64,000 bases of DNA, from positions 1 through 64,000 of IMG/VR virus record IMGVR_UViG_3300042514_001262, one strand, 5' to 3'. How positions within the stretch are numbered: position 1 is the first letter of the stretch; each line of letters opens with the position of its first letter. A program made the translations under genes and the position numbers. The DNA comes from a virus. The notes under the pieces were generated by a model. That model saw nothing but the letters and a program-made list of their open reading frames with translations. It was not told the DNA's origin and did not search any database. This document shows, one piece after another, positions 1 through 64,000 of the stretch.

Positions 1-1
1 A

Positions 2-124
2 GGGGATTGTCTCTTTATTAAAGATTACTCGTCCCCTCAGCGTAAATACCTATATGAATTATTGGAATCCAATGGATTTGATAAAAAAGTGTTGTATCGT
101 AAATTTACGACTTATCCGAAATAG
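2..124 (+). CDS. 3' end of a plus-strand ORF running in from the left edge (partial)
   Basis: Open frame from position 2 (GDCLFIKDYSSPQRKYLYELLESNGFDKKVLYRKFTTYPK) to TAG 122-124, convergent with 105..356. Confidence 0.4.
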   Translation, partial: GDCLFIKDYSSPQRKYLYELLESNGFDKKVLYRKFTTYPK

Positions 125-356
125 AATCTTTCGGTTCTTCCATTAAAATAAAATGAAATTCTGTCCCTGAAATATCTATTGAAAATTGTTTGTGGTGTCT
201 ATCAATTTCTCTGAAATGTTGGATGACGCTTGTATACTCGCCTTTTGGTAATTCAAATATGATGGTCCCCTTTCCACTAAACATTGATTGAACTGACTCA
301 GCGATTAGTGCCAACTTTTCTAACTCCCCAAGAGTAATATTTTGATTTTCCGCCAT
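105..356 (-). CDS. hypothetical protein (83 aa)
   Basis: ATG start; last gene of a tightly overlapped minus-strand run. Confidence 0.7.
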   Translation of the reverse strand: MAENQNITLGELEKLALIAESVQSMFSGKGTIIFELPKGEYTSVIQHFREIDRHHKQFSIDISGTEFHFILMEEPKDSISDKS

Positions 357-514
357 AAACTTAATTTAACTGGTTTTGGAAAAAGGTCTTCCTTTTTCAT
401 ATTCTTCATTTCTTTAATTATTTTTAGTTTTTCTTTGTCGAGTTGTCGTTGGTCTTTTAGTTTTTCACTATTGAGCCAATTCAACAGCGTCTGACTCCTG
501 TTCGTCGTGCTCAT
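320..514 (-). CDS. small basic hypothetical protein (64 aa)
   Basis: Overlaps both neighbours; Lys-rich with a hydrophobic C-terminus. Confidence 0.6.
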   Translation of the reverse strand: MSTTNRSQTLLNWLNSEKLKDQRQLDKEKLKIIKEMKNMKKEDLFPKPVKLSLWRKIKILLLGS

Positions 515-929
515 CTTCTAATTCTGTTTCTGTTTCAGTGTTTAAATCTATATCCAAATCATCTTCATCAAAATCAAAATACAAATTTTTAAGTTTATCT
601 AAATCGGTTTTTTCGAAAGTTTGTTTCAATTCTTCTACAGTTTGTTTGAACAATCTCTCTTTCAATTCCCTCTCTTTATTCAACTTAATCAATTTACCTA
701 TTTTAACTAAGGTGACTGACACATCTCGTTCGTCAATTGGACAAATAAATGTAATTCCTTTTGAATTTGAGTCTTCTACCTCAAATCCTATAACTTGTCC
801 CTCTTCTACTATACTCTTTGGTATAGACCATTTTGATGGGAATTTCATATCAAAACTTAGATATGATTCCAATTTTCTTATTGAATGGACATATTCAATA
901 AATGGTGCTATTTCTTTATAAAAACTCAT
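468..929 (-). CDS. hypothetical protein with acidic C-terminal tail
   Basis: 153 aa; ATGA overlap with the upstream gene; coiled-coil-like middle and D/E-rich tail. Confidence 0.75.
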   Translation of the reverse strand: MSFYKEIAPFIEYVHSIRKLESYLSFDMKFPSKWSIPKSIVEEGQVIGFEVEDSNSKGITFICPIDERDVSVTLVKIGKLIKLNKERELKERLFKQTVEELKQTFEKTDLDKLKNLYFDFDEDDLDIDLNTETETELEDEHDEQESDAVELAQ

Positions 930-1114
930 TTTTGTATAAGATATGTTATTATATAACTAATTGATACCCCTAATAGGATAAGTTCCCTGTTACTAAAGAC
1001 CAATGGTTTTGGTTCTTTTTGTAACAGGGCGCTTAAAAACTTTGTGACATTTTTTAATGACACTAATATTGTAAACACAAATATAAAAAGATATATCGTA
1101 TCAATATTATGCAT
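926..1114 (-). CDS. small two-TM membrane protein
   Basis: Two hydrophobic stretches (IYLFIFVFTILVSL; LILLGVSISYIITYLI). Confidence 0.7.
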   Translation of the reverse strand: MHNIDTIYLFIFVFTILVSLKNVTKFLSALLQKEPKPLVFSNRELILLGVSISYIITYLIQK

Positions 1115-1289
1115 CTTTCTCTGTCTTGTTGTGTTCTAAAACTTCACCTCTTAATTTTTGAAGTAAAGCTTTTAACTCCTGAGCTGACTTTCTAGCTCTC
1201 GTACCTGCACTTTTGTTCCCGCTAAAGAACTTTGTTGTATCTACCGAAAGTGTTTCAGTCAATACTTTAATTTGCTCTAATGTTTCCAT
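1107..1289 (-). CDS. histone H1-like (Hc1-family) small basic protein
   Basis: Contains GNKSAGTRARKSAQELK, the characteristic Hc1-like motif of ~60-aa Bacteroidota and phage proteins. Confidence 0.75.
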   Translation of the reverse strand: METLEQIKVLTETLSVDTTKFFSGNKSAGTRARKSAQELKALLQKLRGEVLEHNKTEKDA

Positions 1290-1369
1290 TTTCTAAAATT
1301 TATAATTGTTTATTTTTATAATACTTAAAAAGTAAGTTTTTTCTTTCTGGTGTAAATAGAATCAAGGAT

Positions 1370-1828
1370 TTATTCAATATTTTTTTCCATCAATTTATAT
1401 AATTCCGTCAATAAATCTAAATCTAATTTTGAAAAAGTGATATCGGTATCAAATATTTCAGTTAAAAACTTATCAATTGATTGTTTAACACTATCTTTTG
1501 ATTGATTATAAAATGTATCCATAAAAAATGATTTGAAGTAATCTCTATGCTCTCCATCCACCTTTATAATAATATTTTCTTTTCCGAAATTTTCAACCAT
1601 TTTATTCCAACACCAATCAAAATGTAATTTATTATCATCATTAGATAAAAATATTTTGGTCTCAGAGACATTTTCTCCGAGATACGTGTCCGAAATTATT
1701 TTTGTTAGGGATTTGGAAATATCACCATACAATTCAATTTTTTCATAATTCATATTATGAATATTGAACCATGTTATTACTTCGTCATGTGGTATTGGCT
1801 TAGTCATCCAAATAAAAAAATTCTCCAT
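1370..1828 (-). CDS. hypothetical protein (152 aa)
   Basis: Clean ORF in gene order. Confidence 0.75.
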   Translation of the reverse strand: MENFFIWMTKPIPHDEVITWFNIHNMNYEKIELYGDISKSLTKIISDTYLGENVSETKIFLSNDDNKLHFDWCWNKMVENFGKENIIIKVDGEHRDYFKSFFMDTFYNQSKDSVKQSIDKFLTEIFDTDITFSKLDLDLLTELYKLMEKNIE

Positions 1829-1852
1829 AGAGTTTTGTTTCTATGGAGAATT
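1812..1852 (-). terminator. 13-bp hairpin plus U-tract overlapping the start codon of 1370..1828
   Basis: aattctccataga (1819-1831) pairs with tctatggagaatt (1840-1852), 8-nt loop; the minus strand continues into a T-run. Confidence 0.6.
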
Positions 1853-1880
1853 ATAAGATAGTTTTATAAAATGTGAATTT

Positions 1881-3494
1881 TTATTGTGTTTTTCTGTTGT
1901 ATGAAATCAAATTCTTCATTTTTTGAAGGTCTTCTTTAATAATTTTTGTCGCCTTATCTTCAGTAGATTCTAATTGACTCATTATTTTGTTCGCCTTAGT
2001 TGTTGACCCTCCTTTAATACTTTTTAAAGAACCTGATTGTTTTTTATCACCAGCAATATCAACAGGAGCTATTGTTTTTTTATAGGTACCGTTCATTTGT
2101 TCCGCGCCATATAAATTTTCATCAAAATTTTTCTTGAATCTGTCACCAACCTTTGTACTTCTTTTTGAAACATTACCTAAAGCCTTACCATCTTTACTAG
2201 TAACTGCGTTACCGTTTTTAGAATCACCTTTAATTTGTTTTGTAATCATTTCATCATCAGGTTTAATTTCATCATAAACAAGATTTGTCATACCAGGATA
2301 AGAGAAAGACTCAATGTATTCTTCAACCGCATCTGATGGATGATACTTCATCTCATTATGTTCTTTCTCCATGTCGTAGTTACTTTGAGGGAAATCGTCA
2401 GGATTTTCATCATAACTTCCTCCACCCATATACATATCTTTCATGTAATCTTTCATTTTCTTAACAACACTTTTGGCATAGTCGTCATTTTCTTTTTTAC
2501 TTTCACCTTGAGCTTTCTTAGTTTTTTTCAAACCTTGCGGTTCTTTAACACTGAAGTTATTTTTTTCAGATGGGTCTTTAACAATTTGTTCTTTAACAAT
2601 ATTTTCAATCATGTCAATCAACTCATTTTCTGTCAAAGCCAATGTATCTTTACTTTCTTTAAGACCACCCAAAGTAAGTGCCATGTTTACTTGTTTCAAT
2701 AATTTAGAATCAGCTGCGGAAAGTTTTTTATCACCTTTAGCCTTAGCCATCAAATATTTTTTAAGCGAATTTAATTTTGATTTTGGTATTTTGTCACCTT
2801 CAGGTATATTTAATTTCTTATGTAATGCACCTTTTTTCATATCAGTATCTTGAATCCATTTATTTTTAGATTCATACATACCTCTATTACCACATTCATT
2901 ACATTCACCTTCTTCCAAATCTTTAGCAATTCTAACTCTAAATGGTTTACCACCAAATTTTTGTTGATACACATTAAAGAACTTTTCACCGTCATTTGGC
3001 CCAAACCATCTTTGATTTTTACCATGTTTTGCCATCAATGATGGGAAATCTTCAAATTCCTCTTCTTCATAATCAAAATCAAAATCACCTGAATGTTGTC
3101 TATCAGATTGGTCAAACCAACCGTGTTCATCATCAAATGAACCAAACATTTTGTTTCTGATTTTATTTTTAATTTTATTGTCAGCCAAACCTTTACCAAC
3201 ATATGTTGGTTCGTTTTGAGACAATTCTTCAGCTTCTTCCTCATCGTTGTAGAAATATTCTTCAACCTCTTTTTTGTGAGTTTTGGCATCTCTTAACTTT
3301 TTAAAATCTGCTGCAGTAATTTTACCTTTAGGTTCCGCAACATCAATCTTTGATTGATTACCATGTAATTCTTCGTCCATATCAATTTCTTCCCATTGAC
3401 CTTTTGTCTCTGTGATATGTTTAACTTTAGATTCAATTTCTTCATTAAGAATTTTTGAAACTAATTTATCAATATTTGTTTGAAAGTTCTTCAT
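1881..3494 (-). CDS. highly charged modular protein, probable head-internal/virion protein
   Basis: 537 aa, K/E/D-rich, repeated hydrophobic-x-E motifs (ILNEE, LKES, LTENELIDMIENIVKE, IIKED); TATTTATA upstream. Confidence 0.6.
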   Translation of the reverse strand: MKNFQTNIDKLVSKILNEEIESKVKHITETKGQWEEIDMDEELHGNQSKIDVAEPKGKITAADFKKLRDAKTHKKEVEEYFYNDEEEAEELSQNEPTYVGKGLADNKIKNKIRNKMFGSFDDEHGWFDQSDRQHSGDFDFDYEEEEFEDFPSLMAKHGKNQRWFGPNDGEKFFNVYQQKFGGKPFRVRIAKDLEEGECNECGNRGMYESKNKWIQDTDMKKGALHKKLNIPEGDKIPKSKLNSLKKYLMAKAKGDKKLSAADSKLLKQVNMALTLGGLKESKDTLALTENELIDMIENIVKEQIVKDPSEKNNFSVKEPQGLKKTKKAQGESKKENDDYAKSVVKKMKDYMKDMYMGGGSYDENPDDFPQSNYDMEKEHNEMKYHPSDAVEEYIESFSYPGMTNLVYDEIKPDDEMITKQIKGDSKNGNAVTSKDGKALGNVSKRSTKVGDRFKKNFDENLYGAEQMNGTYKKTIAPVDIAGDKKQSGSLKSIKGGSTTKANKIMSQLESTEDKATKIIKEDLQKMKNLISYNRKTQ

Positions 3495-3508
3495 CGTGTA
3501 TTTTTTAT

Positions 3509-3516
3509 TATAAATA
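3509..3516 (-). promoter_or_regulatory. TATTTATA phage promoter-like motif
   Basis: 14 nt upstream of ATG 3494; the same motif recurs before other structural genes. Confidence 0.55.
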
Positions 3517-3519
3517 TCT

Positions 3520-4326
3520 TTATTTTATTCTTTTACCTATATTTTCGTACTCATGTTCTAAAATAGTCATGATAACATCTTTACTGACACCAAGTTTCTT
3601 AGCAACATTATCAATTGCTTCTTTAACCGACTCATTCTTACTGATTTTCAAGTTATTAATATCTCCTTGATTACAATAAGGGAACTTAGTACATTTCTTT
3701 TTTATTTTAACAAATCCTCCACCAGGGTATTGAGTTTTTCTACTTGGACCCCAATCTTTCTTACTTGTTGATTTTGCCCACATAGACGGTGATTCATATG
3801 CACCCGATGAACCAGTAGTTGTTGCTTCTTTAGCTTCAACTTTATCAAATTCACTTTCTTTTAATTTCGGATTTTCAGCCCGACTTTTTTTCCAAAACTC
3901 ATCATTACCACCAAAAACAGGTCCCGAATATGCACCTGAAGAACCTGAACCCGTTGCTTCTTTAGTTTCGGATTTATCTAATCTACTATATTTCTTCTTA
4001 TCAATAAATGGGTCTTTATATGCAACATTTGGTGTACCAAAACTATATTTTGTCCTATTGTCGGTATATTCCGCATTTTTTTTAAACTCCAAATAATCTT
4101 TATCAACCATCAAATCTTTATTGAATTGGTCTTTAGCCGATTTTTTTAGTTTTTTACTTTTAGATAAAAAAGTTTCGTACTCGTTATCGTCATCATCCAC
4201 TTCTTCAGTGAAACCTGATTTATACTTATTTGCATCCATCATAGTACTACTATTGATTTTAACATTTGGTTGAGTTGTAAATGCTTTATCAATTGCATTT
4301 TTAAATTCTTGTCCTGAACTTTTCAT
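3520..4326 (-). CDS. charged hypothetical protein with a duplicated EATxxGSSGAY motif (probable head-internal protein)
   Basis: ATG at 4326 lies just after the upstream stop and is preferred to the longer track start; contains EATGSGSSGAYSGP and EATTTGSSGAYESP. Confidence 0.65.
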   Translation of the reverse strand: MKSSGQEFKNAIDKAFTTQPNVKINSSTMMDANKYKSGFTEEVDDDDNEYETFLSKSKKLKKSAKDQFNKDLMVDKDYLEFKKNAEYTDNRTKYSFGTPNVAYKDPFIDKKKYSRLDKSETKEATGSGSSGAYSGPVFGGNDEFWKKSRAENPKLKESEFDKVEAKEATTTGSSGAYESPSMWAKSTSKKDWGPSRKTQYPGGGFVKIKKKCTKFPYCNQGDINNLKISKNESVKEAIDNVAKKLGVSKDVIMTILEHEYENIGKRIK

Positions 4327-4328
4327 AT

Positions 4329-4574
4329 TTAAGCGTTTTTTAATCTTGGTTCCCAATAGCTACGATTCATCCACATAAATTGGTAGAATTCTCTAAACAT
4401 TCTTAGGGTTATGTCTTTTACATCATCTTCGAGTTTACCTCTTTTGATTTCTTTTGAAATCTTATCCATTAACTTATCTTCGAATTGTTTAATGGTGTTG
4501 TTTTCCATAAAGCTTCTTATTTCTTTACGAATCATAATTTGAATTTCTTTTTGTTCTGAACTTGTAAGTGCCAT
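4329..4574 (-). CDS. hypothetical protein (81 aa)
   Basis: TAATG stop/start coupling with the upstream gene. Confidence 0.75.
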   Translation of the reverse strand: MALTSSEQKEIQIMIRKEIRSFMENNTIKQFEDKLMDKISKEIKRGKLEDDVKDITLRMFREFYQFMWMNRSYWEPRLKNA

Positions 4575-4987
4575 TATTTTATTATTAGGAAGAAGGTTAA
4601 TGCCACGACAGCAACACCAGATAAAACGGATGTAAATTTATTTTTGACTTTTTGTTTCTTTAGGTCCCACTCAACTTTTTTAATGTGACCTTCTAAAGTA
4701 GAATATTTTTGATTTTGAGCATCAATAATAACATTGTAGTTAGATTCTTTAACTCTCAATAGTGATATCACACTATCTTTCAGTTCAACCTTTTTCTCAG
4801 TTTCCAATAGTTGGTCTCCAACTAATTTCAATTGAGCTTTCGCAGAATCCCCACTCATTAAATCTTTTATGATTAGTTTAACAACAGGTATTGGGAAACA
4901 TTTTGTTGGTTGATTATTTGTATCTGTTTGAGAAAAAGCTGTCAATCTCAGGGTCAGTATACATATCAACACGAATAATTTCTTCAT
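4574..4987 (-). CDS. signal-peptide, coiled-coil, C-terminal TM protein; putative spanin-like lysis component
   Basis: MKKLFVLICILTLRLTAFS|Q signal peptide; C-terminal hydrophobic SVLSGVAVVALTFFLIIK; overlaps the upstream TM/coiled-coil gene by 74 nt. Confidence 0.5.
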   Translation of the reverse strand: MKKLFVLICILTLRLTAFSQTDTNNQPTKCFPIPVVKLIIKDLMSGDSAKAQLKLVGDQLLETEKKVELKDSVISLLRVKESNYNVIIDAQNQKYSTLEGHIKKVEWDLKKQKVKNKFTSVLSGVAVVALTFFLIIK

Positions 4988-5264
4988 GATATTTTTTTCC
5001 TGTTTTTTCTTTATTTGTTTTTATTTTTGATATGTCATTATCAATCTTATCAACTTCTTTATTAACACTTTCTATTTTAGTTTCTAAAACAATTTGTTCT
5101 TTATTGATTTGATTTACAACATTAGTTAATGAGTCAAGTTTAGATATGTCTTCTTTACTCATAGTACTACCAGGTGTTAAAACAAAAATAACCCAATATA
5201 AAAGAAACAACCCACCCAAAAAGAGTAGAATTGTTTTATAATATTTTGTTATGAAATTTTTCAT
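4914..5264 (-). CDS. N-terminal TM plus coiled-coil protein; putative i-spanin-like
   Basis: TM segment TILLFLGGLFLLYWVIFVL followed by a heptad-rich region; near the endolysin. Confidence 0.5.
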   Translation of the reverse strand: MKNFITKYYKTILLFLGGLFLLYWVIFVLTPGSTMSKEDISKLDSLTNVVNQINKEQIVLETKIESVNKEVDKIDNDISKIKTNKEKTGKKYHEEIIRVDMYTDPEIDSFFSNRYK

Positions 5265-5265
5265 G

Positions 5266-5838
5266 TTATTCTGGTGATTCTTTAGTTTTCTTTCTGTTAG
5301 CTAAAACTTTACCCCATTTAGATTTAAACTTTTGGTAGAATTGTTGAAGTTTATTTATACTATCTAAAAATTCTTCGTCAACTTTAATCATATCGCCATT
5401 GATGTAGATTCCACTATTTTCTCCAATTGTGAGCGTAAAATCAATATCTTGGTCAATAATTTTACCTGACCAATCAACATTGTTTTGATAAACATTCAAT
5501 GTGTTGAAATCCGCCAAATCAGAAACTTCTTCCACAAATTCATCCATCGTTTCTTGGAAAGCAACTTTCTCATCTGTCGTGATATCTAAATCACCTCTGT
5601 CTTTACCATGTAAAGCCATGATACCACCAGATATCCTATACTTTTGTGTTTTATCTTTTGGAGAAGGAGTTTTATCCTCTTCTCTGTCATCTACCGCAGT
5701 TTCGTAATCCATGTCTTGGTCGATTCTACTTTGGACGCTTAGCGCCATGTTATCTTGAGTTTCTTGCTCAAATAACATTTTTGATTTTTTTAACAACGAC
5801 TTAATTTCGTCGTATCTGTCGTTATGTAAATTGCCCAT
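5266..5838 (-). CDS. hypothetical protein (190 aa)
   Basis: Clean ORF coupled to its neighbours. Confidence 0.75.
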   Translation of the reverse strand: MGNLHNDRYDEIKSLLKKSKMLFEQETQDNMALSVQSRIDQDMDYETAVDDREEDKTPSPKDKTQKYRISGGIMALHGKDRGDLDITTDEKVAFQETMDEFVEEVSDLADFNTLNVYQNNVDWSGKIIDQDIDFTLTIGENSGIYINGDMIKVDEEFLDSINKLQQFYQKFKSKWGKVLANRKKTKESPE

Positions 5839-6427
5839 GTTCTAATAATTTATTAAAAGTTTCAAAGTTAAAAGATGGATTTAAATCTGTGTATTTTGAA
5901 TTGAAATTGCTTCTTGAAACAATCCCTTCAAATCCCTGAATACCATCAATTTTGGTATTGTGGCCAACACAATTCTTTTTAATTCGGATTTCAGTTGTTA
6001 GGTGATAACATAATTCAGCAACAGTTTCAACCTGTTTGCTGTTATATGGTTCCCAAAAAAAGAAATCTCTCCATTTTTTCTCGTAAACCTGTTGATTATA
6101 AATACTCCCTTTCCAGTTAATATGATAATCTGTTAGAGGTTTCTTTTCTAACCAACCTAAATTTTCTAAACAGACGACAATTCCATTCCTATTTATATTG
6201 TCATCTTGAAAAAAATTGGTGTATCCGTCGTTGGTCAACAATTGTAATATCGTTCCATTCTTAGTTATTACATAATTTGGAATCTTATCATAATTGGAAT
6301 TACACCTAAATTCAAGGGAGGTTAAGTATTCCTCAACCTCCCTTGAAGTATGACATAAGATAATTTGTTTTTTCTTTTTCTGTTTACCTACTGATTTGAA
6401 ATTTCCGTATTTTTCAATATTAAGCAT
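5822..6427 (-). CDS. N-acetylmuramoyl-L-alanine amidase (Amidase_2-like), putative endolysin
   Basis: IILCHT, YVITKNGTILQL, GIVVCLEN, Y.SKQ and VGHN elements in Amidase_2 order. Confidence 0.7.
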   Translation of the reverse strand: MLNIEKYGNFKSVGKQKKKKQIILCHTSREVEEYLTSLEFRCNSNYDKIPNYVITKNGTILQLLTNDGYTNFFQDDNINRNGIVVCLENLGWLEKKPLTDYHINWKGSIYNQQVYEKKWRDFFFWEPYNSKQVETVAELCYHLTTEIRIKKNCVGHNTKIDGIQGFEGIVSRSNFNSKYTDLNPSFNFETFNKLLEHGQFT

Positions 6428-7133
6428 CTCTTTTGGTGTAACTTAGGATTTTTTTCTCGGGGTCATCGTTTGTTGGTTCTTCTTGGATTTCTTCAACAAA
6501 AATACCAAACTTTTGTTCGTTAATCCTTCTCAATTCCTCCTCAAGTTTGTCCAAATCTTCTTGAGTTGGTGTGTATTTTTCTTTTTCTATTTCAGCTTCT
6601 CTTTTACCAGCCTCAATACTTAACTCATCAATGTCAATAACAGGTTGTGGAAGTTCGACCACATTCTTTTTCTCTTCTTCTTCAAATTTAATTAACATGT
6701 GAAGAAAAGACAATGATATTATTGGTAACATACCACCAGCAAATAACGATAAGAATCTTTTATGACCAACTGGGTCACCTGATTCAACACCAAGATAAGA
6801 AACAATTGGGTCTACCATATCAACCCAATCCTTAAATGCCTGAGAATCTACATTTATATATTGATAAGCAAAAAAAATGTTACCAATAAATTGAATGAGG
6901 GTTACAATGCCAAATGGAAAATACACTTTCTTTCCCATCTTTGCCGATATTGCAGCAAGAGCAGATAATGCAGCAATCTCAATACCAATTGACAAATAAA
7001 TCGCCCAACTTACAGGATTGGATAACCCATACCAACTAGTTACGTGCGATATTGAAACCCCAGCAACCGTTAGGATTGGAACCAAAAACGCAATATAAAT
7101 TATTGCCTTAAAATTCTTTTGAATCCAATTCAT
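6420..7133 (-). CDS. multi-TM membrane protein (holin candidate)
   Basis: About four hydrophobic helices then a charged tail; immediately upstream of the amidase. Confidence 0.55.
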   Translation of the reverse strand: MNWIQKNFKAIIYIAFLVPILTVAGVSISHVTSWYGLSNPVSWAIYLSIGIEIAALSALAAISAKMGKKVYFPFGIVTLIQFIGNIFFAYQYINVDSQAFKDWVDMVDPIVSYLGVESGDPVGHKRFLSLFAGGMLPIISLSFLHMLIKFEEEEKKNVVELPQPVIDIDELSIEAGKREAEIEKEKYTPTQEDLDKLEEELRRINEQKFGIFVEEIQEEPTNDDPEKKILSYTKRDA

Positions 7134-7134
7134 A

Positions 7135-7416
7135 TTATTTCAATTTTAAATCTTTAATTTCTTCCTCAATTTGAGTTTGTCTTTGAATGTCCAATAATTT
7201 TCTATCGGTTGCTTGAATCATTCTTTTCTCAGATTCTAATCCCATAATTTTTAATTCTTTGTTTAACTCTGTTTTAGTATAAGTCGAATCTTTGATGGAT
7301 TCAATCTCTTTTCTCATTTTAGTCAATTCTCTACTATCACCACATCCTTTAAAAAAACTGATTATAGTAAGTACCAACACAATAACAATAAAATTTTTTT
7401 GTATAAAGTTTTTCAT
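7135..7416 (-). CDS. small N-terminal TM/signal plus coiled-coil protein
   Basis: FIVIVLVLTIISFF hydrophobic segment followed by KGC and a charged helix. Confidence 0.7.
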   Translation of the reverse strand: MKNFIQKNFIVIVLVLTIISFFKGCGDSRELTKMRKEIESIKDSTYTKTELNKELKIMGLESEKRMIQATDRKLLDIQRQTQIEEEIKDLKLK

Positions 7417-7445
7417 ATTTTTTTTTGTTTTAGTTTTATCCTAAA

Positions 7446-7480
7446 TATAAAGGGTATATTAAATAAATACACCCTTTATA
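7446..7480 (-). terminator. hairpin downstream of the sigma gene, containing the TATTTATT motif
   Basis: tataaagggtatatt (7446-7460) pairs with aatacaccctttata (7466-7480) with one G-U wobble on the minus strand; motif at 7462-7469. Confidence 0.55.
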
Positions 7481-7485
7481 TAGTT

Positions 7486-8283
7486 TTAGAGATAGTCAAA
7501 CAAACTACCTGTCTCATTTCTTAATTTTCTTAGTCCCTTCTCTTTTATTTGACGAACCCTCTCTTTCGTTAAATCAAAGTCATTCCCTATATCCTCTAAT
7601 GTTCTTGTATTACCCGAAAGACCAAAATAATCCTCAATAATTACACGTTCTCGGTCATCCAAAACATTCAACATTTCTAATAACTTTTCTTTTAATGTAA
7701 CTTCTGTTGAAAGTCCTGCATCCGCCAATTCAGCATCAGGATTATTCAATACATCCAATAATGTATCTCCTTCTTCATTCAAAGGATTATCCAAATTTAC
7801 AATTGATGGTAATGATGCAAATTTTTCAGGTAGTTCCGTTCCATTAGAAACAAAATCTTTTTTGGCTCTGTGTAGTTCCTGAACCACATTTACCGGAAGA
7901 CGGATGGTTCTTGCATTATCATTCAGTGATTGCAAGATTGCTTGTCGAACCCACCAAACGGCATATGATATAAATCTCAATTTTTTCGACCAATCAAAAT
8001 TATCTATCGCCTTCATGAGACCATAGTTTCCTTCCGCAATTAGGTCAGGCAAATCTAAACCTTGATTTTGGTATTGCTTACTAACCGTAATCACAAAACG
8101 AAGATTACCTTCCAACAACTCTTGTTGAATCTGTTTTTTCTCCATTTCTGTGACGGTACCTGAAAGCATTCGTTCTGAAAGCTCTCTTTCACGTTCAGGA
8201 GTCATTACTCGTAGTTTGCGAATATCTTTAAGATATTCCGCAATTTCTTCTTGGTTGATAGGTATTAGTGATTTTTCTTTCAT
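7486..8283 (-). CDS. sigma70-family RNA polymerase sigma factor (short RpoD/SigA type lacking region 1.1)
   Basis: YLKDI, NLRFVITVSKQYQNQGLDLPDLIAEGNYGL, FISYAVWWVRQAI, ARTIRLP, TLEDIG..LTKERVRQIKEKGLRKLR. Confidence 0.93.
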   Translation of the reverse strand: MKEKSLIPINQEEIAEYLKDIRKLRVMTPERERELSERMLSGTVTEMEKKQIQQELLEGNLRFVITVSKQYQNQGLDLPDLIAEGNYGLMKAIDNFDWSKKLRFISYAVWWVRQAILQSLNDNARTIRLPVNVVQELHRAKKDFVSNGTELPEKFASLPSIVNLDNPLNEEGDTLLDVLNNPDAELADAGLSTEVTLKEKLLEMLNVLDDRERVIIEDYFGLSGNTRTLEDIGNDFDLTKERVRQIKEKGLRKLRNETGSLFDYL

Positions 8284-8286
8284 ATC

Positions 8287-8802
8287 TTAATTTTTACTAT
8301 AATTTTCTAAAGTTCCTTTTTCAAATGGTGTAAGTGAGTCAACTCCTTCACTTTTAATCTTATCAAGTAGTTGGTCTAAAGTTGGCGCTTTCATATGTTT
8401 TTTTACTTCATTCAAAAGAAGTGCCACAAACTCATCGTCATCTTCATCGTCAAGATGTTGTGTGTTGTTTTTAGGTATTAATACCATGTCAGACTCATTT
8501 AATCCACCATTATCCTCCAAATTGAATAAATGGTCGATATAATTTTGTGACATAAAAACTGACACTTTGTCATTAAATTCTGACAAAATGAACGAATCAT
8601 ATAACTCGTAGGATGTTAATTCCAAAAACTCATGTATATCTTTCATACCCATTTCAGACGCAAAATGAATAATTAAAACACCTGTCATATGTTGGTATTT
8701 AAGCATTTTTGAATCCACAATCGGCGATAAAGCAAGTGCAATTTCTCTCAATTGTTTTTGGGATTGGAACTCACCAATTACTGTTAGAAGGTATTTTTTC
8801 AT
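8287..8802 (-). CDS. hypothetical protein
   Basis: 171 aa; C-terminal LDQLLDKIKSEGVDSLTPFEK helical motif (DUF6576-like, by recollection). Confidence 0.75.
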   Translation of the reverse strand: MKKYLLTVIGEFQSQKQLREIALALSPIVDSKMLKYQHMTGVLIIHFASEMGMKDIHEFLELTSYELYDSFILSEFNDKVSVFMSQNYIDHLFNLEDNGGLNESDMVLIPKNNTQHLDDEDDDEFVALLLNEVKKHMKAPTLDQLLDKIKSEGVDSLTPFEKGTLENYSKN

Positions 8803-8816
8803 ATTTGATATTTTGA

Positions 8817-8824
8817 CAAAGATA
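8817..8824 (-). promoter_or_regulatory. Bacteroidota -7 promoter element TATCTTTG
   Basis: Matches TAnnTTTG; 14 nt upstream of ATG 8802. Confidence 0.6.
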
Positions 8825-8835
8825 CAACAAAAAAA

Positions 8836-9363
8836 TTAAACTCTCTTAGAATATCCAACAATTTGATAAAAATCTTTGGTTCCCTCACAATACTCTTTAA
8901 TTAAAGTAAGTAACCCCCGGAACATAAATGCACCAGTCGATTGTTTTTCACATTTACTGAACAACTCAATAAATGCCGTTAATGTCCCAATACTATAATA
9001 TCCATGACCTTGTAATAAATGATACTTTGATGTCATAAAATTTGGTTGTCTCAATGTGTAATTGTTTCGCTCCTCAACTGAATTGAATGGGTCACTCTCG
9101 TCATATAATTTAATCATATCATCAACATAGTTAAGTAAAATTGATTTATTGACTTCCGCCTTAACCAACAAATCAACTATCCAATGTGTATGACTTGGCG
9201 TTCTTAATCTTTTACCCTCTTCCTTGTATTTGACAATAAAATCAAGGTCAGGTCTTTCACCACGACTACCTTGATAGATGGCAACTTCTGTGACATTATC
9301 TGTCTTCCAATATTTAATTGGCATATAATTAATACCTTTTTTATTAAAATGTAAATGTTTCAT
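8836..9363 (-). CDS. hypothetical protein next to the methyltransferase
   Basis: 175 aa; conserved-looking DFIVKY..RTPSHTHWIVDL segment; family not recognised. Confidence 0.7.
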   Translation of the reverse strand: MKHLHFNKKGINYMPIKYWKTDNVTEVAIYQGSRGERPDLDFIVKYKEEGKRLRTPSHTHWIVDLLVKAEVNKSILLNYVDDMIKLYDESDPFNSVEERNNYTLRQPNFMTSKYHLLQGHGYYSIGTLTAFIELFSKCEKQSTGAFMFRGLLTLIKEYCEGTKDFYQIVGYSKRV

Positions 9364-9406
9364 GTAAGTTTTAGTATAGCCATAAAGATAATAAAAATTA
9401 TTGTAA

Positions 9407-9437
9407 ATAAAAAACCCACCTTTTTAGGGGTGGGGTT
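9407..9437 (-). terminator. rho-independent terminator after the DNA methyltransferase
   Basis: Minus strand AACCCCACCCCTAAAAAGGTGGGTTTTTT: GC-rich stem plus U-tract. Confidence 0.75.
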
Positions 9438-9442
9438 AGTTA

Positions 9443-10162
9443 TTACTTATCATAGTTTTCTAACAACTCTTTAGATAACTTCATGTATTTTTCATCAATC
9501 TCAATACCTAAATACCCTCTATTTAATCTTTTTGAAACTATCGCTGAAGTACCTGAGCCAAGAAATGGGTCAAGTATAATATCATTTTCTTCTGTCGTTA
9601 GTAGAATACAATTCTCAACTAATTTTTGAGGAAATGGTGCAGGGTGTTTACTATTTCTATCAGGATTAATTGTCCAAACTTCTGATTGATATTCTTTAGG
9701 TATATTTTCTTTAAATACCTTAGGTTTGGATTTAGTTAACCAATATATATGTTCAGTACATGGTAATAAAACATCTTTTCTAATATTTGGACTTGACAAT
9801 CTATTCCAAATAATTAATTGATATACATCTAACTCACATTTACTGATAAAATCAGTAGGTAAGTGTAACTTATTTTTATGTCGTCTAGCCTTATGGTTAA
9901 AAAAAATAGAGCCGTCAGGTTTTATAATTCTACACATTTCATTTAATAAATCAATCATCCACTGGTGGTAATCTTTTTCAGATAAATCATCACCATAAGA
10001 GTCATAATCTATGTTAAATTTTTTCCAAACTTGATTCCCAGGTTTAACTTTACCTATTAATCCTTTTTTGTTATATGGTGGTGAAGTAACAATACATGAA
10101 ATTGAATTCGATTCTATCGTTTTCATTACCTCTAAACAATCCCCTAATATTAATTTTTCCAT
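9443..10162 (-). CDS. DNA amino-methyltransferase (N4C/N6A, beta class)
   Basis: GDCLE, TSPPY (motif IV, SPPY typical of m4C enzymes), HPAPFP, LDPFLGSGT (motif I), GIEID. Confidence 0.92.
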   Translation of the reverse strand: MEKLILGDCLEVMKTIESNSISCIVTSPPYNKKGLIGKVKPGNQVWKKFNIDYDSYGDDLSEKDYHQWMIDLLNEMCRIIKPDGSIFFNHKARRHKNKLHLPTDFISKCELDVYQLIIWNRLSSPNIRKDVLLPCTEHIYWLTKSKPKVFKENIPKEYQSEVWTINPDRNSKHPAPFPQKLVENCILLTTEENDIILDPFLGSGTSAIVSKRLNRGYLGIEIDEKYMKLSKELLENYDK

Positions 10163-10205
10163 TTTCTGATTTTATTTTAAAAAGATAATCTAAATTCATT
10201 ATAAA

Positions 10206-10838
10206 TCAATCTACTAAAAATAGATTACGATGTATATGAAAAAGTACATTATATCTGTTGTTTTTATTTTTCTTACCTTCTCTTTGAATATGAAAATAAG
10301 TTTTTCCTTTTTGATTTTTCAAATGAATCCCTCCCTTTTTAGGTATCCATGAACAATTTTTAACTTTATCAATGATTTCATCATATGTAATAACATATAA
10401 TTTATCATTTTTTAAATCCTTATAAACTATCGAAGTAATATCAAATCCATTAGAAATTATCAAATCAATTACCCTAAATTTATTTTCATTCAAAAAGGAT
10501 AAAAATGAATTAAGATACTTATCATCAATTTCAGTTATTAGATATCTGTCATTTCCATTCACATTTAAGGTTTCATTACCACAAAACATACGTATGAATT
10601 TTTCAGATTCCTCATCTAAATTTAAAACATTAATAAATTTTCTTTGGGTAGTTAAATGTACTTGAGTACTATTTCCTGTAAAATTTTTTATACTTTCATT
10701 TAACACACCATTTGTACCATCAATTTTAGTTCTGCTACCCCCTACTTGAGATAACCCTCTAATGTCACAAATTTCTTTTTCTTTAGACCCTGAGTAATTT
10801 TTTCTAATTTCTCTTCCTCTATCTGATGTTAATTCCAT
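10206..10838 (-). CDS. putative type II restriction endonuclease (PD-(D/E)XK-like)
   Basis: E..I...KIDG...SIK catalytic-like spacing, TQVH and FHIQREG motifs reminiscent of HinP1I-like enzymes; adjacent to the MTase. Confidence 0.5.
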   Translation of the reverse strand: MELTSDRGREIRKNYSGSKEKEICDIRGLSQVGGSRTKIDGTNGVLNESIKNFTGNSTQVHLTTQRKFINVLNLDEESEKFIRMFCGNETLNVNGNDRYLITEIDDKYLNSFLSFLNENKFRVIDLIISNGFDITSIVYKDLKNDKLYVITYDEIIDKVKNCSWIPKKGGIHLKNQKGKTYFHIQREGKKNKNNRYNVLFHIHRNLFLVD

Positions 10839-10898
10839 AATTTTAAATCGTTTGTAAATATATTTTTTTAATTTAAATAATAAGAAAAAAGTCCCACA

Positions 10899-13277
10899 TT
10901 ATTGTGAAACTTTTGAAATGTTATCGGTTTTGTTAATCTTGACCACATTGTTCGCCCAATTGTTAACCAATGGGTTGTGAGTGATAACGAATATCTTCTC
11001 AAAATATTCTTTCATCTTGGTGAAAAATTCTCCTACCATTTCAAGGTTATCGTTTGATATCTTACCAAACACTTCATCGAACACCATTATATTTGGCTTA
11101 GGTAAAGAACATACTTTGGATAATACCGCTCTAAGAGCCATTGCCGCAATTGTTCTTTCGTAACCTGAACCTGAAACCATTAGTTTCTCAATACCTGTTG
11201 AGTTGTCAACCATAATGAATTCAACCTCGTTCTTATCATTGATACGAATCTCCAAATTGAAGTAACATGAATCTTGAAGTAATCTCTGAAGTTCAGAATT
11301 AATTAATGGCATCATGGTCTTCATAATCATCTTGGTGATACCATTCTTACCATAAATCTCAACATAGATTTTATAAATCTTCTCTCTTTCAAACTCCTCA
11401 GCAATTTTCAAAATGACACCATTGTTTTTCTCAATACGAGCTTGCAGGTTCTCAATTTGATTTTGGTTGGTTGCTTGGATTCTTTCGTATCCACGTTTCT
11501 CCCCAATCAATTCGTCAATTCTCAAACCAGCTTTAACAAGTTGGGCATCAATCTCATTGTTCTTCTTAATCTTGTCCTGAACCTCTTCATATCGTTTAAG
11601 TTTATCTTTGGCTTGACCAAGTTTCAACTCATTTGATTCCAACGATAACTCATACTTTTCTTTGATAAGTTTGTTTCTTTCGTATTCGTCAAAATCTTTT
11701 TTAAGTTGTGTATAGGATTTCTCTTTGGAGTCAAGGTCTTTCAATTGTTTTGATAACTTATCTACCTTTTTCTCCCAATCACCCAACTCATCAATCTTTT
11801 TCTTTGTCAACGCCGCTTCCATCAATTTGATTCCGCAGTGTTCACATTGAATGCCGTCACCATACTTCTTAACAAGTTGTTCAATCTCTTGAACTTTGTT
11901 TTGAGCAAGGATTAACTCACCGTTTGTGGTTTTCATCTTATCCTTAATCTCATCGTGTTTATCTTCATGATAAAACTCTTTTGGTTCAACAATCTTAACT
12001 TCATTGATTTGACCTTTGATTCTTTCACTTGCGTTCTCAAGGTCTGTAATGTCACCCTGTAATCTAATTGGGTTCAACACAATCAACTCTTGGTCAATGT
12101 CGGTGTACTTTGATTTCAATAGGTTGTCTTTATAATCTTGACCCTTTTGTAATCTCAAATCAACATCGGTAATCTTTAAATTGGCATCACTGATTTCGTC
12201 CTTAAGTCGTTGAATCTCTTCGGTTGAAGTTTCATTGTCTTGTCTCAAGGTTTCGGTGTTGTAGACATTGGACATCATGCTCTTTGAAAACTCTGAATAA
12301 ATCTCTTTACCAGTTTCTTCTTTTTTCTTTAAGAACTCAAGACCCAAGAATCTACTTAACACCTGACCACGAGCGGTTGGCTTTGCCTCCAATAAATCTT
12401 CAAGGTTGGATGCGGTTGTAACGATGGTCATCAAGAAATCATCCATTGTTCCAATAGATTTTTTCATGAAATCTTCGGTTTCTCTGCGTTGTTCTCCCGT
12501 GAAGTTTTGAAGTTGTCCATCGGCAAGTTTTTTGAAGAACTCTAATTCGGTCTTCACATTCCATTCACCAGCTTTGGATTTCTTTCTTTCAATATGACGA
12601 GCAATGATATACTCCTCACCATCAATGATAATGTCACCCTTAACTCTAACCTTATTGATATCTGTAAATCTATTAAAGATTTCTTCTGCCTTCTGTGTTT
12701 TTGTTGTTGTGTTAAAGAATAAGAATAAAAGTAAGTCAACCGTCAATACGGTTTTACCTCCAAAGTTTGGTGGGTCTGACTCAACAACTGTAATACCATT
12801 ACATTTGTCAAAATCAATAACTTGACCTTCACCATAAGACAAGAAATTACTGAACTCAATTTTTTTGATATACCATCTTTTGAATGGTGTTACCTCAACC
12901 TCATTAGCCAACATTCTATTCTCCACCGCAGAATCAATATTCATTACTTGGTCATAATACTGGTCTTGACCTTTGGCCTCCAACAAAGTTTTGATAAGTT
13001 CTTTTTGATAGTTCTTATCCATGATGTTTACTGAAACATCAATAGTTTGTTGCGTTTCCTCAGTTATCTTAACTTTAGTTATGACATTGATATTGGTTGA
13101 GTTATACTTCTTTTGAAAGTATTGCTTAACCGACTTGATTCGTTCTTGTGTAAAATTTTCTGGAGTGTCTTCCCAAATGACTTGGATATAAGGATTCTCC
13201 AAAGTTGTTATATCTAACTTTGTTTCCATGTGTTTGTAATTGAATTCAGGTATTGGATTGAATAAATCCCATTTCAT
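10899..13277 (-). CDS. sbcC: SbcC/Rad50/gp46-like SMC ATPase
   Basis: IEFSNFLSYG, divergent Walker A (PNFGGKT), long coiled coil with CEHC zinc hook, SGSGYE signature, Walker B VFDE, H-loop ITH. Confidence 0.9.
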   Translation of the reverse strand: MKWDLFNPIPEFNYKHMETKLDITTLENPYIQVIWEDTPENFTQERIKSVKQYFQKKYNSTNINVITKVKITEETQQTIDVSVNIMDKNYQKELIKTLLEAKGQDQYYDQVMNIDSAVENRMLANEVEVTPFKRWYIKKIEFSNFLSYGEGQVIDFDKCNGITVVESDPPNFGGKTVLTVDLLLFLFFNTTTKTQKAEEIFNRFTDINKVRVKGDIIIDGEEYIIARHIERKKSKAGEWNVKTELEFFKKLADGQLQNFTGEQRRETEDFMKKSIGTMDDFLMTIVTTASNLEDLLEAKPTARGQVLSRFLGLEFLKKKEETGKEIYSEFSKSMMSNVYNTETLRQDNETSTEEIQRLKDEISDANLKITDVDLRLQKGQDYKDNLLKSKYTDIDQELIVLNPIRLQGDITDLENASERIKGQINEVKIVEPKEFYHEDKHDEIKDKMKTTNGELILAQNKVQEIEQLVKKYGDGIQCEHCGIKLMEAALTKKKIDELGDWEKKVDKLSKQLKDLDSKEKSYTQLKKDFDEYERNKLIKEKYELSLESNELKLGQAKDKLKRYEEVQDKIKKNNEIDAQLVKAGLRIDELIGEKRGYERIQATNQNQIENLQARIEKNNGVILKIAEEFEREKIYKIYVEIYGKNGITKMIMKTMMPLINSELQRLLQDSCYFNLEIRINDKNEVEFIMVDNSTGIEKLMVSGSGYERTIAAMALRAVLSKVCSLPKPNIMVFDEVFGKISNDNLEMVGEFFTKMKEYFEKIFVITHNPLVNNWANNVVKINKTDNISKVSQ

Positions 13278-13450
13278 TATTGAATTGTTTGTGTGTCTCC
13301 TGACATCTCAGCTTCTCTCTGTTTTTTTAATTCTTCAAGTTGTTGTCTCATTGACTCATTAAATAATTTTTGCATTGTATTTTGTTGCGCTTTAAGTTTT
13401 TGGTTTCTTGCCGCAACTTTTTTTCTGTGTTCTTTGTCTCGTTTACCCAT
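13277..13450 (-). CDS. small basic protein (57 aa, absent from the ORF track)
   Basis: MGKRDKEHRKKVAARNQKLKAQQNTMQKLF...; its stop overlaps the sbcC ATG (TAATG). Confidence 0.7.
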   Translation of the reverse strand: MGKRDKEHRKKVAARNQKLKAQQNTMQKLFNESMRQQLEELKKQREAEMSGDTQTIQ

Positions 13451-13471
13451 TTTATTTGTTTTTAGTTAATT

Positions 13472-13822
13472 TTAATTCTGTTTAGGTCTATTTTCTTCAA
13501 ACCACTCAACGATTGCATTGATTGCCCATACTGACCCTGAAGCCAACATACCATCAAAGAACCATGAAACCATTTCAGTTACTCCAAGTAATTCGTGTAC
13601 AGGTGAATATAAGAAAATTCCGTAGAAAAATCCAACCCAAGTACTAGCACACATCATACATGCCAACATTTTTGACATAAATGCACCAAGTGGTTGAAAT
13701 GGTGCAACTGGGTTAGAACCCCACCTGTTAATAAATTCTCTTGGTCCGTTAAAGATTGAACCATAAACTAAGATGTTGCTTATTCCATAAGCCATTACCA
13801 TCCATAATAATAATTGTGTCAT
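13472..13822 (-). CDS. membrane protein, DUF1360-like
   Basis: Hydrophobic helices with a CMMCASTW (CxxCxxxW) motif. Confidence 0.6.
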   Translation of the reverse strand: MTQLLLWMVMAYGISNILVYGSIFNGPREFINRWGSNPVAPFQPLGAFMSKMLACMMCASTWVGFFYGIFLYSPVHELLGVTEMVSWFFDGMLASGSVWAINAIVEWFEENRPKQN

Positions 13823-13839
13823 ATTTGTTTTTTATTTTT

Positions 13840-14013
13840 TTATTCAAAAATTATTCCTTCTTTTTCAACATACTCTTTGAATGCTGTTTCAGCGGCTTCT
13901 TTTGTTGGATAGTATCCAATAATCTCATCGTGAACCATTGGGTTATTAACCCCGAACTTTTCTTCTCCGATTGTACGGAAGACAAATGTGTCTAAAATTT
14001 CTTGTGTTATCAT
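13840..14013 (-). CDS. small hypothetical protein (57 aa)
   Basis: ATG at 14013 follows the upstream stop; contains GYYPTKEAAETA. Confidence 0.65.
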   Translation of the reverse strand: MITQEILDTFVFRTIGEEKFGVNNPMVHDEIIGYYPTKEAAETAFKEYVEKEGIIFE

Positions 14014-14020
14014 ATTTCTT

Positions 14021-14806
14021 TTATTTATATAGTTTATCGTCAAGGTTTGACCCTTTTAAGTAGACAGCTTGTTTATTATCTTGGAACTTTTGAATCTCTT
14101 GAATCGTCTGTTCCAATTCTCTTATTTTTTTGTCTTTCTCCAAAGTTTCCTGTCTAACTTTAGCTAAAGTGTTTTGTAACGCATCTAATTTAGATTTTGA
14201 TGAATTGTCCGTCATTTCCTTCTCCACAACCACTTCTACTATCTTTTCAATTGGTGGTTTAGCTAAGTGTTCGTCTAAAGAATGTCTAAGTTCATCTAGT
14301 TCTTGCACCTTTTTAGACATTTTATCTTGGAAATTATTTTCCATTTCTGTCGTTTTATCGGAAAATAATTGTTTGTCAGATTCCAACTGTTGTATTTTTA
14401 ACAACAGTTCATTCTCTTGTGTGTTGTCACAAATGTATTCTATTTTTGTGACAATTGTTTCTACAGGAACTTCTTTTATCACCTCTTTAATCACATCAAC
14501 AGGAACCTCAACATACTCAACTTTAACAACTTCCTTGGTAATCTCAACAGGAACCTCAACATACTCAATTTTAACAACTTCCTTGGTAATCTCAACAGGT
14601 ATTTCTACTCGTTTTTCAACAACAATCTCTTTAATCACCTCTTTTTCTTGAACTCCTCCTTTACCCCCTAAAAGTCCGTATTTTTCAATGGTGAACCCCT
14701 CTAAATAAGATTTCTTAACAATATCTTCTGGTACAAACTTATTCAGTTCGCAGTATCTTGTTAGGTCTTTGTATTGTTTTGAATCAAGTTCAAGGGTTAT
14801 GTTCAT
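14021..14806 (-). CDS. V/E/K/P-repeat (VEVPV) coiled-coil protein
   Basis: EKRVEIPVEITKEVVKIEYVEVPV-type repeats, then coiled coil. Confidence 0.75.
   Translation of the reverse strand: MNITLELDSKQYKDLTRYCELNKFVPEDIVKKSYLEGFTIEKYGLLGGKGGVQEKEVIKEIVVEKRVEIPVEITKEVVKIEYVEVPVEITKEVVKVEYVEVPVDVIKEVIKEVPVETIVTKIEYICDNTQENELLLKIQQLESDKQLFSDKTTEMENNFQDKMSKKVQELDELRHSLDEHLAKPPIEKIVEVVVEKEMTDNSSKSKLDALQNTLAKVRQETLEKDKKIRELEQTIQEIQKFQDNKQAVYLKGSNLDDKLYK
14496..14599. repeat. 48-bp in-frame tandem repeat (just over 2 copies)
   Basis: tcaacagg recurs at 14496, 14544 and 14592; the two full copies differ by about one base. Confidence 0.9.
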
Positions 14807-14807
14807 C

Positions 14808-15590
14808 TTAGTAGTTTAATAGTTTTTCAGTTCCATTAACTAAATCATCAAATGAATTAATACGAAATTTTAAAAAAGGTTTTGGGTTTGGTAGGTCAAT
14901 AAAATCATATTGGTCTGATTCAACATCATACACACCGTATCCATGTTTGGTAATTTTCTCACCCATGTTATTCTGAATTAACGACCCAATCATCACCCCT
15001 CTTTTACCATTCGGAATATTAAATACTGCTCTTTTGTGTATATCCCCACACAGAACGATATCTAAACCTTCAAACTTTTGAGTATCATATGCTTCCTCAC
15101 CAAAATCAAACCCTAAATCAGTTTTTAATCCGTTTATTGGTCCGTGAAATAACCCAATTTTATAACCTTTAGCAGTGTCAATTTCCGGAGGTATGTTACC
15201 TTGAAATTGTGAATAAACGCACCAACTAACATTCTCATCTTCATAAATCCCCCTATCTTTATAATAGACAATATTTGGATTATTTAATGAACTTATCATC
15301 GGAGTCAGAGAATCTAATCTTTCTAAATTAGAAGTTAAAAAATCATGATTTCCAGGAATTAATATTGTTTTAGTAATTTTAGAACATTCAGTTAAAAACC
15401 ATCTAACAAATTCAATCAACTCAGGAGTTAGTTGATTTTTACTATGGACTAAATCACCACTAAATAAAATTCTATCTGGAGCAAGAGTTTTCCATTCAGA
15501 TAAAGCTTGTTCCAATATACCACGATATAAGTCATGGTCTTTAAATAATCTGATATGTAAATCAGAAAAATGTACTAATCTCTTAATCAT
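14808..15590 (-). CDS. sbcD: SbcD/Mre11/gp47-like metallophosphoesterase nuclease
   Basis: SDLH, GDLVH, GNHD, FHG and GDIH motifs; close to sbcC. Confidence 0.88.
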   Translation of the reverse strand: MIKRLVHFSDLHIRLFKDHDLYRGILEQALSEWKTLAPDRILFSGDLVHSKNQLTPELIEFVRWFLTECSKITKTILIPGNHDFLTSNLERLDSLTPMISSLNNPNIVYYKDRGIYEDENVSWCVYSQFQGNIPPEIDTAKGYKIGLFHGPINGLKTDLGFDFGEEAYDTQKFEGLDIVLCGDIHKRAVFNIPNGKRGVMIGSLIQNNMGEKITKHGYGVYDVESDQYDFIDLPNPKPFLKFRINSFDDLVNGTEKLLNY

Positions 15591-15825
15591 TTAATGTTAG
15601 ATTTGTTTCTTCAGTGTCTTCAAAGGGGTTGAACCCTTTATTGATGTGACCACATTCGTCACATTTGTAAATTGGGAATGGTACCGTTGTATCTTCATCA
15701 GAACCTGTTAATAGCCTTGATACTTTTTTGATATAGATTACTTCTCTGAAGTATACACTATCACACTTTTCACATTTGATTGTCTCGCAATCTCTTAGGT
15801 TAACCTTTGGTTTAATTGTTTCCAT
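15583..15825 (-). CDS. zinc-ribbon protein
   Basis: CEKC...CDECGH. Confidence 0.75.
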   Translation of the reverse strand: METIKPKVNLRDCETIKCEKCDSVYFREVIYIKKVSRLLTGSDEDTTVPFPIYKCDECGHINKGFNPFEDTEETNLTLND

Positions 15826-16012
15826 TTAATTTGTCTATTTGTTTTTGAAGTTTAATACATCTTAATTCGTTCATGAAAGCAACACCAATCCAGCATAATA
15901 TACCAAATTCATCGCTTGCCCTAAAATACTCTTTAGTAATCAATCTTGTAATAAGTGTTGTAATTCCGATGATGAACATCACGATGTAAATAAATTTTGT
16001 TATTCTAGTCAT
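15812..16012 (-). CDS. small two-TM membrane protein
   Basis: Two hydrophobic segments; overlaps the next gene. Confidence 0.65.
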   Translation of the reverse strand: MTRITKFIYIVMFIIGITTLITRLITKEYFRASDEFGILCWIGVAFMNELRCIKLQKQIDKLNGNN

Positions 16013-16039
16013 AATATAATTTTTAATAAATTTAATTCT

Positions 16040-16888
16040 TTATTTCTGTTTTGTCAAATATTGTTTCATATCCATACCCAAGACAATATTCACAATATCT
16101 TGAGGAACTTTATATTCGTCGTATAAAGTATCCTCTTTCAAGTGAGAGATTACACAACCATAAAGTTTTATGTTCTCATATTTGGTACCTTCCAACATCT
16201 TTAATAATAACTTACCATAAAGAGGTAGTTGGACATAGTAGTGACCAAGTGCAGTATCATCATACTTTTCAAATGGTTTTAACATTTTCTTGGTATAACT
16301 TGTGGATACAAAGTTTTTTGGTTTGTTGGTTTTCCAATCGGTAATAACAACTCCGAACTCAGTTTTGTCGCGGTTCATCATCAACCAAACTTTATCGGGC
16401 TGTCCTGTATATTCCAATTCAGGATGACCTAACACCATCTCTGTATCAAGTAATACCGCACCCCTTTCCTCCATCAAGTCAAGATATTTTTTACCAGCAA
16501 CAATCATATTATCGCCTTTCATAATTTGGGTCAAATCACACTTGAACTCAGGTTGTCTTACCTCTTTGTAGTTTCCATTGTTTTTAATAACCTCACTCTC
16601 CAATACAAAGTGAACACGACTTCCCATATTGGTTGAATATGTTCCTGCCGCAGTCCATTCTTCAATAAGTTCTTGCTGACGTTGGGGGTCTCCTTTGGAT
16701 TTAGCAAATGACGCTTCTTCTAATGGAAACTCAGTATAAAATTTCTTCAATACTTTTGAAACTGACGGATAATCAGTCCTACCATTCATTGTATATATGT
16801 GGTTTTCTTCTTCAAAGGATAACCCAAATTCATCCTGTCTTTGTGAGATAATTTCTCGTATCTCTTTTGCAATATCATTTAATTTCAT
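16040..16888 (-). CDS. PD-(D/E)XK superfamily exonuclease
   Basis: SVS, GSRVH, TE, GQPD, DWKT and YYVQLPLY motifs. Confidence 0.8.
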   Translation of the reverse strand: MKLNDIAKEIREIISQRQDEFGLSFEEENHIYTMNGRTDYPSVSKVLKKFYTEFPLEEASFAKSKGDPQRQQELIEEWTAAGTYSTNMGSRVHFVLESEVIKNNGNYKEVRQPEFKCDLTQIMKGDNMIVAGKKYLDLMEERGAVLLDTEMVLGHPELEYTGQPDKVWLMMNRDKTEFGVVITDWKTNKPKNFVSTSYTKKMLKPFEKYDDTALGHYYVQLPLYGKLLLKMLEGTKYENIKLYGCVISHLKEDTLYDEYKVPQDIVNIVLGMDMKQYLTKQK

Positions 16889-16891
16889 AAA

Positions 16892-17047
16892 TTACTTTTC
16901 AAATTTTGTTTGTAGATGTTGGATTAGATATTTCGCATAATTCGTTAATAACTCGTGACCATCAAATGTGAATACTTCTAAATTGTTTTGAACTGATTTG
17001 TTATATTCGTTTTTTAATCTTTGGTAGGTGTCTAATGTGAATGTCAT
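16892..17047 (-). CDS. small hypothetical protein (51 aa, absent from the ORF track)
   Basis: MTFTLDTYQRLKNEYNKSVQNNLEVFTFDGHELLTNYAKYLIQHLQTKFEK; fills the gap downstream of a consensus promoter. Confidence 0.7.
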   Translation of the reverse strand: MTFTLDTYQRLKNEYNKSVQNNLEVFTFDGHELLTNYAKYLIQHLQTKFEK

Positions 17048-17065
17048 ATTCTATATATTTATCAG

Positions 17066-17097
17066 CAAAAATAATACAATTTTTTCACATCACCAAA
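17066..17097 (-). promoter_or_regulatory. Bacteroidota housekeeping promoter TTTG-N20-TATTTTTG
   Basis: caaa 17094-17097 and caaaaata 17066-17073 on the plus strand, 20-nt spacer. Confidence 0.75.
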
Positions 17098-17099
17098 TT

Positions 17100-18002
17100 T
17101 TATTTTATTTCAACGAAATAATCTTTGATATCACCCCTCAAATCGGCAACATCCATATCTTTAGGTGGTTTAATTATTTTTATTTTGTTATATAATCTAC
17201 CACCGTTCAATGTATGGTATAATTTCAAGGCATCTAACCATGCATCCTCATCAAGACAGATTATGAGATTTCCGTTTGCCCTTTCATATAAAGTGGAGAA
17301 CAATAAATCACTCATTTTTTTACCCAACATAACAATTGAATTATCCAAAAAAAACGAATCAAATGCACCTTCACATATATGAATATCCTTATCCCAATCA
17401 ATCAATCCCTCGTTGAATATGATTTCATCTTTTGGAACTGTCGGATTCTTGTACTTCATCTTCTTTGATACCCAAGCTCTTGCAACAAAATAATTCAATG
17501 CACCCTCCTTATTAAACGAAGGTACAATAATTCTGTACGCAAAATCACCACTAACGGTATAACCTATCTTATATTTTTTGATTAACCCATCTGTAATACC
17601 TCTTGATTGTAGGTATCTATACGCTTCAATGTGTGGGATGAATCGTGGGTTTGAATCCTCAAAGGTTGTATAACCCTCAGGTAATCTTAATTTGGGTTTC
17701 TTGGCTTCTTGCTGTTTTAACTCCTCAGGTTTGATTAGATTATAAACCTTCTTTTGTTTTTTTGTTCCATAGTCATCAAATAAACGACCTAATGGTCCGC
17801 TTGTACCACACCCCCAACAATGGTAAACAAACTTATTAAGATTTATCTCTAAATTACCTTTACCATCTCCTTTATCAAGACCTTTAATATCCATACAATT
17901 AGGACAATCGTAACCGTATTGATGTTTTGAATCATAAACCTTTTTTGGTTTATCCAAAACATCTTCAATTAACTCTAATAGTACTTCAATCTCTTCTATC
18001 AT
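17100..18002 (-). CDS. DnaG-type DNA primase
   Basis: CPNC..HCWGC zinc finger, YLQSRGI, RIIVP, KYKNP, TOPRIM CEGAFD and LDED. Confidence 0.9.
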   Translation of the reverse strand: MIEEIEVLLELIEDVLDKPKKVYDSKHQYGYDCPNCMDIKGLDKGDGKGNLEINLNKFVYHCWGCGTSGPLGRLFDDYGTKKQKKVYNLIKPEELKQQEAKKPKLRLPEGYTTFEDSNPRFIPHIEAYRYLQSRGITDGLIKKYKIGYTVSGDFAYRIIVPSFNKEGALNYFVARAWVSKKMKYKNPTVPKDEIIFNEGLIDWDKDIHICEGAFDSFFLDNSIVMLGKKMSDLLFSTLYERANGNLIICLDEDAWLDALKLYHTLNGGRLYNKIKIIKPPKDMDVADLRGDIKDYFVEIK

Positions 18003-18006
18003 GTCT

Positions 18007-18014
18007 CAAATATA
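18007..18014 (-). promoter_or_regulatory. Bacteroidota -7 element TATATTTG, 4 nt before the primase ATG
   Basis: TATATTTG-AGAC-ATG. Confidence 0.6.
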
Positions 18015-18033
18015 GTAAAAATTTACGACAAAT

Positions 18034-18183
18034 CTAATCTTCTATATCATCACTGATTATGTGTTTTCTCCACCATTTTTTGAATTTGGTGTTCTCAGGA
18101 ACTTTATTCTCCACCATAAAAATTGAAAATAAAATTAAAAGACGGAATACCACATAAATTATAATTAAAGATGACCAATTCAT
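18034..18183 (-). CDS. small TM protein (49 aa, absent from the ORF track)
   Basis: MNWSSLIIIYVVFRLLILFSIFMVENKVPENTKFKKWWRKHIISDDIED; starts right after the upstream stop. Confidence 0.65.
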   Translation of the reverse strand: MNWSSLIIIYVVFRLLILFSIFMVENKVPENTKFKKWWRKHIISDDIED

Positions 18184-18184
18184 A

Positions 18185-18553
18185 CTAAACCCATTTTATT
18201 TTTTTTATGTCATTTAAAAAACCTATATCAATACCAAAATACGCTGCATGGTCTCTAACTTCGTTAAAGAGTAACTTTTTTATTAATTTGTTGATTTTGA
18301 TTTTTGATGCCATATTTCTATGAAATAGAGTGGAGTCGTGCCATTCAGCGCCATCAAAATGATTGTAAACCGCCCAGATTTTTCCGTTAAATTCAACATC
18401 AACCTCGTTTCTACATCTGTATTTTCTGTAATTGACGATTTTAAAAGAACCTCTCACTTTATAGGCGTAGTCAGGTATCTCAGCATTTGAAAACTTTTTT
18501 AATGCTTTCTTAGTTGATTTCGTCTCATCATTGGTGATAACATCTCTTGACAT
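18185..18553 (-). CDS. hypothetical protein (122 aa)
   Basis: Clean ORF directly after a consensus promoter. Confidence 0.75.
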   Translation of the reverse strand: MSRDVITNDETKSTKKALKKFSNAEIPDYAYKVRGSFKIVNYRKYRCRNEVDVEFNGKIWAVYNHFDGAEWHDSTLFHRNMASKIKINKLIKKLLFNEVRDHAAYFGIDIGFLNDIKKIKWV

Positions 18554-18557
18554 GCCA

Positions 18558-18589
18558 CAAAAATAATAAAGAAATTTGGAATTACCAAA
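18558..18589 (-). promoter_or_regulatory. Bacteroidota housekeeping promoter TTTG-N20-TATTTTTG, 4 nt before ATG
   Basis: caaa 18586-18589, caaaaata 18558-18565, ATG at 18553. Confidence 0.75.
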
Positions 18590-19184
18590 TTTCTTTCATC
18601 TTCATATAACCTAAAACACAAGCGTAACTGTCGGTCATATCATAACTCTCTTTCTTGAGGGTATTGTTTTTGGTGTAAGACCAAATAATTTGTGGTTCTC
18701 TCTTGGCAACTAATTCCCATATAACAGCCTTTTTGTCAATGTCTTTCGGCATACCTCCAAATAATACAAATTTTCCTTTATCATTTTTTTGAACTAAATG
18801 TGGGAAGGCAAATTTTCTTGAGTTATATGTTGAAACGAATTCAGGGACAACTCCAAGAACATCATAAACTTCTTTACATACCAAGGTATTAAATCTTATT
18901 AAAGTTCCAACGGTATAAACATTGTTTGAGTTTAATAAAGGTTCTTCAATTACTACATGAGTAATACCCATCCCAACATAATCTTCAAGTTTTTTTCTAA
19001 AGATATGCCCTTTAAGAATTAATTCTTCAATTTTATTCTCAACTTTTGGTTTAGGTACTGGTGATATATGAGTTAACTCTAAAAGTTCTTTCGTTTGAAT
19101 ATCAAATAATGCCCACCCAATTGTACGAGTTGACACATCTAACCCTAAAACCTTAGGTGATGTTTTGTTAATTGTTTTAACCAT
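18582..19184 (-). CDS. RuvC-like Holliday junction resolvase
   Basis: VLGLDVSTRTIGWA, VVIEE, K.K, DMTDSYA acidic tetrad. Confidence 0.82.
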   Translation of the reverse strand: MVKTINKTSPKVLGLDVSTRTIGWALFDIQTKELLELTHISPVPKPKVENKIEELILKGHIFRKKLEDYVGMGITHVVIEEPLLNSNNVYTVGTLIRFNTLVCKEVYDVLGVVPEFVSTYNSRKFAFPHLVQKNDKGKFVLFGGMPKDIDKKAVIWELVAKREPQIIWSYTKNNTLKKESYDMTDSYACVLGYMKMKEIW

Positions 19185-19238
19185 AGTTACCTATAAAATA
19201 AACCATACACCAATATTGTAAAGGTCATTATTGAAGAT

Positions 19239-21467
19239 TTAAAAATCAAGAGCAACCACATACTGTTGGATTCCTTGTCTTAATTCAGGTGATTGTAATT
19301 TAGATATTACAATAAGGTCTTTATTATTATCATATAAACCAATTTCTGTAACATATGAAGTTGTTCCTGAAGTCCATGTTGGATTTGATGTATTGGTGAA
19401 TTGATTACGCCCAAGATTTATAAGATATCTCATCTCATAAATTGTTGCAGTAATGTCAGTTTCAAAATTACCGTAGAACGCATACTCATCACCAAAATTC
19501 AATATTTCAGGATATCCATTTTGAGGTATATCTATGTAATTCGCAAGATTATAAGTCACACCACTATTATAATAAAGGTCGCTTGTAATTTGGAATGTTG
19601 TTCCCGTAATACCACTAACGGTTAAGTAACCATTAACTGTTGAACCTGTGATTTCATCTGTAACATCAATTTCAACCCATTTAGTAGGATTTGGTTGGGT
19701 GTCTCCTGTAACAATTTGACAAATTAATTTTATTGAATTTGCCGAGAATCCCGTTAAAGTTCCATCCGCAAAACTTCCATCAGATAAGAATGGGAATTCA
19801 TTTCCAAATCTAACTGCAACATTTTGAGAATCGGTAGTACATCCTGTACCAGGTCCTATAATAACAGAATAATAATTACAATGTAAAGAATTTGTAAATC
19901 CTGTTGAATCTAATCTATATGTAATCCACATTCTTTCGGTATCATTTGATAAAATACCTGTGGCATTTTGGCCGTTTGTAAAACAAGTATTTGGTGTCAA
20001 TAACGACAATTTGGGTGCTGGTATTGTCCAATTTCTGTTTGCCTTATAAGACATTGCTGCAATCACCTCTTCATCATCAATTACGATAATTTCAGAGTCA
20101 GGGAAAACTTTACCGATTCTATTTAAGTTACCATTACTATCAGGATTTGTATCCCACAAATGATAATACCTAATACCAGGGTCATTCATATCAACATTCT
20201 TAGTTGATTTGATATAATATGGTTTACATAAATTATCATAATTTGGAGGGTCTATGTAGAATGTTTCACCTATTGTTCCACCTGTTGACTTATGCCACAT
20301 CAATGTTGGGAAAGTAACTTTAAGGTGTCTCGCCAAACCTGTATCGTTTGTTGGATTTTGTGGGTCAAATGGAGTTGTTGCAAATTTTTCACCATATACA
20401 TGGTCAATATCTTGATTGGTATAATGTATAATACCTATAGCTTTTTGTTCTTTTGGTGTTACTATAATTCTTTCATCAAAAGAATTGTAGTAAAATACAA
20501 TACTATTGTCTGTCTGACCACTTGGTTCTTGATAACCTAAATATTCTTTGGTTCCAATATAAGATATTGAACCATATTGTGTATAATCTTCATATGAACT
20601 ACTGAAAACACCTGCAGGACTTACAGACCAAGGAATATTCATGTTCCAAACCAAAGTATTTTCACGATTTATCACATCACAAGGTGATTCAAAATTAAGT
20701 GTATCAGTTTGCCAATAAGGTGCTGGTGTTATTGAATCATATAATTGAGTCATACCTGAAGGATAAACTAATACTCTTGCAGTACTACCATTAGGGGCAA
20801 CCGTACTATAATCAGGAACTGTTCTATCTAAAGTTAAAGTATAACCTGTCGTACCTGATGTTCCTGACATAGGACTCATTTCTTGGATTCTATAAGTTAA
20901 AATAGGATAAGTCCCAAAATTACCACAACCACCGTTGGGGTCATAAAATATTGTTACATAATCATTAACAGCTGGTGTTCCAGTTGTCGGTGAACATATT
21001 GGACTATACAAGGTAATATCAATTGTATTTTGACCTGACAATGTTGTCATGTCAAGAACATAATTTGAAGTAATCGTGTAAGCAGAACTTGTCTGTGTCG
21101 ACCAACTACCTTGTGTTCCTCCTGTTGTAAAAAACCCTTTAACTCCTGCACTGTTATAAACAGATTGGAATTGGCTATCTAAAAATGGAATCCCATATGT
21201 ATTCCCTTGACCACCTTGCACATAATATGGGTATTTAACATTTTGCTTATTTGAACGAGGCGTTCCCGTGTCATTTTGAGCGTTAAATGCCGGCATCAAA
21301 ATATTATTATTTGTGATGTTGTAGTTTGTTGCAGCACCATAACTCACCTCACTATCTCCAATTTGGAAGTAAGAAATGTTGAAGTTACCTTGCGATATAT
21401 TTCTTCTTCCAACATCAGTAAGTCTAGTGTTAATTAGACCCGATGTATTTTTTATAATGTACGCCAT
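19239..21467 (-). CDS. virion structural protein (baseplate/tail-fibre attachment-like)
   Basis: N-terminal LTDVGRR..YFQIGDSEV; C-terminal VTEIGLYDNNKDLIVISKLQSP resembling tail-collar/fibre-attachment domains; T/G/S-rich. Confidence 0.65.
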   Translation of the reverse strand: MAYIIKNTSGLINTRLTDVGRRNISQGNFNISYFQIGDSEVSYGAATNYNITNNNILMPAFNAQNDTGTPRSNKQNVKYPYYVQGGQGNTYGIPFLDSQFQSVYNSAGVKGFFTTGGTQGSWSTQTSSAYTITSNYVLDMTTLSGQNTIDITLYSPICSPTTGTPAVNDYVTIFYDPNGGCGNFGTYPILTYRIQEMSPMSGTSGTTGYTLTLDRTVPDYSTVAPNGSTARVLVYPSGMTQLYDSITPAPYWQTDTLNFESPCDVINRENTLVWNMNIPWSVSPAGVFSSSYEDYTQYGSISYIGTKEYLGYQEPSGQTDNSIVFYYNSFDERIIVTPKEQKAIGIIHYTNQDIDHVYGEKFATTPFDPQNPTNDTGLARHLKVTFPTLMWHKSTGGTIGETFYIDPPNYDNLCKPYYIKSTKNVDMNDPGIRYYHLWDTNPDSNGNLNRIGKVFPDSEIIVIDDEEVIAAMSYKANRNWTIPAPKLSLLTPNTCFTNGQNATGILSNDTERMWITYRLDSTGFTNSLHCNYYSVIIGPGTGCTTDSQNVAVRFGNEFPFLSDGSFADGTLTGFSANSIKLICQIVTGDTQPNPTKWVEIDVTDEITGSTVNGYLTVSGITGTTFQITSDLYYNSGVTYNLANYIDIPQNGYPEILNFGDEYAFYGNFETDITATIYEMRYLINLGRNQFTNTSNPTWTSGTTSYVTEIGLYDNNKDLIVISKLQSPELRQGIQQYVVALDF

Positions 21468-21471
21468 TTGT

Positions 21472-21479
21472 TATAAATA
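21472..21479 (-). promoter_or_regulatory. TATTTATA motif, 4 nt before ATG
   Basis: TATTTATA-ACAA-ATG. Confidence 0.6.
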
Positions 21480-21503
21480 TTCTTATTCTTTTTTATTTTG
21501 TTA

Positions 21504-24185
21504 TTAAGGGTCAACACACGGTAATCCCCAAGTTAATTGTGTATAATATTCGTTTGGACTAAATTTTAAAATAATTTGGTCAACCAAACCACTAAATTGA
21601 ATAATACCATAACCTTCGTAACCGGATAAAGTTTGACTTGGGAGGTTGTATGTGATTTGATAACTAGGGTCACTAACCCCACTACAATAAATTGAGAATG
21701 ATGTGTTAGCCGACATTGTTACTGTAATTGCACTAAATCCATCATTACCTCCCAATGAATATATTGCTAATAACGGATTAAGTACAGGTTGCGAGAAAGT
21801 ATATGTGTACGTACTTGCACCACTAATACTTTGAGCGGTAGTATCTGGATTTTTATCAGAACACAATAATCTATTATATTCATACATCGGCTCTATTGAC
21901 ATAAGGCTTGATGAAGTTGAATTTAATGAAATGGTTCCTCCTCCATCTAAATCAAAATTACCACCAATCTCTAGATATTGGTCTCCAGTCTCTCCCGTCC
22001 AAGTTATCCATTTTGTACCACTGCAAGGTATATCACCTTGTGTTATAGTATGATTAGTTATTCCTTGAGATTGTGGGTTATTTGTCACACTATCACATGC
22101 TCCTCCTGTTATTGTAGGTGAAACTGTATTAATTAATATACTTTGTTCAAGTTTAGTAACACATGAATTAGGGGCAACCAGACCATTAGTTATAACCAAG
22201 TCCGACAACGAATTTCCTGATACAACATCATTATATCCCATAGTCACTGAATATAATGTTGTTGTTGTAGTTGTTCCTAATATCTCAGGTGAACAAAACG
22301 GTCTAGTCGTAGTGACTAAAGGTGTTGATGATTGTCCAACTACACTTAAAGTTGAATTGTTTTTCTTAACAATTGTAGTATCATTTATTGTACCAGTTCC
22401 CGGTGAATAATAATTTTTAATAGTATTAACATCTAATAAGAATGATATTGAAGTTCCAATCGGTAATGGTGGTGTTATATTAACATACCAGTTTGCCATT
22501 TCCGAGCCAGGCCCTAAATTAACAACATTATCTACAACCACCCCAATAGTATAATTCGCATTTTGACCTAAAGAAGTTATTGTTACAGTATTACTCAATG
22601 TGTTATTTACAGAATCTTTTGTTATTACAGTATAAGTTGATGAACCTAATCCTTGGAATACATTACTTGATTGGAATGTGATTCCACCATTTATTGAGTA
22701 TTGGTAAGGAGGTACTCCATAATTAGTCGTCAATGTTATTGAGCCATTATTAATTAATGGACAAGTTTGATTTTGTACTGTCGGTACAGACATTAGAGGC
22801 AAATATGGAGGACATGTGCCTGTTGTAACTTGAACTGTTGATTGTTGTCCAGGTCCTGCCATATACCACGCACTATCAGGAACATTTGATGTGTTTTGAC
22901 TAACAGGTATTGCAGGTGTGAATGTCCAACTTGGTATTTCCCACCTTGAGTTTTGTATTGACCACTGAATAACCAACTGTGTTTGACCATAAGTTCCTGA
23001 CCAAGCTGGTTTTCCGTTATAGTATCCGTCGTTCAAGTAGAATTGAATTGGCCCATAACTTGTAGTTGAACTTACATAAACTAAACACAAGTTAGGGTAC
23101 GACGGTGCTGGCGTATTTGTTGGAGTTGGTGTCATCGTAGTTGTTGGTGTTGGACTTATTGGGAATAAATCACAAACAATTGTTGTCGTATAATCACCAT
23201 AATAATCAACTACCGTAACCTCATAACTTCCTTGAGGGATTCCAACCAAAGTTTGACTTCTTTGTCCTCCCTCCCAATAGAATGAATATGGTGATGTTCC
23301 ACCCGTTACTTGGACTGCCAAAATACCATCACTTGAACTTGTGGATGTTGGAATCGCTAATGGATAACACTGAACTCCCATGTCAAATAATGTGAATGTT
23401 TCACAATCATTTTTTAATGTAACATAAGGACTATTACTCGGAGTAACCTTTGGAGTTGTGGTTGGTGTTGGAGTTGTGGTTGGTGTTGGAGTAATTGTTG
23501 GGGTTGGAGTTAGTGTTGGTGTGGTTGTTGGCGTTGGAGTTGGGGTTGGTGAAGCACATGTTGTAGTTGCAGGAACATTCAACTTTGTTACACCATTAAA
23601 TGGCTTTGTATAATCCATCAAAACTAATAAACCAACGGTTGTTCCTTGAATAAGGTTACCACAACAATCATAATAAATGTAATTACCCGTAGTAGTACCA
23701 CTACCACAGATAATTGGAGTTGTTGATGGGGTTGGAGTATTAGTTGATGTTATAGTTGGGGTTACAGTTTTTGTTGGAGTTGTTGTTGGTGTTTGAGTTT
23801 GTGTCGGTGTTATTGTTGGTGTTTGAGTTTGTGTCGGTGTTGTTGTAGGAGTAGTTGTTGATGTTTGAGTTGGAGATGGTGATGGTTCAACATAACAATC
23901 GTCAACTGTAGTACATAAACCGCCCACAACAAAACTTGAATTTGGTGGTAGGTTTGGTTGTATAGTACCACTAATACCATATTGATATTTTATATCAACA
24001 GGACTTTCAACACACAAATAAACTGTTGGTCCTGATGGTGTCATTGTATAAGTGTATGAACTCCAAATTTGATAAATCGGAATACCTTCAGCACCACAAG
24101 GTACGGTTACTAACCATAGGTCTTGCCCACCTTGGGTTAGGTCTAAATTTGATAAATTAACTTCAATACAATTACAACTTGACAT
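21504..24185 (-). CDS. Pro-Thr-linker, Cys-rich, SprB-repeat-containing putative appendage/adhesin protein
   Basis: Three (PT)n tracts; SprB-like units (DGILAVQVTGGTSPY..GSYEVTVVD; NGSITL..GVPPYQYSINGG..GLGSSTYTVITKD); ATG at 24185. Confidence 0.7.
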   Translation of the reverse strand: MSSCNCIEVNLSNLDLTQGGQDLWLVTVPCGAEGIPIYQIWSSYTYTMTPSGPTVYLCVESPVDIKYQYGISGTIQPNLPPNSSFVVGGLCTTVDDCYVEPSPSPTQTSTTTPTTTPTQTQTPTITPTQTQTPTTTPTKTVTPTITSTNTPTPSTTPIICGSGTTTGNYIYYDCCGNLIQGTTVGLLVLMDYTKPFNGVTKLNVPATTTCASPTPTPTPTTTPTLTPTPTITPTPTTTPTPTTTPKVTPSNSPYVTLKNDCETFTLFDMGVQCYPLAIPTSTSSSDGILAVQVTGGTSPYSFYWEGGQRSQTLVGIPQGSYEVTVVDYYGDYTTTIVCDLFPISPTPTTTMTPTPTNTPAPSYPNLCLVYVSSTTSYGPIQFYLNDGYYNGKPAWSGTYGQTQLVIQWSIQNSRWEIPSWTFTPAIPVSQNTSNVPDSAWYMAGPGQQSTVQVTTGTCPPYLPLMSVPTVQNQTCPLINNGSITLTTNYGVPPYQYSINGGITFQSSNVFQGLGSSTYTVITKDSVNNTLSNTVTITSLGQNANYTIGVVVDNVVNLGPGSEMANWYVNITPPLPIGTSISFLLDVNTIKNYYSPGTGTINDTTIVKKNNSTLSVVGQSSTPLVTTTRPFCSPEILGTTTTTTLYSVTMGYNDVVSGNSLSDLVITNGLVAPNSCVTKLEQSILINTVSPTITGGACDSVTNNPQSQGITNHTITQGDIPCSGTKWITWTGETGDQYLEIGGNFDLDGGGTISLNSTSSSLMSIEPMYEYNRLLCSDKNPDTTAQSISGASTYTYTFSQPVLNPLLAIYSLGGNDGFSAITVTMSANTSFSIYCSGVSDPSYQITYNLPSQTLSGYEGYGIIQFSGLVDQIILKFSPNEYYTQLTWGLPCVDP

Positions 24186-24243
24186 CAATTTTGTTTCTTA
24201 CTTTATAAGTATAATATTTAGTATTTTTATGTGTATATTTTAG

Positions 24244-24891
24244 TTAAGGACACAGAGTATAATTTATTATGGAACCACCGTTATCGACTTGTACTATGTA
24301 AAAACTACTACCAAATCCCATCTTAATATATTTGTTTACACCGTTGAATGGGTTATATAAAACTCCGCCCGCCAATGTTTGATAAACCGTTGCTCCAATA
24401 ACAGGTGTCAGGTTTGCTTGGCTGATATAAGTATAATAATTTACAATTGTCATTGTATCATTACAAGTATTTCCTGAAGAAACAGATAAATTATTACCAA
24501 TAGCATGATAAGCAACAACAGGTGTTGGAGTTGGTGTTGGTGTTTTTGTTGGTGTTATAGTTGGTGTTACAGTTTTTGTAGGAGTTACTGTTGGTGTTGC
24601 AGTTTTTGTTGGTGTTATTGTTGGTGTTATTGTTGGTGTGATAGTTGGTGTTGGTGTGACCGAAGTTGTAGGTGTCGGTGTTATTAAAATAACATGACCT
24701 ATTTCACAATTTTGTGTATCAACAATTTTAACAATAAAATCACTATAGTCATACGGGTCAGGCACATTAAAAGTATATGGGAATGTTGAAGCACTTGTAA
24801 CATAAACACAACTCGCACTCATAGAATCACAATAGTAGATGTCTACGGGTGTGTTAGCTGTTACAGATGATATAGTTACTTGTTCGCTCAT
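24244..24891 (-). CDS. small beta-domain plus PT-linker protein
   Basis: N-terminal domain ending KIVDTQNC, a TPT tract, then a C-terminal domain. Confidence 0.75.
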
Positions 24892-24901
24892 GTTTTATCT
24901 A

Positions 24902-25408
24902 TTATAATGGACTTGCCGTTGGAGTTATTGTTGGAGTCACAGTATTTGTTGGAGTAACCGTTGGAGTTATCGTTGGAGTTACTGTATTAGTAGGTGTAAC
25001 TGTGGTTGTTGGAGTTACTGTATTAGTAGGGGTGATTGTTGGTGTTGCAGTCCTTGTTGGAGTAACCGTTGGGGTCGCAGTCCTTGTTGGAGTAACCGTT
25101 GGGGTCGCAGTCCTTGTTGGAGTAACCGTTGGTGTTATTGTTGGAGTTACAGTTATTGTTGGTGTAACCGTTGGTGTTACATTTGGACACGGTTCAACAG
25201 AACCTATACCAGTTATTATACACCCATTGTCATCAATTATTTTTAACATATAAGCATCAGATGTATTATAAGGTGCCGGTATATCAAAAACATACGGTGC
25301 GGAAGATATGGTTGTCATATAAAAACAACCTGTGCCACCTGTTTGACATATATAAATGTCATATGGTAATTGTCCTGTAATTGTATATATTGAAACTTGT
25401 ATTGCCAT
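24902..25408 (-). CDS. small beta-domain plus long PT tail protein (paralog of 24244..24891)
   Basis: N-terminal domain ending KIIDDNGC; about 90-aa TPT tail with a 30-bp tandem repeat at ~25047-25132. Confidence 0.75.
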
Positions 25409-25411
25409 TTT

Positions 25412-27670
25412 TTAAGGACATCCGTTTAAAGTTAATGTGTAATCTACACCAACCACAGGTGGTGGGTTAAAATTATCTGCCCATGTTGCCCCCGGTAAAC
25501 TACCTAAAGGAACTGTTGATTGTAAACATCTTTGACCACCAGGAACAATTGGAGTATTAACAACTTGATATCCAGGACATGGTGTTGATAAGTTTGGTCT
25601 TATTGCCAACGAATGTCCAGTTGCTGTTGTAATATTTTCAAATAAATATTCATAACAAATTGGTGTGGATATACAAGTTTGACAATCATCATACTCTGTT
25701 TGGAATGCTGACGCAAAATAATCACCTGTATAAGTTAACGGTGTATATCCAATTGTTGCAATATAATTAGAACCAAATTGACCAAGATATGACCAACAAT
25801 TTCCACTTGAATCTTTAAATGTATTTCCAACAACACTTGTTATTGGTGATTGTACAGTTTGAATTACCTGTGTTGGAATTACAGGTTGTCCTCCACCACA
25901 TGTCTGATATACATAAACATAAGTTGGTGTTTGAGTTGGCGTTTTAGTTGGTGTTGGTGTTTGAGTTGGAGTTTTAGTTGGTGTCACACTAGGACTCGCC
26001 CCTGGCGTTGAAGTAGTTGTTGGTGTTGGTGTGTTCGTTGGGGTAATTGTTGGTGTAGTTGTTGGAGTAGGGGTAGTTGTTGGCGTAGGGTCAGGTAAAC
26101 AATTACCACATATTGAATATAACTGTGTAATACTTGTTAAGTTTGAATTTGATGATATGTTAGAATCGTCTCTATCATAAGTAACACATAAATTATTTCC
26201 GTTGATAACCGCGGACATTGTAATACCTGTAACAATTGGTATTCCATTAAATATCAAATTATCAGTAACATAGTATTCAACACCACTTACACAATCAACA
26301 AGGACTTTAACTGACACACAACTAAATGTTTCATCCAACATCACAAACGAAACTTGACCTGCAACTTCACAAGTTTTTGTTAATGTAACTGTCGGAGTAT
26401 TTGTTGGTGTCGGGGTTGTATTATTATAACTACAAATATTAAAGGTCATTCCAACATTACATGGTTGAGTTGGTGTTGGGGTTGGCGGTAAGAAAGATGA
26501 TGTAATTACAAAATCAACCTCATCACAAGGTATAGTCGGTGTAGGTGTTGGGACAGGTTCCCAATCACAATCAAAATAAGCCGTAAAGTCAAAGATATCA
26601 CAATTGATTGGTGAAGGTGTTGGAGTAGGACATGGTCCACTATTAAATAAATTCGCAGAAATATCAGGACAATTTGAATAACAAGGGTATGCGCCTTCAA
26701 GATAACAAGAACCACTTAAACTATTACTCAAACACCATCTATCACCTGTATAATATATTACACCATAATTGATACCGTCTCCCGAATAATAGAATTTAGC
26801 ATTATAAGTTCCAGCCTGTACATAGTTCCCACTATATCCTGAAAGTGATGGCAATGTCGTTCTTAGACAATATGTTGAACTACAAGGAGCAGGACTTGAA
26901 GTTATTGTTGGTGTAGGGGTTGGTGTTTTAGTTGGTGTAGGAGTTAGATTAATTGTTGGTGTTACTGTTGGTGTTGCAGTTTTTGTTGGTGTTATTGTTG
27001 GCGTTGCAGTTTTTGTTGGTGTTGGTGTAACTGTTGGAGTATTTGTTGGTGTTGGAGACGGGCATGTAATACAAGTCGCACAATCAACTTGAGGTCCTGT
27101 AAAGACACCTCCATTATAAATTGTTCCTGTTGAAGTATTAGCAACGACAGTCGCGCATCCTGTAAATCCACTATTAACAATATCCCAAACTTGTCCAACA
27201 GTTAAAGTACCGGGAACATTTTGAATTCTAAAAATGTTTGTTGGGTCACAACAATCTTGGAATTGATAGATGTCGTATGGTTCAGTTGGTGTGGGAGTTT
27301 GTGTCGGAGTATTTGTTGGTGTTTTTGTAACTGTAGGTGTTGGAGTGTTTGTTGGTGTTTCTGTAATAGTTGGTGTCGGAGTATTTGTTGGTGTTTCTGT
27401 AATAGTTGGTGTTGGGGTGTTTGTTGGTGTCGGAGTGTTTGTTGGCGTTTGACTTGGAGCTGGTTCCGCATTACATGTGGCACAATCAACATATGGTCCA
27501 TAATAATTGGTATTTGATATTGTTCCTGATATTCCTGTAGATTCCCAACATGATGATGATGAATAATCAAATAAAACAACACCTACAGTATAAATTGCAG
27601 TATCAACTAAAAAATCTTTAGTCGTCAAAGGAGTAGAACAGTTACTGAATCTTATTATTGCGAGTCCCAT
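25412..27670 (-). CDS. Cys-rich modules separated by PT linkers; putative virion appendage protein
   Basis: Repeated modules ending DCxTC (DCATC twice, DCQTC) plus ICGNC, with several TPT tracts. Confidence 0.75.
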   Translation of the reverse strand: MGLAIIRFSNCSTPLTTKDFLVDTAIYTVGVVLFDYSSSSCWESTGISGTISNTNYYGPYVDCATCNAEPAPSQTPTNTPTPTNTPTPTITETPTNTPTPTITETPTNTPTPTVTKTPTNTPTQTPTPTEPYDIYQFQDCCDPTNIFRIQNVPGTLTVGQVWDIVNSGFTGCATVVANTSTGTIYNGGVFTGPQVDCATCITCPSPTPTNTPTVTPTPTKTATPTITPTKTATPTVTPTINLTPTPTKTPTPTPTITSSPAPCSSTYCLRTTLPSLSGYSGNYVQAGTYNAKFYYSGDGINYGVIYYTGDRWCLSNSLSGSCYLEGAYPCYSNCPDISANLFNSGPCPTPTPSPINCDIFDFTAYFDCDWEPVPTPTPTIPCDEVDFVITSSFLPPTPTPTQPCNVGMTFNICSYNNTTPTPTNTPTVTLTKTCEVAGQVSFVMLDETFSCVSVKVLVDCVSGVEYYVTDNLIFNGIPIVTGITMSAVINGNNLCVTYDRDDSNISSNSNLTSITQLYSICGNCLPDPTPTTTPTPTTTPTITPTNTPTPTTTSTPGASPSVTPTKTPTQTPTPTKTPTQTPTYVYVYQTCGGGQPVIPTQVIQTVQSPITSVVGNTFKDSSGNCWSYLGQFGSNYIATIGYTPLTYTGDYFASAFQTEYDDCQTCISTPICYEYLFENITTATGHSLAIRPNLSTPCPGYQVVNTPIVPGGQRCLQSTVPLGSLPGATWADNFNPPPVVGVDYTLTLNGCP

Positions 27671-27836
27671 TAATATATTAATATACTAATAAATACCGAA
27701 AATTGAATTTTAAAAAAAAAAATAGATAAAATAAAATTTCATAGATACTATCCGTTTACAATGTATTCCATGTTATGGACATTTAATAGTAAATGATGTG
27801 ATAAATAAACACACCACTTAATTGTATTTATTGTAT

Positions 27837-28019
27837 ATGAAACTTATTAAAACAATTGAAAACATAATTAAAGAAGCTGAAGAACAATACAATTCTGCAT
27901 GCGAGAGTTGTGTTACGGTTGAAGAATTGGACCGTCTTGAAAAACATTATAAAGATTCATTAAAATTGATGAAGCTTTGTAAATCAAAAGAGGAAAAAAA
28001 TAAAGATAAAAAATCTTAG
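27837..28019 (+). CDS. small helical protein (60 aa)
   Basis: ATG at 27837 is 4 nt after TATTTATT (27825-27832); contains LIKTIENIIKE. Confidence 0.6.
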   Translation: MKLIKTIENIIKEAEEQYNSACESCVTVEELDRLEKHYKDSLKLMKLCKSKEEKNKDKKS

Positions 28020-28867
28020 TTTTTCTTCATAATCGCTTCGCATATTCCTTTTTCGGAATAAGTAACATATCCTTTAACTTGTAACCAAGAATAAATTTCA
28101 TCTTTATTTTCTTGAGTCAGATTATAATCCTCAAAGATTATGAAATTTGGTAATGAAACTTTTTTCTCATCAATACCCATGATTAGTTGAGCGTCTAATC
28201 CTTCAACATCAAGGTGTAACCAATCAATATACCCACCACATTCATTCAAAATTAAATCGGTAATACTAATTGAATTTCTTTTAGTGGATTTGATTTCTTC
28301 TTTTTCCCAATGTCTAATGACATTTTCAACCACAGTATTTGTATATCCTTGACCACCTTCATAGAATTCAACTTCACCACCATTTGGGGTCACCAATGCT
28401 TGAATTTTCTTAACCCTTGAGTTTTTAGAATAATTGTATTTTAAGTTCTGGAATTGTTTGTCTGATGCCTCAACCAAAATTACTTCACAATCTCTGTTTT
28501 TTACAATAGGTACCCATTCACCAAATTCACCATCGTGTGTTCCAATAACTAATCCACGAGGGAATTTTCCTTTGGAAAGTAAATTTTTGTTGTACATCCA
28601 TAGGGATTTATAAAAATGGTTTCCATGCTCCATAACATCCCACACTTTTTTATAAATCAACTTATCTTTTGAATCAGTTACTTCTACATCAAACATTTCT
28701 GTATTCGGATATGTTGCAAACCAGCTATCATTTAATTGTGTTGACCACTGAATATCTCCACTAACATGTTTTTTTATTTTCAGGTTGAGTGGTAGATTTT
28801 GATTGTAATTACTTACAATGCCAACATCCACTCTAATACCTTCTGAACTGTATTTTACACTTATCAT
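28016..28867 (-). CDS. FkbM-like methyltransferase with an extra N-terminal domain
   Basis: LVIGTHDG, ILVEA, IDWLHLDVEGLD, IIFE. Confidence 0.75.
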   Translation of the reverse strand: MISVKYSSEGIRVDVGIVSNYNQNLPLNLKIKKHVSGDIQWSTQLNDSWFATYPNTEMFDVEVTDSKDKLIYKKVWDVMEHGNHFYKSLWMYNKNLLSKGKFPRGLVIGTHDGEFGEWVPIVKNRDCEVILVEASDKQFQNLKYNYSKNSRVKKIQALVTPNGGEVEFYEGGQGYTNTVVENVIRHWEKEEIKSTKRNSISITDLILNECGGYIDWLHLDVEGLDAQLIMGIDEKKVSLPNFIIFEDYNLTQENKDEIYSWLQVKGYVTYSEKGICEAIMKKN

Positions 28868-29412
28868 ACCGTATGTTTTTCAATAAAATAATTTATATCT
28901 GCACTCCACAACAACATTGCCTCTTCTTTGATTTTACTTTCCTCCCAATCCCACCAACTTATTTCCAATAATTTTTCAATCTGTTTTTCATCAAATCTGA
29001 ACTTGATATGTTTGGCAGGGTTTCCACCGACAACAGAATAAGGTTGAACATCTTTGGTAACCACCGCACCTGCGGCAACAATTGCTCCATGACCGATTTT
29101 AATTCCTGACATGATTGTTGATTTGGCACCAATCCAAACATCGTTTCCGATGATGATATCACCTTTACATGAAGGGTGACCCATTTGCATGTGCATACTT
29201 GCAATTTCAGGTGTAACAGGTCCCCACAATTGGGATGATGTTGTTATCCAGTCAGGTCTATGATTTGCATGTAAGAAGAAACTACAATCTCTACCTATTG
29301 AACAATATTTTCCAACTTTAATTTTGTAATCATCACTCCAAGAAATTATATTGACATTTCTGTCGTAGTATGTTCCTCTATCTGCAATCCAAAGATGCAA
29401 GTTTTCTCCCAT
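28864..29412 (-). CDS. hexapeptide-repeat acetyltransferase (CatB/Vat-like family)
   Basis: VGKYCSIG, H.PDWITT, KGDIIIGNDVWIG, IGHGAIVAAGAVVTKDVQPYSVVGGNPAK, RF, WWDW. Confidence 0.9.
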   Translation of the reverse strand: MGENLHLWIADRGTYYDRNVNIISWSDDYKIKVGKYCSIGRDCSFFLHANHRPDWITTSSQLWGPVTPEIASMHMQMGHPSCKGDIIIGNDVWIGAKSTIMSGIKIGHGAIVAAGAVVTKDVQPYSVVGGNPAKHIKFRFDEKQIEKLLEISWWDWEESKIKEEAMLLWSADINYFIEKHTV

Positions 29413-29413
29413 A

Positions 29414-30865
29414 TTACTTTATAGTATTGTGTTTAACTTTTTTAATTATATCTGTAATATCGTACTCAACTGAATCCATTTCAAGGATTACGGTGTGATA
29501 ATTTGTTTTGTTAAAACCTAAGTTTATAAGTTTGTCTGTATTCACGATTTCTACCTTATCATCAACTTTTACTTTAATCTCTTGTCCTTTCATTTCATAG
29601 AATAAAAGTTTAATTGGTGCACCAGTTTCATCATTTTTTTCAATATAGAATTTGAATTTATCTGTTGGTGAGTAATTGAATAAATCAAGATTTTCATAAA
29701 AATAAATCCAATCTTCAACAGGCGTTGTTTCAGTTGTATATGGTAGTTTTTCTTTTAGAATTCGTAACCATTCAAACGCATCAGAATCTTTTTCACTCAT
29801 GTAACTTTCTAACGATATTTGGGATATAAATTCCTTAAGATTTTCTCTGTTGAAAATCATATAATGTAATCCAGTTTGCCAAATAATGTCTCCTCGTTTT
29901 GACGGGTAGATACTAAAATCTTTATTTGAGTTAAATCCTTCAATTACATTTTCATCAATTTTCAAATCATATATCATATGAAAGAATTGGTCGTATCCTA
30001 AATTCAATGCAATTTCGCTTAATTGTTTCACTTGAGTTAGTCCTGCAAATCCATAATCGGGATATGTTCTTGACACTTTACGTTTTTGACCTTCAATATC
30101 CACATAAACCCAACTTCTCATCGCCCTTAATGGCCAATCCAAAACAGGGTTGTCTTTTGTGAAGAAAAAATAATCGCAAAGTTTTGTAACCGATTCAGGT
30201 AATGATATTGGACTAATTGCAATAACATCCAAACCATGTCCCTTAACCAATTTTATATTTTTTTCTAAAACATCAATCTTTTCTTGGGTGTCACAAAAAG
30301 TACTAATTAAAGCAACTTTCTTTTCCAGAACAGGTTTTTTTCTATAGATACCAACTGAGTCGTCCCAATATCTGTTTGGCTCATTTGGGCCTGAGGGTGT
30401 TGTGGTATCAATATAATGTTCAACCAATTCAATATCATAACCTAATTTTTTACCCCATTTTTCAAGAGCTTTCCAACTATCAATATAAAATCTCCAATTG
30501 TCACCAGGCCAACCGTGATATGCCCCATTTGATGGTGCTTGAATGTACATGTATCCACCTGGTTTTAAAACTCTACACATTTCGTGGAATGAAACCCAAA
30601 ACATGTCGTCATGTTCAAAACAAGATGATGATATCACAATATCCATTTCATTATCAGAAATTGGAATATCATGAGAAACTCCAACAATATCAACATTTGG
30701 TCCTTCTTCCATGTCCAACCCAATATATTGACCTTTTTCAAAAATTGGTTTCATTGTCCCGTTCACATCATATGAACCAACATCTAATATTTTTTTATTT
30801 TCAATATTTTTTTCACAATACTTGTGATAGAATTTTTCCGCGTTTACGTAGGCTGAGTGATGCAT
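29414..30865 (-). CDS. class I SAM methyltransferase fused to an uncharacterised C-terminal domain
   Basis: ILDVGSYDVNG, YIGLD, DIVISSSCFEH, RVLKPGG; about 300-aa C-terminal extension. Confidence 0.8.
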   Translation of the reverse strand: MHHSAYVNAEKFYHKYCEKNIENKKILDVGSYDVNGTMKPIFEKGQYIGLDMEEGPNVDIVGVSHDIPISDNEMDIVISSSCFEHDDMFWVSFHEMCRVLKPGGYMYIQAPSNGAYHGWPGDNWRFYIDSWKALEKWGKKLGYDIELVEHYIDTTTPSGPNEPNRYWDDSVGIYRKKPVLEKKVALISTFCDTQEKIDVLEKNIKLVKGHGLDVIAISPISLPESVTKLCDYFFFTKDNPVLDWPLRAMRSWVYVDIEGQKRKVSRTYPDYGFAGLTQVKQLSEIALNLGYDQFFHMIYDLKIDENVIEGFNSNKDFSIYPSKRGDIIWQTGLHYMIFNRENLKEFISQISLESYMSEKDSDAFEWLRILKEKLPYTTETTPVEDWIYFYENLDLFNYSPTDKFKFYIEKNDETGAPIKLLFYEMKGQEIKVKVDDKVEIVNTDKLINLGFNKTNYHTVILEMDSVEYDITDIIKKVKHNTIK

Positions 30866-30884
30866 ATCTTTATGTTAATTTATA

Positions 30885-30918
30885 ATTGAAATATAAACAA
30901 CCACAACTATATTTCAAT
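30885..30918. promoter_or_regulatory. 11-bp inverted repeat forming back-to-back TATATTTC promoter-like elements
   Basis: attgaaatata (30885-30895) and tatatttcaat (30908-30918), between the divergent MTase and GT genes. Confidence 0.55.
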
Positions 30919-30933
30919 AAAAGAAAAATTATT

Positions 30934-33210
30934 ATGCTAAAAATATTCGGTCATGGTTCTTACATTGGGAACACAGGTTACAATCAACACACGAGGGATT
31001 TTTTCAGACATCTTTCAAAACACTCTCAAATAAAGTTCAGAAATTTCACGGTTGGAGATAGTTGGAAAGGAATGAGTGAGGAACCCCATAATGGTGAATA
31101 TTATTTTAATGCGACCGACAGAAAATTACTTTACCAACAAGTTTTATGGAACAACGATAGAACAAGAAGTGATTATAAAATGTATAATGACCCATCAAAA
31201 GAGTTTTCACCTGACTTAAATATTGTTTTGTGTGAGACCAACCATAATTTATTTTATGATGAATACTATGGTCCAAAGATTGCTTATAACGTCTGGGAAT
31301 CAACATTACAGCCTGAAGTTTATTTCAATAAATTAAAAGAGTTTGACGAGTTATGGGTTCCATCAAAATGGCAAAGAGATTGTACAATCTCACAAGGTTA
31401 TGACCCGAATAAAATTAAAGTTGTTCCTGAAGGCGTGGATATCTATACATTTTTTCCTGAAGAAACATCACATGAATTAACATCGGACGGAAGATTCAAA
31501 TTCTTTTTGGCTGGTAGATGGGATTATAGAAAATCAATCAAAGAAATTATTGAAACATTCTTAAAAACTTTTGATAAGGATGAACCTGTTGATTTGATTA
31601 TTTCTGTTGATAATCCTTTTTCAGGTGATGGAATGAAAACAACCGAAGAAAGATTGGCACATTATGGTCTTGAAGATGAACGAATCAAAATCTTACATTT
31701 CCCACCAAGAGAAGATTATATTAAAATATTGAAATCTTGTGATGCATTTGTTTCATGTGCCAGGTCTGAAGGTTGGAACTTACCTTTGATTGAAGCAATG
31801 GCTTGTGGTGTTCCATCAATATATTCAAATTGTTCGGGTCAGTTGGAATTTGCTGAAGGTAAAGGTATCCCTGTTAGTATCGTTGGTGAAAAACCAGTTG
31901 ATGCAAGCACCTATAGCCATTTCAATGATTCTGTTGGAAATTATTATGAACCTGACTTCAAAGATTTAGGGAAAAAAATGTGGGAAGTGGTTACAAACCA
32001 TTCAAAATATAAACAACTCGCCCTAGAAGAATCCGAAGAAATTAGATTTAAGTTCAATTGGGAAAAAGTTGCTGAAATTGGTGTCAACACAATAAATGAG
32101 TTTTTGGAAAAACATAAAACAACTGAAGATACGAACCAAGTTATTGTCTCTTACTTGGATGGTCCAAGAGTGGACATAAAAGGAAATGAAGGTAGAAAAT
32201 ACTTTGTTGAATTTATTGACGGTGATGGTAAGGTTAGATATTCAGACACTATTTCAAACAACATGTGGACAGCTTGTGGTATCAAATATTATGTTCCATG
32301 GACAATAAGAATTAACGGTGAAGTTGTTGATAAGTTTAATATTGAAAACAAAACGATTTTAATATCACTTGAATCCAAATCTGTTGGTGATACCATTGCT
32401 TGGGCGCCATATTCCATAGAACTAATGAAACAAAAAAATTGTAAGGTAATTTTAAGCACATTCCATAACGAATGGTTTGAAGGTTCTGAATCTTACAAAG
32501 ATATAAAATTCATTAAACCAGGTGAGTCAATATCTTGCGACGCAATTTATAAATTGGGTTGGTTCAGAGACAACAATAAAGGATGGAAAAACTTCAACTT
32601 GCATCCAAATCAACCGAATTTAATTCCATTACAAAAAACAGCATCAGACATTTTAGGTTTGGAATTTAACGAAGTAAATCATGGTTTGAATTTCAAACCA
32701 GGTAAAAGACCTATTGAAAATAAGTATGTTGTATTTGGACCTCAATCAACCGCAGGTTGTAAAGAATGGTCTTTTGAATATTGGACAGAGCTAACCAAAA
32801 TGGTAAGAAATCTCGGATATGAAGTGGTGATTTTATCCTTGGAAGAATATCACATAAAAGACACTATTTGTATCACAAGTCGTGATTGGAATGATGTGTT
32901 TTCATGTTTATATCACTCCGAGTTTTTCGTTGGTTTGAGTTCAGGTTTGTCTTGGGTCAATTGGACTTTGAATAAGAAAACCGTAATGATTGGTGGATTC
33001 AGTCAAGATGACCATGAATTCACAAACAATACCATTAGAGTTTCAACTAATACTTGTATTAAATGTTGGAATGACCCAGTGTTAGTTTTTGATTCAGGTG
33101 ATTGGGACTGGTGTCCTGTGTATAAAGGAACTGAAAGACAACATATTTGTCAGAAATCAATTACACCTCTTATGGTATTTGGAAAAATATTAGAGAATTT
33201 TAAACAATAA
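30934..33210 (+). CDS. GT4 glycosyltransferase fused to an Aah/TibC-type (autotransporter heptosyltransferase-like) glycosyltransferase
   Basis: N-half: WES, WVPS, GRWDYRK, EGWNLPLIEAMACG (GT4). C-half: SVGDTIAW, PLQKTASDILGL, FFVGLSSGLSWVNW, VMIGGFS, CIKCWND..FD..DWDWCP..GTERQHICQKSIT (Aah/TibC Cys motif). ATG at 30934 preferred. Confidence 0.85.
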   Translation: MLKIFGHGSYIGNTGYNQHTRDFFRHLSKHSQIKFRNFTVGDSWKGMSEEPHNGEYYFNATDRKLLYQQVLWNNDRTRSDYKMYNDPSKEFSPDLNIVLCETNHNLFYDEYYGPKIAYNVWESTLQPEVYFNKLKEFDELWVPSKWQRDCTISQGYDPNKIKVVPEGVDIYTFFPEETSHELTSDGRFKFFLAGRWDYRKSIKEIIETFLKTFDKDEPVDLIISVDNPFSGDGMKTTEERLAHYGLEDERIKILHFPPREDYIKILKSCDAFVSCARSEGWNLPLIEAMACGVPSIYSNCSGQLEFAEGKGIPVSIVGEKPVDASTYSHFNDSVGNYYEPDFKDLGKKMWEVVTNHSKYKQLALEESEEIRFKFNWEKVAEIGVNTINEFLEKHKTTEDTNQVIVSYLDGPRVDIKGNEGRKYFVEFIDGDGKVRYSDTISNNMWTACGIKYYVPWTIRINGEVVDKFNIENKTILISLESKSVGDTIAWAPYSIELMKQKNCKVILSTFHNEWFEGSESYKDIKFIKPGESISCDAIYKLGWFRDNNKGWKNFNLHPNQPNLIPLQKTASDILGLEFNEVNHGLNFKPGKRPIENKYVVFGPQSTAGCKEWSFEYWTELTKMVRNLGYEVVILSLEEYHIKDTICITSRDWNDVFSCLYHSEFFVGLSSGLSWVNWTLNKKTVMIGGFSQDDHEFTNNTIRVSTNTCIKCWNDPVLVFDSGDWDWCPVYKGTERQHICQKSITPLMVFGKILENFKQ

Positions 33211-33272
33211 ATCCTTATCTTGGATGGAATTGTCCTCTATGGAACAATAAGTCCAAGAACCATATCTACAAA

Positions 33273-33302
33273 AAAAAAATAACCCGTTTGGGTTATTTTT
33301 TT
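33273..33302. terminator. bidirectional rho-independent terminator
   Basis: aaaaaaataaccc-gttt-gggttattttttt between the convergent GT and Ser-collagen genes. Confidence 0.85.
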
Positions 33303-33408
33303 ACTCCAACTATTATAAATGTCTTTTGATTTTTTGTAATATGAACACACACAGTATTCATTACAATCATTTCATGGTCAATAAGGTTATGTCCATTCAC
33401 AACACCAA

Positions 33409-36400
33409 CTATTGAGTACAATTAGTATACGCCTTAAAAGTGTAACTAATTTTTACGTCTCTCGCGTCAGGTAAATCACTTACATTAAAACCTAAAAGGA
33501 ATAACACATTACAATCATCTAAAGTATCCTCAACTGTAAAACCTAAATTAAAACACGAAGTGTATGAGTCATCGTTTTTAAAATAATCAGTACGAGTAGT
33601 CAAATTATTTGTGGTGAAAGCGGTAGTAACTACCTCAGAACAAAGAAAATAATTTAAAGCAATATTTATCGCATTGGTTTCAGTTGCTCCTGAACAATAT
33701 ACAATACCACAGACCTCAATTTTGTCACCAACACTTAAAATATATGGATTTGGTATTCCGCAATTAACATATCGTGTACTTAAGGTAGGACTGTTTTGGA
33801 GATTTCTCACATTAAGGTCATATGAACAAGAATCCCAACCACATCGACTGTCCCCATACCAATAGTCTTCACTACTATTTGTTTCAGAATATGCAAAAGA
33901 ATGTGAAGCTATTAACCATTTTGAACCCACAGTTATATTAGCCTGACCTCCTCCACCATCTGTTGCAACAATACAACTACCTTGAAAATTCATTGCTGTT
34001 GTTGAAGACATTACAAATACATTTTCATCGTAGATAGTTAATGCTCCAGATGTTCCACTTGTTCCACTTGAACCATTAACACCACTTATACCGCTTGTTC
34101 CTGATGAACCATTAGTTCCGCTTGAACCTGAAGTACCTGATGAACCACTTGTTCCACTTGAGCCCGAGGCACCTGAAGAACCACTTGTTCCACTTGAGCC
34201 CGAGGCACCTGAAGAACCACTTGTTCCGCTTGAGCCAGATGAGCCGCTAGTCCCTGAAGAACCCGAAGTACCACTTGAACCTGAAGACCCACTAGTACCA
34301 CTTGAACCTGAATCACCTGATGAACCGCTAGTCCCTGATGAACCGCTAGTCCCTGATGAGCCAGATGAACCTGAGGTTCCACTTGTTCCTGAAGAGCCTG
34401 AAGCACCTGATGAACCGCTTGTTCCTGATGAACCGCTTGTTCCTGATGAACCACTTGTTCCTGAACTACCACTAGTACCTGATGAGCCAGATGAACCGCT
34501 AGTTCCCGATGAACCTGATGAACCTGATGAACCTGAAGCACCTGATGAACCAGATGAACCTGATGTTCCTGAACTACCACTTGAACCTGAGGTACCTGAA
34601 GAACCACTAGTTCCTGATGAGCCACTAGTTCCTGAAGAACCAGATGTTCCTGATGAGCCATTAGAACCCGAAGTACCGCTAGTTCCTGATGAACCTGAAC
34701 TACCTGAAGTTCCTGAAGAGCCAGATGAACCACTTGTACCCGAACTACCACTTGTTCCTGACGAACCTCTACATACACAATCTGTTGAAGTTATATCTGC
34801 GCTTCCACTAGTTACTTGCGGAGTTGTTATTGAGCAAACTTGTACGGTTTGACCAAACCCAAGAGTTAAACCTGAAGTACCACCAACACAACAATCGTCA
34901 TAACTAATATTGGTCTCAACTTCCTCTGCTCTGATACTCCATACATAACAAGTTAATCCGTCAATACCACTAGTTCCACTTGAACCTGAAGAACCACTAG
35001 TCCCTGAACTACCACTATTTCCTGAAGAGCCACTAGTTCCTGATGAACCGCTAGTTCCCGATGAACCTGACGAACCGTTAGAACCCGAAGTACCGCTTGA
35101 ACCTGATGTTCCTGAACTACCACTAGTCCCTGAAGAACCGTTAGAACCCGAAGTACCGCTTGAACCTGATGTTCCTGAACTACCACTAGTCCCTGAAGAA
35201 CCGTTAGAACCCGAAGTACCGCTTGAACCTGATGTTCCTGAACTACCACTAGTCCCTGATGAACCGTTAGAACCTGATGTTCCTGAAGACCCACTAGTTC
35301 CACTTGAGCCAGATGAACCACTTGTTCCTGAAGAACCACTTGAACCGCTAGTTCCACTTGAACCACTTGAACCACTAGTCCCTGATGAACCGTTAGAACC
35401 TGAAGTTCCGCTAGTTCCACTTGAGCCAGATGAACCACTAGTTCCTGATGAACCAGAAGAACCACTAGTTCCTGATGAACCAGAAGAACCACTAGTTCCT
35501 GAAGAACCTGATGTTCCACTACTACCGCTTGTCCCTGACGAACCTGATGTTCCATTAATTATACCTAACGTAGTTTGACCATATGAATAGTGAGTTGTAC
35601 CTTCGGTTACGAAAGTAATTGTATGTGATTGGTTTGATGTATTTGTAGATTGAACTTTAACTAATATCCTATCAGTAGTATTGATAGAAGAACCACTCTG
35701 AAATCCATCAGATAATACCATTGATGGATTTGGTGAATTTGTTGTTACAGGTACTGGGTCTGTTGAAAATAATAAAGTTTCAGTCCCACCTGTTGTTCTT
35801 GAATAAACTTCACAGAAAATATTAAAACTCGCATTATTATTTTCTTTATATGCGTGTAAGAAGAAAGACCAAATTCCCGCAGGTATAGTTGATACATTTG
35901 GATAATTTGAAGGTGTTAAATAGGATTGAATAGTTGATGTTACACCATTCGCAATCGTAACAGTTACCGTTTGTTGAGCACCACTTGTTGGTATAGGTGA
36001 AAATTCTTTATAAGGCGTTTGTGTTACTGACTCATTAAAATAATAAATAGCTCCACCTGAAATACCATTAACACCACTTGTTCCAGAAGTTCCAGAAGAA
36101 CCACTAGTTCCACTTGAACCAGATGAACCTGATGTTCCGCTTGTTCCCGATGAACCATTAGAACCTGAAGTTCCGCTTGTTCCACTTGAACCAGATGACC
36201 CACTAGTTCCTGAAGAACCACTAGTTCCTGAAGAACCACTTGAACCGCTAGTTCCACTTGAACCACTTGAACCTGAACTACCCGAAGTACCGCTTGAGCC
36301 AGATGAGCCTGAAGTTCCTGAACTACCCGAAGTACCACTTGAACCTGATGAACCGTTAGAACCCGAAGTACCACTTGAACCTGATGTTCCTGAACTACCA

Positions 36401-39400
36401 CTAGTTCCCGAAGAACCGCTTGAACCTGATGTTCCTGAACTGCCTGAAGTACCGCTTGAACCTGATGAACCACTATTCCCACTTGAACCTGAAGAGCCAC
36501 TAGTTCCTGATGAACCACTTGTCCCTGAAGAGCCAGATGAACCGCTAGTTCCACTTGAACCTGAAGACCCACTAGTACCACTCGAACCTGAGTCACCTGA
36601 TGAACCACTAGTCCCTGCTGAACCAGATGAACCACTTGTACCCGAACTACCACTAATTCCTGATGAACCTGAAGAACCGTTAGTTCCACTTGAACCTGAA
36701 GAACCGTTAGTTCCACTTGAACCTGAAGAACCACTTGTTCCTGATGAACCACTCTCTCCACTTGAACCTGAGGTTCCGCTGCTACCAGAATCACCCGGTG
36801 CTCCCTCAAGATTTATAGTCCAAACACAATACTGTGAATTACCGTTAAGTATTGATGTTATTTCAACAACAAACGCACCTGTTGTTGGGTTATACGATAC
36901 TATATCACCAGTAAACAAATTATTAACATCGTAAGCAACCAAGATTCCTTGCCCTATAGTCATACTTAAATTAGTAGTTCCTGTGAAATATATTAAATTA
37001 CCTATAGAATATGCCGAAAGAGTTAAACAAGTGTTTGATATTCCATTATATATTGGACTTACTCCTGAAGTCCCTGAACTACCACTTGTTCCACTTGAAC
37101 CTGATATTCCTGAAGAACCACTTGTTCCGCTTGAGCCACTAGTTCCGCTTGAGCCAGAAGTCCCTGAAGAACCTGAACTACCGTCAGTTCCGCTTGAACC
37201 GCTAGTTCCTGAAGAGCCGCTAGCTCCCGAAGAACCACTAGTTCCTGAAGAGCCGTTAGAACCTGAAGTTCCACTAGTACCACTTGAACCGCTAGTTCCT
37301 GAAGAACCACTAGCACCTGAACTACCACTTGTTCCGCTTGAACCAGAAGTTCCTGACGAACCACTTATTCCGCTTGAACCTGAAGTTCCCGACGAACCTG
37401 AACTACCACTAGTCCCTGAAGAACCGTTGGAACCTGAAGTTCCCGAACTACCGTCAGTTCCGCTTGAACCGCTAGTCCCTGAAGAACCACTAGCACCTGA
37501 ACTACCACTTGTTCCGCTTGAACCAGAAGTTCCTGACGAACCACTTATTCCGCTTGAACCTGAAGTTCCTGATGAGCCAGATGAACCGCTTGTACCCGAA
37601 CTACCACTTGTTCCTGAAGAACCACTATTTCCACTTGTCCCTGATGAACCACTTGTACCAGAAGAACCATCTGAACCCGAAGTACCACTTGAACCACTAG
37701 TTCCTGAAGAACCACTAGTTCCTGAAGAACCACTAGTTCCTGAAGAACCACTTGTACCAGAAGAACCATCTGAACCCGAAGTACCACTTGAACCACTAGT
37801 TCCTGAAGAGCCACTTGAACCACTCGAACCTGAGGCACCTGAAGAACCACTAGTCCCACTTGAACCTGACGCTCCGCTAGTACCTGACGAGCCATCCACA
37901 CCTGAAGTACCACTTGAGCCGTTAGTTCCTGATGAACCAGAAGTTCCTGATGAACCAGAAGTTCCTGATGAACCGCTAGTACCTGACGAGCCATCCGCAC
38001 CTGATGTACCACTTGAGCCGTTAGTTCCTGACGAACCAGAAGTTCCTGATGACCCACTTGAACCTGAGGTTCCGCTGCTACCAGAATTACCCGGTGCTCC
38101 CTCAAGATTTATAGTCCAAACACAATATTGCGAATTACCGTTAAGTATTGATGTTATTTCAACAACAAATTCTCCTGTTGTTGGGTTATACGATGCGACA
38201 TCGCCAGTGAACAAATTATTAACATCATAAGCAACCAAGATTCCTTGCCCTACAGTTATACTTAAATTAGTTGTTCCTGTGAAATATATTAAATTACCTA
38301 TAGAATACCCTGAAAGGGTTAAACAAGTGTTTGATGTTCCATTATATATTGGACTTATCCCTGAACTACCACTTGAACCAGAAGTCCCTGAAGAACCTGA
38401 GCTACCATCCGAACCGCTAGTTCCTGATGAACCTGAGCTACCATCCGAACCACTTGAACCATCTGTACCTGAACTACCGCTTGACCCGTTTGTACCTGAG
38501 CTACCACTTGTTCCACTTGAACCATTAACACCACTTATACCACTTGTTCCTGAACTACCGCTTGAACCTGAAGTTCCTGATGAACCACTTGTCCCTGATG
38601 AACCTGAAGTTCCAGATGAACCACTTGTCCCTGTACCACCTGTAAAATTGATTAAAACATTTCCACCACCTTGGTTAATAACCGTAGCACCTGAAAATGT
38701 CATACCTGTAACAGATGTTACAGTAACACCTGATGTGGAATCATATACCGTTAAAGAACCTGAACCTGAAGTAATACCTGTAACATTAACAACACTTCCA
38801 TCACTATTATTTAAAGTCAATGTTGAAGTACCGCTATTGTATGTTCCGCCAGTTATAGTTCCTGTGAATCCTGTAATTGTTACAGTACCACCCGTATTAT
38901 TATATAAATCTAAAATTTGTGTACCCGAAAAATATGTACCACCTGTAATTTGAACATCACTTCCCGAAAATATTCTCCATCTTGCATCATTATGTGAAAC
39001 ACCATTAACCCCTTCAATTGTGCTTCCTGTCCAAGAATTGATAAAATCTTTACCAGCTTGAGAACGATTGTTTACAATAGTACTATACTCAGAAGTAGTA
39101 ATAGCCGAACTACCAGTTAAACCTGTTACCGCATTCCATAAAGTGTCATAGTTCGGAATTGTATATTGATAAACAGTATCTGTTTCTTGAACATAAACCT
39201 GCATACCTAATCTTCTTCTACCTGAAGATATATTATCAGAGTTTAATGTAACAAAATCAGGTGAGAAAGCAGAACCAGTTCCTTTTGTAAAATTGATTGG
39301 AATAGTGTTTGCAGATAATTGAATGTTAGCAGGATAAGTTGTTGCCGTCAACACTAAATCTAAATCACTTAAGTTATAAACTTCCATGTGTCCACCTGTC

Positions 39401-39501
39401 TGTAATACAGAAAAGTTAGTACCGAAAGTGCTAGTCCTTACAACACTAGTAGGTCCTGCTAATTGAGCCGAAGATAGGGGGTTTTTATATGGAAATGACA
39501 T
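33409..39501 (-). CDS. 2030-aa Gly-X-Y (G-S-S/G-T-S) repeat fibre protein, collagen-like, with interspersed globular domains
   Basis: Five (GSSGTS)n blocks with Gly every third residue, separated by non-repetitive domains; N-terminal RRRLGMQVYV module. Confidence 0.85.
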   Translation of the reverse strand: MSFPYKNPLSSAQLAGPTSVVRTSTFGTNFSVLQTGGHMEVYNLSDLDLVLTATTYPANIQLSANTIPINFTKGTGSAFSPDFVTLNSDNISSGRRRLGMQVYVQETDTVYQYTIPNYDTLWNAVTGLTGSSAITTSEYSTIVNNRSQAGKDFINSWTGSTIEGVNGVSHNDARWRIFSGSDVQITGGTYFSGTQILDLYNNTGGTVTITGFTGTITGGTYNSGTSTLTLNNSDGSVVNVTGITSGSGSLTVYDSTSGVTVTSVTGMTFSGATVINQGGGNVLINFTGGTGTSGSSGTSGSSGTSGSSGTSGSSGSSGTSGISGVNGSSGTSGSSGTNGSSGSSGTDGSSGSDGSSGSSGTSGSDGSSGSSGTSGSSGSSGISPIYNGTSNTCLTLSGYSIGNLIYFTGTTNLSITVGQGILVAYDVNNLFTGDVASYNPTTGEFVVEITSILNGNSQYCVWTINLEGAPGNSGSSGTSGSSGSSGTSGSSGTNGSSGTSGADGSSGTSGSSGTSGSSGTSGSSGTNGSSGTSGVDGSSGTSGASGSSGTSGSSGASGSSGSSGSSGTSGSSGTSGSDGSSGTSGSSGTSGSSGTSGSSGTSGSSGTSGSDGSSGTSGSSGTSGNSGSSGTSGSSGTSGSSGSSGTSGSSGISGSSGTSGSSGTSGSSGASGSSGTSGSSGTDGSSGTSGSNGSSGTSGSSGSSGTSGSSGISGSSGTSGSSGTSGSSGASGSSGTSGSSGTSGTSGSNGSSGTSGSSGASGSSGTSGSSGTDGSSGSSGTSGSSGTSGSSGTSGSSGISGSSGTSGSSGTSGVSPIYNGISNTCLTLSAYSIGNLIYFTGTTNLSMTIGQGILVAYDVNNLFTGDIVSYNPTTGAFVVEITSILNGNSQYCVWTINLEGAPGDSGSSGTSGSSGESGSSGTSGSSGSSGTNGSSGSSGTNGSSGSSGISGSSGTSGSSGSAGTSGSSGDSGSSGTSGSSGSSGTSGSSGSSGTSGSSGTSGSSGSSGNSGSSGSSGTSGSSGTSGSSGSSGTSGSSGTSGSSGTSGSNGSSGSSGTSGSSGTSGSSGSSGTSGSSGSSGSSGTSGSSGSSGTSGSSGTSGSSGSSGTSGTSGSNGSSGTSGTSGSSGSSGTSGSSGTSGTSGVNGISGGAIYYFNESVTQTPYKEFSPIPTSGAQQTVTVTIANGVTSTIQSYLTPSNYPNVSTIPAGIWSFFLHAYKENNNASFNIFCEVYSRTTGGTETLLFSTDPVPVTTNSPNPSMVLSDGFQSGSSINTTDRILVKVQSTNTSNQSHTITFVTEGTTHYSYGQTTLGIINGTSGSSGTSGSSGTSGSSGTSGSSGSSGTSGSSGSSGTSGSSGSSGTSGTSGSNGSSGTSGSSGSSGTSGSSGSSGTSGSSGSSGTSGSSGTSGSNGSSGTSGSSGTSGSSGTSGSNGSSGTSGSSGTSGSSGTSGSNGSSGTSGSSGTSGSSGTSGSNGSSGSSGTSGSSGTSGSSGNSGSSGTSGSSGSSGTSGIDGLTCYVWSIRAEEVETNISYDDCCVGGTSGLTLGFGQTVQVCSITTPQVTSGSADITSTDCVCRGSSGTSGSSGTSGSSGSSGTSGSSGSSGTSGTSGSNGSSGTSGSSGTSGSSGTSGSSGTSGSSGSSGTSGSSGSSGASGSSGSSGSSGTSGSSGSSGTSGSSGTSGSSGTSGSSGTSGSSGASGSSGTSGTSGSSGSSGTSGSSGTSGSSGDSGSSGTSGSSGSSGTSGSSGTSGSSGSSGTSGSSGASGSSGTSGSSGASGSSGTSGSSGTSGSSGTNGSSGTSGISGVNGSSGTSGTSGALTIYDENVFVMSSTTAMNFQGSCIVATDGGGGQANITVGSKWLIASHSFAYSETNSSEDYWYGDSRCGWDSCSYDLNVRNLQNSPTLSTRYVNCGIPNPYILSVGDKIEVCGIVYCSGATETNAINIALNYFLCSEVVTTAFTTNNLTTRTDYFKNDDSYTSCFNLGFTVEDTLDDCNVLFLLGFNVSDLPDARDVKISYTFKAYTNCTQ
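34045..38637. repeat. five blocks of 9-bp/18-bp degenerate repeats (about 34045-34768, 34958-35555, 36056-36800, 37060-38096, 38357-38637)
   Basis: Higher-order exact units include a 63-bp period (35072, 35135, 35198, 35261) and a 180-bp period (37321 = 37501). Confidence 0.9.
36758..38356. repeat. ~300-bp direct duplication of a globular domain (36758-37060 and 38054-38356)
   Basis: Near-identical copies offset by 1296 bp, encoding SPIYNG..WTINLEGAPG. Confidence 0.9.
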
Positions 39502-39536
39502 ATTATATTTCGTTATTTATTAGTATATTATTATTA

Positions 39537-40637
39537 TTATGATTTAGTATCACCTTTAACCCAGAAAGTCGTTGTTAATGGAGGTGAAGATGGTTCAGAA
39601 CACAATTCATTCATCCACAACACTCTATATGTTCCAACAGGAATTGCACATCCACTTGGAACTACCACATTTACACCCGCATTTATAACATCAGGTACAC
39701 CATTATCAATTATTGATGTTGAACATGCATTACCTAATCCCACATCTAAAGTCATGTTGGTCATTGTTCCTCCAACACCAGATAAAGGTATCCAAACAGT
39801 ATATGTATATTGAATTGATGGGTTCACTTGTGATGTTGTCACAGGGATACTACTAAAACTATATTGATTTTGAGAACATCCATAAGAATCAACACCCGAA
39901 CCTGAAGATTGTCGTATTGGACCATTCAATGTTGATACGTTTGTTATGAAATTACCAACAGACCCTGTCCAACCTGAGAATTTAGCATAAATTGCCATAT
40001 CTGATGCGTAGTTTAGTCCCGCAGGTGTTCCACTATTACCCCATCCAAAGAAGGATACCGCACCTGTATCATACATATATTGACCCAAATTATTCAATGA
40101 TGTTGGGTCTTGAGGTTCAGGGAATAAATAAGCACTGAACGCTGCCGGACTCGGTGTTGGAGTATTTGTAGGTGTTGAGGTATTTGTAGGCGTTGCAGTA
40201 TTTGTAGGCGTCGGTGTTGGTGTTTGTCTTGTTGGTGTTACAGTTGGAGTTTGAGTTTGTGTTGGAGTTGTAGTATTTGTTGGTGTTGGGCTTGGAGATA
40301 ATCCTGGTGTAGGTGTTATAGTAGGTGTTATAGTTGGTGTCGCAGTATTTGTTGGTGTAGGTGTAGGTGTTTGGTTTGTTGGAGTAATACTTGGTGTTGG
40401 AGTAGGTGTTGGAGTAATACATTCAACATTTACAAGAACCCCATTCAACATTTCAGTTCTTGTTTGGTCTTCATAAACCAGTGTAGAACCCAAATAAACA
40501 TTAAATGGACCTAAAGCGCTTGAATTAGATGTTAATCTGACAATATATGTTGAACAACCCGATACCGTTATTTGCTGTTCAATTTCATTATCACAACCAA
40601 CAGCATTATTGGTAACGGTTATAGTGTATGTAGCCAT
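39537..40637 (-). CDS. two-domain protein with a long PT linker; putative virion protein
   Basis: About 90-aa TPT tract between beta-rich, Cys-containing domains. Confidence 0.75.
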
Positions 40638-40742
40638 CCTCGGTATTTTATTAAATAAATACCTTAAACGATTACTTTTATTTAGAAATTGGGAAAATTA
40701 AACAACTAATGAATTAAGTTAGTTGTTGTTAATATTGAAAAC

Positions 40743-41018
40743 CTATGTATCAAGTTCAACAATGATTTCAAATGCACATCCAAAGGTACAATCTAATATT
40801 TTGAATAATTCACAACCATTATCGTCAATCAATTTTAACATCACCTCAGGTGCCGTTTCAAAAATTGACGGGATTGTTGAATTGTAAGTTTGAACAGGAG
40901 GCACAGGTCCTGGATTTATTGTTGCAAGTTGATATTGGTTGTTTCCATAAACATCCGAAATAAAAACTTGAACCGGGTACGTAACTCCTGATATTTCTGT
41001 AATTCTTATTTGTACCAT
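40743..41018 (-). CDS. small beta-domain protein (distant paralog of the 24244/24902 N-domains)
   Basis: Contains MLKLIDDNGC. Confidence 0.7.
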   Translation of the reverse strand: MVQIRITEISGVTYPVQVFISDVYGNNQYQLATINPGPVPPVQTYNSTIPSIFETAPEVMLKLIDDNGCELFKILDCTFGCAFEIIVELDT

Positions 41019-41028
41019 TTTTTTATTT

Positions 41029-43167
41029 TTAACAAGTTAAACACATTATATCATAGACAATTATTAATTCAACAATAATTTCTTGTCCGTTTAATGTATT
41101 GTCACCAGATTTAGTGTTAATAGTTATTTGATTATTTAATGAATCAATTGTTACTCCTCCAACACCAGGAACAGTCAATAATAAATTTTTAACTGTATCA
41201 TAGTATAAGTTATCACTTGGTGCGCTAACCAATGTTGTACCTGTGAAGAAAGCATCGCTTGTTGTTAAACCTAATGGTTGTACACTCACATTAACACTAA
41301 ATACTGCAGATATCAAATCACAATTTGTTCCACCGCTAGTCAAATCGTTAAATCCTTCATTCAACATTTGAAGTAATCCATATTTTGTTTGTGATTGGAT
41401 TACAAATTGTTCTCCACCCATAACATATGTTTGATAAGAAACATATTGAGTTTGGCAATCTATATTTGTAGTTCTGCTTAATGAACACCCAATTGAATCA
41501 ACAACTGTTAAACTATATGTTCCGGCAGTTAGTCCTGTTATTTGTATTTGTTGTGGATTACCCTGAACATTATTTGACCAATTGAAATTAAATGGTGGTG
41601 TGCCTGTAGATATTAGAGCAGTTAAAGTTCCGTCCGAACCATTACCACATGAAGTGCTGTATAATGTAAAATCTAACGGGTCACTTTCACTAACATAAAC
41701 TTGTGTTGTTTGTGTACATCCTGTTGCATCTGTAACGGTAACAGTGTGTTGACCTGAAGAAACATTTGTAAATGTTATTGCCGAAAGTGTCGTGTTAAAA
41801 ACATTTTGAATCCCATCTAACGAATAATTGAATGGTGATTGCCCCCCATCTGTTTTTTCAACATAAACCGCACCATTACTTTGATTACAAGTTGTTCCTG
41901 TAATTTCAGTAGTAATTTCAAAAGAATTTGTTGCAAATAAAGTAATTTCATCCGTGTAAGAACATCCCGACGAATCTTGAATTACAACTGAATAAGTTCC
42001 TGTTGATAAATTACTAAATAATTGAGAAGTTTGACTATTAACAATATTAAGTGTGTTTCCATTGGGATATATTAAGGTGTATGTATATGGTGAAACCCCT
42101 CCAGCAACTGAAACGGTTATTGAACCGTCGGTACTTGAACATGTTGAACCTTGACTTGATATTGTAACTGAAGCAATCCCAAGTGGTGTTAGTAATGTTG
42201 TACTAACAACTATACTACAAAAAGCGGAATCTGTTACCGAAATTGAATAATCCCCCGCAGATAATCCTGAAATTGACCATGTTTGACCATATTGAATTTG
42301 AACATTACCTGTAGATGCAGAGTAATAATAAGGTGCAGTACCTCCAGTTATCTGAAGAGTTAAAACACCATCTGAAGAAAAACAAGTTGGTTGTGTCGCA
42401 GTAAACACACCAAACCCAAGAACATTAACATCAGTAACTACACCTGTTTGAGTTTGAGAACAACCCAAACTGTCTGTTACAACAACAGAATATGTCCCCG
42501 ATGTTAATCCCGTAATACTACTTGTTGTGAACCCATTACTCCATAGATATGTGTAAGGTGCAACTCCTGTTTGTCCAGTTACAATAATTTTTCCAATTGG
42601 CGTTCCCCCGCAACTTGAATTTGGAACAACATATAAACCATAATTAAAAGGTCCACTATCTTCCACAATAAAATCAGATGTCTTACCTGTACATCCCCCT
42701 AAATCTTGGGCTATCATATAATATGTTCCCGCAGTTAAATTGCCAAAAACTATGTTTGATGTATTAGTGTTTCCTGAATTTATGTATGTATTGTCGGACA
42801 AATATAAATAAAAATTTGTTGACGAATAATTTGAAGAAGATGTGCTCGTTACCGAACCATTATCCAAACCACATGTGGTATTTTGGACTGAAAGTACACT
42901 CGCACATACACCTGAAGAAACAGGGATGTTAATATAAAATTGTAAGTTTGTCGGTACGGTACTATCATTAACATTTACCGCATATGTATCAGCACTTAAT
43001 GAAGTTCTGATAGATGGATTAGTTGTTACAACATCAACACCCAAATTAGGTGATACCCATTGAACAGTATAGGGCGGTGTTCCTCCCGTTAGATATAATT
43101 CGACGGCACCAGAATTTGTATTCTGACAATCTCCCGTTATTATAATATTATAATTAAATGCCGACAT
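41029..43167 (-). CDS. SprB-repeat protein
   Basis: About seven units of C..(D/N)G.(I/L).....G..P(Y/F).Y.....L..G.YSV.V.D..GC. Confidence 0.8.
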   Translation of the reverse strand: MSAFNYNIIITGDCQNTNSGAVELYLTGGTPPYTVQWVSPNLGVDVVTTNPSIRTSLSADTYAVNVNDSTVPTNLQFYINIPVSSGVCASVLSVQNTTCGLDNGSVTSTSSSNYSSTNFYLYLSDNTYINSGNTNTSNIVFGNLTAGTYYMIAQDLGGCTGKTSDFIVEDSGPFNYGLYVVPNSSCGGTPIGKIIVTGQTGVAPYTYLWSNGFTTSSITGLTSGTYSVVVTDSLGCSQTQTGVVTDVNVLGFGVFTATQPTCFSSDGVLTLQITGGTAPYYYSASTGNVQIQYGQTWSISGLSAGDYSISVTDSAFCSIVVSTTLLTPLGIASVTISSQGSTCSSTDGSITVSVAGGVSPYTYTLIYPNGNTLNIVNSQTSQLFSNLSTGTYSVVIQDSSGCSYTDEITLFATNSFEITTEITGTTCNQSNGAVYVEKTDGGQSPFNYSLDGIQNVFNTTLSAITFTNVSSGQHTVTVTDATGCTQTTQVYVSESDPLDFTLYSTSCGNGSDGTLTALISTGTPPFNFNWSNNVQGNPQQIQITGLTAGTYSLTVVDSIGCSLSRTTNIDCQTQYVSYQTYVMGGEQFVIQSQTKYGLLQMLNEGFNDLTSGGTNCDLISAVFSVNVSVQPLGLTTSDAFFTGTTLVSAPSDNLYYDTVKNLLLTVPGVGGVTIDSLNNQITINTKSGDNTLNGQEIIVELIIVYDIMCLTC

Positions 43168-43169
43168 TG

Positions 43170-46151
43170 TTATGAACAGTTAATACTAATGTTTATTCCC
43201 ACATTTAAAGAAACCGTATCAACGATATTCTGAGTTAAACATGATAAATTTGTAATGGTTAATGTATTACCATTTAGATAATATGTGTAGCCATAATTGT
43301 ATAATTGGGGTAAATAATTTATTAAAGCATTTCTCCATTGTGTGTTAGTTGGTACATCCATCATACCATAACCAGTGTAAAACGAATCTTTAATAATTTG
43401 TTGTCCATTTATTTCTAAATCAACATACCAATCACTCAATACCGAGTTTTGAGAACATTGATTTAATGTTAAACCACTTTGAGCCAACATATTATTAACC
43501 CTATTCACTAAAATAGAACTGAAGTTTGATACATTAACATCTCCATTAAACCAAGGGTAGATATTAAAATCCGCATATTCAGTGTTACATGTATAATCAA
43601 AGATATTAGAAATGATATAACATGGGTCAACAGGAACTGGAACAAACTGACAACCTCTTTGTCTTCTATAAACAAATTTTTGTTTGTTCAAAATAGAGTT
43701 TTCTAATCTCACACCACCATTCCAAATTGTTGTTGCAGGAACCATTTGTTCAACCAACTTTGTCCAATAAGGACCAATACCATTTACATAATCAATTAAC
43801 TTTTGGTAAGTATATTTGTTATTGGGTAATCCAACTGTTTGTTCTGATTCAATGTATTTCCAAAAAATAGATTGTAGTGTAGGATAACCACCTGTTTTAC
43901 CATCTGTAATATATTGTCTGTTTCTTGTATTAACCATGTTCTCCCAAAATGTTTGAGAAAATTCAAAGAATGTTTTTTTCTTTGGTTCAGGATTCACATA
44001 TGTCCAATCAACTCCTCCAGGAACAGGATAACCAACCGTTAATCCTGATTCAGGAATAGGATAGTCATATTGTCTTGATTGTTCCCAAACATCATAAAGT
44101 AATCCTTGTGCAGGATTTAAGAATATGTCCACATTTTTAACATTCAATACTAATTTTTCATTATCAACGAAATAATAAGCATTGTAATCACCTTGTGTTG
44201 AAACCCTAATTTTATCGTCAGTTGACAACCATGATTTATTATTATCAACAACTTTTTCCAACTTGAATCCTTCATTCATATATGGGAAATTCCTATATCT
44301 GTTAAGATATGTTTGACCATAAGTGAATGGTGTTAGTTGGGTTTGAATATTATAGTTTTGTCCTGTATACACATTACCCGTAAGTTGAACTTCATCAGGA
44401 CTTCTGTGTTGAGGAGTTGTCTCATACCAACCTGCACCGATTTGGAAGAAGTATGTTTCCGTATTTACAGGTGATTTTGGATAACCCTCAACATCCATCG
44501 GATAATCTTCTAATAGAATATTAACATTTTGATAGGTTGCCGTTGAAGTAAATGCAGTATATAATTGACCTTTAACTTTATATGTTTCTCCAGGTAAATA
44601 ACTCGGAACATTGTCCACATAAGTACCACCTGATATCTGAGCCCATTGAGTGTAAAATTGGTCAAGGTTAATTTTTTGGTCCGCCAAGTAAATGTGTTCA
44701 TTATATTCTATCAACGAATCAGGAGCACCAATCAATCTTAATAAAAATTCAATTGACCTTCTTGTTCCCTTTGACTTGAAAAGATAAGACGCATTTAAGA
44801 TTAAATTTCTATAGTACGCATAATTTAACTCTGTTGGTGTAAGAGCTCTTGCATATCCAGGATAAGTCGGTGTTGAGGTGTTACCAAATACTGAACCTAA
44901 AAAATCTTCGTTTGTAATTGGTGAGAAATTTGAAGACCACCCTAAAGTTCTTGACAAGTTAACCAACAACTCTGAAGGTATATCATTTGAAGGATTGTAG
45001 TTTACTGAGTTCATGTAAGCCAACCCATCAATAAATTGTTTGATTTGGTCAAAACTTCGGCCATAAATCTGAAATATTTTCTCAACTTTTCTACCCAAAG
45101 TATCAAACTCTTTTAGAGAATCTGAAACTAAAAATCTTGAAATTAAATTTGTTTTAAATGAATCAAGGTTTACGGCAATTGATTGAATTTGTTCCAAATA
45201 ATTGTCAAACAAAAATGAACGAATATCTAAGTTCCATGTACCTTGTTTCGGCCATGTCACTTGTTGATAATCTGTATATGTTTGACCATATTCATTTTGT
45301 TGAGGTACTTGGAAAACGGCAGTGTATTCAGGTCTAACCAATCTATTCACCAAGAATTTTTCAACCTCATCAAAAGATTCTTGGAAAACTTTATCAACAA
45401 TGTAATCATTAGGTCTGATTTGATAATCGTCATTGATTGTAGTTGCAGTTGTCCCAAATGGCGCACCCGAAACATAAAATTGAAGATAACCTAAAGATAA
45501 AGTTTCAGATGGTACAAACGACAATACCTTATATATGTTATCGTTAATACTAATACAATAATCAAGGTAAGTATTATATAAATTTCTGTATGGAGATACG
45601 ATAATTTCTCTGATTGACAAATTGGTTGCCGCACTTATAGAATAATCAATATCAAAAGGATTATTGATTCTATCTACATTCACTTTGAAATATGTATCAT
45701 CATTCTGAGTGTCATAAACAATGTCGTATGCAGTGTTAGCGGTAACATAAAAATCATTATTGAACATTACATCCAATGATGCTGGAAAATAATTTATAAT
45801 TTTTGTAATTGAAACACTAAATCTTTTAGATAACGACCCATACATCGAAAAGTTTAGAACTTGTGAAATGTCATAATTAGGATAAACTCTGAATTGAGTT
45901 GCAAGAATCCTCCTACTTTGTTCCAAATCATCAATCCCCAACATATCAAGGGATATCGGTTCAGAGAAAGCCCCGACATTAAAAGTTCTGTTAACCTTTT
46001 CCGTTACACCAGTGGTAAATTCAAAATTACCTTGAGTAAGTCCTCCACCCTCAACAGTTTGTAATCCTACAATGTTGTCAGAGAAGGTACCCGCACCACT
46101 ACCTGGTCTTGGGGGATAAAAATATTTCGTATTTTTTATATCTACCGCCAT
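43170..46151 (-). CDS. baseplate wedge-like structural protein
   Basis: LFKSKGTRRSIEFLLRLIG motif typical of baseplate wedge (gpI/gp7-like) proteins; located in the baseplate cluster. Confidence 0.65.
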   Translation of the reverse strand: MAVDIKNTKYFYPPRPGSGAGTFSDNIVGLQTVEGGGLTQGNFEFTTGVTEKVNRTFNVGAFSEPISLDMLGIDDLEQSRRILATQFRVYPNYDISQVLNFSMYGSLSKRFSVSITKIINYFPASLDVMFNNDFYVTANTAYDIVYDTQNDDTYFKVNVDRINNPFDIDYSISAATNLSIREIIVSPYRNLYNTYLDYCISINDNIYKVLSFVPSETLSLGYLQFYVSGAPFGTTATTINDDYQIRPNDYIVDKVFQESFDEVEKFLVNRLVRPEYTAVFQVPQQNEYGQTYTDYQQVTWPKQGTWNLDIRSFLFDNYLEQIQSIAVNLDSFKTNLISRFLVSDSLKEFDTLGRKVEKIFQIYGRSFDQIKQFIDGLAYMNSVNYNPSNDIPSELLVNLSRTLGWSSNFSPITNEDFLGSVFGNTSTPTYPGYARALTPTELNYAYYRNLILNASYLFKSKGTRRSIEFLLRLIGAPDSLIEYNEHIYLADQKINLDQFYTQWAQISGGTYVDNVPSYLPGETYKVKGQLYTAFTSTATYQNVNILLEDYPMDVEGYPKSPVNTETYFFQIGAGWYETTPQHRSPDEVQLTGNVYTGQNYNIQTQLTPFTYGQTYLNRYRNFPYMNEGFKLEKVVDNNKSWLSTDDKIRVSTQGDYNAYYFVDNEKLVLNVKNVDIFLNPAQGLLYDVWEQSRQYDYPIPESGLTVGYPVPGGVDWTYVNPEPKKKTFFEFSQTFWENMVNTRNRQYITDGKTGGYPTLQSIFWKYIESEQTVGLPNNKYTYQKLIDYVNGIGPYWTKLVEQMVPATTIWNGGVRLENSILNKQKFVYRRQRGCQFVPVPVDPCYIISNIFDYTCNTEYADFNIYPWFNGDVNVSNFSSILVNRVNNMLAQSGLTLNQCSQNSVLSDWYVDLEINGQQIIKDSFYTGYGMMDVPTNTQWRNALINYLPQLYNYGYTYYLNGNTLTITNLSCLTQNIVDTVSLNVGINISINCS

Positions 46152-47059
46152 TAAGTTGTTATTGTTGTGAAGTTTTTACTGAAATCAATATTATTTCCTC
46201 TACTTTGTCTAACCTCATAAAGAAGAGCATTAAATTGGTCTCTAATCTCATACAAGTTGTATTGTCTGTAGATATTATTTTGAGAGTCGTAGATTGTGTA
46301 AATTCCGTCATCAATAGATTTTGTTTGATTACCGTAAAGAGCAATCGCAAGAGACGAAATATCATATTCAACCATATCAACTTCTATCGTAACAGGATTA
46401 AAAAATGTGTTAGATATAATAATATTTTGATTTGGTTGCCCAATAAATGGAGTTGCATTTGGTTTGTTTGTTGGTGACGATGATGGCGATAAAGTCAAAA
46501 ATATTAAGTTTGAATTACCGTCAACATATCTATATCTTATTGATTTTTGTGTTGTATTGATTTCATTAGTTACAACAGGCTCACAGAAAAAAGATGATGT
46601 CACAACCCTAAAGAAGTTAGGAATTTTTGAACCATCGGCATTTAAGTATTCAATTCTAAAACCCACTAATCCTTGAGGTACGAATTTATTTTGGAATTGT
46701 GCTGGTACATTTGTAATATCAATAACGATACCCTTAACATTTGGTAATGCGCTTAACACACCACAATCCGTAATTACTGTTCTAATTTGAGCAGGTCTCA
46801 AATACAAAGTGTAAATTCCAATCGCATTGAATTGTTCTGCAGGTAATGTTAAATTATATAACCCACCCAAAACCTCAACATTAGCATTTCCTCCTGTTTG
46901 AGTATTATTAAAATAAGGTTTTAATAATGTTTGTGCATCAAGTTCCGTTAGGATGAAATTATCCGTTACATCCCTTGTTGGGGTATAGTTCATTATTATC
47001 TGCACATCTTCAGGTGATACGTCTGAAGGTCTTATTGTTCCATATGAGCCGATTGCCAT
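46151..47059 (-). CDS. putative structural protein (302 aa)
   Basis: In the baseplate cluster; preceded by TATTTATA (47075-47082). Confidence 0.65.
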   Translation of the reverse strand: MAIGSYGTIRPSDVSPEDVQIIMNYTPTRDVTDNFILTELDAQTLLKPYFNNTQTGGNANVEVLGGLYNLTLPAEQFNAIGIYTLYLRPAQIRTVITDCGVLSALPNVKGIVIDITNVPAQFQNKFVPQGLVGFRIEYLNADGSKIPNFFRVVTSSFFCEPVVTNEINTTQKSIRYRYVDGNSNLIFLTLSPSSSPTNKPNATPFIGQPNQNIIISNTFFNPVTIEVDMVEYDISSLAIALYGNQTKSIDDGIYTIYDSQNNIYRQYNLYEIRDQFNALLYEVRQSRGNNIDFSKNFTTITT

Positions 47060-47086
47060 AGTTTCTTTTTATTTTATAAATACTTA

Positions 47087-48196
47087 TTAATTCTTTTTCA
47101 CAACATTAAAGAATCCGTAACCATAGTTAATCATATCTCCAAGATTATCAACCTCACCAATTCTTTGGATTCTTTCATATGCTGAGTTCTTTCCTCGTTC
47201 AATGAACAGGTTAGTTTGTATTTGCGCTTGGTCAACAACTTTTAATAATACTTCATCTTTTGTGATTGGCACTTGCGTTAAATTGTTTTCAGTAAATCCT
47301 GATGATGGTTCAAAGAATATTGTTGTCCCATCAATATAATCATAATAACTAACACCGTTTATTGTGTACGCAGTATAAATTGGATTCATATCTGTAATTA
47401 CCCCCCATATTTGTCCGTTTTTAATCACAGGGACCCCAACTTGATATTTTACAGAACCGTAGAGTGTCAAATCTGTTATACTTGATTTTGTTAATCCTGA
47501 AACCGTGTAAGGTACACTAACATAATTCCAAGATGTTTGAGCAGATACTTGATTGATTGCATCTCCTGAAAAAATATAATCATAACTTACAGGTGTACCA
47601 GCCCAGTTTCCACCAACGGGAATAAAAAACGCCTCTCCATTTGGATTTGTTGGTGTAACCAAACTATAAGGTGTTGTTATTGTTTTAGAGACCCTTGTTA
47701 TTCCCCAAGGATTTGTTTGTTCTAATGAAATAGTATATTGAGCATTTGCCGTTGGATAAGTATGACTCAACGAATTTGGAGTGTAACTTGTAATTGTTTG
47801 TTTTGGTGAACCGTCACCCCAATCTACTTTATATGAAGATAAATCTAAAAACTTTTGAAATTCACTTGATGTATTATAAATGTTATAAACATAAGGATTG
47901 ATGGTTGTTGATGAAAATATGAAATTTGCAACAACATCTTTTTGTAATACCGCTCCATCAAATGGACTATAGTATCCAACATCAACCGCAGTTTGTCTGA
48001 TAAGAATTGGAATTGTCAATCCAGTTAATAATGAAGTACCATTTGGTCCTGCGGTTAATACTTGGGTCATTGCAGAATAAACCCCAACAGTTTGACCTGT
48101 GTAAGTATTATTCACATTCTGACCTTCAAGATTTACAAGGAATAAATCTCCAAGTATTGTTTCGGGCGATACTATTACTTTATAAAAATCTTCCAT
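47087..48196 (-). CDS. putative structural protein with a PKD-like domain
   Basis: YKVDWGDGS...SHTY...YTISL. Confidence 0.65.
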   Translation of the reverse strand: MEDFYKVIVSPETILGDLFLVNLEGQNVNNTYTGQTVGVYSAMTQVLTAGPNGTSLLTGLTIPILIRQTAVDVGYYSPFDGAVLQKDVVANFIFSSTTINPYVYNIYNTSSEFQKFLDLSSYKVDWGDGSPKQTITSYTPNSLSHTYPTANAQYTISLEQTNPWGITRVSKTITTPYSLVTPTNPNGEAFFIPVGGNWAGTPVSYDYIFSGDAINQVSAQTSWNYVSVPYTVSGLTKSSITDLTLYGSVKYQVGVPVIKNGQIWGVITDMNPIYTAYTINGVSYYDYIDGTTIFFEPSSGFTENNLTQVPITKDEVLLKVVDQAQIQTNLFIERGKNSAYERIQRIGEVDNLGDMINYGYGFFNVVKKN

Positions 48197-49038
48197 TATT
48201 TTGGATTAACATATTCATACCATTTTATGGGTACTGAAGCCCCCGCTCTTTGTCCTAAATTACTATAATCCGTTTGGTAAGGATTCATATTAAAAACTTG
48301 ATAGTTTCTTTTTTCATAATCTAACTCAACTCTATAATAGAAATATTTCGTACTATCAAAAGTGAATTTATCACCGACAATTGATGATTGCGACATATTC
48401 ATCATCTTTGTGAAATATCCATTTTTAGCATCATAAAATTTAGCGGTCATGTAGAACGTGTTTATGTTCAAGAAATTTCTCTTCTTTAACCAATAAATGA
48501 AAAATCCTTCTTTATCCCCAACATAATCCAAAACGAAATAAGGTTTTTTTATTTTAACAGGAGTTCTTTGCATTATAGCATCCATTTTTAAACCTTGTTG
48601 TGTTGGTATAATAATCGTTATATAATTTGTTTGACGTTTTTCATCCACATTGTCATAGAAATCCAACTTAAAAAATGAATTAGAAAAATTGTTTGTATAA
48701 TAATAAATTTCTTGAGTTGTAAAACCCTCCATTAGGTAATTACATTTCCAATTGGTAGAATCACTTAACGAACCGCCAGAATAAAAATTAAACTCGTATT
48801 GAATATCCGTAATTTCATTCAAATTATTTGTTAAAGGGTCTTGAATTATAAGAGGTGCATGTGCAAACCTATCAACCTCAAAGTCACCATAAGTACCCGT
48901 AACTTTCTTAATGACCTCAGTTTCATATTCATCAATACTTTGGTCTAATCCTAAGTAATCCCACGTCAATTCAATTGGTATGACCAACTCTTTATTGGTA
49001 AATCCGTCTTTTCTTATTTCTATTTTATTCACATCCAT
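48196..49038 (-). CDS. putative structural protein (280 aa)
   Basis: Translationally coupled ORF in the baseplate cluster. Confidence 0.65.
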   Translation of the reverse strand: MDVNKIEIRKDGFTNKELVIPIELTWDYLGLDQSIDEYETEVIKKVTGTYGDFEVDRFAHAPLIIQDPLTNNLNEITDIQYEFNFYSGGSLSDSTNWKCNYLMEGFTTQEIYYYTNNFSNSFFKLDFYDNVDEKRQTNYITIIIPTQQGLKMDAIMQRTPVKIKKPYFVLDYVGDKEGFFIYWLKKRNFLNINTFYMTAKFYDAKNGYFTKMMNMSQSSIVGDKFTFDSTKYFYYRVELDYEKRNYQVFNMNPYQTDYSNLGQRAGASVPIKWYEYVNPK

Positions 49039-50719
49039 CTATCAAAGGTTTAACAGGGTATGGTACTCCAAGTAAGTCGGAGTTGTAGTTTATTCCTTCA
49101 GGAATCAATCTGAATTGAGTTTCCTTGAATGGATAATGAGCAAAGTTTAAAAACGGATAATTAACACCTCTATCTAAATTATCTCTGAACCCATATGTAT
49201 ATAAATCCCTCCATCTGAATTGTTGGTCAGAATTTGAGAAATAGGCATACGTTGGAACACCTTCAACAAACTGAATGTCTCCCGTTTCAACATAATCAGA
49301 AAAAACTCTAATCGTCATTGGGATATGTGGTTCATAATAAAATCCTGGAGCATTTGTTGTTGTGGTTTGTGTTGTTTGAAACACATTCTCATTATATTTC
49401 AATTTGTGATAATAAGGTGAAACAACTCTCTCCAATTGCTCATAGTCATTCCACTCACAAAAATCACCATCAATTGTGTCACCTGACATTAAATCTTGGT
49501 TATAATAAAAAGTTTTTGTAACTCCGCTTGATAAAGTATAATTTGAAGTTTGGATATTTGTATTTGAATTTAAGTTTGTTAAGTCCCACCAAGTGTTTGA
49601 TGTTTTTGTCAGATTAAATTCCCAACCTTGTTTCAAACCAATACCGTTGTTAGGATAATTGAAATATCCCGTATATCCTTTATTGATTATTGTTAAGTAT
49701 AACTCACTTATTGGTCGTTTTTGATTATCAATCAATCCTTCAAGATTTATGTCATAGTTTACAGTTACGTTATAAGAATTACTACTTGTTTTTTGAGAAA
49801 CTCTTGAAACATTATTAGGTGTTATGGAACTAAACTCATATTTTTTTTCCTCAACAAACACATTTTTTTCAAAACCATTTTTGGTCATGACACAATCATT
49901 CACATTTGTTAAAATTTTATGTTCTCTGACATAGTATTTTGACCTTGTTTCTAAAATAGTATCAGGATTGATTACCCTTTTAAATGTTCCTGTTGTTTTG
50001 TTTGCAAATGTTGTACCAGTATACCCAATATTATAAATATTAAACACGTAAACATCACTTCCAAATTGTCCATTACCTAATGAATATACTTGAAATAAAT
50101 TTGTATTGTTATATGTTAATGATAATTCAACATACTCACCAACAGATAATCCATGTGGGCAAACACATTGGAATGCAATAACATTACTTCCGTTTTGTAA
50201 TGCGTTGTTCACATAAAAAGGGATTCCATTAGATGCTTTCCAATTTAAACTTGTACCATCCAAAGCATAAAATAATTGCCTATCATAATTGTTCTGATAA
50301 GCATAACTTATATAGTAAGTCCAATTGTATGTATACGCACTTTTAGCATGATAAACAATATGTTGGTCAGCAATATTAGGTCTATAAAAATCAAATTCAT
50401 AATACTGTGGAAATCCTTTCCAAATTCCACTTTGTTTTGAGGATATAGGGTCAACATAATAAAGCAAATTTCTAAACGGAACGTATTCTGTTGTTCCTGT
50501 ATAAGTGTTTGAATATAAGTAATTTACCTTAAATGTTGGTCGGAAAATTGTACATTTCTGTCTTTCGTCATCATATAATTGAGCTAAACTAATACTTTGA
50601 CTTCTACTATATTCAGTAATCTGTTGACTTTGTTCTTCTAAAGACAAAGAAATCTCTTGGTCAACAAAAGGAGCTGACTTGTATTTTTGACTGCTAGGTA
50701 TGATTGTGTACTTATTCAC
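49025..50719 (-). CDS. putative structural protein (564 aa)
   Basis: Translationally coupled ORF; Y/N/T-rich. Confidence 0.65.
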   Translation of the reverse strand: MNKYTIIPSSQKYKSAPFVDQEISLSLEEQSQQITEYSRSQSISLAQLYDDERQKCTIFRPTFKVNYLYSNTYTGTTEYVPFRNLLYYVDPISSKQSGIWKGFPQYYEFDFYRPNIADQHIVYHAKSAYTYNWTYYISYAYQNNYDRQLFYALDGTSLNWKASNGIPFYVNNALQNGSNVIAFQCVCPHGLSVGEYVELSLTYNNTNLFQVYSLGNGQFGSDVYVFNIYNIGYTGTTFANKTTGTFKRVINPDTILETRSKYYVREHKILTNVNDCVMTKNGFEKNVFVEEKKYEFSSITPNNVSRVSQKTSSNSYNVTVNYDINLEGLIDNQKRPISELYLTIINKGYTGYFNYPNNGIGLKQGWEFNLTKTSNTWWDLTNLNSNTNIQTSNYTLSSGVTKTFYYNQDLMSGDTIDGDFCEWNDYEQLERVVSPYYHKLKYNENVFQTTQTTTTNAPGFYYEPHIPMTIRVFSDYVETGDIQFVEGVPTYAYFSNSDQQFRWRDLYTYGFRDNLDRGVNYPFLNFAHYPFKETQFRLIPEGINYNSDLLGVPYPVKPLIDGCE

Positions 50720-53700
50720 TTACCGAGTATTTTGTTTTGAATTTATCTAAAGCAGTTTCACCCTTAACAGTTCCAAAATAGAAATGGAATGGTGCTCCAA
50801 CTATAAATTTATTGCCCGTTGCATTAAAAGCATTACTTCCAGTATATTGACCACTTGCATCAACACTGAAAATATATCCTCTCGCATACAAATCATTAAT
50901 ACTTGATGTTGTAGGTCTGAAATAATTTGGATTACCCAAAAATGTTCTATCTAAAGATTGATACCTAACATTTTGAACAATATCAGAACTATTTGTCGCC
51001 CAGTTATTCAACTGACTACCAAAAATTAAATTATTAGTATTATTTCTTAACTCCCATTGATAATGTGGTACCACTTGTGACTTAATACCGTATGGATATG
51101 GATAATTTGCACTATTATCTGGTGTTCTAAAATTTATTCTACCTGGAGTTAGATAATCTTTCATTTGAATATCTTGAGTAGTTGAAGAAAACCAAACCGC
51201 CATTACAGGATTACCCGCACTTCCAAGAACATTAGTAGGAGAATTTGTCGGTGTTGTTGCATAAAATTCGGGAGAAAAGTTAATATTACCAACTTCACTA
51301 TTTATTGAACACAATTGAACAAAATCACCGTCAACTCTAGCTTTAGGTGCGAAAAACCCTAAAACACCTGAACTACCATTAGGTCTTGAAAATAGAGCCC
51401 CAATCGAATCATTTGCAAAACTTACTATTTGTGTTATAAAACCAGCGTCTACCATTCTTGAAATAACAAAAAGATTTACTAAATCAGAAGTGTCTCCATA
51501 ACTTGTCGGGTTTAATTCAGGAAGAATATATGCCTTAGTAGAAGGGTCAAAAACTATTTCAGAATATACAATGTCTTTAAAACCTAAATTTATTAGTGTT
51601 GTTGGGAACATAAGATTAAGCACATTAACCGCACCACTATCGGTCGCCAATCTTCCAACAAATTGTTTTGTATTGATATTATAAGGACTACTTCTAAAAT
51701 AAAAATTTGTAGTATTCTTATCAAAATAAACAAGGTTTTTAGGAATTACAGGGTCGTTAGGTTTGTTTTGTGTATTATAAAAAGTATCCACTTGAATTGG
51801 GAACATATATAATGAACCGTTAACCCAATTGTTTGTAAATGTTTGTGAAAGAACACCTCTACAAAGTCCGTACATAAATCTAAATCTATATCCCCATTCT
51901 CCCCAAATTTTCCAATCATCTATGAATCCCAATAAATTCAATGGGTTGTGAAATAAAATATAACAACCATTCTTAACAAAGTTATATCCCGTGCCTAAAG
52001 GGTCATCACATGGTGTTTTAACTTGGAAAGTGTTCCCAAAACCTTCATAACAATCCAATGGTGCCATACCTGGACAGCTGAAACTAGCTAATACTTCACC
52101 TTCATAAGGTTGTCCGTCTAAATCAGGCCCTACTTGAGACGCACCCGCACCGTAACCCGCATTTTGTTCACCATTCGCACGTACAATAAAATACATCGCA
52201 AAATTCAAATTTTGTTGTAAAATGCTTGGATTTATATTCCAATCAATACCATCTAAATTGTCTGAAGTTGGTAACCTATCAGTCCTCATAACATTATTAA
52301 CGGGGTTACTTATACTCATCGTAAATGATGGGGTAAAAGCCTTTGTATAATAATACCTCAGATTGATTGGGTTAGTTGGCCATAATCCCGATATTGGAGT
52401 TGCATTATATGGTTGTATGGACATGAAACTTATACCGGACACGTCTTCAGCGTTGTCGTATTTTGAACTATTTGTTGTTATACTATAAAACCCGTTGAAA
52501 GTATTTGATATTAGTTTATTACCACTAGTCATCAACGATGATGAAGGAACAATTACAGGTAAATTATTAACATCTATTGAACCATAATATCCAATATTAT
52601 TTGTAGTGTATGATGAAAATTGTAATCCAATTGTACTACTACCAACAATACCAGGTCTGAAAAAATATGATGAATAAAAAATGTCATTTTGATTAGAGAA
52701 CGGTTGAACACTAATGCTCGTTGTGTTAAGTGCCTGTATTGGAACATTCAATCTAGTGTTGGCACGTACTATAATATCATCCTCATTTGGATATCCCAAT
52801 AATTTACCTATTCCATATTTGTTCTCAAACGTTGGTGAGTATGGGTCAACACCTCTTTGTAATATTAAAATAACTTGATTAGAATAATTTTGTAATTTTT
52901 CTAAAGCATTAAACGAATATAACGAAAGTGAACTAGTCCATTGAGTTCCTCCAGATGGGATTTGTGTTTCCATCCAATAATCAATATTACTTGGCTCGTT
53001 TAATATGTTTGGAAAACTTTGGGTTGAGCCTGTGTTCCAAATCAATGCCGCCTCAGAAATAGTTATAGCGGTTACAACTTGGTAATATTCAAGGTCTGCC
53101 GCATATATATTTTGAGTGATTGTTGACCCTGAAGGTAGATTGTAACTTATTGGTGTGGAATTAGTTGTTTGAGTTGACGCGTATGTCACATTAACTATTG
53201 AAGGACCAGTATTATATGAAGTACCACTGATACCATACGTAATACCTGTACTTGTTGAGCCAGTGTATAAATAGTTTTTATCTTTACTGTTTATAGGCGA
53301 AACAAAAGTTATTAAATCACCAGCGTTATAACTTGTAATGCCAGTATTGGCTAAAACGGTTATTGTATTATCAAAGTGAGATTTACCAATATTTGAATTT
53401 TCAGCAAAAGTAACTTTAATTTTATTTACACCTGAAAAGAAACTATTTCTTTGGTTGAAAATGTTTATACGCTCACCTAATGGTAAACTTTTTGAGGACA
53501 TCGCAACATTTCTTGAATTAGTAAAACTATAAGATGGTGTGTCGGTTACAGGTATTTTATAATAACTTTGCGATTTATCTCCCGCAAATCCAGCAGTTGC
53601 AATGGATGTCATAGTTGAAAACGTATCAATATCTTGACTATTCAAAGTACCGAGGTTTTTATAAAAAATTTGATAACTATTAAAAAAATATGGTGGATAC

Positions 53701-55556
53701 GAAACATAACTCAAAAATCCAGTAGCTGTTGGCTCATTTGGATTTTTTGGTAAATCTTGTGTTTGGTTATTAGCATCAACAGTACATTCACAAGTTTCAC
53801 AATCAGGATAAGTTAACATTGTTAACGCCATTGAAGTGTTCCACGAATCACAATTGATATTTAAACCGCTACAAATCCAACCAAAAGGATATAGTGTTGT
53901 GAACCCCAATGGTATTCCTATTCCACATAATAGACAGAAAAATCTTATCACTAAACTATATAGGAATAAAACAACACGTGCAATAAAAATTAGAGGTAAT
54001 CCAATTAATTGAATTATTTGAAATATGAATGAAAATAAAAAATACAACAAGTCAAAATTTCTAAATCCTTCGTTCACGGGAAATTTATTTACTGTTGATT
54101 CACAAGAATTATCATCAATTTCTTTGATACCGATAAACCTACCTCTACCACCTCTTTTATATTCATCTACTAATTGAGATACCGTATACACTTTATTAAA
54201 ATTAAATTCATAAAAAGTATCATCACAATCAATAACTTCATTTAACCTATCATAATAGTCAGTACCTGTAAATCCATCTGTATACCCGCTCCACGATAAT
54301 CCAAAATAATATGAGCTGGCCAATTTTTGTTTGTTACTTGTACTTAATCCATTCAAAGGGTCCGATGAAGAGTTTACCCATCCATACTCTTTAACATTTG
54401 GAACTAAAAAATAAGGTCTTCTAGTTTGTTCAGTTAGCGTTGGTGATTGTTGCCATTTTATTTTAAATCTATATTTGGCTTTAGTTGGAATACCGACTGT
54501 AGGGTCGTTTGATAAAACTTTTTCTCCAAACTCATTTGTGATAAAGTAATCCAAATTCATTGGTAATTCGGTTAACCAAACTCCACTACCATCAATAATA
54601 TTACCAGATTGTTCTAATTGATATTGCTCAAGAACAGGATTACCATCACTGTCTTGGTAAATTGTTTGTCTGATTGCCAATATTTGACCAGGTCCCGCAA
54701 CCAACGAACACAAGTTACCCATATTGTCTTTGGGTTTGTTATTACGCCTAACCCTCATGTTGTCAGGACTACTAAATATAGAACCCATGAATGTTGCTGT
54801 TGGTTGGATATCAATATTTGCCTCATCTCTTAAATCAAAATCCAATCTATTGATTGCAATATCACATAACTCAGGGTCACCCCACAAAGGTGAAACCTCA
54901 ACTGATTTAACAATATTGATAATTTGTGGTAATGAATTTAAATCGGTTGATGTTCTAAATCTATTACCCGCAACCTGAGCCTCTGTTGCAAGTCCCATTC
55001 TAATTAAATCTTGTGGTGTTAATGAAAACTCACCAATATCTGATAAGTCAACATCCATAACTAAAGTGTGGTTACCTTGTGGTACACCCATAATCATGTA
55101 ATCACCACTTTCATTTGTTTTTGAAGAGAACTTGTAGTACTTGTCGTATATTTCAATCGCAGTATTACCCGTTAAAGCATCTAATCTTGTGGGTAACGTA
55201 CCCGTTGAGGCGTGTGTTGAATATGATTTTTCATACGGTAAAAGATTGTATCTATATCCATCTTCATTTCTATCATTAGGAGATTTGTACGGATAGATAC
55301 TTGAAATTAAAGGATTTGATTGGTCAACTGATTCAATAGGAATAAAGATTGCAACTCTAGCATTTGGAATCCCAAATCCATTATTTGCGGTAACTCTACC
55401 TACAACAACTCCATATTCCGCACAACTTTTTACGTATACATCTTCCTGTTGTAGTGTTAATGATAATACTTCTAAAAACTCAAACTGTTGGTCCAGTTGA
55501 ACATTTATTGTTTTATTAACCCCTAACTCAGTCCTTATTCTATATGATTGACCCAT
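50712..55556 (-). CDS. large baseplate/tail protein with an N-terminal carboxypeptidase-regulatory-like domain and an internal hydrophobic segment
   Basis: GVVVGRV..GIPNARV..TNESGDYMIMGVPQG; about 60-aa hydrophobic stretch; ATG at 55556; TATTTATA at 55572-55579. Confidence 0.65.
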   Translation of the reverse strand: MGQSYRIRTELGVNKTINVQLDQQFEFLEVLSLTLQQEDVYVKSCAEYGVVVGRVTANNGFGIPNARVAIFIPIESVDQSNPLISSIYPYKSPNDRNEDGYRYNLLPYEKSYSTHASTGTLPTRLDALTGNTAIEIYDKYYKFSSKTNESGDYMIMGVPQGNHTLVMDVDLSDIGEFSLTPQDLIRMGLATEAQVAGNRFRTSTDLNSLPQIINIVKSVEVSPLWGDPELCDIAINRLDFDLRDEANIDIQPTATFMGSIFSSPDNMRVRRNNKPKDNMGNLCSLVAGPGQILAIRQTIYQDSDGNPVLEQYQLEQSGNIIDGSGVWLTELPMNLDYFITNEFGEKVLSNDPTVGIPTKAKYRFKIKWQQSPTLTEQTRRPYFLVPNVKEYGWVNSSSDPLNGLSTSNKQKLASSYYFGLSWSGYTDGFTGTDYYDRLNEVIDCDDTFYEFNFNKVYTVSQLVDEYKRGGRGRFIGIKEIDDNSCESTVNKFPVNEGFRNFDLLYFLFSFIFQIIQLIGLPLIFIARVVLFLYSLVIRFFCLLCGIGIPLGFTTLYPFGWICSGLNINCDSWNTSMALTMLTYPDCETCECTVDANNQTQDLPKNPNEPTATGFLSYVSYPPYFFNSYQIFYKNLGTLNSQDIDTFSTMTSIATAGFAGDKSQSYYKIPVTDTPSYSFTNSRNVAMSSKSLPLGERINIFNQRNSFFSGVNKIKVTFAENSNIGKSHFDNTITVLANTGITSYNAGDLITFVSPINSKDKNYLYTGSTSTGITYGISGTSYNTGPSIVNVTYASTQTTNSTPISYNLPSGSTITQNIYAADLEYYQVVTAITISEAALIWNTGSTQSFPNILNEPSNIDYWMETQIPSGGTQWTSSLSLYSFNALEKLQNYSNQVILILQRGVDPYSPTFENKYGIGKLLGYPNEDDIIVRANTRLNVPIQALNTTSISVQPFSNQNDIFYSSYFFRPGIVGSSTIGLQFSSYTTNNIGYYGSIDVNNLPVIVPSSSLMTSGNKLISNTFNGFYSITTNSSKYDNAEDVSGISFMSIQPYNATPISGLWPTNPINLRYYYTKAFTPSFTMSISNPVNNVMRTDRLPTSDNLDGIDWNINPSILQQNLNFAMYFIVRANGEQNAGYGAGASQVGPDLDGQPYEGEVLASFSCPGMAPLDCYEGFGNTFQVKTPCDDPLGTGYNFVKNGCYILFHNPLNLLGFIDDWKIWGEWGYRFRFMYGLCRGVLSQTFTNNWVNGSLYMFPIQVDTFYNTQNKPNDPVIPKNLVYFDKNTTNFYFRSSPYNINTKQFVGRLATDSGAVNVLNLMFPTTLINLGFKDIVYSEIVFDPSTKAYILPELNPTSYGDTSDLVNLFVISRMVDAGFITQIVSFANDSIGALFSRPNGSSGVLGFFAPKARVDGDFVQLCSINSEVGNINFSPEFYATTPTNSPTNVLGSAGNPVMAVWFSSTTQDIQMKDYLTPGRINFRTPDNSANYPYPYGIKSQVVPHYQWELRNNTNNLIFGSQLNNWATNSSDIVQNVRYQSLDRTFLGNPNYFRPTTSSINDLYARGYIFSVDASGQYTGSNAFNATGNKFIVGAPFHFYFGTVKGETALDKFKTKYSVSE

Positions 55557-55648
55557 CAAGTTACTTTAATTTATAAATAGTTTATGTGGAATTTTTAAAA
55601 TAGACCGCGTGATTAAATTATAAATTAAAATAAAAGAAAATAAACTTG

Positions 55649-57487
55649 TTATGAAAAAGTAACTGATTGGAAGTTCTTAACAGAGATTCTAATGTCTTTG
55701 TTTGGGTATCTAACTTGATACACTTGAGATGGTTGTGCAAATATCGTATCATCAACAGGTCCAATCAATTTTGTTTCAGGGTTTGAGTATTCCATTGATG
55801 TTTCAGCCGATGAGTACTGTCCGCCAACCTCGTTAAATACATCTATATTCGTAACCGTCAAAACACCATTTGTATTTTGAATTAAACTTCTAATCTCAGA
55901 AAGATATACGTTTTGTCCAAGTTGTCTGATTTGAGGATTGAAGTATGTAGATACTTTATCCACCACACTTGAAATAACTTGACCTGAGTTTTGAGCAGAA
56001 TCCAAAACGATTGAGATATCCAAACTTAAATCAATAACCTCAGCAGTGAATATTGAAATGTAATCATTCATCATCCTGTAGTTTGATAAATAATTTGCAA
56101 TATTTTGTTTCAATGTATTTGATACAATGTTTGTTAACTTACCTGAAGTATCATAAGACAAAATTTGAATTAAGATTTTGTTATCGTTTTCTGTAATTGA
56201 TACTTTTGCAGGTGCTCCGAATTGAGCTGGCATGTTTCTAATTAACGATTCATAATCTTGAACAGTCACCGCTCTTTTTTGAGCAGCAAAGTTAAATGAA
56301 ACATAATTTCTAATTTCCTCCAATGATGGTATTCCCGCACCACCAACAGCTGCAGTTACGTTAACACATCTCAAAGAGTTCACAACCGATGAGTTTGTTG
56401 TTTCTGAAGGACCATTAACAAAGAAAGAAACCGTACCAATTTGATTAATAACGTTTGTTCCCAAGTTTGTCGCTAATCCACCACCGACTCTATACTGAAT
56501 AAACAGTGTTGAGTTAGGTGTTAAAGTTGCCCCTAAAGATAAGTTGTTTGAATATTTTTGTAATTCTAATGTTGTACCTAAAGTTGTAAATTGATTCAAT
56601 TGGTCTTGAGCGGTATTTGTTCCACCACCAAATGTCATCTTTTTAAATCCTTCAGGTGTATATTCAGTGATAAATCTATCTTGTGTTTGAATGTATTTAC
56701 CAACTTTGATACCTGGTTGGTCAGAAACTTTTGTAGGGTCTTCAACAAACACCCTATCTTCCGCCAACGCATCTACTTCATACCATCTGTTTTCTAAACC
56801 TAAAAATTCGGCAGTTGTTGGTGTGTTTGTATAGCTGGTACCATTTTTTAACAATACACTTGTGATACCTAAAACATTTTTTTCAGGTAAGAATAATTCA
56901 AAGAACGGCTTTACATCATTTGCATTTATAACTCTTTTGAATACTTTGGTAATACCATTTACAACCACTTCTCTTTTTGTAATTGTATAATTAACCAAAA
57001 CATTGTTGGCATTAAAATTAGGTATTTTTAATCTATTCGGGAAACCTTGAGCATTGTATGGAGACGCAAAATCAATATCATAAACATTTTCAAAAACAAT
57101 ACCAGCACCTACCACTTGAGAACCTCTTGTCAATGTTCCAAGATATCTTTCATCTTCTTTATCACCATAAGCAGGAACCGTAACTGAGAAATCAACCAAA
57201 GCAACTGAAGGTCTTTGACCCGGTAATTTCAAACCATAAGTTCTTGCGATGTTATAAATTGAAGACCTTTGTTGTGCATATTGTAATACGGTTTCCTGAA
57301 TACTTCTATCAATATTATAATGTAAGTTATCAGCAACCGCAGCATTTAAATCAAGGAATACAGAGAATACCGAAGCGTCATTAAAATCTTGAATTAAATC
57401 AGGATAATATGTTTTTGCGTAGTTTAAGAGCTCAGTTCTTATTGACTGATAATCCCTACTTGTATATGATATTCTATTATTTGCCAT
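55649..57487 (-). CDS. baseplate wedge subunit (T4 gp6 / baseplate J-like)
   Basis: YTSRDYQSIRTEL, AQQRSSIYNIARTYG, YRVGGG..N, AVGGA, QKRAVTVQDY. Confidence 0.88.
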   Translation of the reverse strand: MANNRISYTSRDYQSIRTELLNYAKTYYPDLIQDFNDASVFSVFLDLNAAVADNLHYNIDRSIQETVLQYAQQRSSIYNIARTYGLKLPGQRPSVALVDFSVTVPAYGDKEDERYLGTLTRGSQVVGAGIVFENVYDIDFASPYNAQGFPNRLKIPNFNANNVLVNYTITKREVVVNGITKVFKRVINANDVKPFFELFLPEKNVLGITSVLLKNGTSYTNTPTTAEFLGLENRWYEVDALAEDRVFVEDPTKVSDQPGIKVGKYIQTQDRFITEYTPEGFKKMTFGGGTNTAQDQLNQFTTLGTTLELQKYSNNLSLGATLTPNSTLFIQYRVGGGLATNLGTNVINQIGTVSFFVNGPSETTNSSVVNSLRCVNVTAAVGGAGIPSLEEIRNYVSFNFAAQKRAVTVQDYESLIRNMPAQFGAPAKVSITENDNKILIQILSYDTSGKLTNIVSNTLKQNIANYLSNYRMMNDYISIFTAEVIDLSLDISIVLDSAQNSGQVISSVVDKVSTYFNPQIRQLGQNVYLSEIRSLIQNTNGVLTVTNIDVFNEVGGQYSSAETSMEYSNPETKLIGPVDDTIFAQPSQVYQVRYPNKDIRISVKNFQSVTFS

Positions 57488-57492
57488 CTTAT

Positions 57493-57963
57493 TTAAATAT
57501 TGATAATTACAAAATCACTTTGCCCAAATGTAGAACCATTGGTTGAGTAATCTATTCTTATTTTTGCAGTATATTCTGAAGTTCCTTTACCAGGGAATCT
57601 GTAAATTGATGATTCACTACTTCCAACTAAATTTTGACCTGTCGCAATATCAACTTCTTCTTGTGGGTCTGCCGGTGTAATACTTAAACTATTTACTAAT
57701 AAATTCGGCATAAAGTTTTCAATCGCATCCCTAATATCCGATTCAATCGCATTGAATGTTAGTCCATCAAACGGTTCAAAAAGAAATTCATACAATCTTG
57801 TACCAAATTGCGGTAAAAAATATCTTGAACCTTTTCTAGTTAATAACAAATGAATGAGGTCAGCTTTAATTTCTTGTGATTGAAATTCAGTTAATTCCAA
57901 ATAATCACCCCTTCTGGAATCCCTAAAGGGGAAATTTAAACCGTATGTTACTCCATTAGCCAT
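57493..57963 (-). CDS. baseplate wedge protein, gp25/GPW-like
   Basis: LLLTRKGSRYFLPQFGTRLYEFLFEP, AIENFMP. Confidence 0.9.
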   Translation of the reverse strand: MANGVTYGLNFPFRDSRRGDYLELTEFQSQEIKADLIHLLLTRKGSRYFLPQFGTRLYEFLFEPFDGLTFNAIESDIRDAIENFMPNLLVNSLSITPADPQEEVDIATGQNLVGSSESSIYRFPGKGTSEYTAKIRIDYSTNGSTFGQSDFVIINI

Positions 57964-58168
57964 TGTTTATAAATATAGTAGTATTTCCTTTTTGTGCCTT
58001 GGGCTCAAATGCACAATGTCTACAATTATTCCCACAACAATAACCCCTCTTTAAATGAAAATGTTCGGTAAACACATATTTCCCATCTTCAATATAAAAG
58101 TCAAAAGGGGGAATATCTTCCCCCTTGTTTGACTCATCAATATTTGTATGTGTTTTATTTAATTTCAC
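57956..58168 (-). CDS. small Cys-rich protein, DUF5522-like
   Basis: FYIEDGKYVFTEHFHLKRGYCCGNNCRHC. Confidence 0.75.
   Translation of the reverse strand: MKLNKTHTNIDESNKGEDIPPFDFYIEDGKYVFTEHFHLKRGYCCGNNCRHCAFEPKAQKGNTTIFINNG
57968..57975 (-). promoter_or_regulatory. TATTTATA motif, 4 nt before the gp25 ATG
   Basis: TATTTATA-AACA-ATG at the replication/structural gene boundary. Confidence 0.6.
58101..58126 (-). terminator. terminator-like hairpin downstream of nrdJ, inside the small ORF
   Basis: aagggggaa-tatc-ttccccctt; the minus strand continues TTGACTTTT. Confidence 0.55.
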
Positions 58169-60014
58169 AACCTAAAGCCCCACATGCAATTTCACCACTC
58201 AAATCAGTTTCATCACTTAGTTCAATAACTTTACTTAAATCAATTGAGTGAAGTTTCGAGAACAATCTTTCAAATTCTTCTTTGGTACAGTCGGTAAAAG
58301 GTGCTTGGATATACGAACCCCCATCGTAGGGTAATACAGATAGACCGTTATAGAAATCTCTGTTTTCCCACATCCACTCACCAGCTAATTCCCAATCTTC
58401 AGGTTTTAAACTGATTGTTGCAGATACGTTGTGACTGTTTGAACCAGTTCTGTGTCCAGGTCTAACCCATTCTTGTGTGATTTTCTTAACACGCTCCAGT
58501 AATTGGAAAGGGCTTTCACTTCTTAAAATTGCCCCTTCAGGTGCTTTTTGTGGGACTGAAATTACCGCTGTGTCGTGTGGACGGAAAAACTCATCTTCAA
58601 CCAATTCAGGGTGATTTGTCGCCAAGTAACTATAAATCGCCTCATTTTTACCTACACGGATTCTACGGATGTAGTAATCATTGTGCCAAGCATGAATACC
58701 TGATGAAGTACCTAAAGTTAACGAAGTTGTCCCCGCAGGTTTAACAGTTGTCATACGAGCTGATTTATTAATACCAATCAATTCAGCAACTCTTGTATTT
58801 TCTTCTTTAACCGCCTTTGCAGCTTCTTTCATGTTATAACCTAAAACAACACCCGAACCAATACCCGTCATAGATACACCAATCAAAGCATCTTTTTCTG
58901 TTGTTCTTTTCCAAATGTCTCTTAAGTAATGGAAATCAGTGTAACCCGCCTGTAATGTTCCGATGAACGCAGCCGCTTTAACACGAGCATTTAAATCTTC
59001 TTGTGATTCAATGTCAGATACATTAACCTCACATAAATTACAGAATTGGTTTGGTCTCAACGCAATTTCACAACAAGGATTTGTTCCCCAATCTTTATCG
59101 TTTGTAAAGTAGATACCAGGCTCACCTGCACCTGAAGCCTCAACACGTTTCCATAAATCCAAGAAAAATTCTTTTGTAATTTTATGTCTAACAAGAGCCG
59201 CTGAGTTATTAGCTCTACCTCTTTGTGGATTTGTTTCCCACCATGAACCTGATTTACAAGCAATCATTTCGTGGTCATCTGCACTGAATAAAGAAATAAG
59301 TGCAGCTCTGCGAATACCTCCCGCCAACACCGCGTCAGCAATATGACAAACCATATCATGAACTTCAATTGGAGTCAATTTTTCACCGTCTTCTTTCGCA
59401 TCCAACATCCCTTTTAATTTGTGAAGACAATCTTTCAAAGGTTGAGGACCTGGTGCTTTACCACCCGAAGTTACAAGTTGAGCACCTTTTGGTCTAATAT
59501 CAGAGAAATCAAACTCAGGAGTTGATAAGTTGTCACCAAAGTAAGATTTGAATAATACTTTAATTGCGTCAGCCCATCCTTCAATAGAATCACCAATTAA
59601 AAATCTTCTTGTTCTGTTTGGGTTTGGTTTTCTTATTTCAGGTAACTTTTCAACATGATGTTTTTGTACTGAGTAACCAACACCTGTTCCTCCTAACAAT
59701 AAGAACATCGACTCAGCAAATGCATCCAAATGGTCAATAGGTAAGTAAGCACAGTTGTAGATTCTATTTGGAGAAATCTCAATTGGTTTACCACCAAATT
59801 GCATTGACCTCATTGAGGGTAATACTTTCTTATTGTATACCATTTGATATACATCTTTAATTTCATCTTTCAATGATGGGTATTTTTTAATATGCATGTT
59901 CATATTACGGGTTACCAATTCTTCCCATGTTTCACGTCTGTTTAATTCTGGTACGAACTTTGCGTACTTCATGTAAACTGTTAAGTCTGACAATATCTTT
60001 TGTGATGCGTCCAT
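58155..60014 (-). CDS. nrdJ: class II (adenosylcobalamin-dependent, monomeric RTPR-type) ribonucleotide reductase
   Basis: RRETWEE, LPSMR, YNC, GTGVG, AGGIRRAA, TNPCCEI, FCNL, VKPAGT, C-terminal ACGALGC. Confidence 0.92.
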   Translation of the reverse strand: MDASQKILSDLTVYMKYAKFVPELNRRETWEELVTRNMNMHIKKYPSLKDEIKDVYQMVYNKKVLPSMRSMQFGGKPIEISPNRIYNCAYLPIDHLDAFAESMFLLLGGTGVGYSVQKHHVEKLPEIRKPNPNRTRRFLIGDSIEGWADAIKVLFKSYFGDNLSTPEFDFSDIRPKGAQLVTSGGKAPGPQPLKDCLHKLKGMLDAKEDGEKLTPIEVHDMVCHIADAVLAGGIRRAALISLFSADDHEMIACKSGSWWETNPQRGRANNSAALVRHKITKEFFLDLWKRVEASGAGEPGIYFTNDKDWGTNPCCEIALRPNQFCNLCEVNVSDIESQEDLNARVKAAAFIGTLQAGYTDFHYLRDIWKRTTEKDALIGVSMTGIGSGVVLGYNMKEAAKAVKEENTRVAELIGINKSARMTTVKPAGTTSLTLGTSSGIHAWHNDYYIRRIRVGKNEAIYSYLATNHPELVEDEFFRPHDTAVISVPQKAPEGAILRSESPFQLLERVKKITQEWVRPGHRTGSNSHNVSATISLKPEDWELAGEWMWENRDFYNGLSVLPYDGGSYIQAPFTDCTKEEFERLFSKLHSIDLSKVIELSDETDLSGEIACGALGCEIK

Positions 60015-60032
60015 AATTCTTCTTTGTTTATT

Positions 60033-61415
60033 TTAATTTGTATTATTGTTTTGTTCTCTTTGTTTTCTTTTCTCCAAAAGTTCTTTAACTCGGTCACGTT
60101 TTCTTTCTTCTTGTTGTCCTTCAAAACCTAAGAATGTTACCGAACTTTCTGTATCTATTTCAAGTAGTTCGTTGTTGAATTTGCAATTTTCAAAAACCAC
60201 ACCATCTTTACCAATACGTGACTTGGTAATTGCAATTGTTGCCAAGTTCATTTCTTTTTGTTGTAGTGTTTTTGCTACCGATATGATGACGTGTCCTACT
60301 TGGGCTTTCTTAATTGACCCACCCATTTGGTCTGTTGTTACAACCTCAGAAGAGATTGATGACCTGTTACCTTGTGTTGCCGTCCAACCTACCAATGATA
60401 ACTCATGACACATTGCCTCAAATCCTCTCATTACTGACCCCTCAGCCTTCCACTCATCTTTAGAACTACTTTCAGGAACCACACAATCAATATAGTCCAA
60501 AAGAACTAAATCAATTTTTGTTCCGTCAGCAATCATTTTTCTGATTTGACTTTTGATTTGATTCATTGTCATAGAATCTGAAGGGAGTTTCTTTAAAATC
60601 AACTCGTTCTTCATTGTCTCTTTAATCTCAGTGATTTTACTAATTACGGTTTCTTTATGTAGAACCAAATTATCAGGTTCAATACCAGTCCATAAGGTGA
60701 AGTGTTTACGTTGTACAATCTTCGGATTGTCTTCAAAGAAGATTTGTAAAACATTATACCCAAGATTAAAAGCCGTGTTAGCAATTTTAGTTAAGATAGT
60801 TGTTTTACCAACCCCCGTAGGAGCCAATATAACACCTATCTCACCCTTTGCAAGACCACCCTTAAGTAATCTGTCAATTCCTGGTATTCCGATTGGAATT
60901 GGGTGTCTAAAATCCTCATCTAATACCGTATCAAGGTTAGAAAAGATATCGGTTGTACCCATATCTCTTTCTCCAACTTGTAACGCCAAACGAATTAATC
61001 CCTCAACTTTATCATAAGATTCAAAATCACCTTCTGTGATAATCTTTTGAGATTTATCCATCGCTTTTTGAAGTTCTTGTTGTTTACAAAACTTCAAAGC
61101 CTTTTCTTGAACAAATTGAGTTCCTTCAAATGGTGCGTCTTTGATTTGTGAAATAGTGTCAAGAACGATTTTAGCAACCAATTCTTGTGAGATTTCGGAT
61201 TTGACGATTTGCTCAAGAGTATCAAAGTTAGGGGTTGATTGATATTTCGCATGATACTCCTTTGTCATCTGTAGGATGATTTTAAAGTACTTGTTGTCAA
61301 AATAAACACTTTCAATTACATCCATAATTGATGTTGAAAATTCTTTATCTACAATAAGTTGGTTTAATAACTGTATTTGAAATGTGTTCCCTAAATAATC
61401 AAAATTCTTGTTCAT
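60033..61415 (-). CDS. DnaB-like (T4 gp41-type) replicative helicase
   Basis: GGLAKGE..APTGVGKT, LDYID, WTATQGNR, KSR.G. Confidence 0.92.
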   Translation of the reverse strand: MNKNFDYLGNTFQIQLLNQLIVDKEFSTSIMDVIESVYFDNKYFKIILQMTKEYHAKYQSTPNFDTLEQIVKSEISQELVAKIVLDTISQIKDAPFEGTQFVQEKALKFCKQQELQKAMDKSQKIITEGDFESYDKVEGLIRLALQVGERDMGTTDIFSNLDTVLDEDFRHPIPIGIPGIDRLLKGGLAKGEIGVILAPTGVGKTTILTKIANTAFNLGYNVLQIFFEDNPKIVQRKHFTLWTGIEPDNLVLHKETVISKITEIKETMKNELILKKLPSDSMTMNQIKSQIRKMIADGTKIDLVLLDYIDCVVPESSSKDEWKAEGSVMRGFEAMCHELSLVGWTATQGNRSSISSEVVTTDQMGGSIKKAQVGHVIISVAKTLQQKEMNLATIAITKSRIGKDGVVFENCKFNNELLEIDTESSVTFLGFEGQQEERKRDRVKELLEKRKQREQNNNTN

Positions 61416-61450
61416 ATATCGTTTTTGTAATCCCCTGTTTTATTAAATAG

Positions 61451-61903
61451 TTACTTTCTTAGGTCAAGACCCAAATAATCAAAACTTAATTTTCGGGATG
61501 AAAAAATGTAAGTTAATTCTCTCAAAACTTCTTTTAAAAATGGTCGTACATCCACCGTATAACGAACTTTTGGTGGGAATAATTTTCCATCAAAAAATCT
61601 ATGACAAATTGTCTGTTCTCCAATTTTGATGTAAAGGTTAAATTGTTCACTTTCATCGGTAAATGATGTATTCATAATTGATGTGTCACTCATAATTGCT
61701 TCTGTGTTGTCAATCATGTAGGTGACCGTTTTCATCTTTAAATAATACTCAAGTTCTTGTTTGAATTGTATCATGTAATAATACAATTCCAATGAATTTT
61801 TTGCGTTTGGATTGAATCCTCTGACATTGAAAAATCTTTGGACGACAATGTTGTCATTCAATGTCATCAGGAACTCCATTTTGGTGCTGTCTTGCTCTTT
61901 CAT
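61451..61903 (-). CDS. hypothetical protein (150 aa)
   Basis: Clean ORF between the helicase and exonuclease genes. Confidence 0.75.
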   Translation of the reverse strand: MKEQDSTKMEFLMTLNDNIVVQRFFNVRGFNPNAKNSLELYYYMIQFKQELEYYLKMKTVTYMIDNTEAIMSDTSIMNTSFTDESEQFNLYIKIGEQTICHRFFDGKLFPPKVRYTVDVRPFLKEVLRELTYIFSSRKLSFDYLGLDLRK

Positions 61904-61906
61904 AAT

Positions 61907-62911
61907 TTAATTTTTGTTTGTTATATTTCTTTTTTCTTTTCTTGTTAATTTCATAAACGGTTTTAGGAAGTTGACCCACGCCTCATCGTTCTTCGGTAGA
62001 TACTTAAACAGACCATCCTCCATCATCATTCTCATCAAGTTTTTATATCCCCTATCTGTAGGGTCTATACTGTCTGTCAATATCTGTTCAACCAATTCTT
62101 TTCCATCATCTGTTATCAAAGGGTTAGTTAAATCAACAATCTTTTTGTTTGTTGTATAGAACTCTTCCCCAAGTATAGACAATTTTGTCTTACCGGTCAA
62201 AATATTAACCAATGTTTTTATGGGTTTATTTTGTGGGATATTTCGTGCATAATCCAAGATTTCTTCTACTGTACATGGTTTCTCCTGCACCTGAGGGAAA
62301 TATTTGATTAATGTTTTTTCCCCAAGCCCTTCAATTCCACTGATGTTATCGGATTTGTCCCCTGTAAAGATTTTAGTTAATAATACATTATAATGGGGAA
62401 TATCAACCTTATTAATGGTTATCATATCCCCATTCTTATAATATTGTTTTGATATTGGCGAATAAATGGTTACCCTCTCGGAGATGAGTTGGGTAAGGTC
62501 TTTGTCCGCAGAGAAGATTATAATGTCCTCATCGGTTGCAATTTGTGTATAAAACGCCATAAGGTCATCCGCCTCGTTGTTAACCATTTCAACCTGACGA
62601 ACAAATATTTCTTCAAGGTATTGTTTAACACGGGACTGTTGATACAAATACGATTCGTACTTGTATTCATTCATATCCTGTCTTCTGTTCGCTTTATACT
62701 GGGGGTATAGACCTTTTCTGATGGATGAATTTGAGTCCCCATCCCACATCACAATTACTTTATCATGGTTGTGCTCTTCAAGGAATTTGCGGAGTATGTT
62801 CACAAAGTGAAATACCCCACCCACATGAGCACCGTCATTATACACGTCTTTCGCTCCGTGGAATCCTATCTTGAATAAATTATTTCCGTCTACTAATAAT
62901 GTTCTAATCAC
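61907..62911 (-). CDS. 5'-3' exonuclease / flap endonuclease (T4 RNase H, Pol I N-terminal-like)
   Basis: LLVDGNN, WDG, YKANR, EADD, SADKDLTQL, GDKSDNISGIEGLGEKT. Confidence 0.93.
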   Translation of the reverse strand: MIRTLLVDGNNLFKIGFHGAKDVYNDGAHVGGVFHFVNILRKFLEEHNHDKVIVMWDGDSNSSIRKGLYPQYKANRRQDMNEYKYESYLYQQSRVKQYLEEIFVRQVEMVNNEADDLMAFYTQIATDEDIIIFSADKDLTQLISERVTIYSPISKQYYKNGDMITINKVDIPHYNVLLTKIFTGDKSDNISGIEGLGEKTLIKYFPQVQEKPCTVEEILDYARNIPQNKPIKTLVNILTGKTKLSILGEEFYTTNKKIVDLTNPLITDDGKELVEQILTDSIDPTDRGYKNLMRMMMEDGLFKYLPKNDEAWVNFLKPFMKLTRKEKRNITNKN

Positions 62912-62940
62912 CTGTGTGATTTAAAGTGTGATACAATATA

Positions 62941-63945
62941 CTAATCTTCCTTTTCTTCTTTCAAATCAAAATCTAATGATGTTACACCAAGAATATCTTT
63001 CCAATAGTCAGCATATTCTTTTTTGTAAGATTCAATAGATACCTTTTCTTCAGCCGCTTCTTTTCCCGCCAAGAAACCGTGTGGTGTTACAATTATCTTT
63101 CCGTCTTCATAACCCAATCCATTGATGTGGTTTTTCATAACAGAAACTTTTGTTCTAATCGCAAACTTTACACTTCTCTTGTCTTTTGTTGCGGTAATCT
63201 TGTTTGTTCCCGCACCTTTTTGGTTACCAAACAAAAATACCAATGATGAGTTTAACCAAATGGCTTCACCACCTTTAGCCTTAATTTTTGGTTGACCGAA
63301 TGGATTGTCAGGTAATTCAACCCAAGGTTGGTTAACAATAACCAATGTATTTTCGTATTTAGAATCTGCTTTACGAGAACCTGAAATACGCTGATTGATA
63401 CCCATACCAATTTTGTCAGCAAGTGTAGATGCGTTGTGTTGCTTCCCACCTTTACCTTCAAAGGTCATTTTACAAGGAACTGAACCAACAGAATCCCATA
63501 AGAACAACAAACTATAATCTAACTCACCTTTTTCTTGAGCATCTAACAAACTGTTGATATAGTCCGTGATTTGCTCAATGTAATCAAAGTCATTATTAAA
63601 GATGTAGAAACCATCCCAATCAACTTCACCTGTAGATTCATCAACAACTTCTTCACAATCAAAACCCATAAGTTTTGCATGTTCAAAAGACCATTTTTGT
63701 TCTGTAATAATGAATACAGGTAAAATACCTTTCTTCTGAGCATCAACGGCAGTTTTAACCAACGCTGTAGTTTTTCCTGTATCTGAGTGACCCAAGAACA
63801 TATTCAAATGTCCGATAGCGGGACCAGGTAATCCAACCGCATCTAAGAAATCTTGTCCTAAATCAAAAAATCTTTGGGGTTTGTATTTTGCAGAAGTTGA
63901 GAATTTCTTCTTAACTGAACTGAAATCGTTTTTCTTTATTGCCAT
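62941..63945 (-). CDS. RecA/UvsX-like recombinase
   Basis: GHSDTGKTT Walker A, TEQK, WDSVG Walker B, VNQ, GGEA, KNH. Confidence 0.88.
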   Translation of the reverse strand: MAIKKNDFSSVKKKFSTSAKYKPQRFFDLGQDFLDAVGLPGPAIGHLNMFLGHSDTGKTTALVKTAVDAQKKGILPVFIITEQKWSFEHAKLMGFDCEEVVDESTGEVDWDGFYIFNNDFDYIEQITDYINSLLDAQEKGELDYSLLFLWDSVGSVPCKMTFEGKGGKQHNASTLADKIGMGINQRISGSRKADSKYENTLVIVNQPWVELPDNPFGQPKIKAKGGEAIWLNSSLVFLFGNQKGAGTNKITATKDKRSVKFAIRTKVSVMKNHINGLGYEDGKIIVTPHGFLAGKEAAEEKVSIESYKKEYADYWKDILGVTSLDFDLKEEKED

Positions 63946-63959
63946 AATGATATAAATTA

Positions 63960-63995
63960 ATCATGTATGGTACCATACAAGATACCATACATGAT
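63960..63995. promoter_or_regulatory. nested palindrome/hairpin upstream of the recombinase gene
   Basis: 13-bp inverted repeat atcatgtatggta / taccatacatgat overlapping the perfect 16-bp palindrome tgtatggtaccataca (63964-63979). Confidence 0.5.
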
Positions 63996-64000
63996 GTGTT

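Follow-up and report, generated by a model that had tools for sequence, protein, structure and literature searches.

A phage gene block pairing a TibC/Aah-type glycosyltransferase with a collagen-like Gly-Ser/Thr-Ser fibre: a candidate system for glycosylation of the phage's own fibre

Here we present comparative evidence supporting that a gene cassette of a large uncultured aquatic phage is centred on a true protein O-glycosyltransferase of the Aah/TibC family, and that the gene for this enzyme is specifically linked, across phages, to a gene for a fibre built of Gly-Ser/Thr-Ser triplets. Because this pairing of enzyme and fibre recurs in many phages, the phage probably glycosylates its GSS/GTS collagen-like fibre, and we give a probability of about 65% to the reading in which the block at 28016-39501 is a phage-encoded cytoplasmic module for protein O-glycosylation together with its substrate. 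The DNA analysed (hereafter the window) comprises the first 64,000 nucleotides of a viral contig in IMG/VR (101,887 bases, about 33% complete). A baseplate wedge gene at 55649-57487 is a phage hallmark in the window, and genes for RNR, DnaB, UvsX and a sigma factor were also found in phage context. All the genes described in an earlier reading of the window, made from its letters only (the sequence-only reading), were found at the coordinates given there. Searching the cassette against GenBank phages with blastn yielded zero matches, and tblastn reached four records only, namely Mel-JY01, a cultured phage of Microcystis, plus three uncultured phages of huge size. The pairing of a TibC/Aah-type (BAHT) enzyme with a GSS/GTS collagen-like protein is present in Mel-JY01, where the collagen gene is mis-annotated.

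The central gene (30934-33210) is the only one of the block on the plus strand and encodes a fusion of 758 amino acids between a GT4 domain and a BAHT domain. Its reading frame is open from a TTG at 30886, yet the homologues align from residue 17, so that the start is probably the ATG at 30934. The GT4 part matched PF00534 at residues 199-322 (E = 3.5e-16; 59.6 bits against a gathering cut-off of 26.4), and Pfam GT9 was also matched in this protein. In the case of the BAHT domain (32086-33210), residues 411-768 aligned to positions 4-371 of the 374 of TIGR04414, with a score of 201.4 bits that exceeds the equivalog cut-off of 200 by a narrow margin, and residues 23-383 of the 406 of TibC (PDB 4rap) aligned to the domain with E = 2e-32 in phmmer and E = 8e-32 in the match to the structure. 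The full architecture of a BAHT protomer can be followed in the sequence, including the N-terminal beta-barrel, the GT-B catalytic domain and the insertion with the four-Cys motif of the iron finger. In TibC, Asp110 is the catalytic base, Thr226 and Lys230 serve the beta-phosphate, Trp305 serves the heptose O4, and Cys339, Cys342, Cys358 and Cys370 bind Fe (PMC4358343). The window protein retains counterparts of D110, T226, K230 and W305, as do 99-100% of 91 distinct viral homologues, while the four cysteines are all aligned in the window protein and each is kept in 87 of the 91; the equivalent of TibC P300 is Ser. The GT4 plus Aah/TibC-like glycosyltransferase of the sequence-only reading hence contains a genuine BAHT domain, judging by the TIGR04414 score above cut-off, the match to TibC and the retained catalytic residues. 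The fusion is conserved over its full length at 51-80% identity in other viral loci, and BAHT-type proteins fall into about 2,000 clusters when grouped at 90% identity, most of them being GT4-BAHT fusions. Known BAHTs assemble into a ring-shaped dodecamer, an arrangement that the N-terminal fusion to GT4 may alter.

Convergent with this gene, on the minus strand at 33409-39501, lies the gene for the proposed substrate, a modular fibre protein of 2030 amino acids with proline-free repeats. It had been described as a Gly-Ser-Thr repeat protein, and is more precisely collagen-like (PF01391, Collagen, E = 1.3e-149, in 19 stretches). Counting triplets in runs of six or more, we found 380 Gly-X-Y triplets, the longest run having 116, with 190 GSS and 128 GTS among them; Ser or Thr occupies 91% of the X and Y positions, with Ser at position Y in 344 of the 380 triplets. 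Proline amounts to 1% of the protein, the repeats contain neither Lys nor Pro, and the fibre lacks the Pro/Hyp or charged residues at X and Y that stabilise a triple helix. Six globular modules are present, several of them common to GSS/GTS proteins of other contigs. The Ser codons of position Y belong to two families (TCN 192, AGY 152) and the DNA repeats are just 65-80% alike. This mixture of codon families at a fixed position, along with the conserved globular modules between the repeats, indicates that the repeat is truly coding and rules out a non-coding artefact. The model of the C-terminal domain built with AF2 from a two-sequence alignment (pLDDT 51) was too poor for a fold search, and the N- and C-terminal domains retrieved only unnamed viral clusters from the ESM Atlas, with scores at the level of leads. 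No other GSS/GTS gene occurs in the 102-kb record.

We analysed the association between the two genes in both directions. Among 80 viral loci around homologues of the enzyme (45-74% identity), 24 contain a collagen-like reading frame in which 76-100% of the X and Y residues are Ser/Thr, as do 10 of the 21 loci with full flanks of 10 kb, about half of the latter having no GSS/GTS gene within that distance. The closest relatives have the collagen-like gene 0-4 kb away from the glycosyltransferase gene, often directly convergent as in the window. The reverse search used viral records picked by a DNA pattern for (GSSGTS)3 (n = 75), with records of proline-type collagen (n = 47) and of Pro-Thr (PT) linkers (n = 48) as controls. 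The enzyme was found in 22 of the 75 GSS/GTS records versus one of the 47 proline-collagen records (Fisher test, P = 8e-5) and two of the 48 PT-linker records (P = 4e-4). When only records at least 90% complete were considered the figures were 5/6 versus 1/14 in controls (P = 0.002), one GSS/GTS record of 98% completeness being devoid of the enzyme. The distance between both genes was at most 10 kb in 12 of the 20 positives examined, and the linkage extends to phages as distant as 30-50% identity in the enzyme. Co-occurrence across related genomes, which the sequence-only reading had put forward as a check, thus came out for the GSS/GTS proteins but not for the PT proteins. In some related phage loci (L022, L027) a fusion of a 2OG-Fe(II) oxygenase and a glycosyltransferase adjoins Pro-rich collagen genes. 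Both enzyme and GSS/GTS genes sit in hypervariable structural regions, and their co-location could be inflated by this.

Bacterial relatives add a second line of comparison. Classical BAHTs, about 30% identical to the window enzyme, are directly followed by AIDA/autotransporter genes in bacterial genomes (for example, in Burkholderiales), and in some bacterial chromosomes small GSS collagen genes flank the enzyme gene on both sides. When 175 domains were placed on a tree, a single branch (SH-like support of 89) parted 26 of the 27 autotransporter-type rows, defined as those with a large gene directly downstream, from 44 of the 45 collagen-linked enzymes. Because the tree splits by type of neighbour, it recovers the known adjacency of enzyme and substrate and provides a positive control for taking the neighbour as the substrate. 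No autotransporter lies beside the BAHT gene of the window, its neighbour being the collagen-like protein.

The remaining enzymes are encoded on the minus strand, in a tailoring operon divergent from the glycosyltransferase gene. They comprise an FkbM-family methyltransferase (28016-28867; PF05050, 5.6e-9), a hexapeptide-repeat acetyltransferase of left-handed beta-helix type (28864-29412; PF00132) and a protein (29414-30865; PF08241) in which a SAM methyltransferase (about residues 1-180) is fused to a predicted GT-A-fold domain (182-483), Pfam agreeing with the three methyltransferase and acetyltransferase assignments proposed beforehand for 28016-33210. Models of the CatB and Vat resistance proteins matched the acetyltransferase at 1e-44, but with scores far under the equivalog cut-offs (150.8 bits versus 350 for CatB and 144.8 versus 300 for Vat), and we therefore consider it an XAT-like hexapeptide acyltransferase instead of a resistance equivalog. 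It is conserved in 11 loci, and the FkbM methyltransferase gene is kept beside it in 11. The C-terminal 300 or so residues of the fusion have no match in Pfam; their AF2 model (pLDDT 92) retrieved glycogenin, the glycosyltransferase domain of LH3, GT6 and KdsB in Foldseek (E from 5e-5 to 1e-3, TM 0.36-0.40), which points to a glycosyltransferase-like GT-A fold, and in distant loci this domain is a separate gene of 300 amino acids adjoining the glycosyltransferase fusion. The 68-bp region between operon and glycosyltransferase gene (30866-30933) contains a palindromic TTGAAA-16-TATATT on both strands, and scans for promoters and terminators around the cassette stayed at chance level, with promoter-like sites no more frequent than by chance. 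None of the four enzymes has hydrophobic segments, and the block is devoid of genes for a flippase, a polymerase or an oligosaccharyltransferase; we counted both observations for a cytoplasmic module.

Placing these enzymes into a pathway, the BAHT domain would put the first sugar, ADP-heptose-derived or other, on serines of the (Gly-Ser/Thr-Ser)n fibre, most likely on the nearly invariant Ser of position Y; the fused GT4 domain and the GT-A-fold domain would then lengthen the glycan, two or three methyltransferases and the acetyltransferase would tailor it, and the outcome would be a sugar-coated, proline-free collagen-like fibre of the virion. We infer the modified protein and its sites, the succession of steps, the location in the virion and the function (helix stabilisation, shielding or adhesion) from the genes. 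TibC modifies Ser and not Thr (PMC4358343), and this preference, together with the predominance of Ser at position Y, was counted for the fibre as the substrate; the extended Gly-X-Y chain, being unlike the beta-helical strand-loop-strand substrate of known BAHTs, was counted against it. Arg286 of TibC contacts N1 of the adenine and is the proposed basis for ADP-sugar specificity (PMC4358343). Its equivalent, in a column not fully certain owing to a gap just upstream, is Val in the window protein and T, V or L in most homologues, with Arg in 4 of 91, and the 102-kb record, itself 33% complete, holds no heptose or sugar-nucleotide genes (SIS_2, NTP_transferase, CTP_transf_like). Since the adenine-contacting Arg is not conserved and such genes are absent from the record, the donor could be ADP-heptose or another activated sugar.

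The closest known systems are TibC-TibA and Aah-AIDA-I of E. coli (TIGR04414; PDB 4RAP/4RB4; PMC4358343), which the window resembles in having a BAHT that is predicted to be soluble and is homologous over the whole TibC protomer, and beside it the gene for a candidate substrate that is long, repetitive and rich in Ser. It differs from them in that the enzyme is encoded by a phage, follows a GT4 domain, does not conserve Arg286 and lies across the main division of the family tree, and in that its neighbour is a Gly-X-Y collagen-like protein rather than a beta-helical autotransporter. According to PMC12357932, short O-glycans that include methylated sugars decorate the collagen-like regions of Bacillus BclA, with a glycosyltransferase gene nearby. 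BclA, from the exosporium, is like the window fibre a prokaryotic, Ser/Thr-rich collagen-like Gly-X-Y protein with a glycosyltransferase gene close by, but its repeats are mostly GPT whereas the fibre has almost no Pro. To our knowledge the enzymes acting on BclA are not BAHTs. Hydroxylase-glycosyltransferases of the LH3 and Mimivirus L230 type act on collagen by a chemistry that needs hydroxylysine. L230 would share with the window phage the modification by a virus of its own collagen-like protein, although the fibre repeats lack Lys and Pro and an oxygenase gene is absent. In mycobacteriophages, phage-encoded glycosyltransferases act on the virion, where capsid and tail-tube subunits bear the glycans at their C-termini (Freeman et al. 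2023, cited in PMC12619734). That system shares the self-decoration of structural proteins with our proposal, but uses another enzyme family and another target, with no collagen-like substrate. We found no prior account of the pairing of BAHT and GSS/GTS collagen in the literature searched, within which the view that no Aah/TibC-type phage system has been described also stands, qualified by the JGI annotation that these proteins already carry ("autotransporter strand-loop-strand O-heptosyltransferase") and by a pelagimyophage paper (PMC7029224) in which glycosyltransferases from regions of this kind are interpreted as modifying host LPS.

This last assignment leads to an unlikely alternative, in which the cassette alters the glycans of the host envelope (LPS core or O-chain, capsule) during infection, for example blocking superinfection. 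PMC7029224 proposes to read glycosyltransferases of hypervariable tail-fibre regions in this way and mentions rfaE as a phage gene; LPS heptosyltransferases, moreover, also belong to GT9. O-antigens typically bear methyl and acetyl tailoring, which we counted in favour of this alternative. It has to face, however, the full-length match to a protein-specific Aah/TibC model and to the TibC structure, including beta-barrel and iron finger, whereas no WaaC/WaaF structure was matched even at E = 10. The enzymes are all soluble, genes for membrane or lipid-carrier steps are absent, and the linkage to GSS/GTS genes, including that in bacterial chromosomes, would be left unexplained.

It is improbable that the enzymes glycosylate other virion proteins (PT linkers, or capsid or tail subunits) instead of the collagen-like protein. 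Four Cys-containing PT-linker proteins are encoded at 21504-24188, 24244-24891, 24902-25408 and 25412-27670 and a fifth at 39537-40637, all on the minus strand, each having 57-185 residues within PT-rich runs that are rich in Thr and poor in Ser. The same strand carries, within 39537-43167, a reading frame of 91 amino acids and a SprB/Ig-like repeat protein (41029-43167; SprB repeats, 2e-25). The flanking genes named in the sequence-only reading are thus present. When the PT proteins and their large neighbours were compared with PHROG, the only matches were of unknown function (PHROG 15511 for the four PT proteins at 21504-27670) or driven by repeats, such as those of the SprB region to Hoc-like head decoration. 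Many secreted bacterial proteins bear O-glycans on their PT linkers, the five PT genes flank the cassette in the window and PT genes do so in a few close relatives (L007, L010, L021), and in distant loci genes for the head and for the tail sheath stand on either side of the cassette, all of which favour such targets. Nevertheless, PT-rich reading frames occur in 3/80 loci, the PT-linker records hold the enzyme at the rate of controls (2/48 versus 1/47), and TibC does not modify Thr. The PT "mucin-like" proteins are therefore not supported as targets, and the PT-linker and SprB-repeat genes are context outside the supported system. The proposal that this phage decorates its own fibres was in this way upheld in part, by a real BAHT linked in comparative genomics to a GSS/GTS fibre gene, and not for the PT proteins.

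Very improbable, too, is a linkage of position rather than function, both genes gathering in one hypervariable island and the enzyme having an unrelated target (DNA, a small molecule or a host protein). The genes that surround the enzyme do vary greatly from locus to locus, and about half of the full-flank loci lack a nearby GSS/GTS gene. The whole-record association nevertheless stands against two repeat-protein controls, holds where the enzymes are 30-40% identical as well as in bacterial chromosomes, where small GSS genes lie on both sides, and follows one clade of the enzyme tree.

The reading that we prefer, glycosylation of the collagen-like fibre by the phage's own module, also has a more far-reaching form that we regard as tentative. 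In this form, which would extend to some bacteria, a dedicated clade of BAHTs would hyperglycosylate the serines of position Y from a donor other than ADP-heptose, the sugars replacing hydroxyproline and alone allowing the proline-free chains to form a stable triple-helical "glyco-collagen"; such fibres would be widespread in the virions of aquatic phages, and the glycosyltransferases supposed to modify host LPS in host-recognition clusters of myophages, both marine and freshwater, would act on the virion. The presence of the pairing in Mel-JY01 makes the reading directly testable in a cultured phage.

As far as we know, very few phages are documented to have glycosylated virions, and the BAHT family is known only from proteobacterial adhesins. 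If our reading is true, a whole clade of this protein-glycosylating family would be in common use among aquatic phages, and the published assumption that such glycosyltransferases remodel host LPS would need revision. Protein chemists would gain a natural proline-free collagen scaffold together with its own modifying enzyme. The very long collagen-like fibres of these phages would be glycoproteins, with a bearing on host recognition and particle stability as well as on sticking to organic matter and on escape from proteases and grazers.

Here we examined whole loci in viruses and bacteria and found that the enzyme carrying the bacterial autotransporter heptosyltransferase domain (BAHT, the TibC/Aah type) is tied to a collagen-like fibre rich in Gly-Ser/Thr-Ser triplets rather than to collagen-like repeats as a class. 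The source of the window (G+C about 32%, with nearly all genes on the minus strand) is a tailed phage encoding a baseplate wedge protein (55649-57487), ribonucleotide reductase, DnaB-type helicase, UvsX-like recombinase, SbcCD, primase and a sigma factor; the window makes up the first 64 kb of an IMG/VR record that comprises 101,887 bases, with an estimated completeness of about 33% (CheckV). All the elements listed by the sequence-only reading, which proposed that this phage decorates its own fibres, are present. The FkbM methyltransferase (28016-28867), the hexapeptide acetyltransferase (28864-29412) and the SAM methyltransferase fusion (29414-30865) form a tailoring operon on the minus strand, and the plus strand of the block carries a single gene, the fusion of a GT4 and a BAHT domain (ORF from 30886, likely start ATG at 30934). 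Positions 30886-30917, part of the 68 bp that separate the divergent operon and GT gene, hold a promoter-like palindrome, TTGAAA-16-TATATT, which reads the same on both strands; overall, sites resembling promoters occur at the frequency expected by chance.

The proposed likeness to Aah and TibC proved to be genuine, the related domain lying behind the GT4 domain. The NCBIfam profile TIGR04414 matched it over the whole model (201.4 bits; cut-off 200) and the TibC crystal-structure sequence aligned over residues 23-383 of 406 (E = 8e-32), while a search of structure sequences gave no match between this domain and LPS heptosyltransferases. In TibC, Asp110 is catalytic, Thr226 and Lys230 contact the beta-phosphate, Trp305 the heptose O4 and Arg286 the adenine, Pro300 is the stereoselectivity position and four cysteines form the iron finger (PMC4358343). 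The equivalents of Asp110, Thr226, Lys230, Trp305 and the four cysteines are all kept in the window protein and in 96-100% of 91 distinct viral homologues; that of Arg286 is not conserved (Val here, Thr, Val or Leu elsewhere), and Pro300 is replaced by Ser, the residue that Aah has. No family matched the C-terminal half (300 residues) of the methyltransferase fusion; the fold predicted for this half (pLDDT 92) is probably of GT-A type, and in distant loci it is encoded by a gene of its own next to the GT fusion. The cassette therefore totals three glycosyltransferase-type domains, two SAM-dependent methyltransferases and one acetyltransferase, and none of its four enzymes contains a hydrophobic segment. 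In several relatives a second BAHT paralogue of about 292 residues, absent from the window, directly follows the GT4-BAHT fusion (L008:11128-12006, L015:11119-12015, L018:11071-11949); it aligns to residues ~490-768 only and thus is without the beta-barrel.

The 2030-residue fibre protein (33409-39501, minus strand) is a collagen-like Gly-X-Y protein (Pfam Collagen, 1.3e-149) with 1% proline. Counting runs of six or more triplets, it holds 380, of which 190 are GSS and 128 GTS, and position Y is Ser in 344. Because the repeats are no more than 65-80% alike at the DNA level and both TCN and AGY codons serve for the invariant Ser, the reading frame is coding, and serine itself is under selection. 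Six globular modules break up the repeats, and several of them turn up again in GSS/GTS proteins from unrelated contigs. One of 84 residues is present twice (residues 384-467 and 816-899, window 36807-38352; 92% identity between copies) and also in such proteins of contigs L008, L327, L337, L335, L342 and L047 at 27-51% identity; the C-terminal domain and a module of 165 residues likewise have counterparts in other contigs.

Among the best 80 of more than 200 BAHT-domain relatives in IMG/VR (loci at 45-74% identity), 24 loci contained a large collagen-like ORF with 76-100% Ser/Thr at X/Y, nearly always GSS/GTS, as did 10 of the 21 loci with full 10-kb flanks. The closest relatives share the window layout, with FkbM, acetyltransferase and more tailoring genes on one strand and the GT fusion on the other, the GSS/GTS gene lying on the strand opposite to the GT gene, 0-4 kb away and often directly convergent. 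In more distant loci the cassette has the gene for the major head protein on one side and myovirus genes for tail sheath, tube and baseplate hub on the other. Accessory genes differ by locus (aminotransferase fragment, further acetyl- and methyltransferases, nucleotidyltransferase, DUF6625), as expected for a glycan-building island. Some BAHT-carrying phage loci (L022:1-6776, L027:1-7310, L319:16823-19999) have instead Pro-rich collagen genes (GPT, GPQ, GPI, GPK). L022 encodes an 823-residue fusion of glycosyltransferase and 2OG-Fe(II) oxygenase besides a separate 2OG oxygenase, and L027 has both gene clusters; these genes recall collagen hydroxylase-glycosyltransferases such as LH3 and Mimivirus L230.

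The reverse analysis, in which IMG/VR was scanned with a degenerate DNA pattern for (GSSGTS)3 and whole records were then searched for the enzyme, yielded a co-occurrence of the kind that the sequence-only reading had suggested testing: 22 of 75 records were positive (30-53% identity), against 1 of 47 for a proline-type collagen pattern (P = 8e-5, Fisher; this one positive also has GSSGTS) and 2 of 48 for a Thr-Pro linker pattern matching the window's own Pro-Thr genes (P = 4e-4). Among records at least 90% complete the fractions were 5/6, 1/9 and 0/5, respectively (P = 0.002 for the first against both controls together, 1/14), and no more than 10 kb separated the GSS/GTS gene from that of the enzyme in 12 of the 20 positives examined. 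The five Pro-Thr-linker proteins (21504-24188, 24244-24891, 24902-25408, 25412-27670 and 39537-40637) and the SprB-repeat protein surround the block as had been described. The former were also proposed as glycosylation targets, and this part of the proposal is not supported: their co-occurrence with the enzyme stayed at control level, and PT-rich ORFs were found in only 3 of the 80 best-relative loci. These proteins are unusually rich in cysteine (4.8% in that at 25412-27670), and the short globular modules between their PT runs all match PHROG 15511, of unassigned function. The SprB-repeat protein (41029-43167) matches Hoc-like head-decoration PHROGs through its Ig-like repeats (phrog_2973, 5e-18) and might decorate the capsid or a fibre instead of belonging to the tail.

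Taking the linkage into account, we consider the collagen-like fibre the probable substrate, at roughly two chances in three. TibC modifies Ser and not Thr (PMC4358343), and Gly-X-Ser serines number several hundred in the fibre. The simplest account is that O-glycosylation would be initiated on these serines by the BAHT domain, in the cytoplasm, either ahead of fibre assembly or while it proceeds. Elongation of the glycan would then fall to the fused GT4 and the GT-A-fold domain, and its completion to the methyl- and acetyltransferases. Such a glycan might stabilise a proline-free triple helix, or serve protease resistance, shielding or adhesion. As to the donor, which may or may not be ADP-heptose, the adenine-contact Arg is absent, and the third of the genome covered by the record contains no heptose or sugar-nucleotide gene.

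In bacteria, scanned as a positive control with one genome per species, relatives that are about 30% identical (Burkholderiales, Bradyrhizobium, Pandoraea and similar taxa) are directly followed by large genes, those checked being AIDA/autotransporter proteins; this reproduces the arrangement already known for enzyme and substrate. Relatives that are 32-50% identical have GSS/GTS collagen-like genes as their neighbours. Part of this set is probably phage contigs inside MAGs; others belong to a 5.18-Mb Arenicellales chromosome (OZ244198.1, locus L351:8516-12586) and several gammaproteobacterial MAGs, with 46-64% G+C, where small GSS genes (126-226 residues) flank the enzyme gene on both sides (L351 and also L350, L353-L355 and L357). 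Phages are therefore not the only carriers of the pairing. One small bacterial gene of this kind includes a CarboxypepD_reg-like domain. In a FastTree phylogeny of 175 domains, one branch (SH-like 89) divided 26 of the 27 rows in which a large gene follows directly (autotransporter-type) from 44 of the 45 enzymes linked to collagen-like genes, a split that is indicative only because the tree is a quick one with long branches and compositional heterogeneity.

Our literature search retrieved no paper joining heptosyltransferase, collagen-like and phage, nor any description of a phage TibC-type system, in agreement with the sequence-only reading; the JGI pipeline names these phage proteins after TIGR04414. 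Glycosyltransferases in the host-recognition cluster of pelagimyophages were read as modifiers of the host O-chain (PMC7029224). The closest functional precedents are the glycosylated collagen-like BclA (PMC12357932) and the glycosylated virions of mycobacteriophages (as cited in PMC12619734). The enzyme family and the type of modification are known, the enzyme-fibre pairing and its host range being undescribed. In the cultured Microcystis phage Mel-JY01 (PP395634.1) the enzyme lies within a 1226-residue fusion annotated 'methyltransferase FkbM', and a GSS/GTS (GTR/GTD) collagen-like ORF of at least 1016 residues (bases 2-3052, plus strand, open at the record start) is directly upstream of a 'structural protein' and this fusion. 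In GenBank most of the repeat is instead assigned to two Pro-x-x 'hypothetical proteins' of the other strand (1-651 and 739-2298); of the plus-strand ORF only the last 178 codons are called, as a gene of their own (2519-3052). Mel-JY01 is thus a cultured phage with the pairing and provides an experimental handle on it.

What the first reader, a model, noticed from the sequence alone, without database searches (positions are those of the whole stretch)
30934..33210. GT4 fused to an autotransporter-heptosyltransferase (Aah/TibC)-like domain with an intact Cys motif
Seen: the C-terminal half carries GDTIAW, GLSSGLSW, VMIGGFS and CIKCWND..FD..DWDWCP..GTERQHICQKSIT. Established: Aah/TibC enzymes are oligomeric, Cys-liganded iron-containing protein Ser-heptosyltransferases that use ADP-heptose. 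Inference: one polypeptide could both initiate (Aah-like domain) and extend (GT4 domain) a protein O-glycan. No heptose-biosynthesis genes occur in this window, so the donor sugar may differ or be supplied by the host.
Basis: partly seen in the sequence, partly recalled or inferred. Interest (0 to 1): 0.8.

Follow-up and report, generated by a model that had tools for sequence, protein, structure and literature searches.

The report
Phage TibC-like plus GT4 glycosyltransferase
A large uncultured lake phage encodes one protein that joins an ordinary sugar-adding enzyme to a true relative of TibC, the E. coli enzyme that sugar-coats adhesin proteins; it sits next to a giant serine-rich collagen-like fibre gene and most likely sugar-coats the phage's own fibres, though nobody has tested this.

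Summary
ORF 30934-33210 (+) encodes 758 aa. Residues 1-394 are an intact GT4 domain. Residues 395-758 are a full-length Aah/TibC (BAHT) module: TIGR04414 scores 201.5 bits against a cut-off of 200, and the AlphaFold model aligns to TibC with Z 38.2 and rmsd 1.9 Å over 346 residues.

The catalytic Asp, Thr/Lys/Trp donor contacts and all four iron-binding Cys are conserved. Two BAHT hallmarks are missing. The β-hairpin thumb that builds the TibC dodecamer is about 10 residues shorter. Arg286, the adenine contact, is Val here and is kept in only 9% of 268 relatives.

The fusion is abundant in uncultured phages (over 590 stretches in IMG/VR) and always lies in a variable glycan-tailoring island. 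Collagen-like genes lie nearby in 27 of 79 loci, against 0 of 80 control loci.

My best reading (about 0.55) is a cytoplasmic enzyme that starts and extends O-glycans on virion fibre proteins. The donor is probably not ADP-heptose. The assembly is probably not a TibC-type dodecamer.

I found no paper linking BAHTs to phages. This scan has already noted the same family on other phage DNA. I class it as a new variant of a known kind; nothing has been tested at the bench.

The parts
30934..33210 (+). Whole gene: 758-aa two-module glycosyltransferase (GT4 + BAHT-like), stop included
   Evidence: AF2 model mean pLDDT 90.9
30934..32115 (+). N-terminal GT4 (GT-B, retaining-type) domain, residues 1-394
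   Evidence: Pfam PF00534 E 3.4e-16 and phrog_2170 E 1e-29. VIA-align: chlorovirus NY2A GT 3oy2 Z 33.9, MshA Z 32.9 over residues 2-394
31768..31794 (+). E279-x7-E287 motif of the GT4 domain (EGWNLPLIE)
   Evidence: both Glu kept in 19-20 of 25 fused-length homologues. That EX7E marks GT4 enzymes is from my own knowledge.
32116..33207 (+). C-terminal Aah/TibC (BAHT)-like module, residues 395-758
   Evidence: TIGR04414 201.5 bits, cut-off 200; 202.8 bits in six-frame search; PDB 4rap E 8e-32; VIA Z 38.2, rmsd 1.9 Å, 346 aligned, model 400-758 to TibC 21-389
32137..32370 (+). β-barrel sub-domain (residues 402-479), equivalent to the TibC N-terminal barrel
   Evidence: strands E402-479 in the model; covered by the TibC alignment from residue 21; TibC barrel is residues 1-97
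32389..32391 (+). Asp486, equivalent to the TibC catalytic base Asp110
   Evidence: Asp in 268 of 268 homologues
32749..32763 (+). Thr606...Lys610, equivalent to the TibC β-phosphate contacts Thr226/Lys230
   Evidence: Thr 96%, Lys 99.6%
32836..32868 (+). Site of the truncated β-hairpin thumb (about 9 residues where Aah/TibC have 19; tip Phe265/Val266 absent)
   Evidence: no hairpin between E630-634 and E645-647 in the model; role of the thumb in TibC
32896..32898 (+). Val655 at the position of TibC Arg286 (adenine N1 contact)
   Evidence: HMMER and MAFFT alignments agree; Arg in only 24 of 268 homologues; role of Arg286
32938..32955 (+). Ser669 (TibC Pro300 / AAH Ser294 position) to Trp674 (TibC Trp305, sugar O4 contact)
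   Evidence: Trp 100%; Ser 67%
33055..33150 (+). Four-Cys 'iron-finger' (Cys708, 711, 727, 739)
   Evidence: gap-free alignment to TibC Cys339/342/358/370; each Cys kept in 262 of 268 homologues
29414..30865 (-). Divergently transcribed neighbour: SAM methyltransferase fused to a 300-aa virus-only domain with a GT-A-like fold
   Evidence: Pfam Methyltransf_11; Atlas finds virus-only clusters; AF2 pLDDT 85.6 and weak Foldseek matches to SpsA, glycogenin and PBCV-1 A64R
28864..29412 (-). Hexapeptide-repeat acyl/acetyltransferase
   Evidence: Pfam Hexapep E 2.9e-10; phrog_16087 E 1e-48
28016..28867 (-). FkbM-family methyltransferase
   Evidence: Pfam Methyltransf_21 E 5.6e-9
33409..39501 (-). Candidate acceptor: 2030-aa collagen-like fibre protein, convergent with the GT gene, 199 bp away
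   Evidence: 380 Gly-X-Y triplets (190 GSS, 128 GTS), 45% Ser+Thr; the only collagen-like ORF on the 102-kb contig
21504..27670 (-). Four genes with Pro-Thr mucin-like tracts (alternative or additional acceptors)
   Evidence: 29-35 P/T/S per 40-aa window; phrog_15511 in three of them, no PHROG match for 21504-24188

Best explanation
This is a phage-encoded, soluble, cytoplasmic, two-module protein glycosyltransferase. The C-terminal module is a BAHT-family enzyme: a β-barrel, a GT-B catalytic core and a Cys4 metal finger. Using Asp486 as base, it transfers a first sugar from a nucleotide sugar onto Ser (possibly Thr) hydroxyls of phage structural proteins while they are still in the cytoplasm. 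The most likely target is the adjacent collagen-like fibre, perhaps also the Pro-Thr linkers of neighbouring virion proteins. The N-terminal GT4 module adds a further sugar. The divergent operon (a GT-A-like domain, two methyltransferases and an acetyltransferase) finishes and decorates the glycan. Unlike TibC, the enzyme probably does not form the thumb-mediated dodecamer and probably does not read an adenine nucleotide. What is shown: domain identity, fold, conserved catalytic and metal residues, loss of the thumb and of Arg286, and gene linkage. What is inferred: the acceptor, the donor, the order of action and the oligomeric state.
For: Identity: TIGR04414 is above its cut-off. TibC is the top hit in the PDB by sequence and by fold. 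Asp110, Thr226, Lys230, Trp305 and the four Cys are conserved here and in 96-100% of 268 relatives. The GT4 module has its EX7E motif.

Protein rather than lipid acceptor: the module keeps the β-barrel and the iron finger, which in TibC bind the protein substrate. It matches TibC, not LPS GT9 enzymes.

Context: the gene lies in a phage structural region with a baseplate wedge gene and a Hoc-like protein. It is flanked by glycan-tailoring genes. Related phages carry variable islands with MT24, DegT-like, DUF6625 and GT8 genes.

Linkage: a collagen-like ORF lies within about 10 kb in 18 of 35 fusion loci (11 of the 14 loci of at least 18 kb) and in 27 of 79 more distant BAHT loci (15 of 21 of at least 18 kb). 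The count is 0 of 80 in baseplate-centred control loci (940 kb). The linkage holds across different gene orders and strands.

Thumb and Arg286 loss: read.
Against: There is no biochemical evidence of any kind.

Some linked collagen-like genes are Pro-type (GPI/GPQ/GPK triplets, 3-6% Ser+Thr in the helix). Ser in GSS triplets therefore cannot be the universal acceptor, and part of the linkage may only reflect a fibre-module neighbourhood.

The control loci are all at least 90% identical to one lineage, so they are not independent.

TibC acts on a β-helix strand-loop-strand motif, not on a collagen-type chain.

In TibC, thumb-tip mutants are dimers that are inactive on TibA. A thumb-less enzyme must therefore work differently.

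GT9-type folds usually add heptose to glycans, so the BAHT module could be the extender rather than the initiator.
Confidence: 0.55

Rival explanations
1. The target is still virion glycosylation, but the roles are reversed. The GT4 module (or another island enzyme) puts the first sugar on the protein, and the BAHT-like module extends the glycan with a heptose-type sugar, as LPS GT9 heptosyltransferases do on glycan acceptors.
For: Pfam places the catalytic core in Glyco_transf_9. Many relatives carry two or three BAHT/GT9 repeats, or an extra 292-aa barrel-less paralogue next door, which suggests serial additions. The acceptor-handling thumb and dodecamer are lost.
Against: The β-barrel and the iron finger, which are the TibC protein-recognition parts, are retained and conserved. 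No solved GT9 enzyme outranks TibC.
Confidence: 0.15
2. The enzyme remodels host envelope glycans or host surface proteins during infection, for example for superinfection exclusion or receptor masking, and does not act on virion proteins.
For: Phage glycosyltransferases that change host serotype are known (reviewed in PMC12619734). The candidate host MAG has a GT9 gene and a heptose-nucleotide gene cluster.
Against: The gene sits inside the structural and fibre module, not among early or lysogeny genes. It has a tight, recurrent linkage to collagen-like fibre genes. Both modules are soluble cytoplasmic types without membrane anchors (model).
Confidence: 0.12
3. The cassette glycosylates hypermodified phage DNA bases to evade restriction.
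For: Many phage GT-B enzymes glycosylate DNA (Pyle et al. 2024, cited in PMC12619734).
Against: No thymidylate-synthase-like hydroxymethylase is on the contig, which is only 33% complete. The BAHT fold with barrel and iron finger is known only from protein glycosylation. FkbM and hexapeptide tailoring enzymes and the fibre linkage fit glycan building on protein.
Confidence: 0.03

Closest known systems
TibC (ETEC) and Aah/AAH (DAEC): bacterial autotransporter heptosyltransferases (BAHT, NCBIfam TIGR04414; PDB 4RAP/4RB4; Yao et al. 2014, PMC4358343)
   Same: The architecture is the same: β-barrel, atypical GT-B core and Cys4 iron finger. Identity is 27-31% over the full length, with Z 38.2 and rmsd 1.9 Å. 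Asp110, Thr226, Lys230, Trp305 and the four Cys are conserved, and Ser stands at the AAH Ser294 position. Both are soluble cytoplasmic enzymes encoded next to a large repetitive Ser-rich surface protein.
   Different: This one is phage-encoded and fused behind a GT4 domain. The thumb is truncated (9 residues against 19) and Phe368 is His, so a TibC-type dodecamer is unlikely. Arg286 is Val, so ADP specificity is in doubt. The neighbour is a collagen-like fibre, not an AIDA-type autotransporter. The three classical BAHTs split from all 268 environmental sequences with support 1.0.
Mycobacteriophage virion glycosylation (Freeman et al. 2023, cited in PMC12619734)
   Same: Phage-encoded glycosyltransferases near structural genes decorate the phage's own virion proteins with O-glycans.
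   Different: I know that work only through the citation read, which places the glycans at the C-termini of capsid and tail-tube subunits. I saw no mention there of a BAHT-type enzyme or a collagen-like acceptor.
Multi-domain virus glycosyltransferases: chlorovirus PBCV-1 A64R (2p72) and NY2A GT (3oy2); Mimivirus R655 (9crz)
   Same: These are virus-encoded, cytoplasmic, host-independent glycosylation enzymes for virion proteins, often with several GT or MT domains in one chain. The GT4 half is structurally closest to the chlorovirus NY2A GT (Z 33.9). The neighbouring GT-A-like domain weakly matches A64R and R655.
   Different: Those are eukaryotic giant viruses and none is known to carry a BAHT module. 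The statement about their biology is from my own knowledge, not tested here.
LPS heptosyltransferases WaaC/WaaF (GT9)
   Same: A distantly shared catalytic fold (Pfam PF01075, E 6.8e-7, residues 594-698).
   Different: TIGR02193 (heptosyltransferase I) scores only 13.7 bits against a cut-off of 185. By published description they lack the barrel and the iron finger. None appeared among the top structural matches.

Membership tests
BAHT (Aah/TibC, TIGR04414) | Score above the curated equivalog cut-off over the full model length | tested here: met
   201.5 bits against 200, model positions 4-371 of 374; 202.8 bits in six-frame search. The margin is thin.
BAHT (Aah/TibC, TIGR04414) | Protomer architecture: N-terminal β-barrel, GT-B core and iron-finger insertion | tested here: met
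   AF2 model aligned to 4rb4/4rap: Z 38.2, rmsd 1.9 Å, 346 residues, TibC 21-389
BAHT (Aah/TibC, TIGR04414) | Catalytic base Asp110 | tested here: met
   Asp486; 268 of 268 relatives
BAHT (Aah/TibC, TIGR04414) | Four Cys that ligate iron (Cys339/342/358/370) | tested here: met
   Cys708/711/727/739, gap-free alignment. The metal itself cannot be tested here.
BAHT (Aah/TibC, TIGR04414) | Donor contacts Thr226, Lys230, Trp305 | tested here: met
   Thr606, Lys610, Trp674
BAHT (Aah/TibC, TIGR04414) | Arg286 contact to adenine N1 (basis of ADP-sugar specificity) | tested here: not met
   Val655 in two independent alignments; Arg in 9% of 268 relatives
BAHT (Aah/TibC, TIGR04414) | β-hairpin thumb with hydrophobic tip (Phe265/Val266), described as highly conserved in BAHTs and needed for the dodecamer | tested here: not met
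   About 10 residues are deleted and the tip residues are absent. No hairpin appears in the model. The requirement is stated.
BAHT (Aah/TibC, TIGR04414) | Dodecameric ring assembly | not testable with these tools
   Needs size-exclusion chromatography, ultracentrifugation or cryo-EM.
BAHT (Aah/TibC, TIGR04414) | Genetic pairing with an AIDA-I/TibA-type autotransporter substrate | tested here: not met
   The reference loci show the pairing. Here the neighbour is a collagen-like fibre in a phage.
BAHT (Aah/TibC, TIGR04414) | ADP-heptose-dependent Ser O-heptosylation activity | not testable with these tools
   No heptose genes on the contig. Biochemistry is required.
GT4 (Pfam Glycos_transf_1 / CAZy GT4) | Pfam PF00534 above the gathering score | tested here: met
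   59.7 bits against 26.4
GT4 (Pfam Glycos_transf_1 / CAZy GT4) | GT-B two-Rossmann fold resembling solved GT4 enzymes | tested here: met
   Z 30-34 to 3oy2, MshA, GlgM and BshA over residues 1-394
GT4 (Pfam Glycos_transf_1 / CAZy GT4) | EX7E motif in the C-terminal Rossmann domain | tested here: met
   E279-x7-E287, conserved in fused homologues. That the motif defines GT4 is from my own knowledge.

The most novel reading that the evidence does not exclude
These phage enzymes form a large, undescribed branch of the BAHT family. It has lost the dodecamer thumb and the adenine-reading Arg, is built into modular multi-enzyme chains, and O-glycosylates collagen-like phage fibres with a donor other than ADP-heptose. 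One candidate donor is GDP-heptose from the host, because the candidate host MAG carries a gmhA, hddC-like, gmhB-like cluster and no HldE adenylyltransferase domain was found. If so, this would be the first BAHT-type protein glycosylation outside bacterial autotransporters and a new chemistry for collagen-like proteins.
Probability: 0.27. Interest if true: 0.8.

Novelty: new variant of a known kind. Interest (0 to 1): 0.62.

Why it matters
In the papers I could search, BAHT enzymes are known only as partners of virulence autotransporters in Proteobacteria. Here the same catalytic machine turns up in very abundant freshwater phages, rebuilt as one module of multi-domain glycan assembly enzymes and linked to collagen-like fibres. 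If the reading holds, three things follow. The family's substrate range extends from β-helices to collagen-type or mucin-type chains. There is a natural experiment on what the thumb and dodecamer are for. Sugar-coated fibres would emerge as a common, variable surface feature of large environmental phages, with consequences for host recognition and for escaping host or grazer recognition. A cultured relative (Microcystis phage Mel-JY01, gene at 4750-8430, annotated only as 'methyltransferase FkbM') makes this directly testable.

Tried and rejected
I took context from the search for related loci instead.
- A homodimer prediction of residues 395-758 (complex prediction) returned 'no answer' (0.14 against a mark of 0.42). 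It counts neither for nor against oligomerisation.
- Heptose-pathway searches on the phage contig (PF01467, PF13580) found nothing. The contig is only about a third of the genome. The ten island genes scanned by Pfam, taken from three related loci, showed tailoring enzymes but no heptose synthesis genes.
- HldE domain II was not found in the candidate host MAG, which is incomplete.
- No BAHT was found in 41 genomes of the candidate host's family. In that call the control rang nowhere at E 1e-10, so it is weak evidence.
- No thymidylate-synthase-like gene was found, tested for the DNA-modification rival.
- No LPS GT9 enzyme appeared among the listed structural matches. That is an absence from lists dominated by TibC and GT4 chains, not an exclusion.
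- Literature searches linking BAHT/TibC/heptosyltransferase, or collagen-like fibre glycosylation, to phages returned nothing relevant.
- I rejected the idea that Ser in GSS triplets is the universal acceptor, after finding Pro-type collagen-like neighbours.
- I considered TTG 30886 as the start and rejected it.
Full report
**What is there.** The window is the first 64 kb of a 101,887-bp IMG/VR virus contig that CheckV rates 33% complete. It carries a T4-type baseplate wedge gene, a UvsX-like recombinase, a DnaB-like helicase, ribonucleotide reductase, an SbcC-like nuclease and a Hoc-like/SprB-repeat protein. It is therefore a large tailed phage. ORF 30934-33210 (+) encodes 758 aa. The Met at 30934 is invariant among homologues, so the upstream TTG at 30886 is not the start.

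**N-terminal half.** Residues 1-394 are a GT4-type GT-B glycosyltransferase.
- Pfam Glycos_transf_1 scores 59.7 bits against a cut-off of 26.4, and phrog_2170 gives E 1e-29.
- An E279-x7-E287 motif is conserved in fused homologues.
- The full-length AlphaFold model (mean pLDDT 90.9) aligns over residues 2-394 to the chlorovirus NY2A glycosyltransferase 3oy2 (Z 33.9), MshA (Z 32.9), GlgM and BshA.

**C-terminal half.** Residues 395-758 are a complete Aah/TibC module.
- TIGR04414 scores 201.5 bits over model positions 4-371 of 374, just above its equivalog cut-off of 200.
- TibC is the best PDB sequence hit (E 8e-32).
- TibC fills Foldseek ranks 1-21 (TMt 0.81-0.84).
- VIA-align gives Z 38.2 and rmsd 1.9 Å over 346 residues, model 400-758 against TibC 21-389. 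That span includes the β-barrel and the iron-finger region.

**Residue-level comparison with TibC.** The TibC paper (PMC4358343) names Asp110 as catalytic base, Thr226/Lys230 as β-phosphate contacts and Arg286 as the adenine N1 contact that excludes guanine. It names Trp305 as a heptose contact, Pro300 (Ser294 in AAH) as the stereoselectivity determinant and Cys339/342/358/370 as iron ligands. It also describes a β-hairpin thumb, with Phe265/Val266 at its tip, that is highly conserved in BAHTs and needed for the dodecamer and for activity on TibA.

| TibC residue | This protein | In 268 environmental/viral homologues |
|---|---|---|
| Asp110 | Asp486 | 100% |
| Thr226 | Thr606 | 96% |
| Lys230 | Lys610 | 99.6% |
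| Trp305 | Trp674 | 100% |
| Cys339/342/358/370 | Cys708/711/727/739 | 98% each |
| Pro300 (AAH Ser294) | Ser669 | Ser 67% |
| Arg286 | Val655 | Arg 9% |
| Phe368 | His737 | about half His |

Two hallmarks are missing.
- Arg286 is Val655 in both the HMMER and the MAFFT alignment, and Arg is kept in only 24 of 268 relatives.
- The thumb region has 9 residues where Aah, TibC and a Pandoraea BAHT have 19. The tip residues are absent, and the model shows no hairpin there.

In a FastTree of the domain, the three classical BAHTs separate from all 268 environmental sequences with support 1.0. The tree is unrooted and the environmental set was chosen by similarity to the query.

**How common it is.**
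- The word-indexed search found 1,956 relatives. Nearly all of the best 120 are about 755-aa fusions, and JGI already auto-labels many of them 'autotransporter strand-loop-strand O-heptosyltransferase'.
- The exhaustive search of 50%-identity representatives found 1,264 clusters at E ≤ 1e-3 and 538 at E ≤ 1e-30. Proteins range from 182 to 2,033 aa, with the domain at the start, middle or end.
- Sampled architectures include GT4+BAHT+PIG-L, GT2+GT34+BAHT, GT4+BAHT+FkbM, GT4+FkbM+MT24+BAHT and proteins with two or three BAHT/GT9 repeats.
- IMG/VR holds more than 590 matching stretches.
- A cultured relative exists. Microcystis phage Mel-JY01 has a 1,226-aa version at 44% identity, annotated only as 'methyltransferase FkbM'.
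- Two huge phages of 636-735 kb also carry the domain.
- Bacterial plasmid BAHTs are 27-31% identical and sit next to autotransporters, as expected.

**Gene neighbourhood.** In the window the gene is transcribed divergently from three tightly packed genes:
- a SAM methyltransferase fused to a 300-aa virus-only domain;
- a hexapeptide acyltransferase;
- an FkbM methyltransferase.

The 300-aa domain folds with pLDDT 85.6 and gives weak GT-A-type matches to SpsA, glycogenin, PBCV-1 A64R and Mimivirus R655.

Downstream, 199 bp away and convergent, lies a 2,030-aa protein with 380 Gly-X-Y triplets (190 GSS, 128 GTS) and 45% Ser+Thr. It is the only collagen-like ORF on the 102-kb contig. Genes with Pro-Thr mucin-like tracts flank the cassette on both sides.

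In 35 related phage loci (53-80% identity) the fusion gene always lies in a variable island of 6-10 glycan-type genes. These include FkbM, hexapeptide transferases, Methyltransf_24, a DegT-like fragment, DUF6625 and GT8. Many loci also have an extra 292-298-aa barrel-less paralogue of the BAHT core directly downstream.

**Linkage to collagen-like genes.**

| Locus set | Loci with a collagen-like ORF | Among loci ≥ 18 kb |
|---|---|---|
| 35 fusion loci | 18 | 11 of 14 |
| 79 more distant BAHT loci (47-65% identity, 1,057 kb) | 27 | 15 of 21 |
| 80 baseplate-centred control loci (940 kb) | 0 | 0 of 12 |

The linked gene appears downstream and convergent in some loci and upstream on the same strand in others. 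Many contigs end inside the repeat, so these counts are lower bounds.

Two caveats apply. The control loci are one lineage, all at least 90% identical. Several linked collagen-like genes are Pro-type (GPI/GPQ/GPK) with only 3-6% Ser+Thr in the helix. The association is therefore with collagen-like fibres in general, not with serine collagen alone.

**Donor.** Neither the contig nor the ten island genes scanned from three related loci encode heptose-nucleotide synthesis. I checked two spacers. One matches 26/26 bases in a single MAG out of 185,579 species genomes, and the other matches 28/30 on another contig of the same MAG. That MAG has:
- a gmhA-like gene (191-199 bits);
- an hddC-like gene, best hit GDP-heptose guanylyltransferase at 208.6 bits, below the 300-bit cut-off;
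- a gmhB-like gene adjacent to these, plus a GT9 gene elsewhere;
- no detectable HldE adenylyltransferase domain.

Together with the loss of Arg286, this makes a donor other than ADP-heptose plausible, GDP-heptose being one candidate. This is a hypothesis only. The MAG is incomplete, the scores are below equivalog cut-offs and host assignment by spacers is indirect.

**Mechanism proposed.** Both modules are soluble, nucleotide-sugar-dependent enzymes, and phage assembly is cytoplasmic, which is also where TibC acts on TibA before export. The most economical reading has three steps.
1. The BAHT-like module recognises a repetitive structural protein and places the first sugar on Ser/Thr, with Asp486 as base.
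2. The GT4 module extends the glycan.
3. The divergent operon adds another sugar plus methyl and acetyl groups.

This would give a lineage-variable glycan coat on fibres. Without the thumb, and with His at the Phe368 position, the TibC ring is unlikely. A dimer or a monomer tethered to its GT4 partner is more likely, but this is untested.

Rivals are the reversed order of action (0.15), host-envelope modification (0.12) and DNA glycosylation (0.03).

**Novelty.** I found no paper connecting BAHT enzymes with phages, or collagen-like phage fibres with this enzyme family. A 2025 paper on large aquatic phages with Bacteroidota hosts mentions core glycosyltransferases only generically. Database pipelines already name these proteins by the TIGR04414 label. 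This scan has independently flagged the same fusion next to Gly-Ser/Thr fibres in several other phage genomes. The finding is therefore real and recurrent rather than unique to this window.

- the family-wide loss of Arg286 and of the thumb;
- the controlled collagen-linkage count, and its extension to Pro-type collagens;
- the diversity of modular architectures;
- the host heptose-pathway lead.

I rate it a new variant of a known kind.

Noticed in passing
L007:12283-13161 (+); also L009, L010, L011, L017, L018, L026, L033, L035: A free-standing 292-298-aa paralogue (30-34% identical to the C-terminal catalytic part, no β-barrel, no Pfam hit) lies directly downstream of the fusion gene in many related phages. 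It is absent from this window.
   Followed up: partly
window 29414-30865 (-): The 483-aa neighbour is a SAM methyltransferase fused to a 300-aa domain known only from viruses. That domain is a separate gene in relatives. It folds confidently and weakly resembles GT-A enzymes (SpsA, glycogenin, PBCV-1 A64R), so it is probably a third glycosyltransferase of the cassette.
   Followed up: partly
L061:884-4246, L072:91-3591, L082:1-4062, L094:2-4105: In other phages the same fusion gene sits a few kb from classical proline-type collagen-like proteins (GPI/GPQ/GPR/GPK triplets, almost no Ser/Thr). The enzyme-collagen link is therefore not restricted to serine collagens.
   Followed up: partly
L043:5938-7747 (candidate host MAG G001, contig C193): There is a gmhA-like, hddC-like, gmhB-like gene cluster, all below equivalog cut-offs. 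This suggests a GDP-heptose-type pathway in the bacterium whose chromosome matches two spacers of the phage's CRISPR-like array. No HldE domain II was found in this incomplete MAG.
   Followed up: partly
L001:4750-8430 (Microcystis phage Mel-JY01, PP395634.1): A cultured phage carries a 1,226-aa GT4...BAHT-like protein with an unassigned stretch of about 450 aa in the middle. It is deposited as 'methyltransferase FkbM'. A collagen-like ORF lies just upstream at the start of the record, where the deposited annotation has other small CDS.
   Followed up: partly
window 34086-38953, both strands: Several long ORFs inside the collagen-like gene, in other frames and on the opposite strand (for example 36983-38230 +, a PEEPLVP-type repeat), are by-products of the GGN-AGY/ACN repeat and are almost certainly not genes.
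   Followed up: no
L003, L004, L005, L010, L016, L022, L023, L025, L028-L031, L034, L036: Many metagenomic contigs end at or inside the collagen-like repeat, or begin at the GT gene. Assemblies break at this repeat, so fibre linkage is under-counted.
   Followed up: no
P0129, P0133, P0138 (representative proteins): Some environmental proteins carry two or three tandem BAHT/GT9-like domains, one of them with a TibC_1st barrel plus DUF6165. This suggests serial glycosyl transfer within one chain.
   Followed up: no
window 41029-43167 (-): A Hoc-like decoration protein contains SprB repeats (Pfam E 2e-25). This domain is typical of Bacteroidota gliding adhesins and fits a Bacteroidota host.
   Followed up: no

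Follow-up and report, generated by a model that had tools for sequence, protein, structure and literature searches.

A very long, proline-free Gly-X-Y protein of a freshwater jumbo myophage is a candidate glycosylated collagen-like fibre

We analysed a window of 64,000 nucleotides, the whole stretch of DNA under study, from an uncultured freshwater jumbo myophage of a lake, which has a genome of roughly 300 kb and probably infects a member of the Bacteroidota. One of its genes encodes a protein in which five uninterrupted blocks of Gly-X-Y triplets are set between non-collagen domains. On balance, we lean towards reading this protein as a very long homotrimeric, probably glycosylated collagen-like tail or baseplate fibre, about 330 nm in length and decorated by a glycosyltransferase (GT). 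A three-chain, sugar-coated collagen is probable because perfect Ser/Thr triplets are encoded next to a relative of a serine glycosyltransferase. From the N terminus to the C terminus of the protein, the gene is organized as follows:

33409..39501, minus strand: whole fibre gene, 2,030 amino acids plus stop, with the frame open throughout
38962..39501, minus strand: putative N-terminal anchor domain, residues 1-180, 56-88% conserved in 60 viral loci
38641..38961, minus strand: beta-repeat neck, residues 181-287, with two 'ITGGTY..' repeats and a motif of ~35 residues, 'LTVYD..NF.G..GGG'
38353..38640, minus strand: Gly-X-Y block 1, residues 288-383, 32 triplets by strict Gly counting
38101..38352, minus strand: knob NC2, residues 384-467, ending in LEGAPG, a duplicate of NC3
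37057..38100, minus strand: Gly-X-Y block 2, residues 468-815, 116 triplets by strict Gly counting, GAP first
36805..37056, minus strand: knob NC3, residues 816-899, between blocks 2 and 3
36049..36804, minus strand: Gly-X-Y block 3, residues 900-1151, 84 triplets by strict Gly counting, GAP first
35554..36048, minus strand: knob NC4, residues 1152-1316, which recurs between collagen blocks in the homologous loci L013 and L016
34951..35553, minus strand: Gly-X-Y block 4, residues 1317-1517, 67 triplets by strict Gly counting
34768..34950, minus strand: small Cys-rich knob NC5, residues 1518-1578, between blocks 4 and 5
34039..34767, minus strand: Gly-X-Y block 5, residues 1579-1821, 81 triplets by strict Gly counting
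33919..34038, minus strand: second copy of the ~35-residue neck motif, residues 1822-1861
33412..33918, minus strand: C-terminal Cys-rich head, residues 1862-2030, a jelly roll of TNF-like topology by predicted structure

Strict counting gives 380 triplets, or 1,140 residues, with zero breaks in the Gly period, in agreement with the repeat of about 1,100 residues and Gly at every third position described in an earlier, sequence-only reading of this DNA. That reading was also right that serine dominates Y (344 of 380, more than 90%, followed by Asn with 19 and Asp with 10), that the repeat is essentially proline-free (2 of 760 X/Y positions) and that two blocks open with GAP: the only two prolines sit in these triplets, each after 'INLE'. 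At X, Ser (205), Thr (137) and Ala (13) are found, and only 2 Thr occur at Y. Lys and Arg are missing from all five blocks, as are Lys/Arg-Asp/Glu charge pairs. The Pfam Collagen profile (PF01391) matches the fibre in 19 stretches with 486.5 bits (cut-off, 27.2), a score owed mostly to the Gly period. The longest run with Gly at every third position reaches 116 triplets, compared with a mean of 4.8 and a maximum of 8 among 200 composition-preserving shuffles, and the blocks show no periodicity beyond the alternation of S and T, with autocorrelation stopping at lag 1.

The register extends well beyond this gene. It is kept in 54 related viral loci, whose ~10,160 triplets contain no Pro, so its loss in homologues, which the sequence-only reading had named as an argument against a helix, does not occur. 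Homologues carry unbroken runs of up to 569 triplets (1,707 residues, in L019) and reach up to 760 triplets per protein, and not one indel of one or two codons was found in the ~10,160 triplets, diverged as these homologues are. Asymmetry between the two variable positions is strong, with T, I, V, E, A and L nearly confined to X (Thr, 6,372 at X versus 309 at Y) and D and N nearly confined to Y; basic residues amount to 1 Lys and 2 Arg among ~20,300 X/Y residues. In the DNA of our fibre gene, Gly codons are kept at 380 of 380 positions with genome-typical usage of their third positions, GSS is encoded by 27 distinct 9-mers that draw on serine codons of the TCN and the AGY type alike, and every tandem-repeat period is a multiple of 9 nt with a match of just 60-80%. 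Such degeneracy of the DNA repeats, together with the use of both families of serine codons, shows that the register is not an artefact of slippage.

Structure prediction of three copies, a check raised at the outset for a triple-helical repeat, supported trimerization of the neck but not of the repeat itself. For residues 176-467, the model reached an ipSAE of 0.61 (best control, 0.00) with a partner pLDDT of at least 62 and at least 70% of contacts shared between runs. In calibration, 20 of 30 solved same-chain pairs attained this mark, compared with 1 of 23 single chains. Residues 181-284 make up the confident homotrimer interface, so that the neck flanking the Gly-X-Y blocks is predicted to trimerize; within the modelled segment, neither the Gly-X-Y block nor NC2 has any confident contact. 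Against a helix stand both the lack of proline and of charge pairs and the lack of confident Gly-X-Y contacts in this model. Modelled with a pLDDT of 91.8, the head is predicted to be a jelly roll resembling TNF-family ligands, the head of PRD1 P5 and the fibre tips of cyanophages at Z 8-9, values that are common among jelly rolls and are equalled by viral capsid jelly rolls; the head is a probable receptor-binding tip. An identical combination of neck and head lacking collagen occurs in P0135 and P0140, and the N-terminal domain is common to many fibres without collagen. Neither terminal domain matched a known phage-fibre end domain in Pfam, PHROGs or PDB profile searches. One homologue, L027, ends in Peptidase_S74, a trimer-specific chaperone domain (33.4 bits; cut-off, 22), and has PHROG tail-fibre matches.

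Beside the fibre gene lie the following genes:

30886..33210, plus strand: convergent glycosyltransferase, joining a GT4 domain (residues ~111-404) to a TibC/Aah-type domain (residues 411-768, DNA 32116-33189), by profile matches
28016..30865, minus strand: three genes beside the GT, for a methyltransferase fusion, a hexapeptide acetyltransferase and an FkbM-type methyltransferase, possibly involved in glycan tailoring

No bacterial family other than TibC/Aah is known to attach O-linked sugars to protein serines. Residues 411-768 of the GT, noted from the outset as the convergent neighbour of the fibre, narrowly pass the cut-off of TIGR04414 (201.4 bits against 200), cover profile positions 4-371 of 374 and match TibC (4RAP) with an E value of 8.4e-32. 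All residues assigned catalytic or iron-finger roles in TibC (PMC4358343) are matched in the alignment, namely Asp110 in 'GD' 109-110 and Cys339/342/358/370 in C-x2-C-x15-C-x11-C. An equivalent convergent GT4-TibC fusion is present in L013, at 277.8 bits against TIGR04414. Of 34 TibC-like viral loci, 17 have at least 20 Gly-X-Y triplets no more than 10 kb away, versus 0 of 80 RNR-centred control loci of the same lineage (Fisher p 3e-11, with loci that are non-independent), and in 15 of these 17 the repeat is of the proline-free S/T type. The other half of the TibC-like loci have no Gly-X-Y nearby, many of them ending early. A complete relative of 309 kb, whose orthologue of the fibre is without collagen, shows no match to Collagen or to TibC across its genome, and G003, a record that is 50% complete, carries two collagen genes, with TibC not found in that half. 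Neither gmhA nor hldE, the ADP-heptose genes, was found in the 102 kb examined, about one-third of the genome. No autotransporter of the AIDA type, the cognate substrate, lies near the GT, whose neighbour is instead the collagen-like fibre. Enzyme family and gene linkage together suggest that the fibre is probably glycosylated by the neighbouring GT.

The shaft of the PRD1 spike protein P5 presumably contains a short collagen-like motif. P5 (PDB 1YQ5/1YQ8) is a viral fibre that forms trimers and carries a TNF-like jelly roll as its head, to which the predicted head here aligns at Z 8.0-8.5; however, P5 measures 340 residues, has just a few Gly-X-Y triplets and shares no sequence similarity with our fibre. 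The fibre is best read as a variant within the known phage collagen-like fibres. 'Bacteriophage collagen' dates to Smith et al. 1998 (as cited in PMC1079782), and in EPclA and EPclB of E. coli O157:H7 prophages (PMC3368898) and orf28 of the Prochlorococcus phage P-SSM2 (PMC1079782), Gly-X-Y stretches lie between trimerizing globular ends, as they do here; in orf28, the X/Y residues already include Ser and Thr. EPclA is a triple-helical trimer with a Tm of 42 C that looks like a dumbbell in EM (PMC3368898), but it is short and unglycosylated, with Pro frequent at X and many charged residues, in contrast to the 380 triplets described here with 2 Pro in 760 positions and no basic residues. Our fibre also has no match to the PfN/PCoil/PfC domain set of EPclA, carrying instead the anchor, neck and jelly-roll head, with a dedicated protein GT adjoining.

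Parallels for a sugar-coated collagen come from outside phages. BclA of the Bacillus anthracis exosporium (PDB 1WCK) combines a hydroxyproline-free, Thr-rich stalk bearing O-linked sugars with a C-terminal trimeric jelly roll of the C1q/TNF type, and it matches the fibre repeat weakly (E 1.7e-4). The analogy with the glycosylated cuticle collagen of the vent worm Riftia, drawn by the sequence-only reading, stands as a parallel but is loose in its chemistry: the repeats of both BclA and Riftia are Gly-Pro-Thr-like, with Pro at X and Thr at Y (PMC8968730), whereas our repeat has Thr at X, Ser at Y and no Pro. Their sugars and enzymes also differ, and our fibre is phage-encoded and many times longer. 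In the TibC-TibA and Aah-AIDA-I systems of E. coli (PDB 4RAP/4RB4, PMC4358343), the GT gene likewise adjoins that of a long, repetitive surface protein rich in Ser, which would be hyperglycosylated in the cytoplasm; the substrates known so far are beta-helical autotransporters, not collagens (PMC4358343), whereas the presumed substrate here is a collagen-register fibre and the enzyme is viral and GT4-fused. Phage GTs that decorate the phage's own structural proteins are documented for mycobacteriophage virions (Freeman et al. 2023, PMC10527164, as cited in PMC12619734); in that case, capsid and tail-tube subunits are modified at their C-termini, the GTs belong to other families and collagen repeats are not involved.

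Other folds could underlie the same repeat. The fibre might be trimeric, with its Gly-X-Y tracts acting as flexible, heavily O-glycosylated, mucin-like tethers between the knobs and the G-S-S/G-T-S period kept as a GT acceptor motif or because small, polar residues at a regular Gly spacing yield an extended, soluble chain. This would fit the combined absence of proline and charge pairing, the trimer model without confident repeat contacts, the Pro-Thr-rich linker proteins encoded nearby in the same phages and, equally well, the linkage to a serine O-glycosyltransferase; yet known TibC acceptor motifs differ from Gly-X-Y (PMC4358343). A disordered linker, moreover, has no need of an exact, indel-free Gly period over 569 triplets, the sharp asymmetry (beta-branched residues and Glu at X, Asp and Asn at Y) implies two structurally different positions, and trimeric modules in register bracket the tracts, so we rate such tethers as a minority reading, though one to be taken seriously. 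Far less probable is a polyglycine-II or polyproline-II helix bundle, a fold the sequence-only reading had offered as its alternative and which is seen in the snow-flea antifreeze protein. Gly at every third residue is equally compatible with it, and comparable Gly-rich domains reportedly occur in phage adhesins (preprint 10.1101/2023.11.25.568672), such as the gp38 tip of phage S16, but bundles need short Gly-rich segments joined by turns, as in the known examples, whereas the runs here continue unbroken for 96-348 residues (1,707 in L019) with no periodic break, and their composition is rich in Ser/Thr, not Gly-Gly.

Doubts of another kind concern the place of the fibre on the virion and the assembly of its gene. 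Its attachment site is read from gene order only, which suggests that it is tail- or baseplate-associated: the gene is the last of a co-directional baseplate/fibre module opened by gp25- and gp6-like baseplate wedge genes, with upstream synteny kept in relatives. A fibre of equal structure could instead sit on the head or neck as a whisker- or decoration-type tether for particles or cells, given that the N-terminal domain matches no known baseplate-binding domain and that a gene with Hoc-like/SprB Ig-type repeats (41029-43167; PHROG 'Hoc-like head decoration') lies next but one upstream, separated by a gene of 366 amino acids. In T4, too, one module holds gp12 and, after it, the whisker gene wac. 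The wedge genes at the start of the module, the S74 chaperone of one homologue, typical of tail fibres and spikes, with its PHROG tail-fibre matches, and the fact that ordinary fibres also end in such a neck and C-terminal head make this placement unlikely. That the protein as written does not exist, being a collapsed or expanded repeat or a chimera of several phages, is barely credible. Related contigs mostly terminate within the repeat, no short-read contig crosses a complete block and the depth in repeat bins is drawn from many other phages; however, all unique parts, namely both flanks, the N-domain, NC3, NC4 and NC5, recur with 0 differences at a similar depth of 9-25 in lake runs from 2020-2024, the frame is open across 6 kb with genome-typical codon usage, and complete homologues of 1,781-2,796 amino acids exist on other contigs. 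The architecture is therefore sound, and doubt is confined to the number of triplets per block, which comes from the original assembly because no short-read contig spans a block.

If the protein is indeed a glycosylated collagen-like fibre, conservation and synteny suggest that its N-terminal ~180 residues would dock it on the virion, and the modelled beta-repeat neck (residues 181-287) would trimerize and put the three chains in register. The five Gly-(Ser/Thr)-Ser blocks would then zip into collagen-type triple helices, as we infer because the Gly register is strict and selected and X and Y are asymmetric, giving a thin rod of ~330 nm at 0.286 nm per residue. Four globular knobs would interrupt this rod, possibly as hinges or extra binding sites, and the second neck motif with the Cys-rich jelly-roll head would form the receptor-binding tip. 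Judging from its family and linkage, the GT4-TibC/Aah-type enzyme may O-glycosylate rod serines in the host cytoplasm, the TibC-like domain starting the glycan and the GT4 domain extending it, and the adjacent methyl- and acetyltransferases may tailor it. In fibres of this family, the collagen array acts as an extension module set between neck and head, its length differing widely among relatives.

Collagens are stabilized by imino acids in animals and by charge pairs or hydration in bacteria, and host-guest work reportedly places Ser and Thr among the less favourable X/Y residues. Proline and Lys/Arg-Asp/Glu pairs are the two documented stabilizers of bacterial and phage collagens (PMC8968730, PMC3368898). 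We tentatively raise a third route, in which the proline- and charge-free (Gly-Ser/Thr-Ser)n helix folds or stiffens only after its serines have been densely O-glycosylated by the phage's own TibC-type enzyme with its fused, extending GT4; the sugar coat would stand in for proline and charge pairs, providing stiffness, hydration and protection from proteases. Such proline-free Ser/Thr collagen chemistry has, to our knowledge, so far been studied by nobody. If this reading is true, phages make sugar-sheathed threads of 0.3-0.65 micrometres whose length is set by repeat number.

The fibre gene is open over 2030 codons and, as the sequence-only reading had proposed, encodes an almost proline-free collagen-like protein. 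By strict count, Gly occupies every third residue in five unbroken blocks of 32, 116, 84, 67 and 81 triplets (380 triplets, 1140 residues), and the sole prolines in these blocks belong to two GAP triplets, which open blocks 2 and 3 after 'INLE'. Ser and Thr fill 205 and 137 X positions, respectively, and Ser fills Y in 344 of the 380 triplets. The protein matches Pfam Collagen at 486.5 bits, and its longest in-register Gly run is 116, against a maximum of 8 in shuffles of the same composition. The gene and its surroundings comprise:

21504-27670 and 39537-40637, minus strand: structural-module proteins with Pro-Thr-rich tracts and phrog_15511 in common
28016-30865: methyltransferase and acetyltransferase genes
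28864-29412, minus strand: hexapeptide acetyltransferase resembling CatB/Vat xenobiotic acetyltransferases (150.8 bits against a 350-bit cut-off)
30886-33210, plus strand: glycosyltransferase gene
33409-39501, minus strand: fibre gene
34086-34778, minus strand; 36983-38230 and 38279-38953, plus strand; and others: long ORFs overlapping the repeat in other frames or on the other strand
41029-43167, minus strand: 712-aa protein with five SprB repeats (Pfam, 88.5 bits) and Hoc-like PHROG matches

The Gly register is under selection, not merely copied. Tandem Repeats Finder reports degenerate repeat DNA, mostly with 60-80% matches and with all periods multiples of 9 nt; the tripeptide GSS is encoded by 27 different 9-mers, with serine codons from both the TCN and AGY families, and Gly codons keep GG in 380 of 380 cases while their third base follows genome-typical usage. 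Using the N-terminal domain as query, we retrieved 60 related viral loci, 54 of which carry Gly-X-Y after the domain. The register persists throughout these homologues (about 10,160 triplets, 0 Pro), in unbroken runs of up to 569 (L019) and 506 (L068) triplets. X and Y are non-equivalent positions, as the residue counts show. The long ORFs overlapping the repeat are by-products of low-complexity DNA, not genes, and the same holds in L068.

Residue counts at the X and Y positions of homologue triplets
Residue X Y
Thr 6372 309
Ile 398 1
Val 144 0
Glu 108 2
Asp 1 1270
Asn 13 273

The rod is embedded in a modular protein. Its N-terminal ~180 residues are 56-88% identical across relatives, in which the upstream genes are always the same, and a large protein-database search found this domain heading at least 120 other big fibre proteins (1116-3553 aa), some of them with Peptidase_S74 or beta-propeller domains; being common to many fibre types, it is probably a shared virion anchor. 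None of the at least 120 matches listed contains Gly-X-Y, a result that says nothing on the frequency of collagen forms, since assembled contigs tend to end within the repeat. The neck (aa 181-287) consists of two 'ITGGTY...' repeats and a ~35-residue 'LTVYD..NF.G..GGG' motif that is present again directly after the final collagen block (aa 1822-1861; pairwise E 4e-5). Five viral proteins from the head search (P0138, P0149, P0157, P0164 and P0167) carry this motif ('..V.DEG..L.....LNF.G..V..TD.G.GQA.IT..') in tandem arrays of 5-9 copies; it matches nothing in Pfam and looks like a hitherto undescribed shaft repeat of fibres. Four knobs break the rod: NC2 and NC3 (84-aa duplicates), NC4 (165 aa, also present in L013 and L016) and NC5 (61 aa, Cys-rich). 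For the C-terminal head, 86 relatives were found, and its model (pLDDT 91.8) is a jelly roll whose best structural matches, at Z 8-9, are TNF-family ligands, the PRD1 P5 head, cyanophage fibre tips and viral capsid jelly rolls. Such Z values are common, so our claim stops at a jelly roll with TNF-like topology. P0135 and P0140 join the neck directly to the same head without collagen, which suggests that the collagen-plus-knob array is an inserted extension module. PDB profile searches gave chance matches only for the N-domain and no match for the head alignment, the N-terminal monomer model (pLDDT 57.8) was of too low quality for structure search, and ESM Atlas matches to NC4 and the N-domain were solely unnamed viral clusters. 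Some relatives encode a second collagen-like family just downstream of the fibre gene (L068:17230-20841, L019:19727-20848), in which a ~105-aa N-domain ('MANEFVARKG...IYVIKNSGNG...') precedes proline-free Gly-X-Y running off the contig after at least 367 (L068) and at least 89 (L019) triplets; this family was not found in the 102 kb of this genome.

The expectation of a neighbouring glycosyltransferase was borne out by the convergent gene facing the fibre gene, the first half of which is a GT4 domain. Its second half (aa 411-768) matches TIGR04414, the TibC/Aah equivalog, at 201.4 bits (cut-off 200) and the TibC crystal-structure sequence at E 8e-32, and aligns with all of the catalytic Asp110 and four iron-finger cysteines defined in TibC (PMC4358343). 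L013 pairs the same convergent GT4-TibC fusion (277.8 bits) with a fibre of 705 triplets. More broadly, when 34 viral loci were gathered around relatives of the TibC-like domain, 17 carried 20 or more Gly-X-Y triplets no further than 10 kb away (15 loci with the proline-free Ser/Thr type and 2 with a proline-rich one); many of the remaining 17 are truncated on one side. The corresponding figure is 0 of 80 for control loci centred on ribonucleotide reductase in the same phage lineage (Fisher p 3e-11, overstated because the loci are mutually related). The Gly-X-Y gene beside the TibC-like loci L078 and L079 (20594-21043, minus strand) is rich in proline, with 26 Pro in 50 triplets, and not of the Ser/Thr type. 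Neither Collagen nor TibC has a match anywhere in a complete 309-kb relative with a collagen-less fibre orthologue, and no TibC was found in the available half of a 50%-complete record whose extreme end carries two collagen genes. Searches of the 102 kb, about a third of this genome, found neither gmhA nor hldE.

Only 4 of the 34 TibC-like loci have Pro-Thr-rich tracts nearby, all four also with Gly-X-Y, making collagen-like genes the better candidate for the enzyme's target. The window itself holds 11 Pro-Thr-rich 30-aa windows, and its Pro-Thr-rich structural proteins may be glycosylated too, as a second group of targets. The acetyltransferase sits between two methyltransferase genes beside the glycosyltransferase and is therefore likelier to be a sugar O-acetyltransferase than a resistance gene.

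The window is the start of a 101,887-bp viral contig with a CheckV completeness of 33%, implying a genome of about 300 kb. It encodes gp25- and gp6-like baseplate wedge proteins, a UvsX-like recombinase, an SbcC-like nuclease, ribonucleotide reductase, and DnaB-like and primase-like proteins, which mark the phage as a T4-like jumbo myophage. The SprB/Hoc-like gene lies next but one upstream of the fibre gene, separated from it by the 366-aa gene at 39537-40637, in a synteny kept in relatives; its SprB repeats hint at a Bacteroidota host. Searches of cultured phages returned no match to the module DNA, nor to the N- and C-terminal domains as protein, and terminator and promoter scans around the fibre gene gave nothing beyond chance. 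At least 60% of the window's sampled words were found in 19 lake-water DNA runs. In the sole RNA-library run, X20 (a metatranscriptome labelled marine), the exact window sequence was absent; the flanks and knobs are represented there by a closely related sequence with 18-34 differences per piece, which is not evidence of transcription.

We favour, on balance, a homotrimeric, baseplate-proximal fibre in which Gly-(Ser/Thr)-Ser triple helices alternate with knobs, ending in a jelly-roll tip, its serines O-glycosylated by the adjacent enzyme. The collagen rise is 0.286 nm per residue, and the 1140 residues would sum to about 330 nm of collagen-type triple helix, punctuated by knobs and capped by a receptor-binding head; the adjacent bifunctional enzyme would glycosylate the serines, and the genes at 28016-30865 may tailor the glycan. 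Pfam assigned no gp7-gp12 among the genes between gp6 and the fibre, so we infer the attachment site, at or near the baseplate. Modelled as three copies, aa 176-467 reached an ipSAE of 0.61, whereas the highest of three controls scored 0.00 (22-row alignment; partner pLDDT at least 62; contacts agreeing at least 70% between runs). In calibration the ipSAE mark was reached by 20 of 30 solved one-chain pairs and 1 of 23 solved single chains, counts that are only rough here given three copies and an author-built alignment. The model thus supports a trimeric neck, with a confident interface at construct residues 6-109 (aa 181-284), and names no confident contact in the Gly-X-Y block or NC2; it speaks neither for nor against the helix. 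Peptidase_S74, an intramolecular chaperone, forms the end of homologue L027, which also has PHROG tail-fibre matches. EPclA-type phage collagen-like fibres, of different chemistry, are trimeric with triple helices (PMC3368898).

The main rival, a glycosylated, non-helical, mucin-like tether, would share the enzyme and dispense with the helix on which the model is silent; we consider it less likely. A structurally unconstrained spacer would hardly be expected to maintain both the register and the X/Y asymmetry. The X position of the fibre alternates Ser and Thr (lag-1 autocorrelation -0.48) with no longer periodicity. The lack of any further period disfavours a polyglycine-II bundle of short turn-linked segments, the fold named earlier as an alternative, and we regard it as very improbable. 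An assembly artefact deserves hardly any credence: the unique parts of the gene recur with zero differences and even depth in lake runs from 2020-2024, although no contig spans a repeat block, which makes the triplet numbers provisional. Contig depth over Gly-X-Y bins (window 34000-38600) was about 350 to 17,000 in three lake DNA runs, compared with about 5-25 over unique flanks, indicating that many other genomes in these lakes contribute repeat-coding DNA, and the many joints inside the repeat stem from other phages' repeats. About 48 of the 60 related contigs end within the repeat; short-read assembly thus breaks systematically in these genes, which are under-counted in protein databases as a result.

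To our knowledge, all triple helices studied so far rely on proline or hydroxyproline, charge pairs, or glycosylated Thr beside Pro. Collagen-like phage fibres are already known (PMC1079782, PMC3368898); in contrast to them, the fibre described here has no charge pairs, nearly no proline, Thr at X rather than Y and great length, and is tied to a TibC-type protein glycosyltransferase. A literature search found no paper on proline-free Ser/Thr collagen chemistry or phage TibC homologues, which does not prove absence. If our favoured reading is true, a helix of Gly, Ser and Thr alone, hundreds of triplets long and common in lake viromes, would shift the limits now set on which sequences can adopt the fold, provide recombinant collagen materials with a scaffold that needs no hydroxylase and may be tunable by sugars, and add a second class of substrates, beyond pathogen adhesins, for TibC-type protein heptosyltransferases. 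It would also suggest that giant lake phages reach their hosts with threads several-fold longer than their tails, varying that reach via repeat number.
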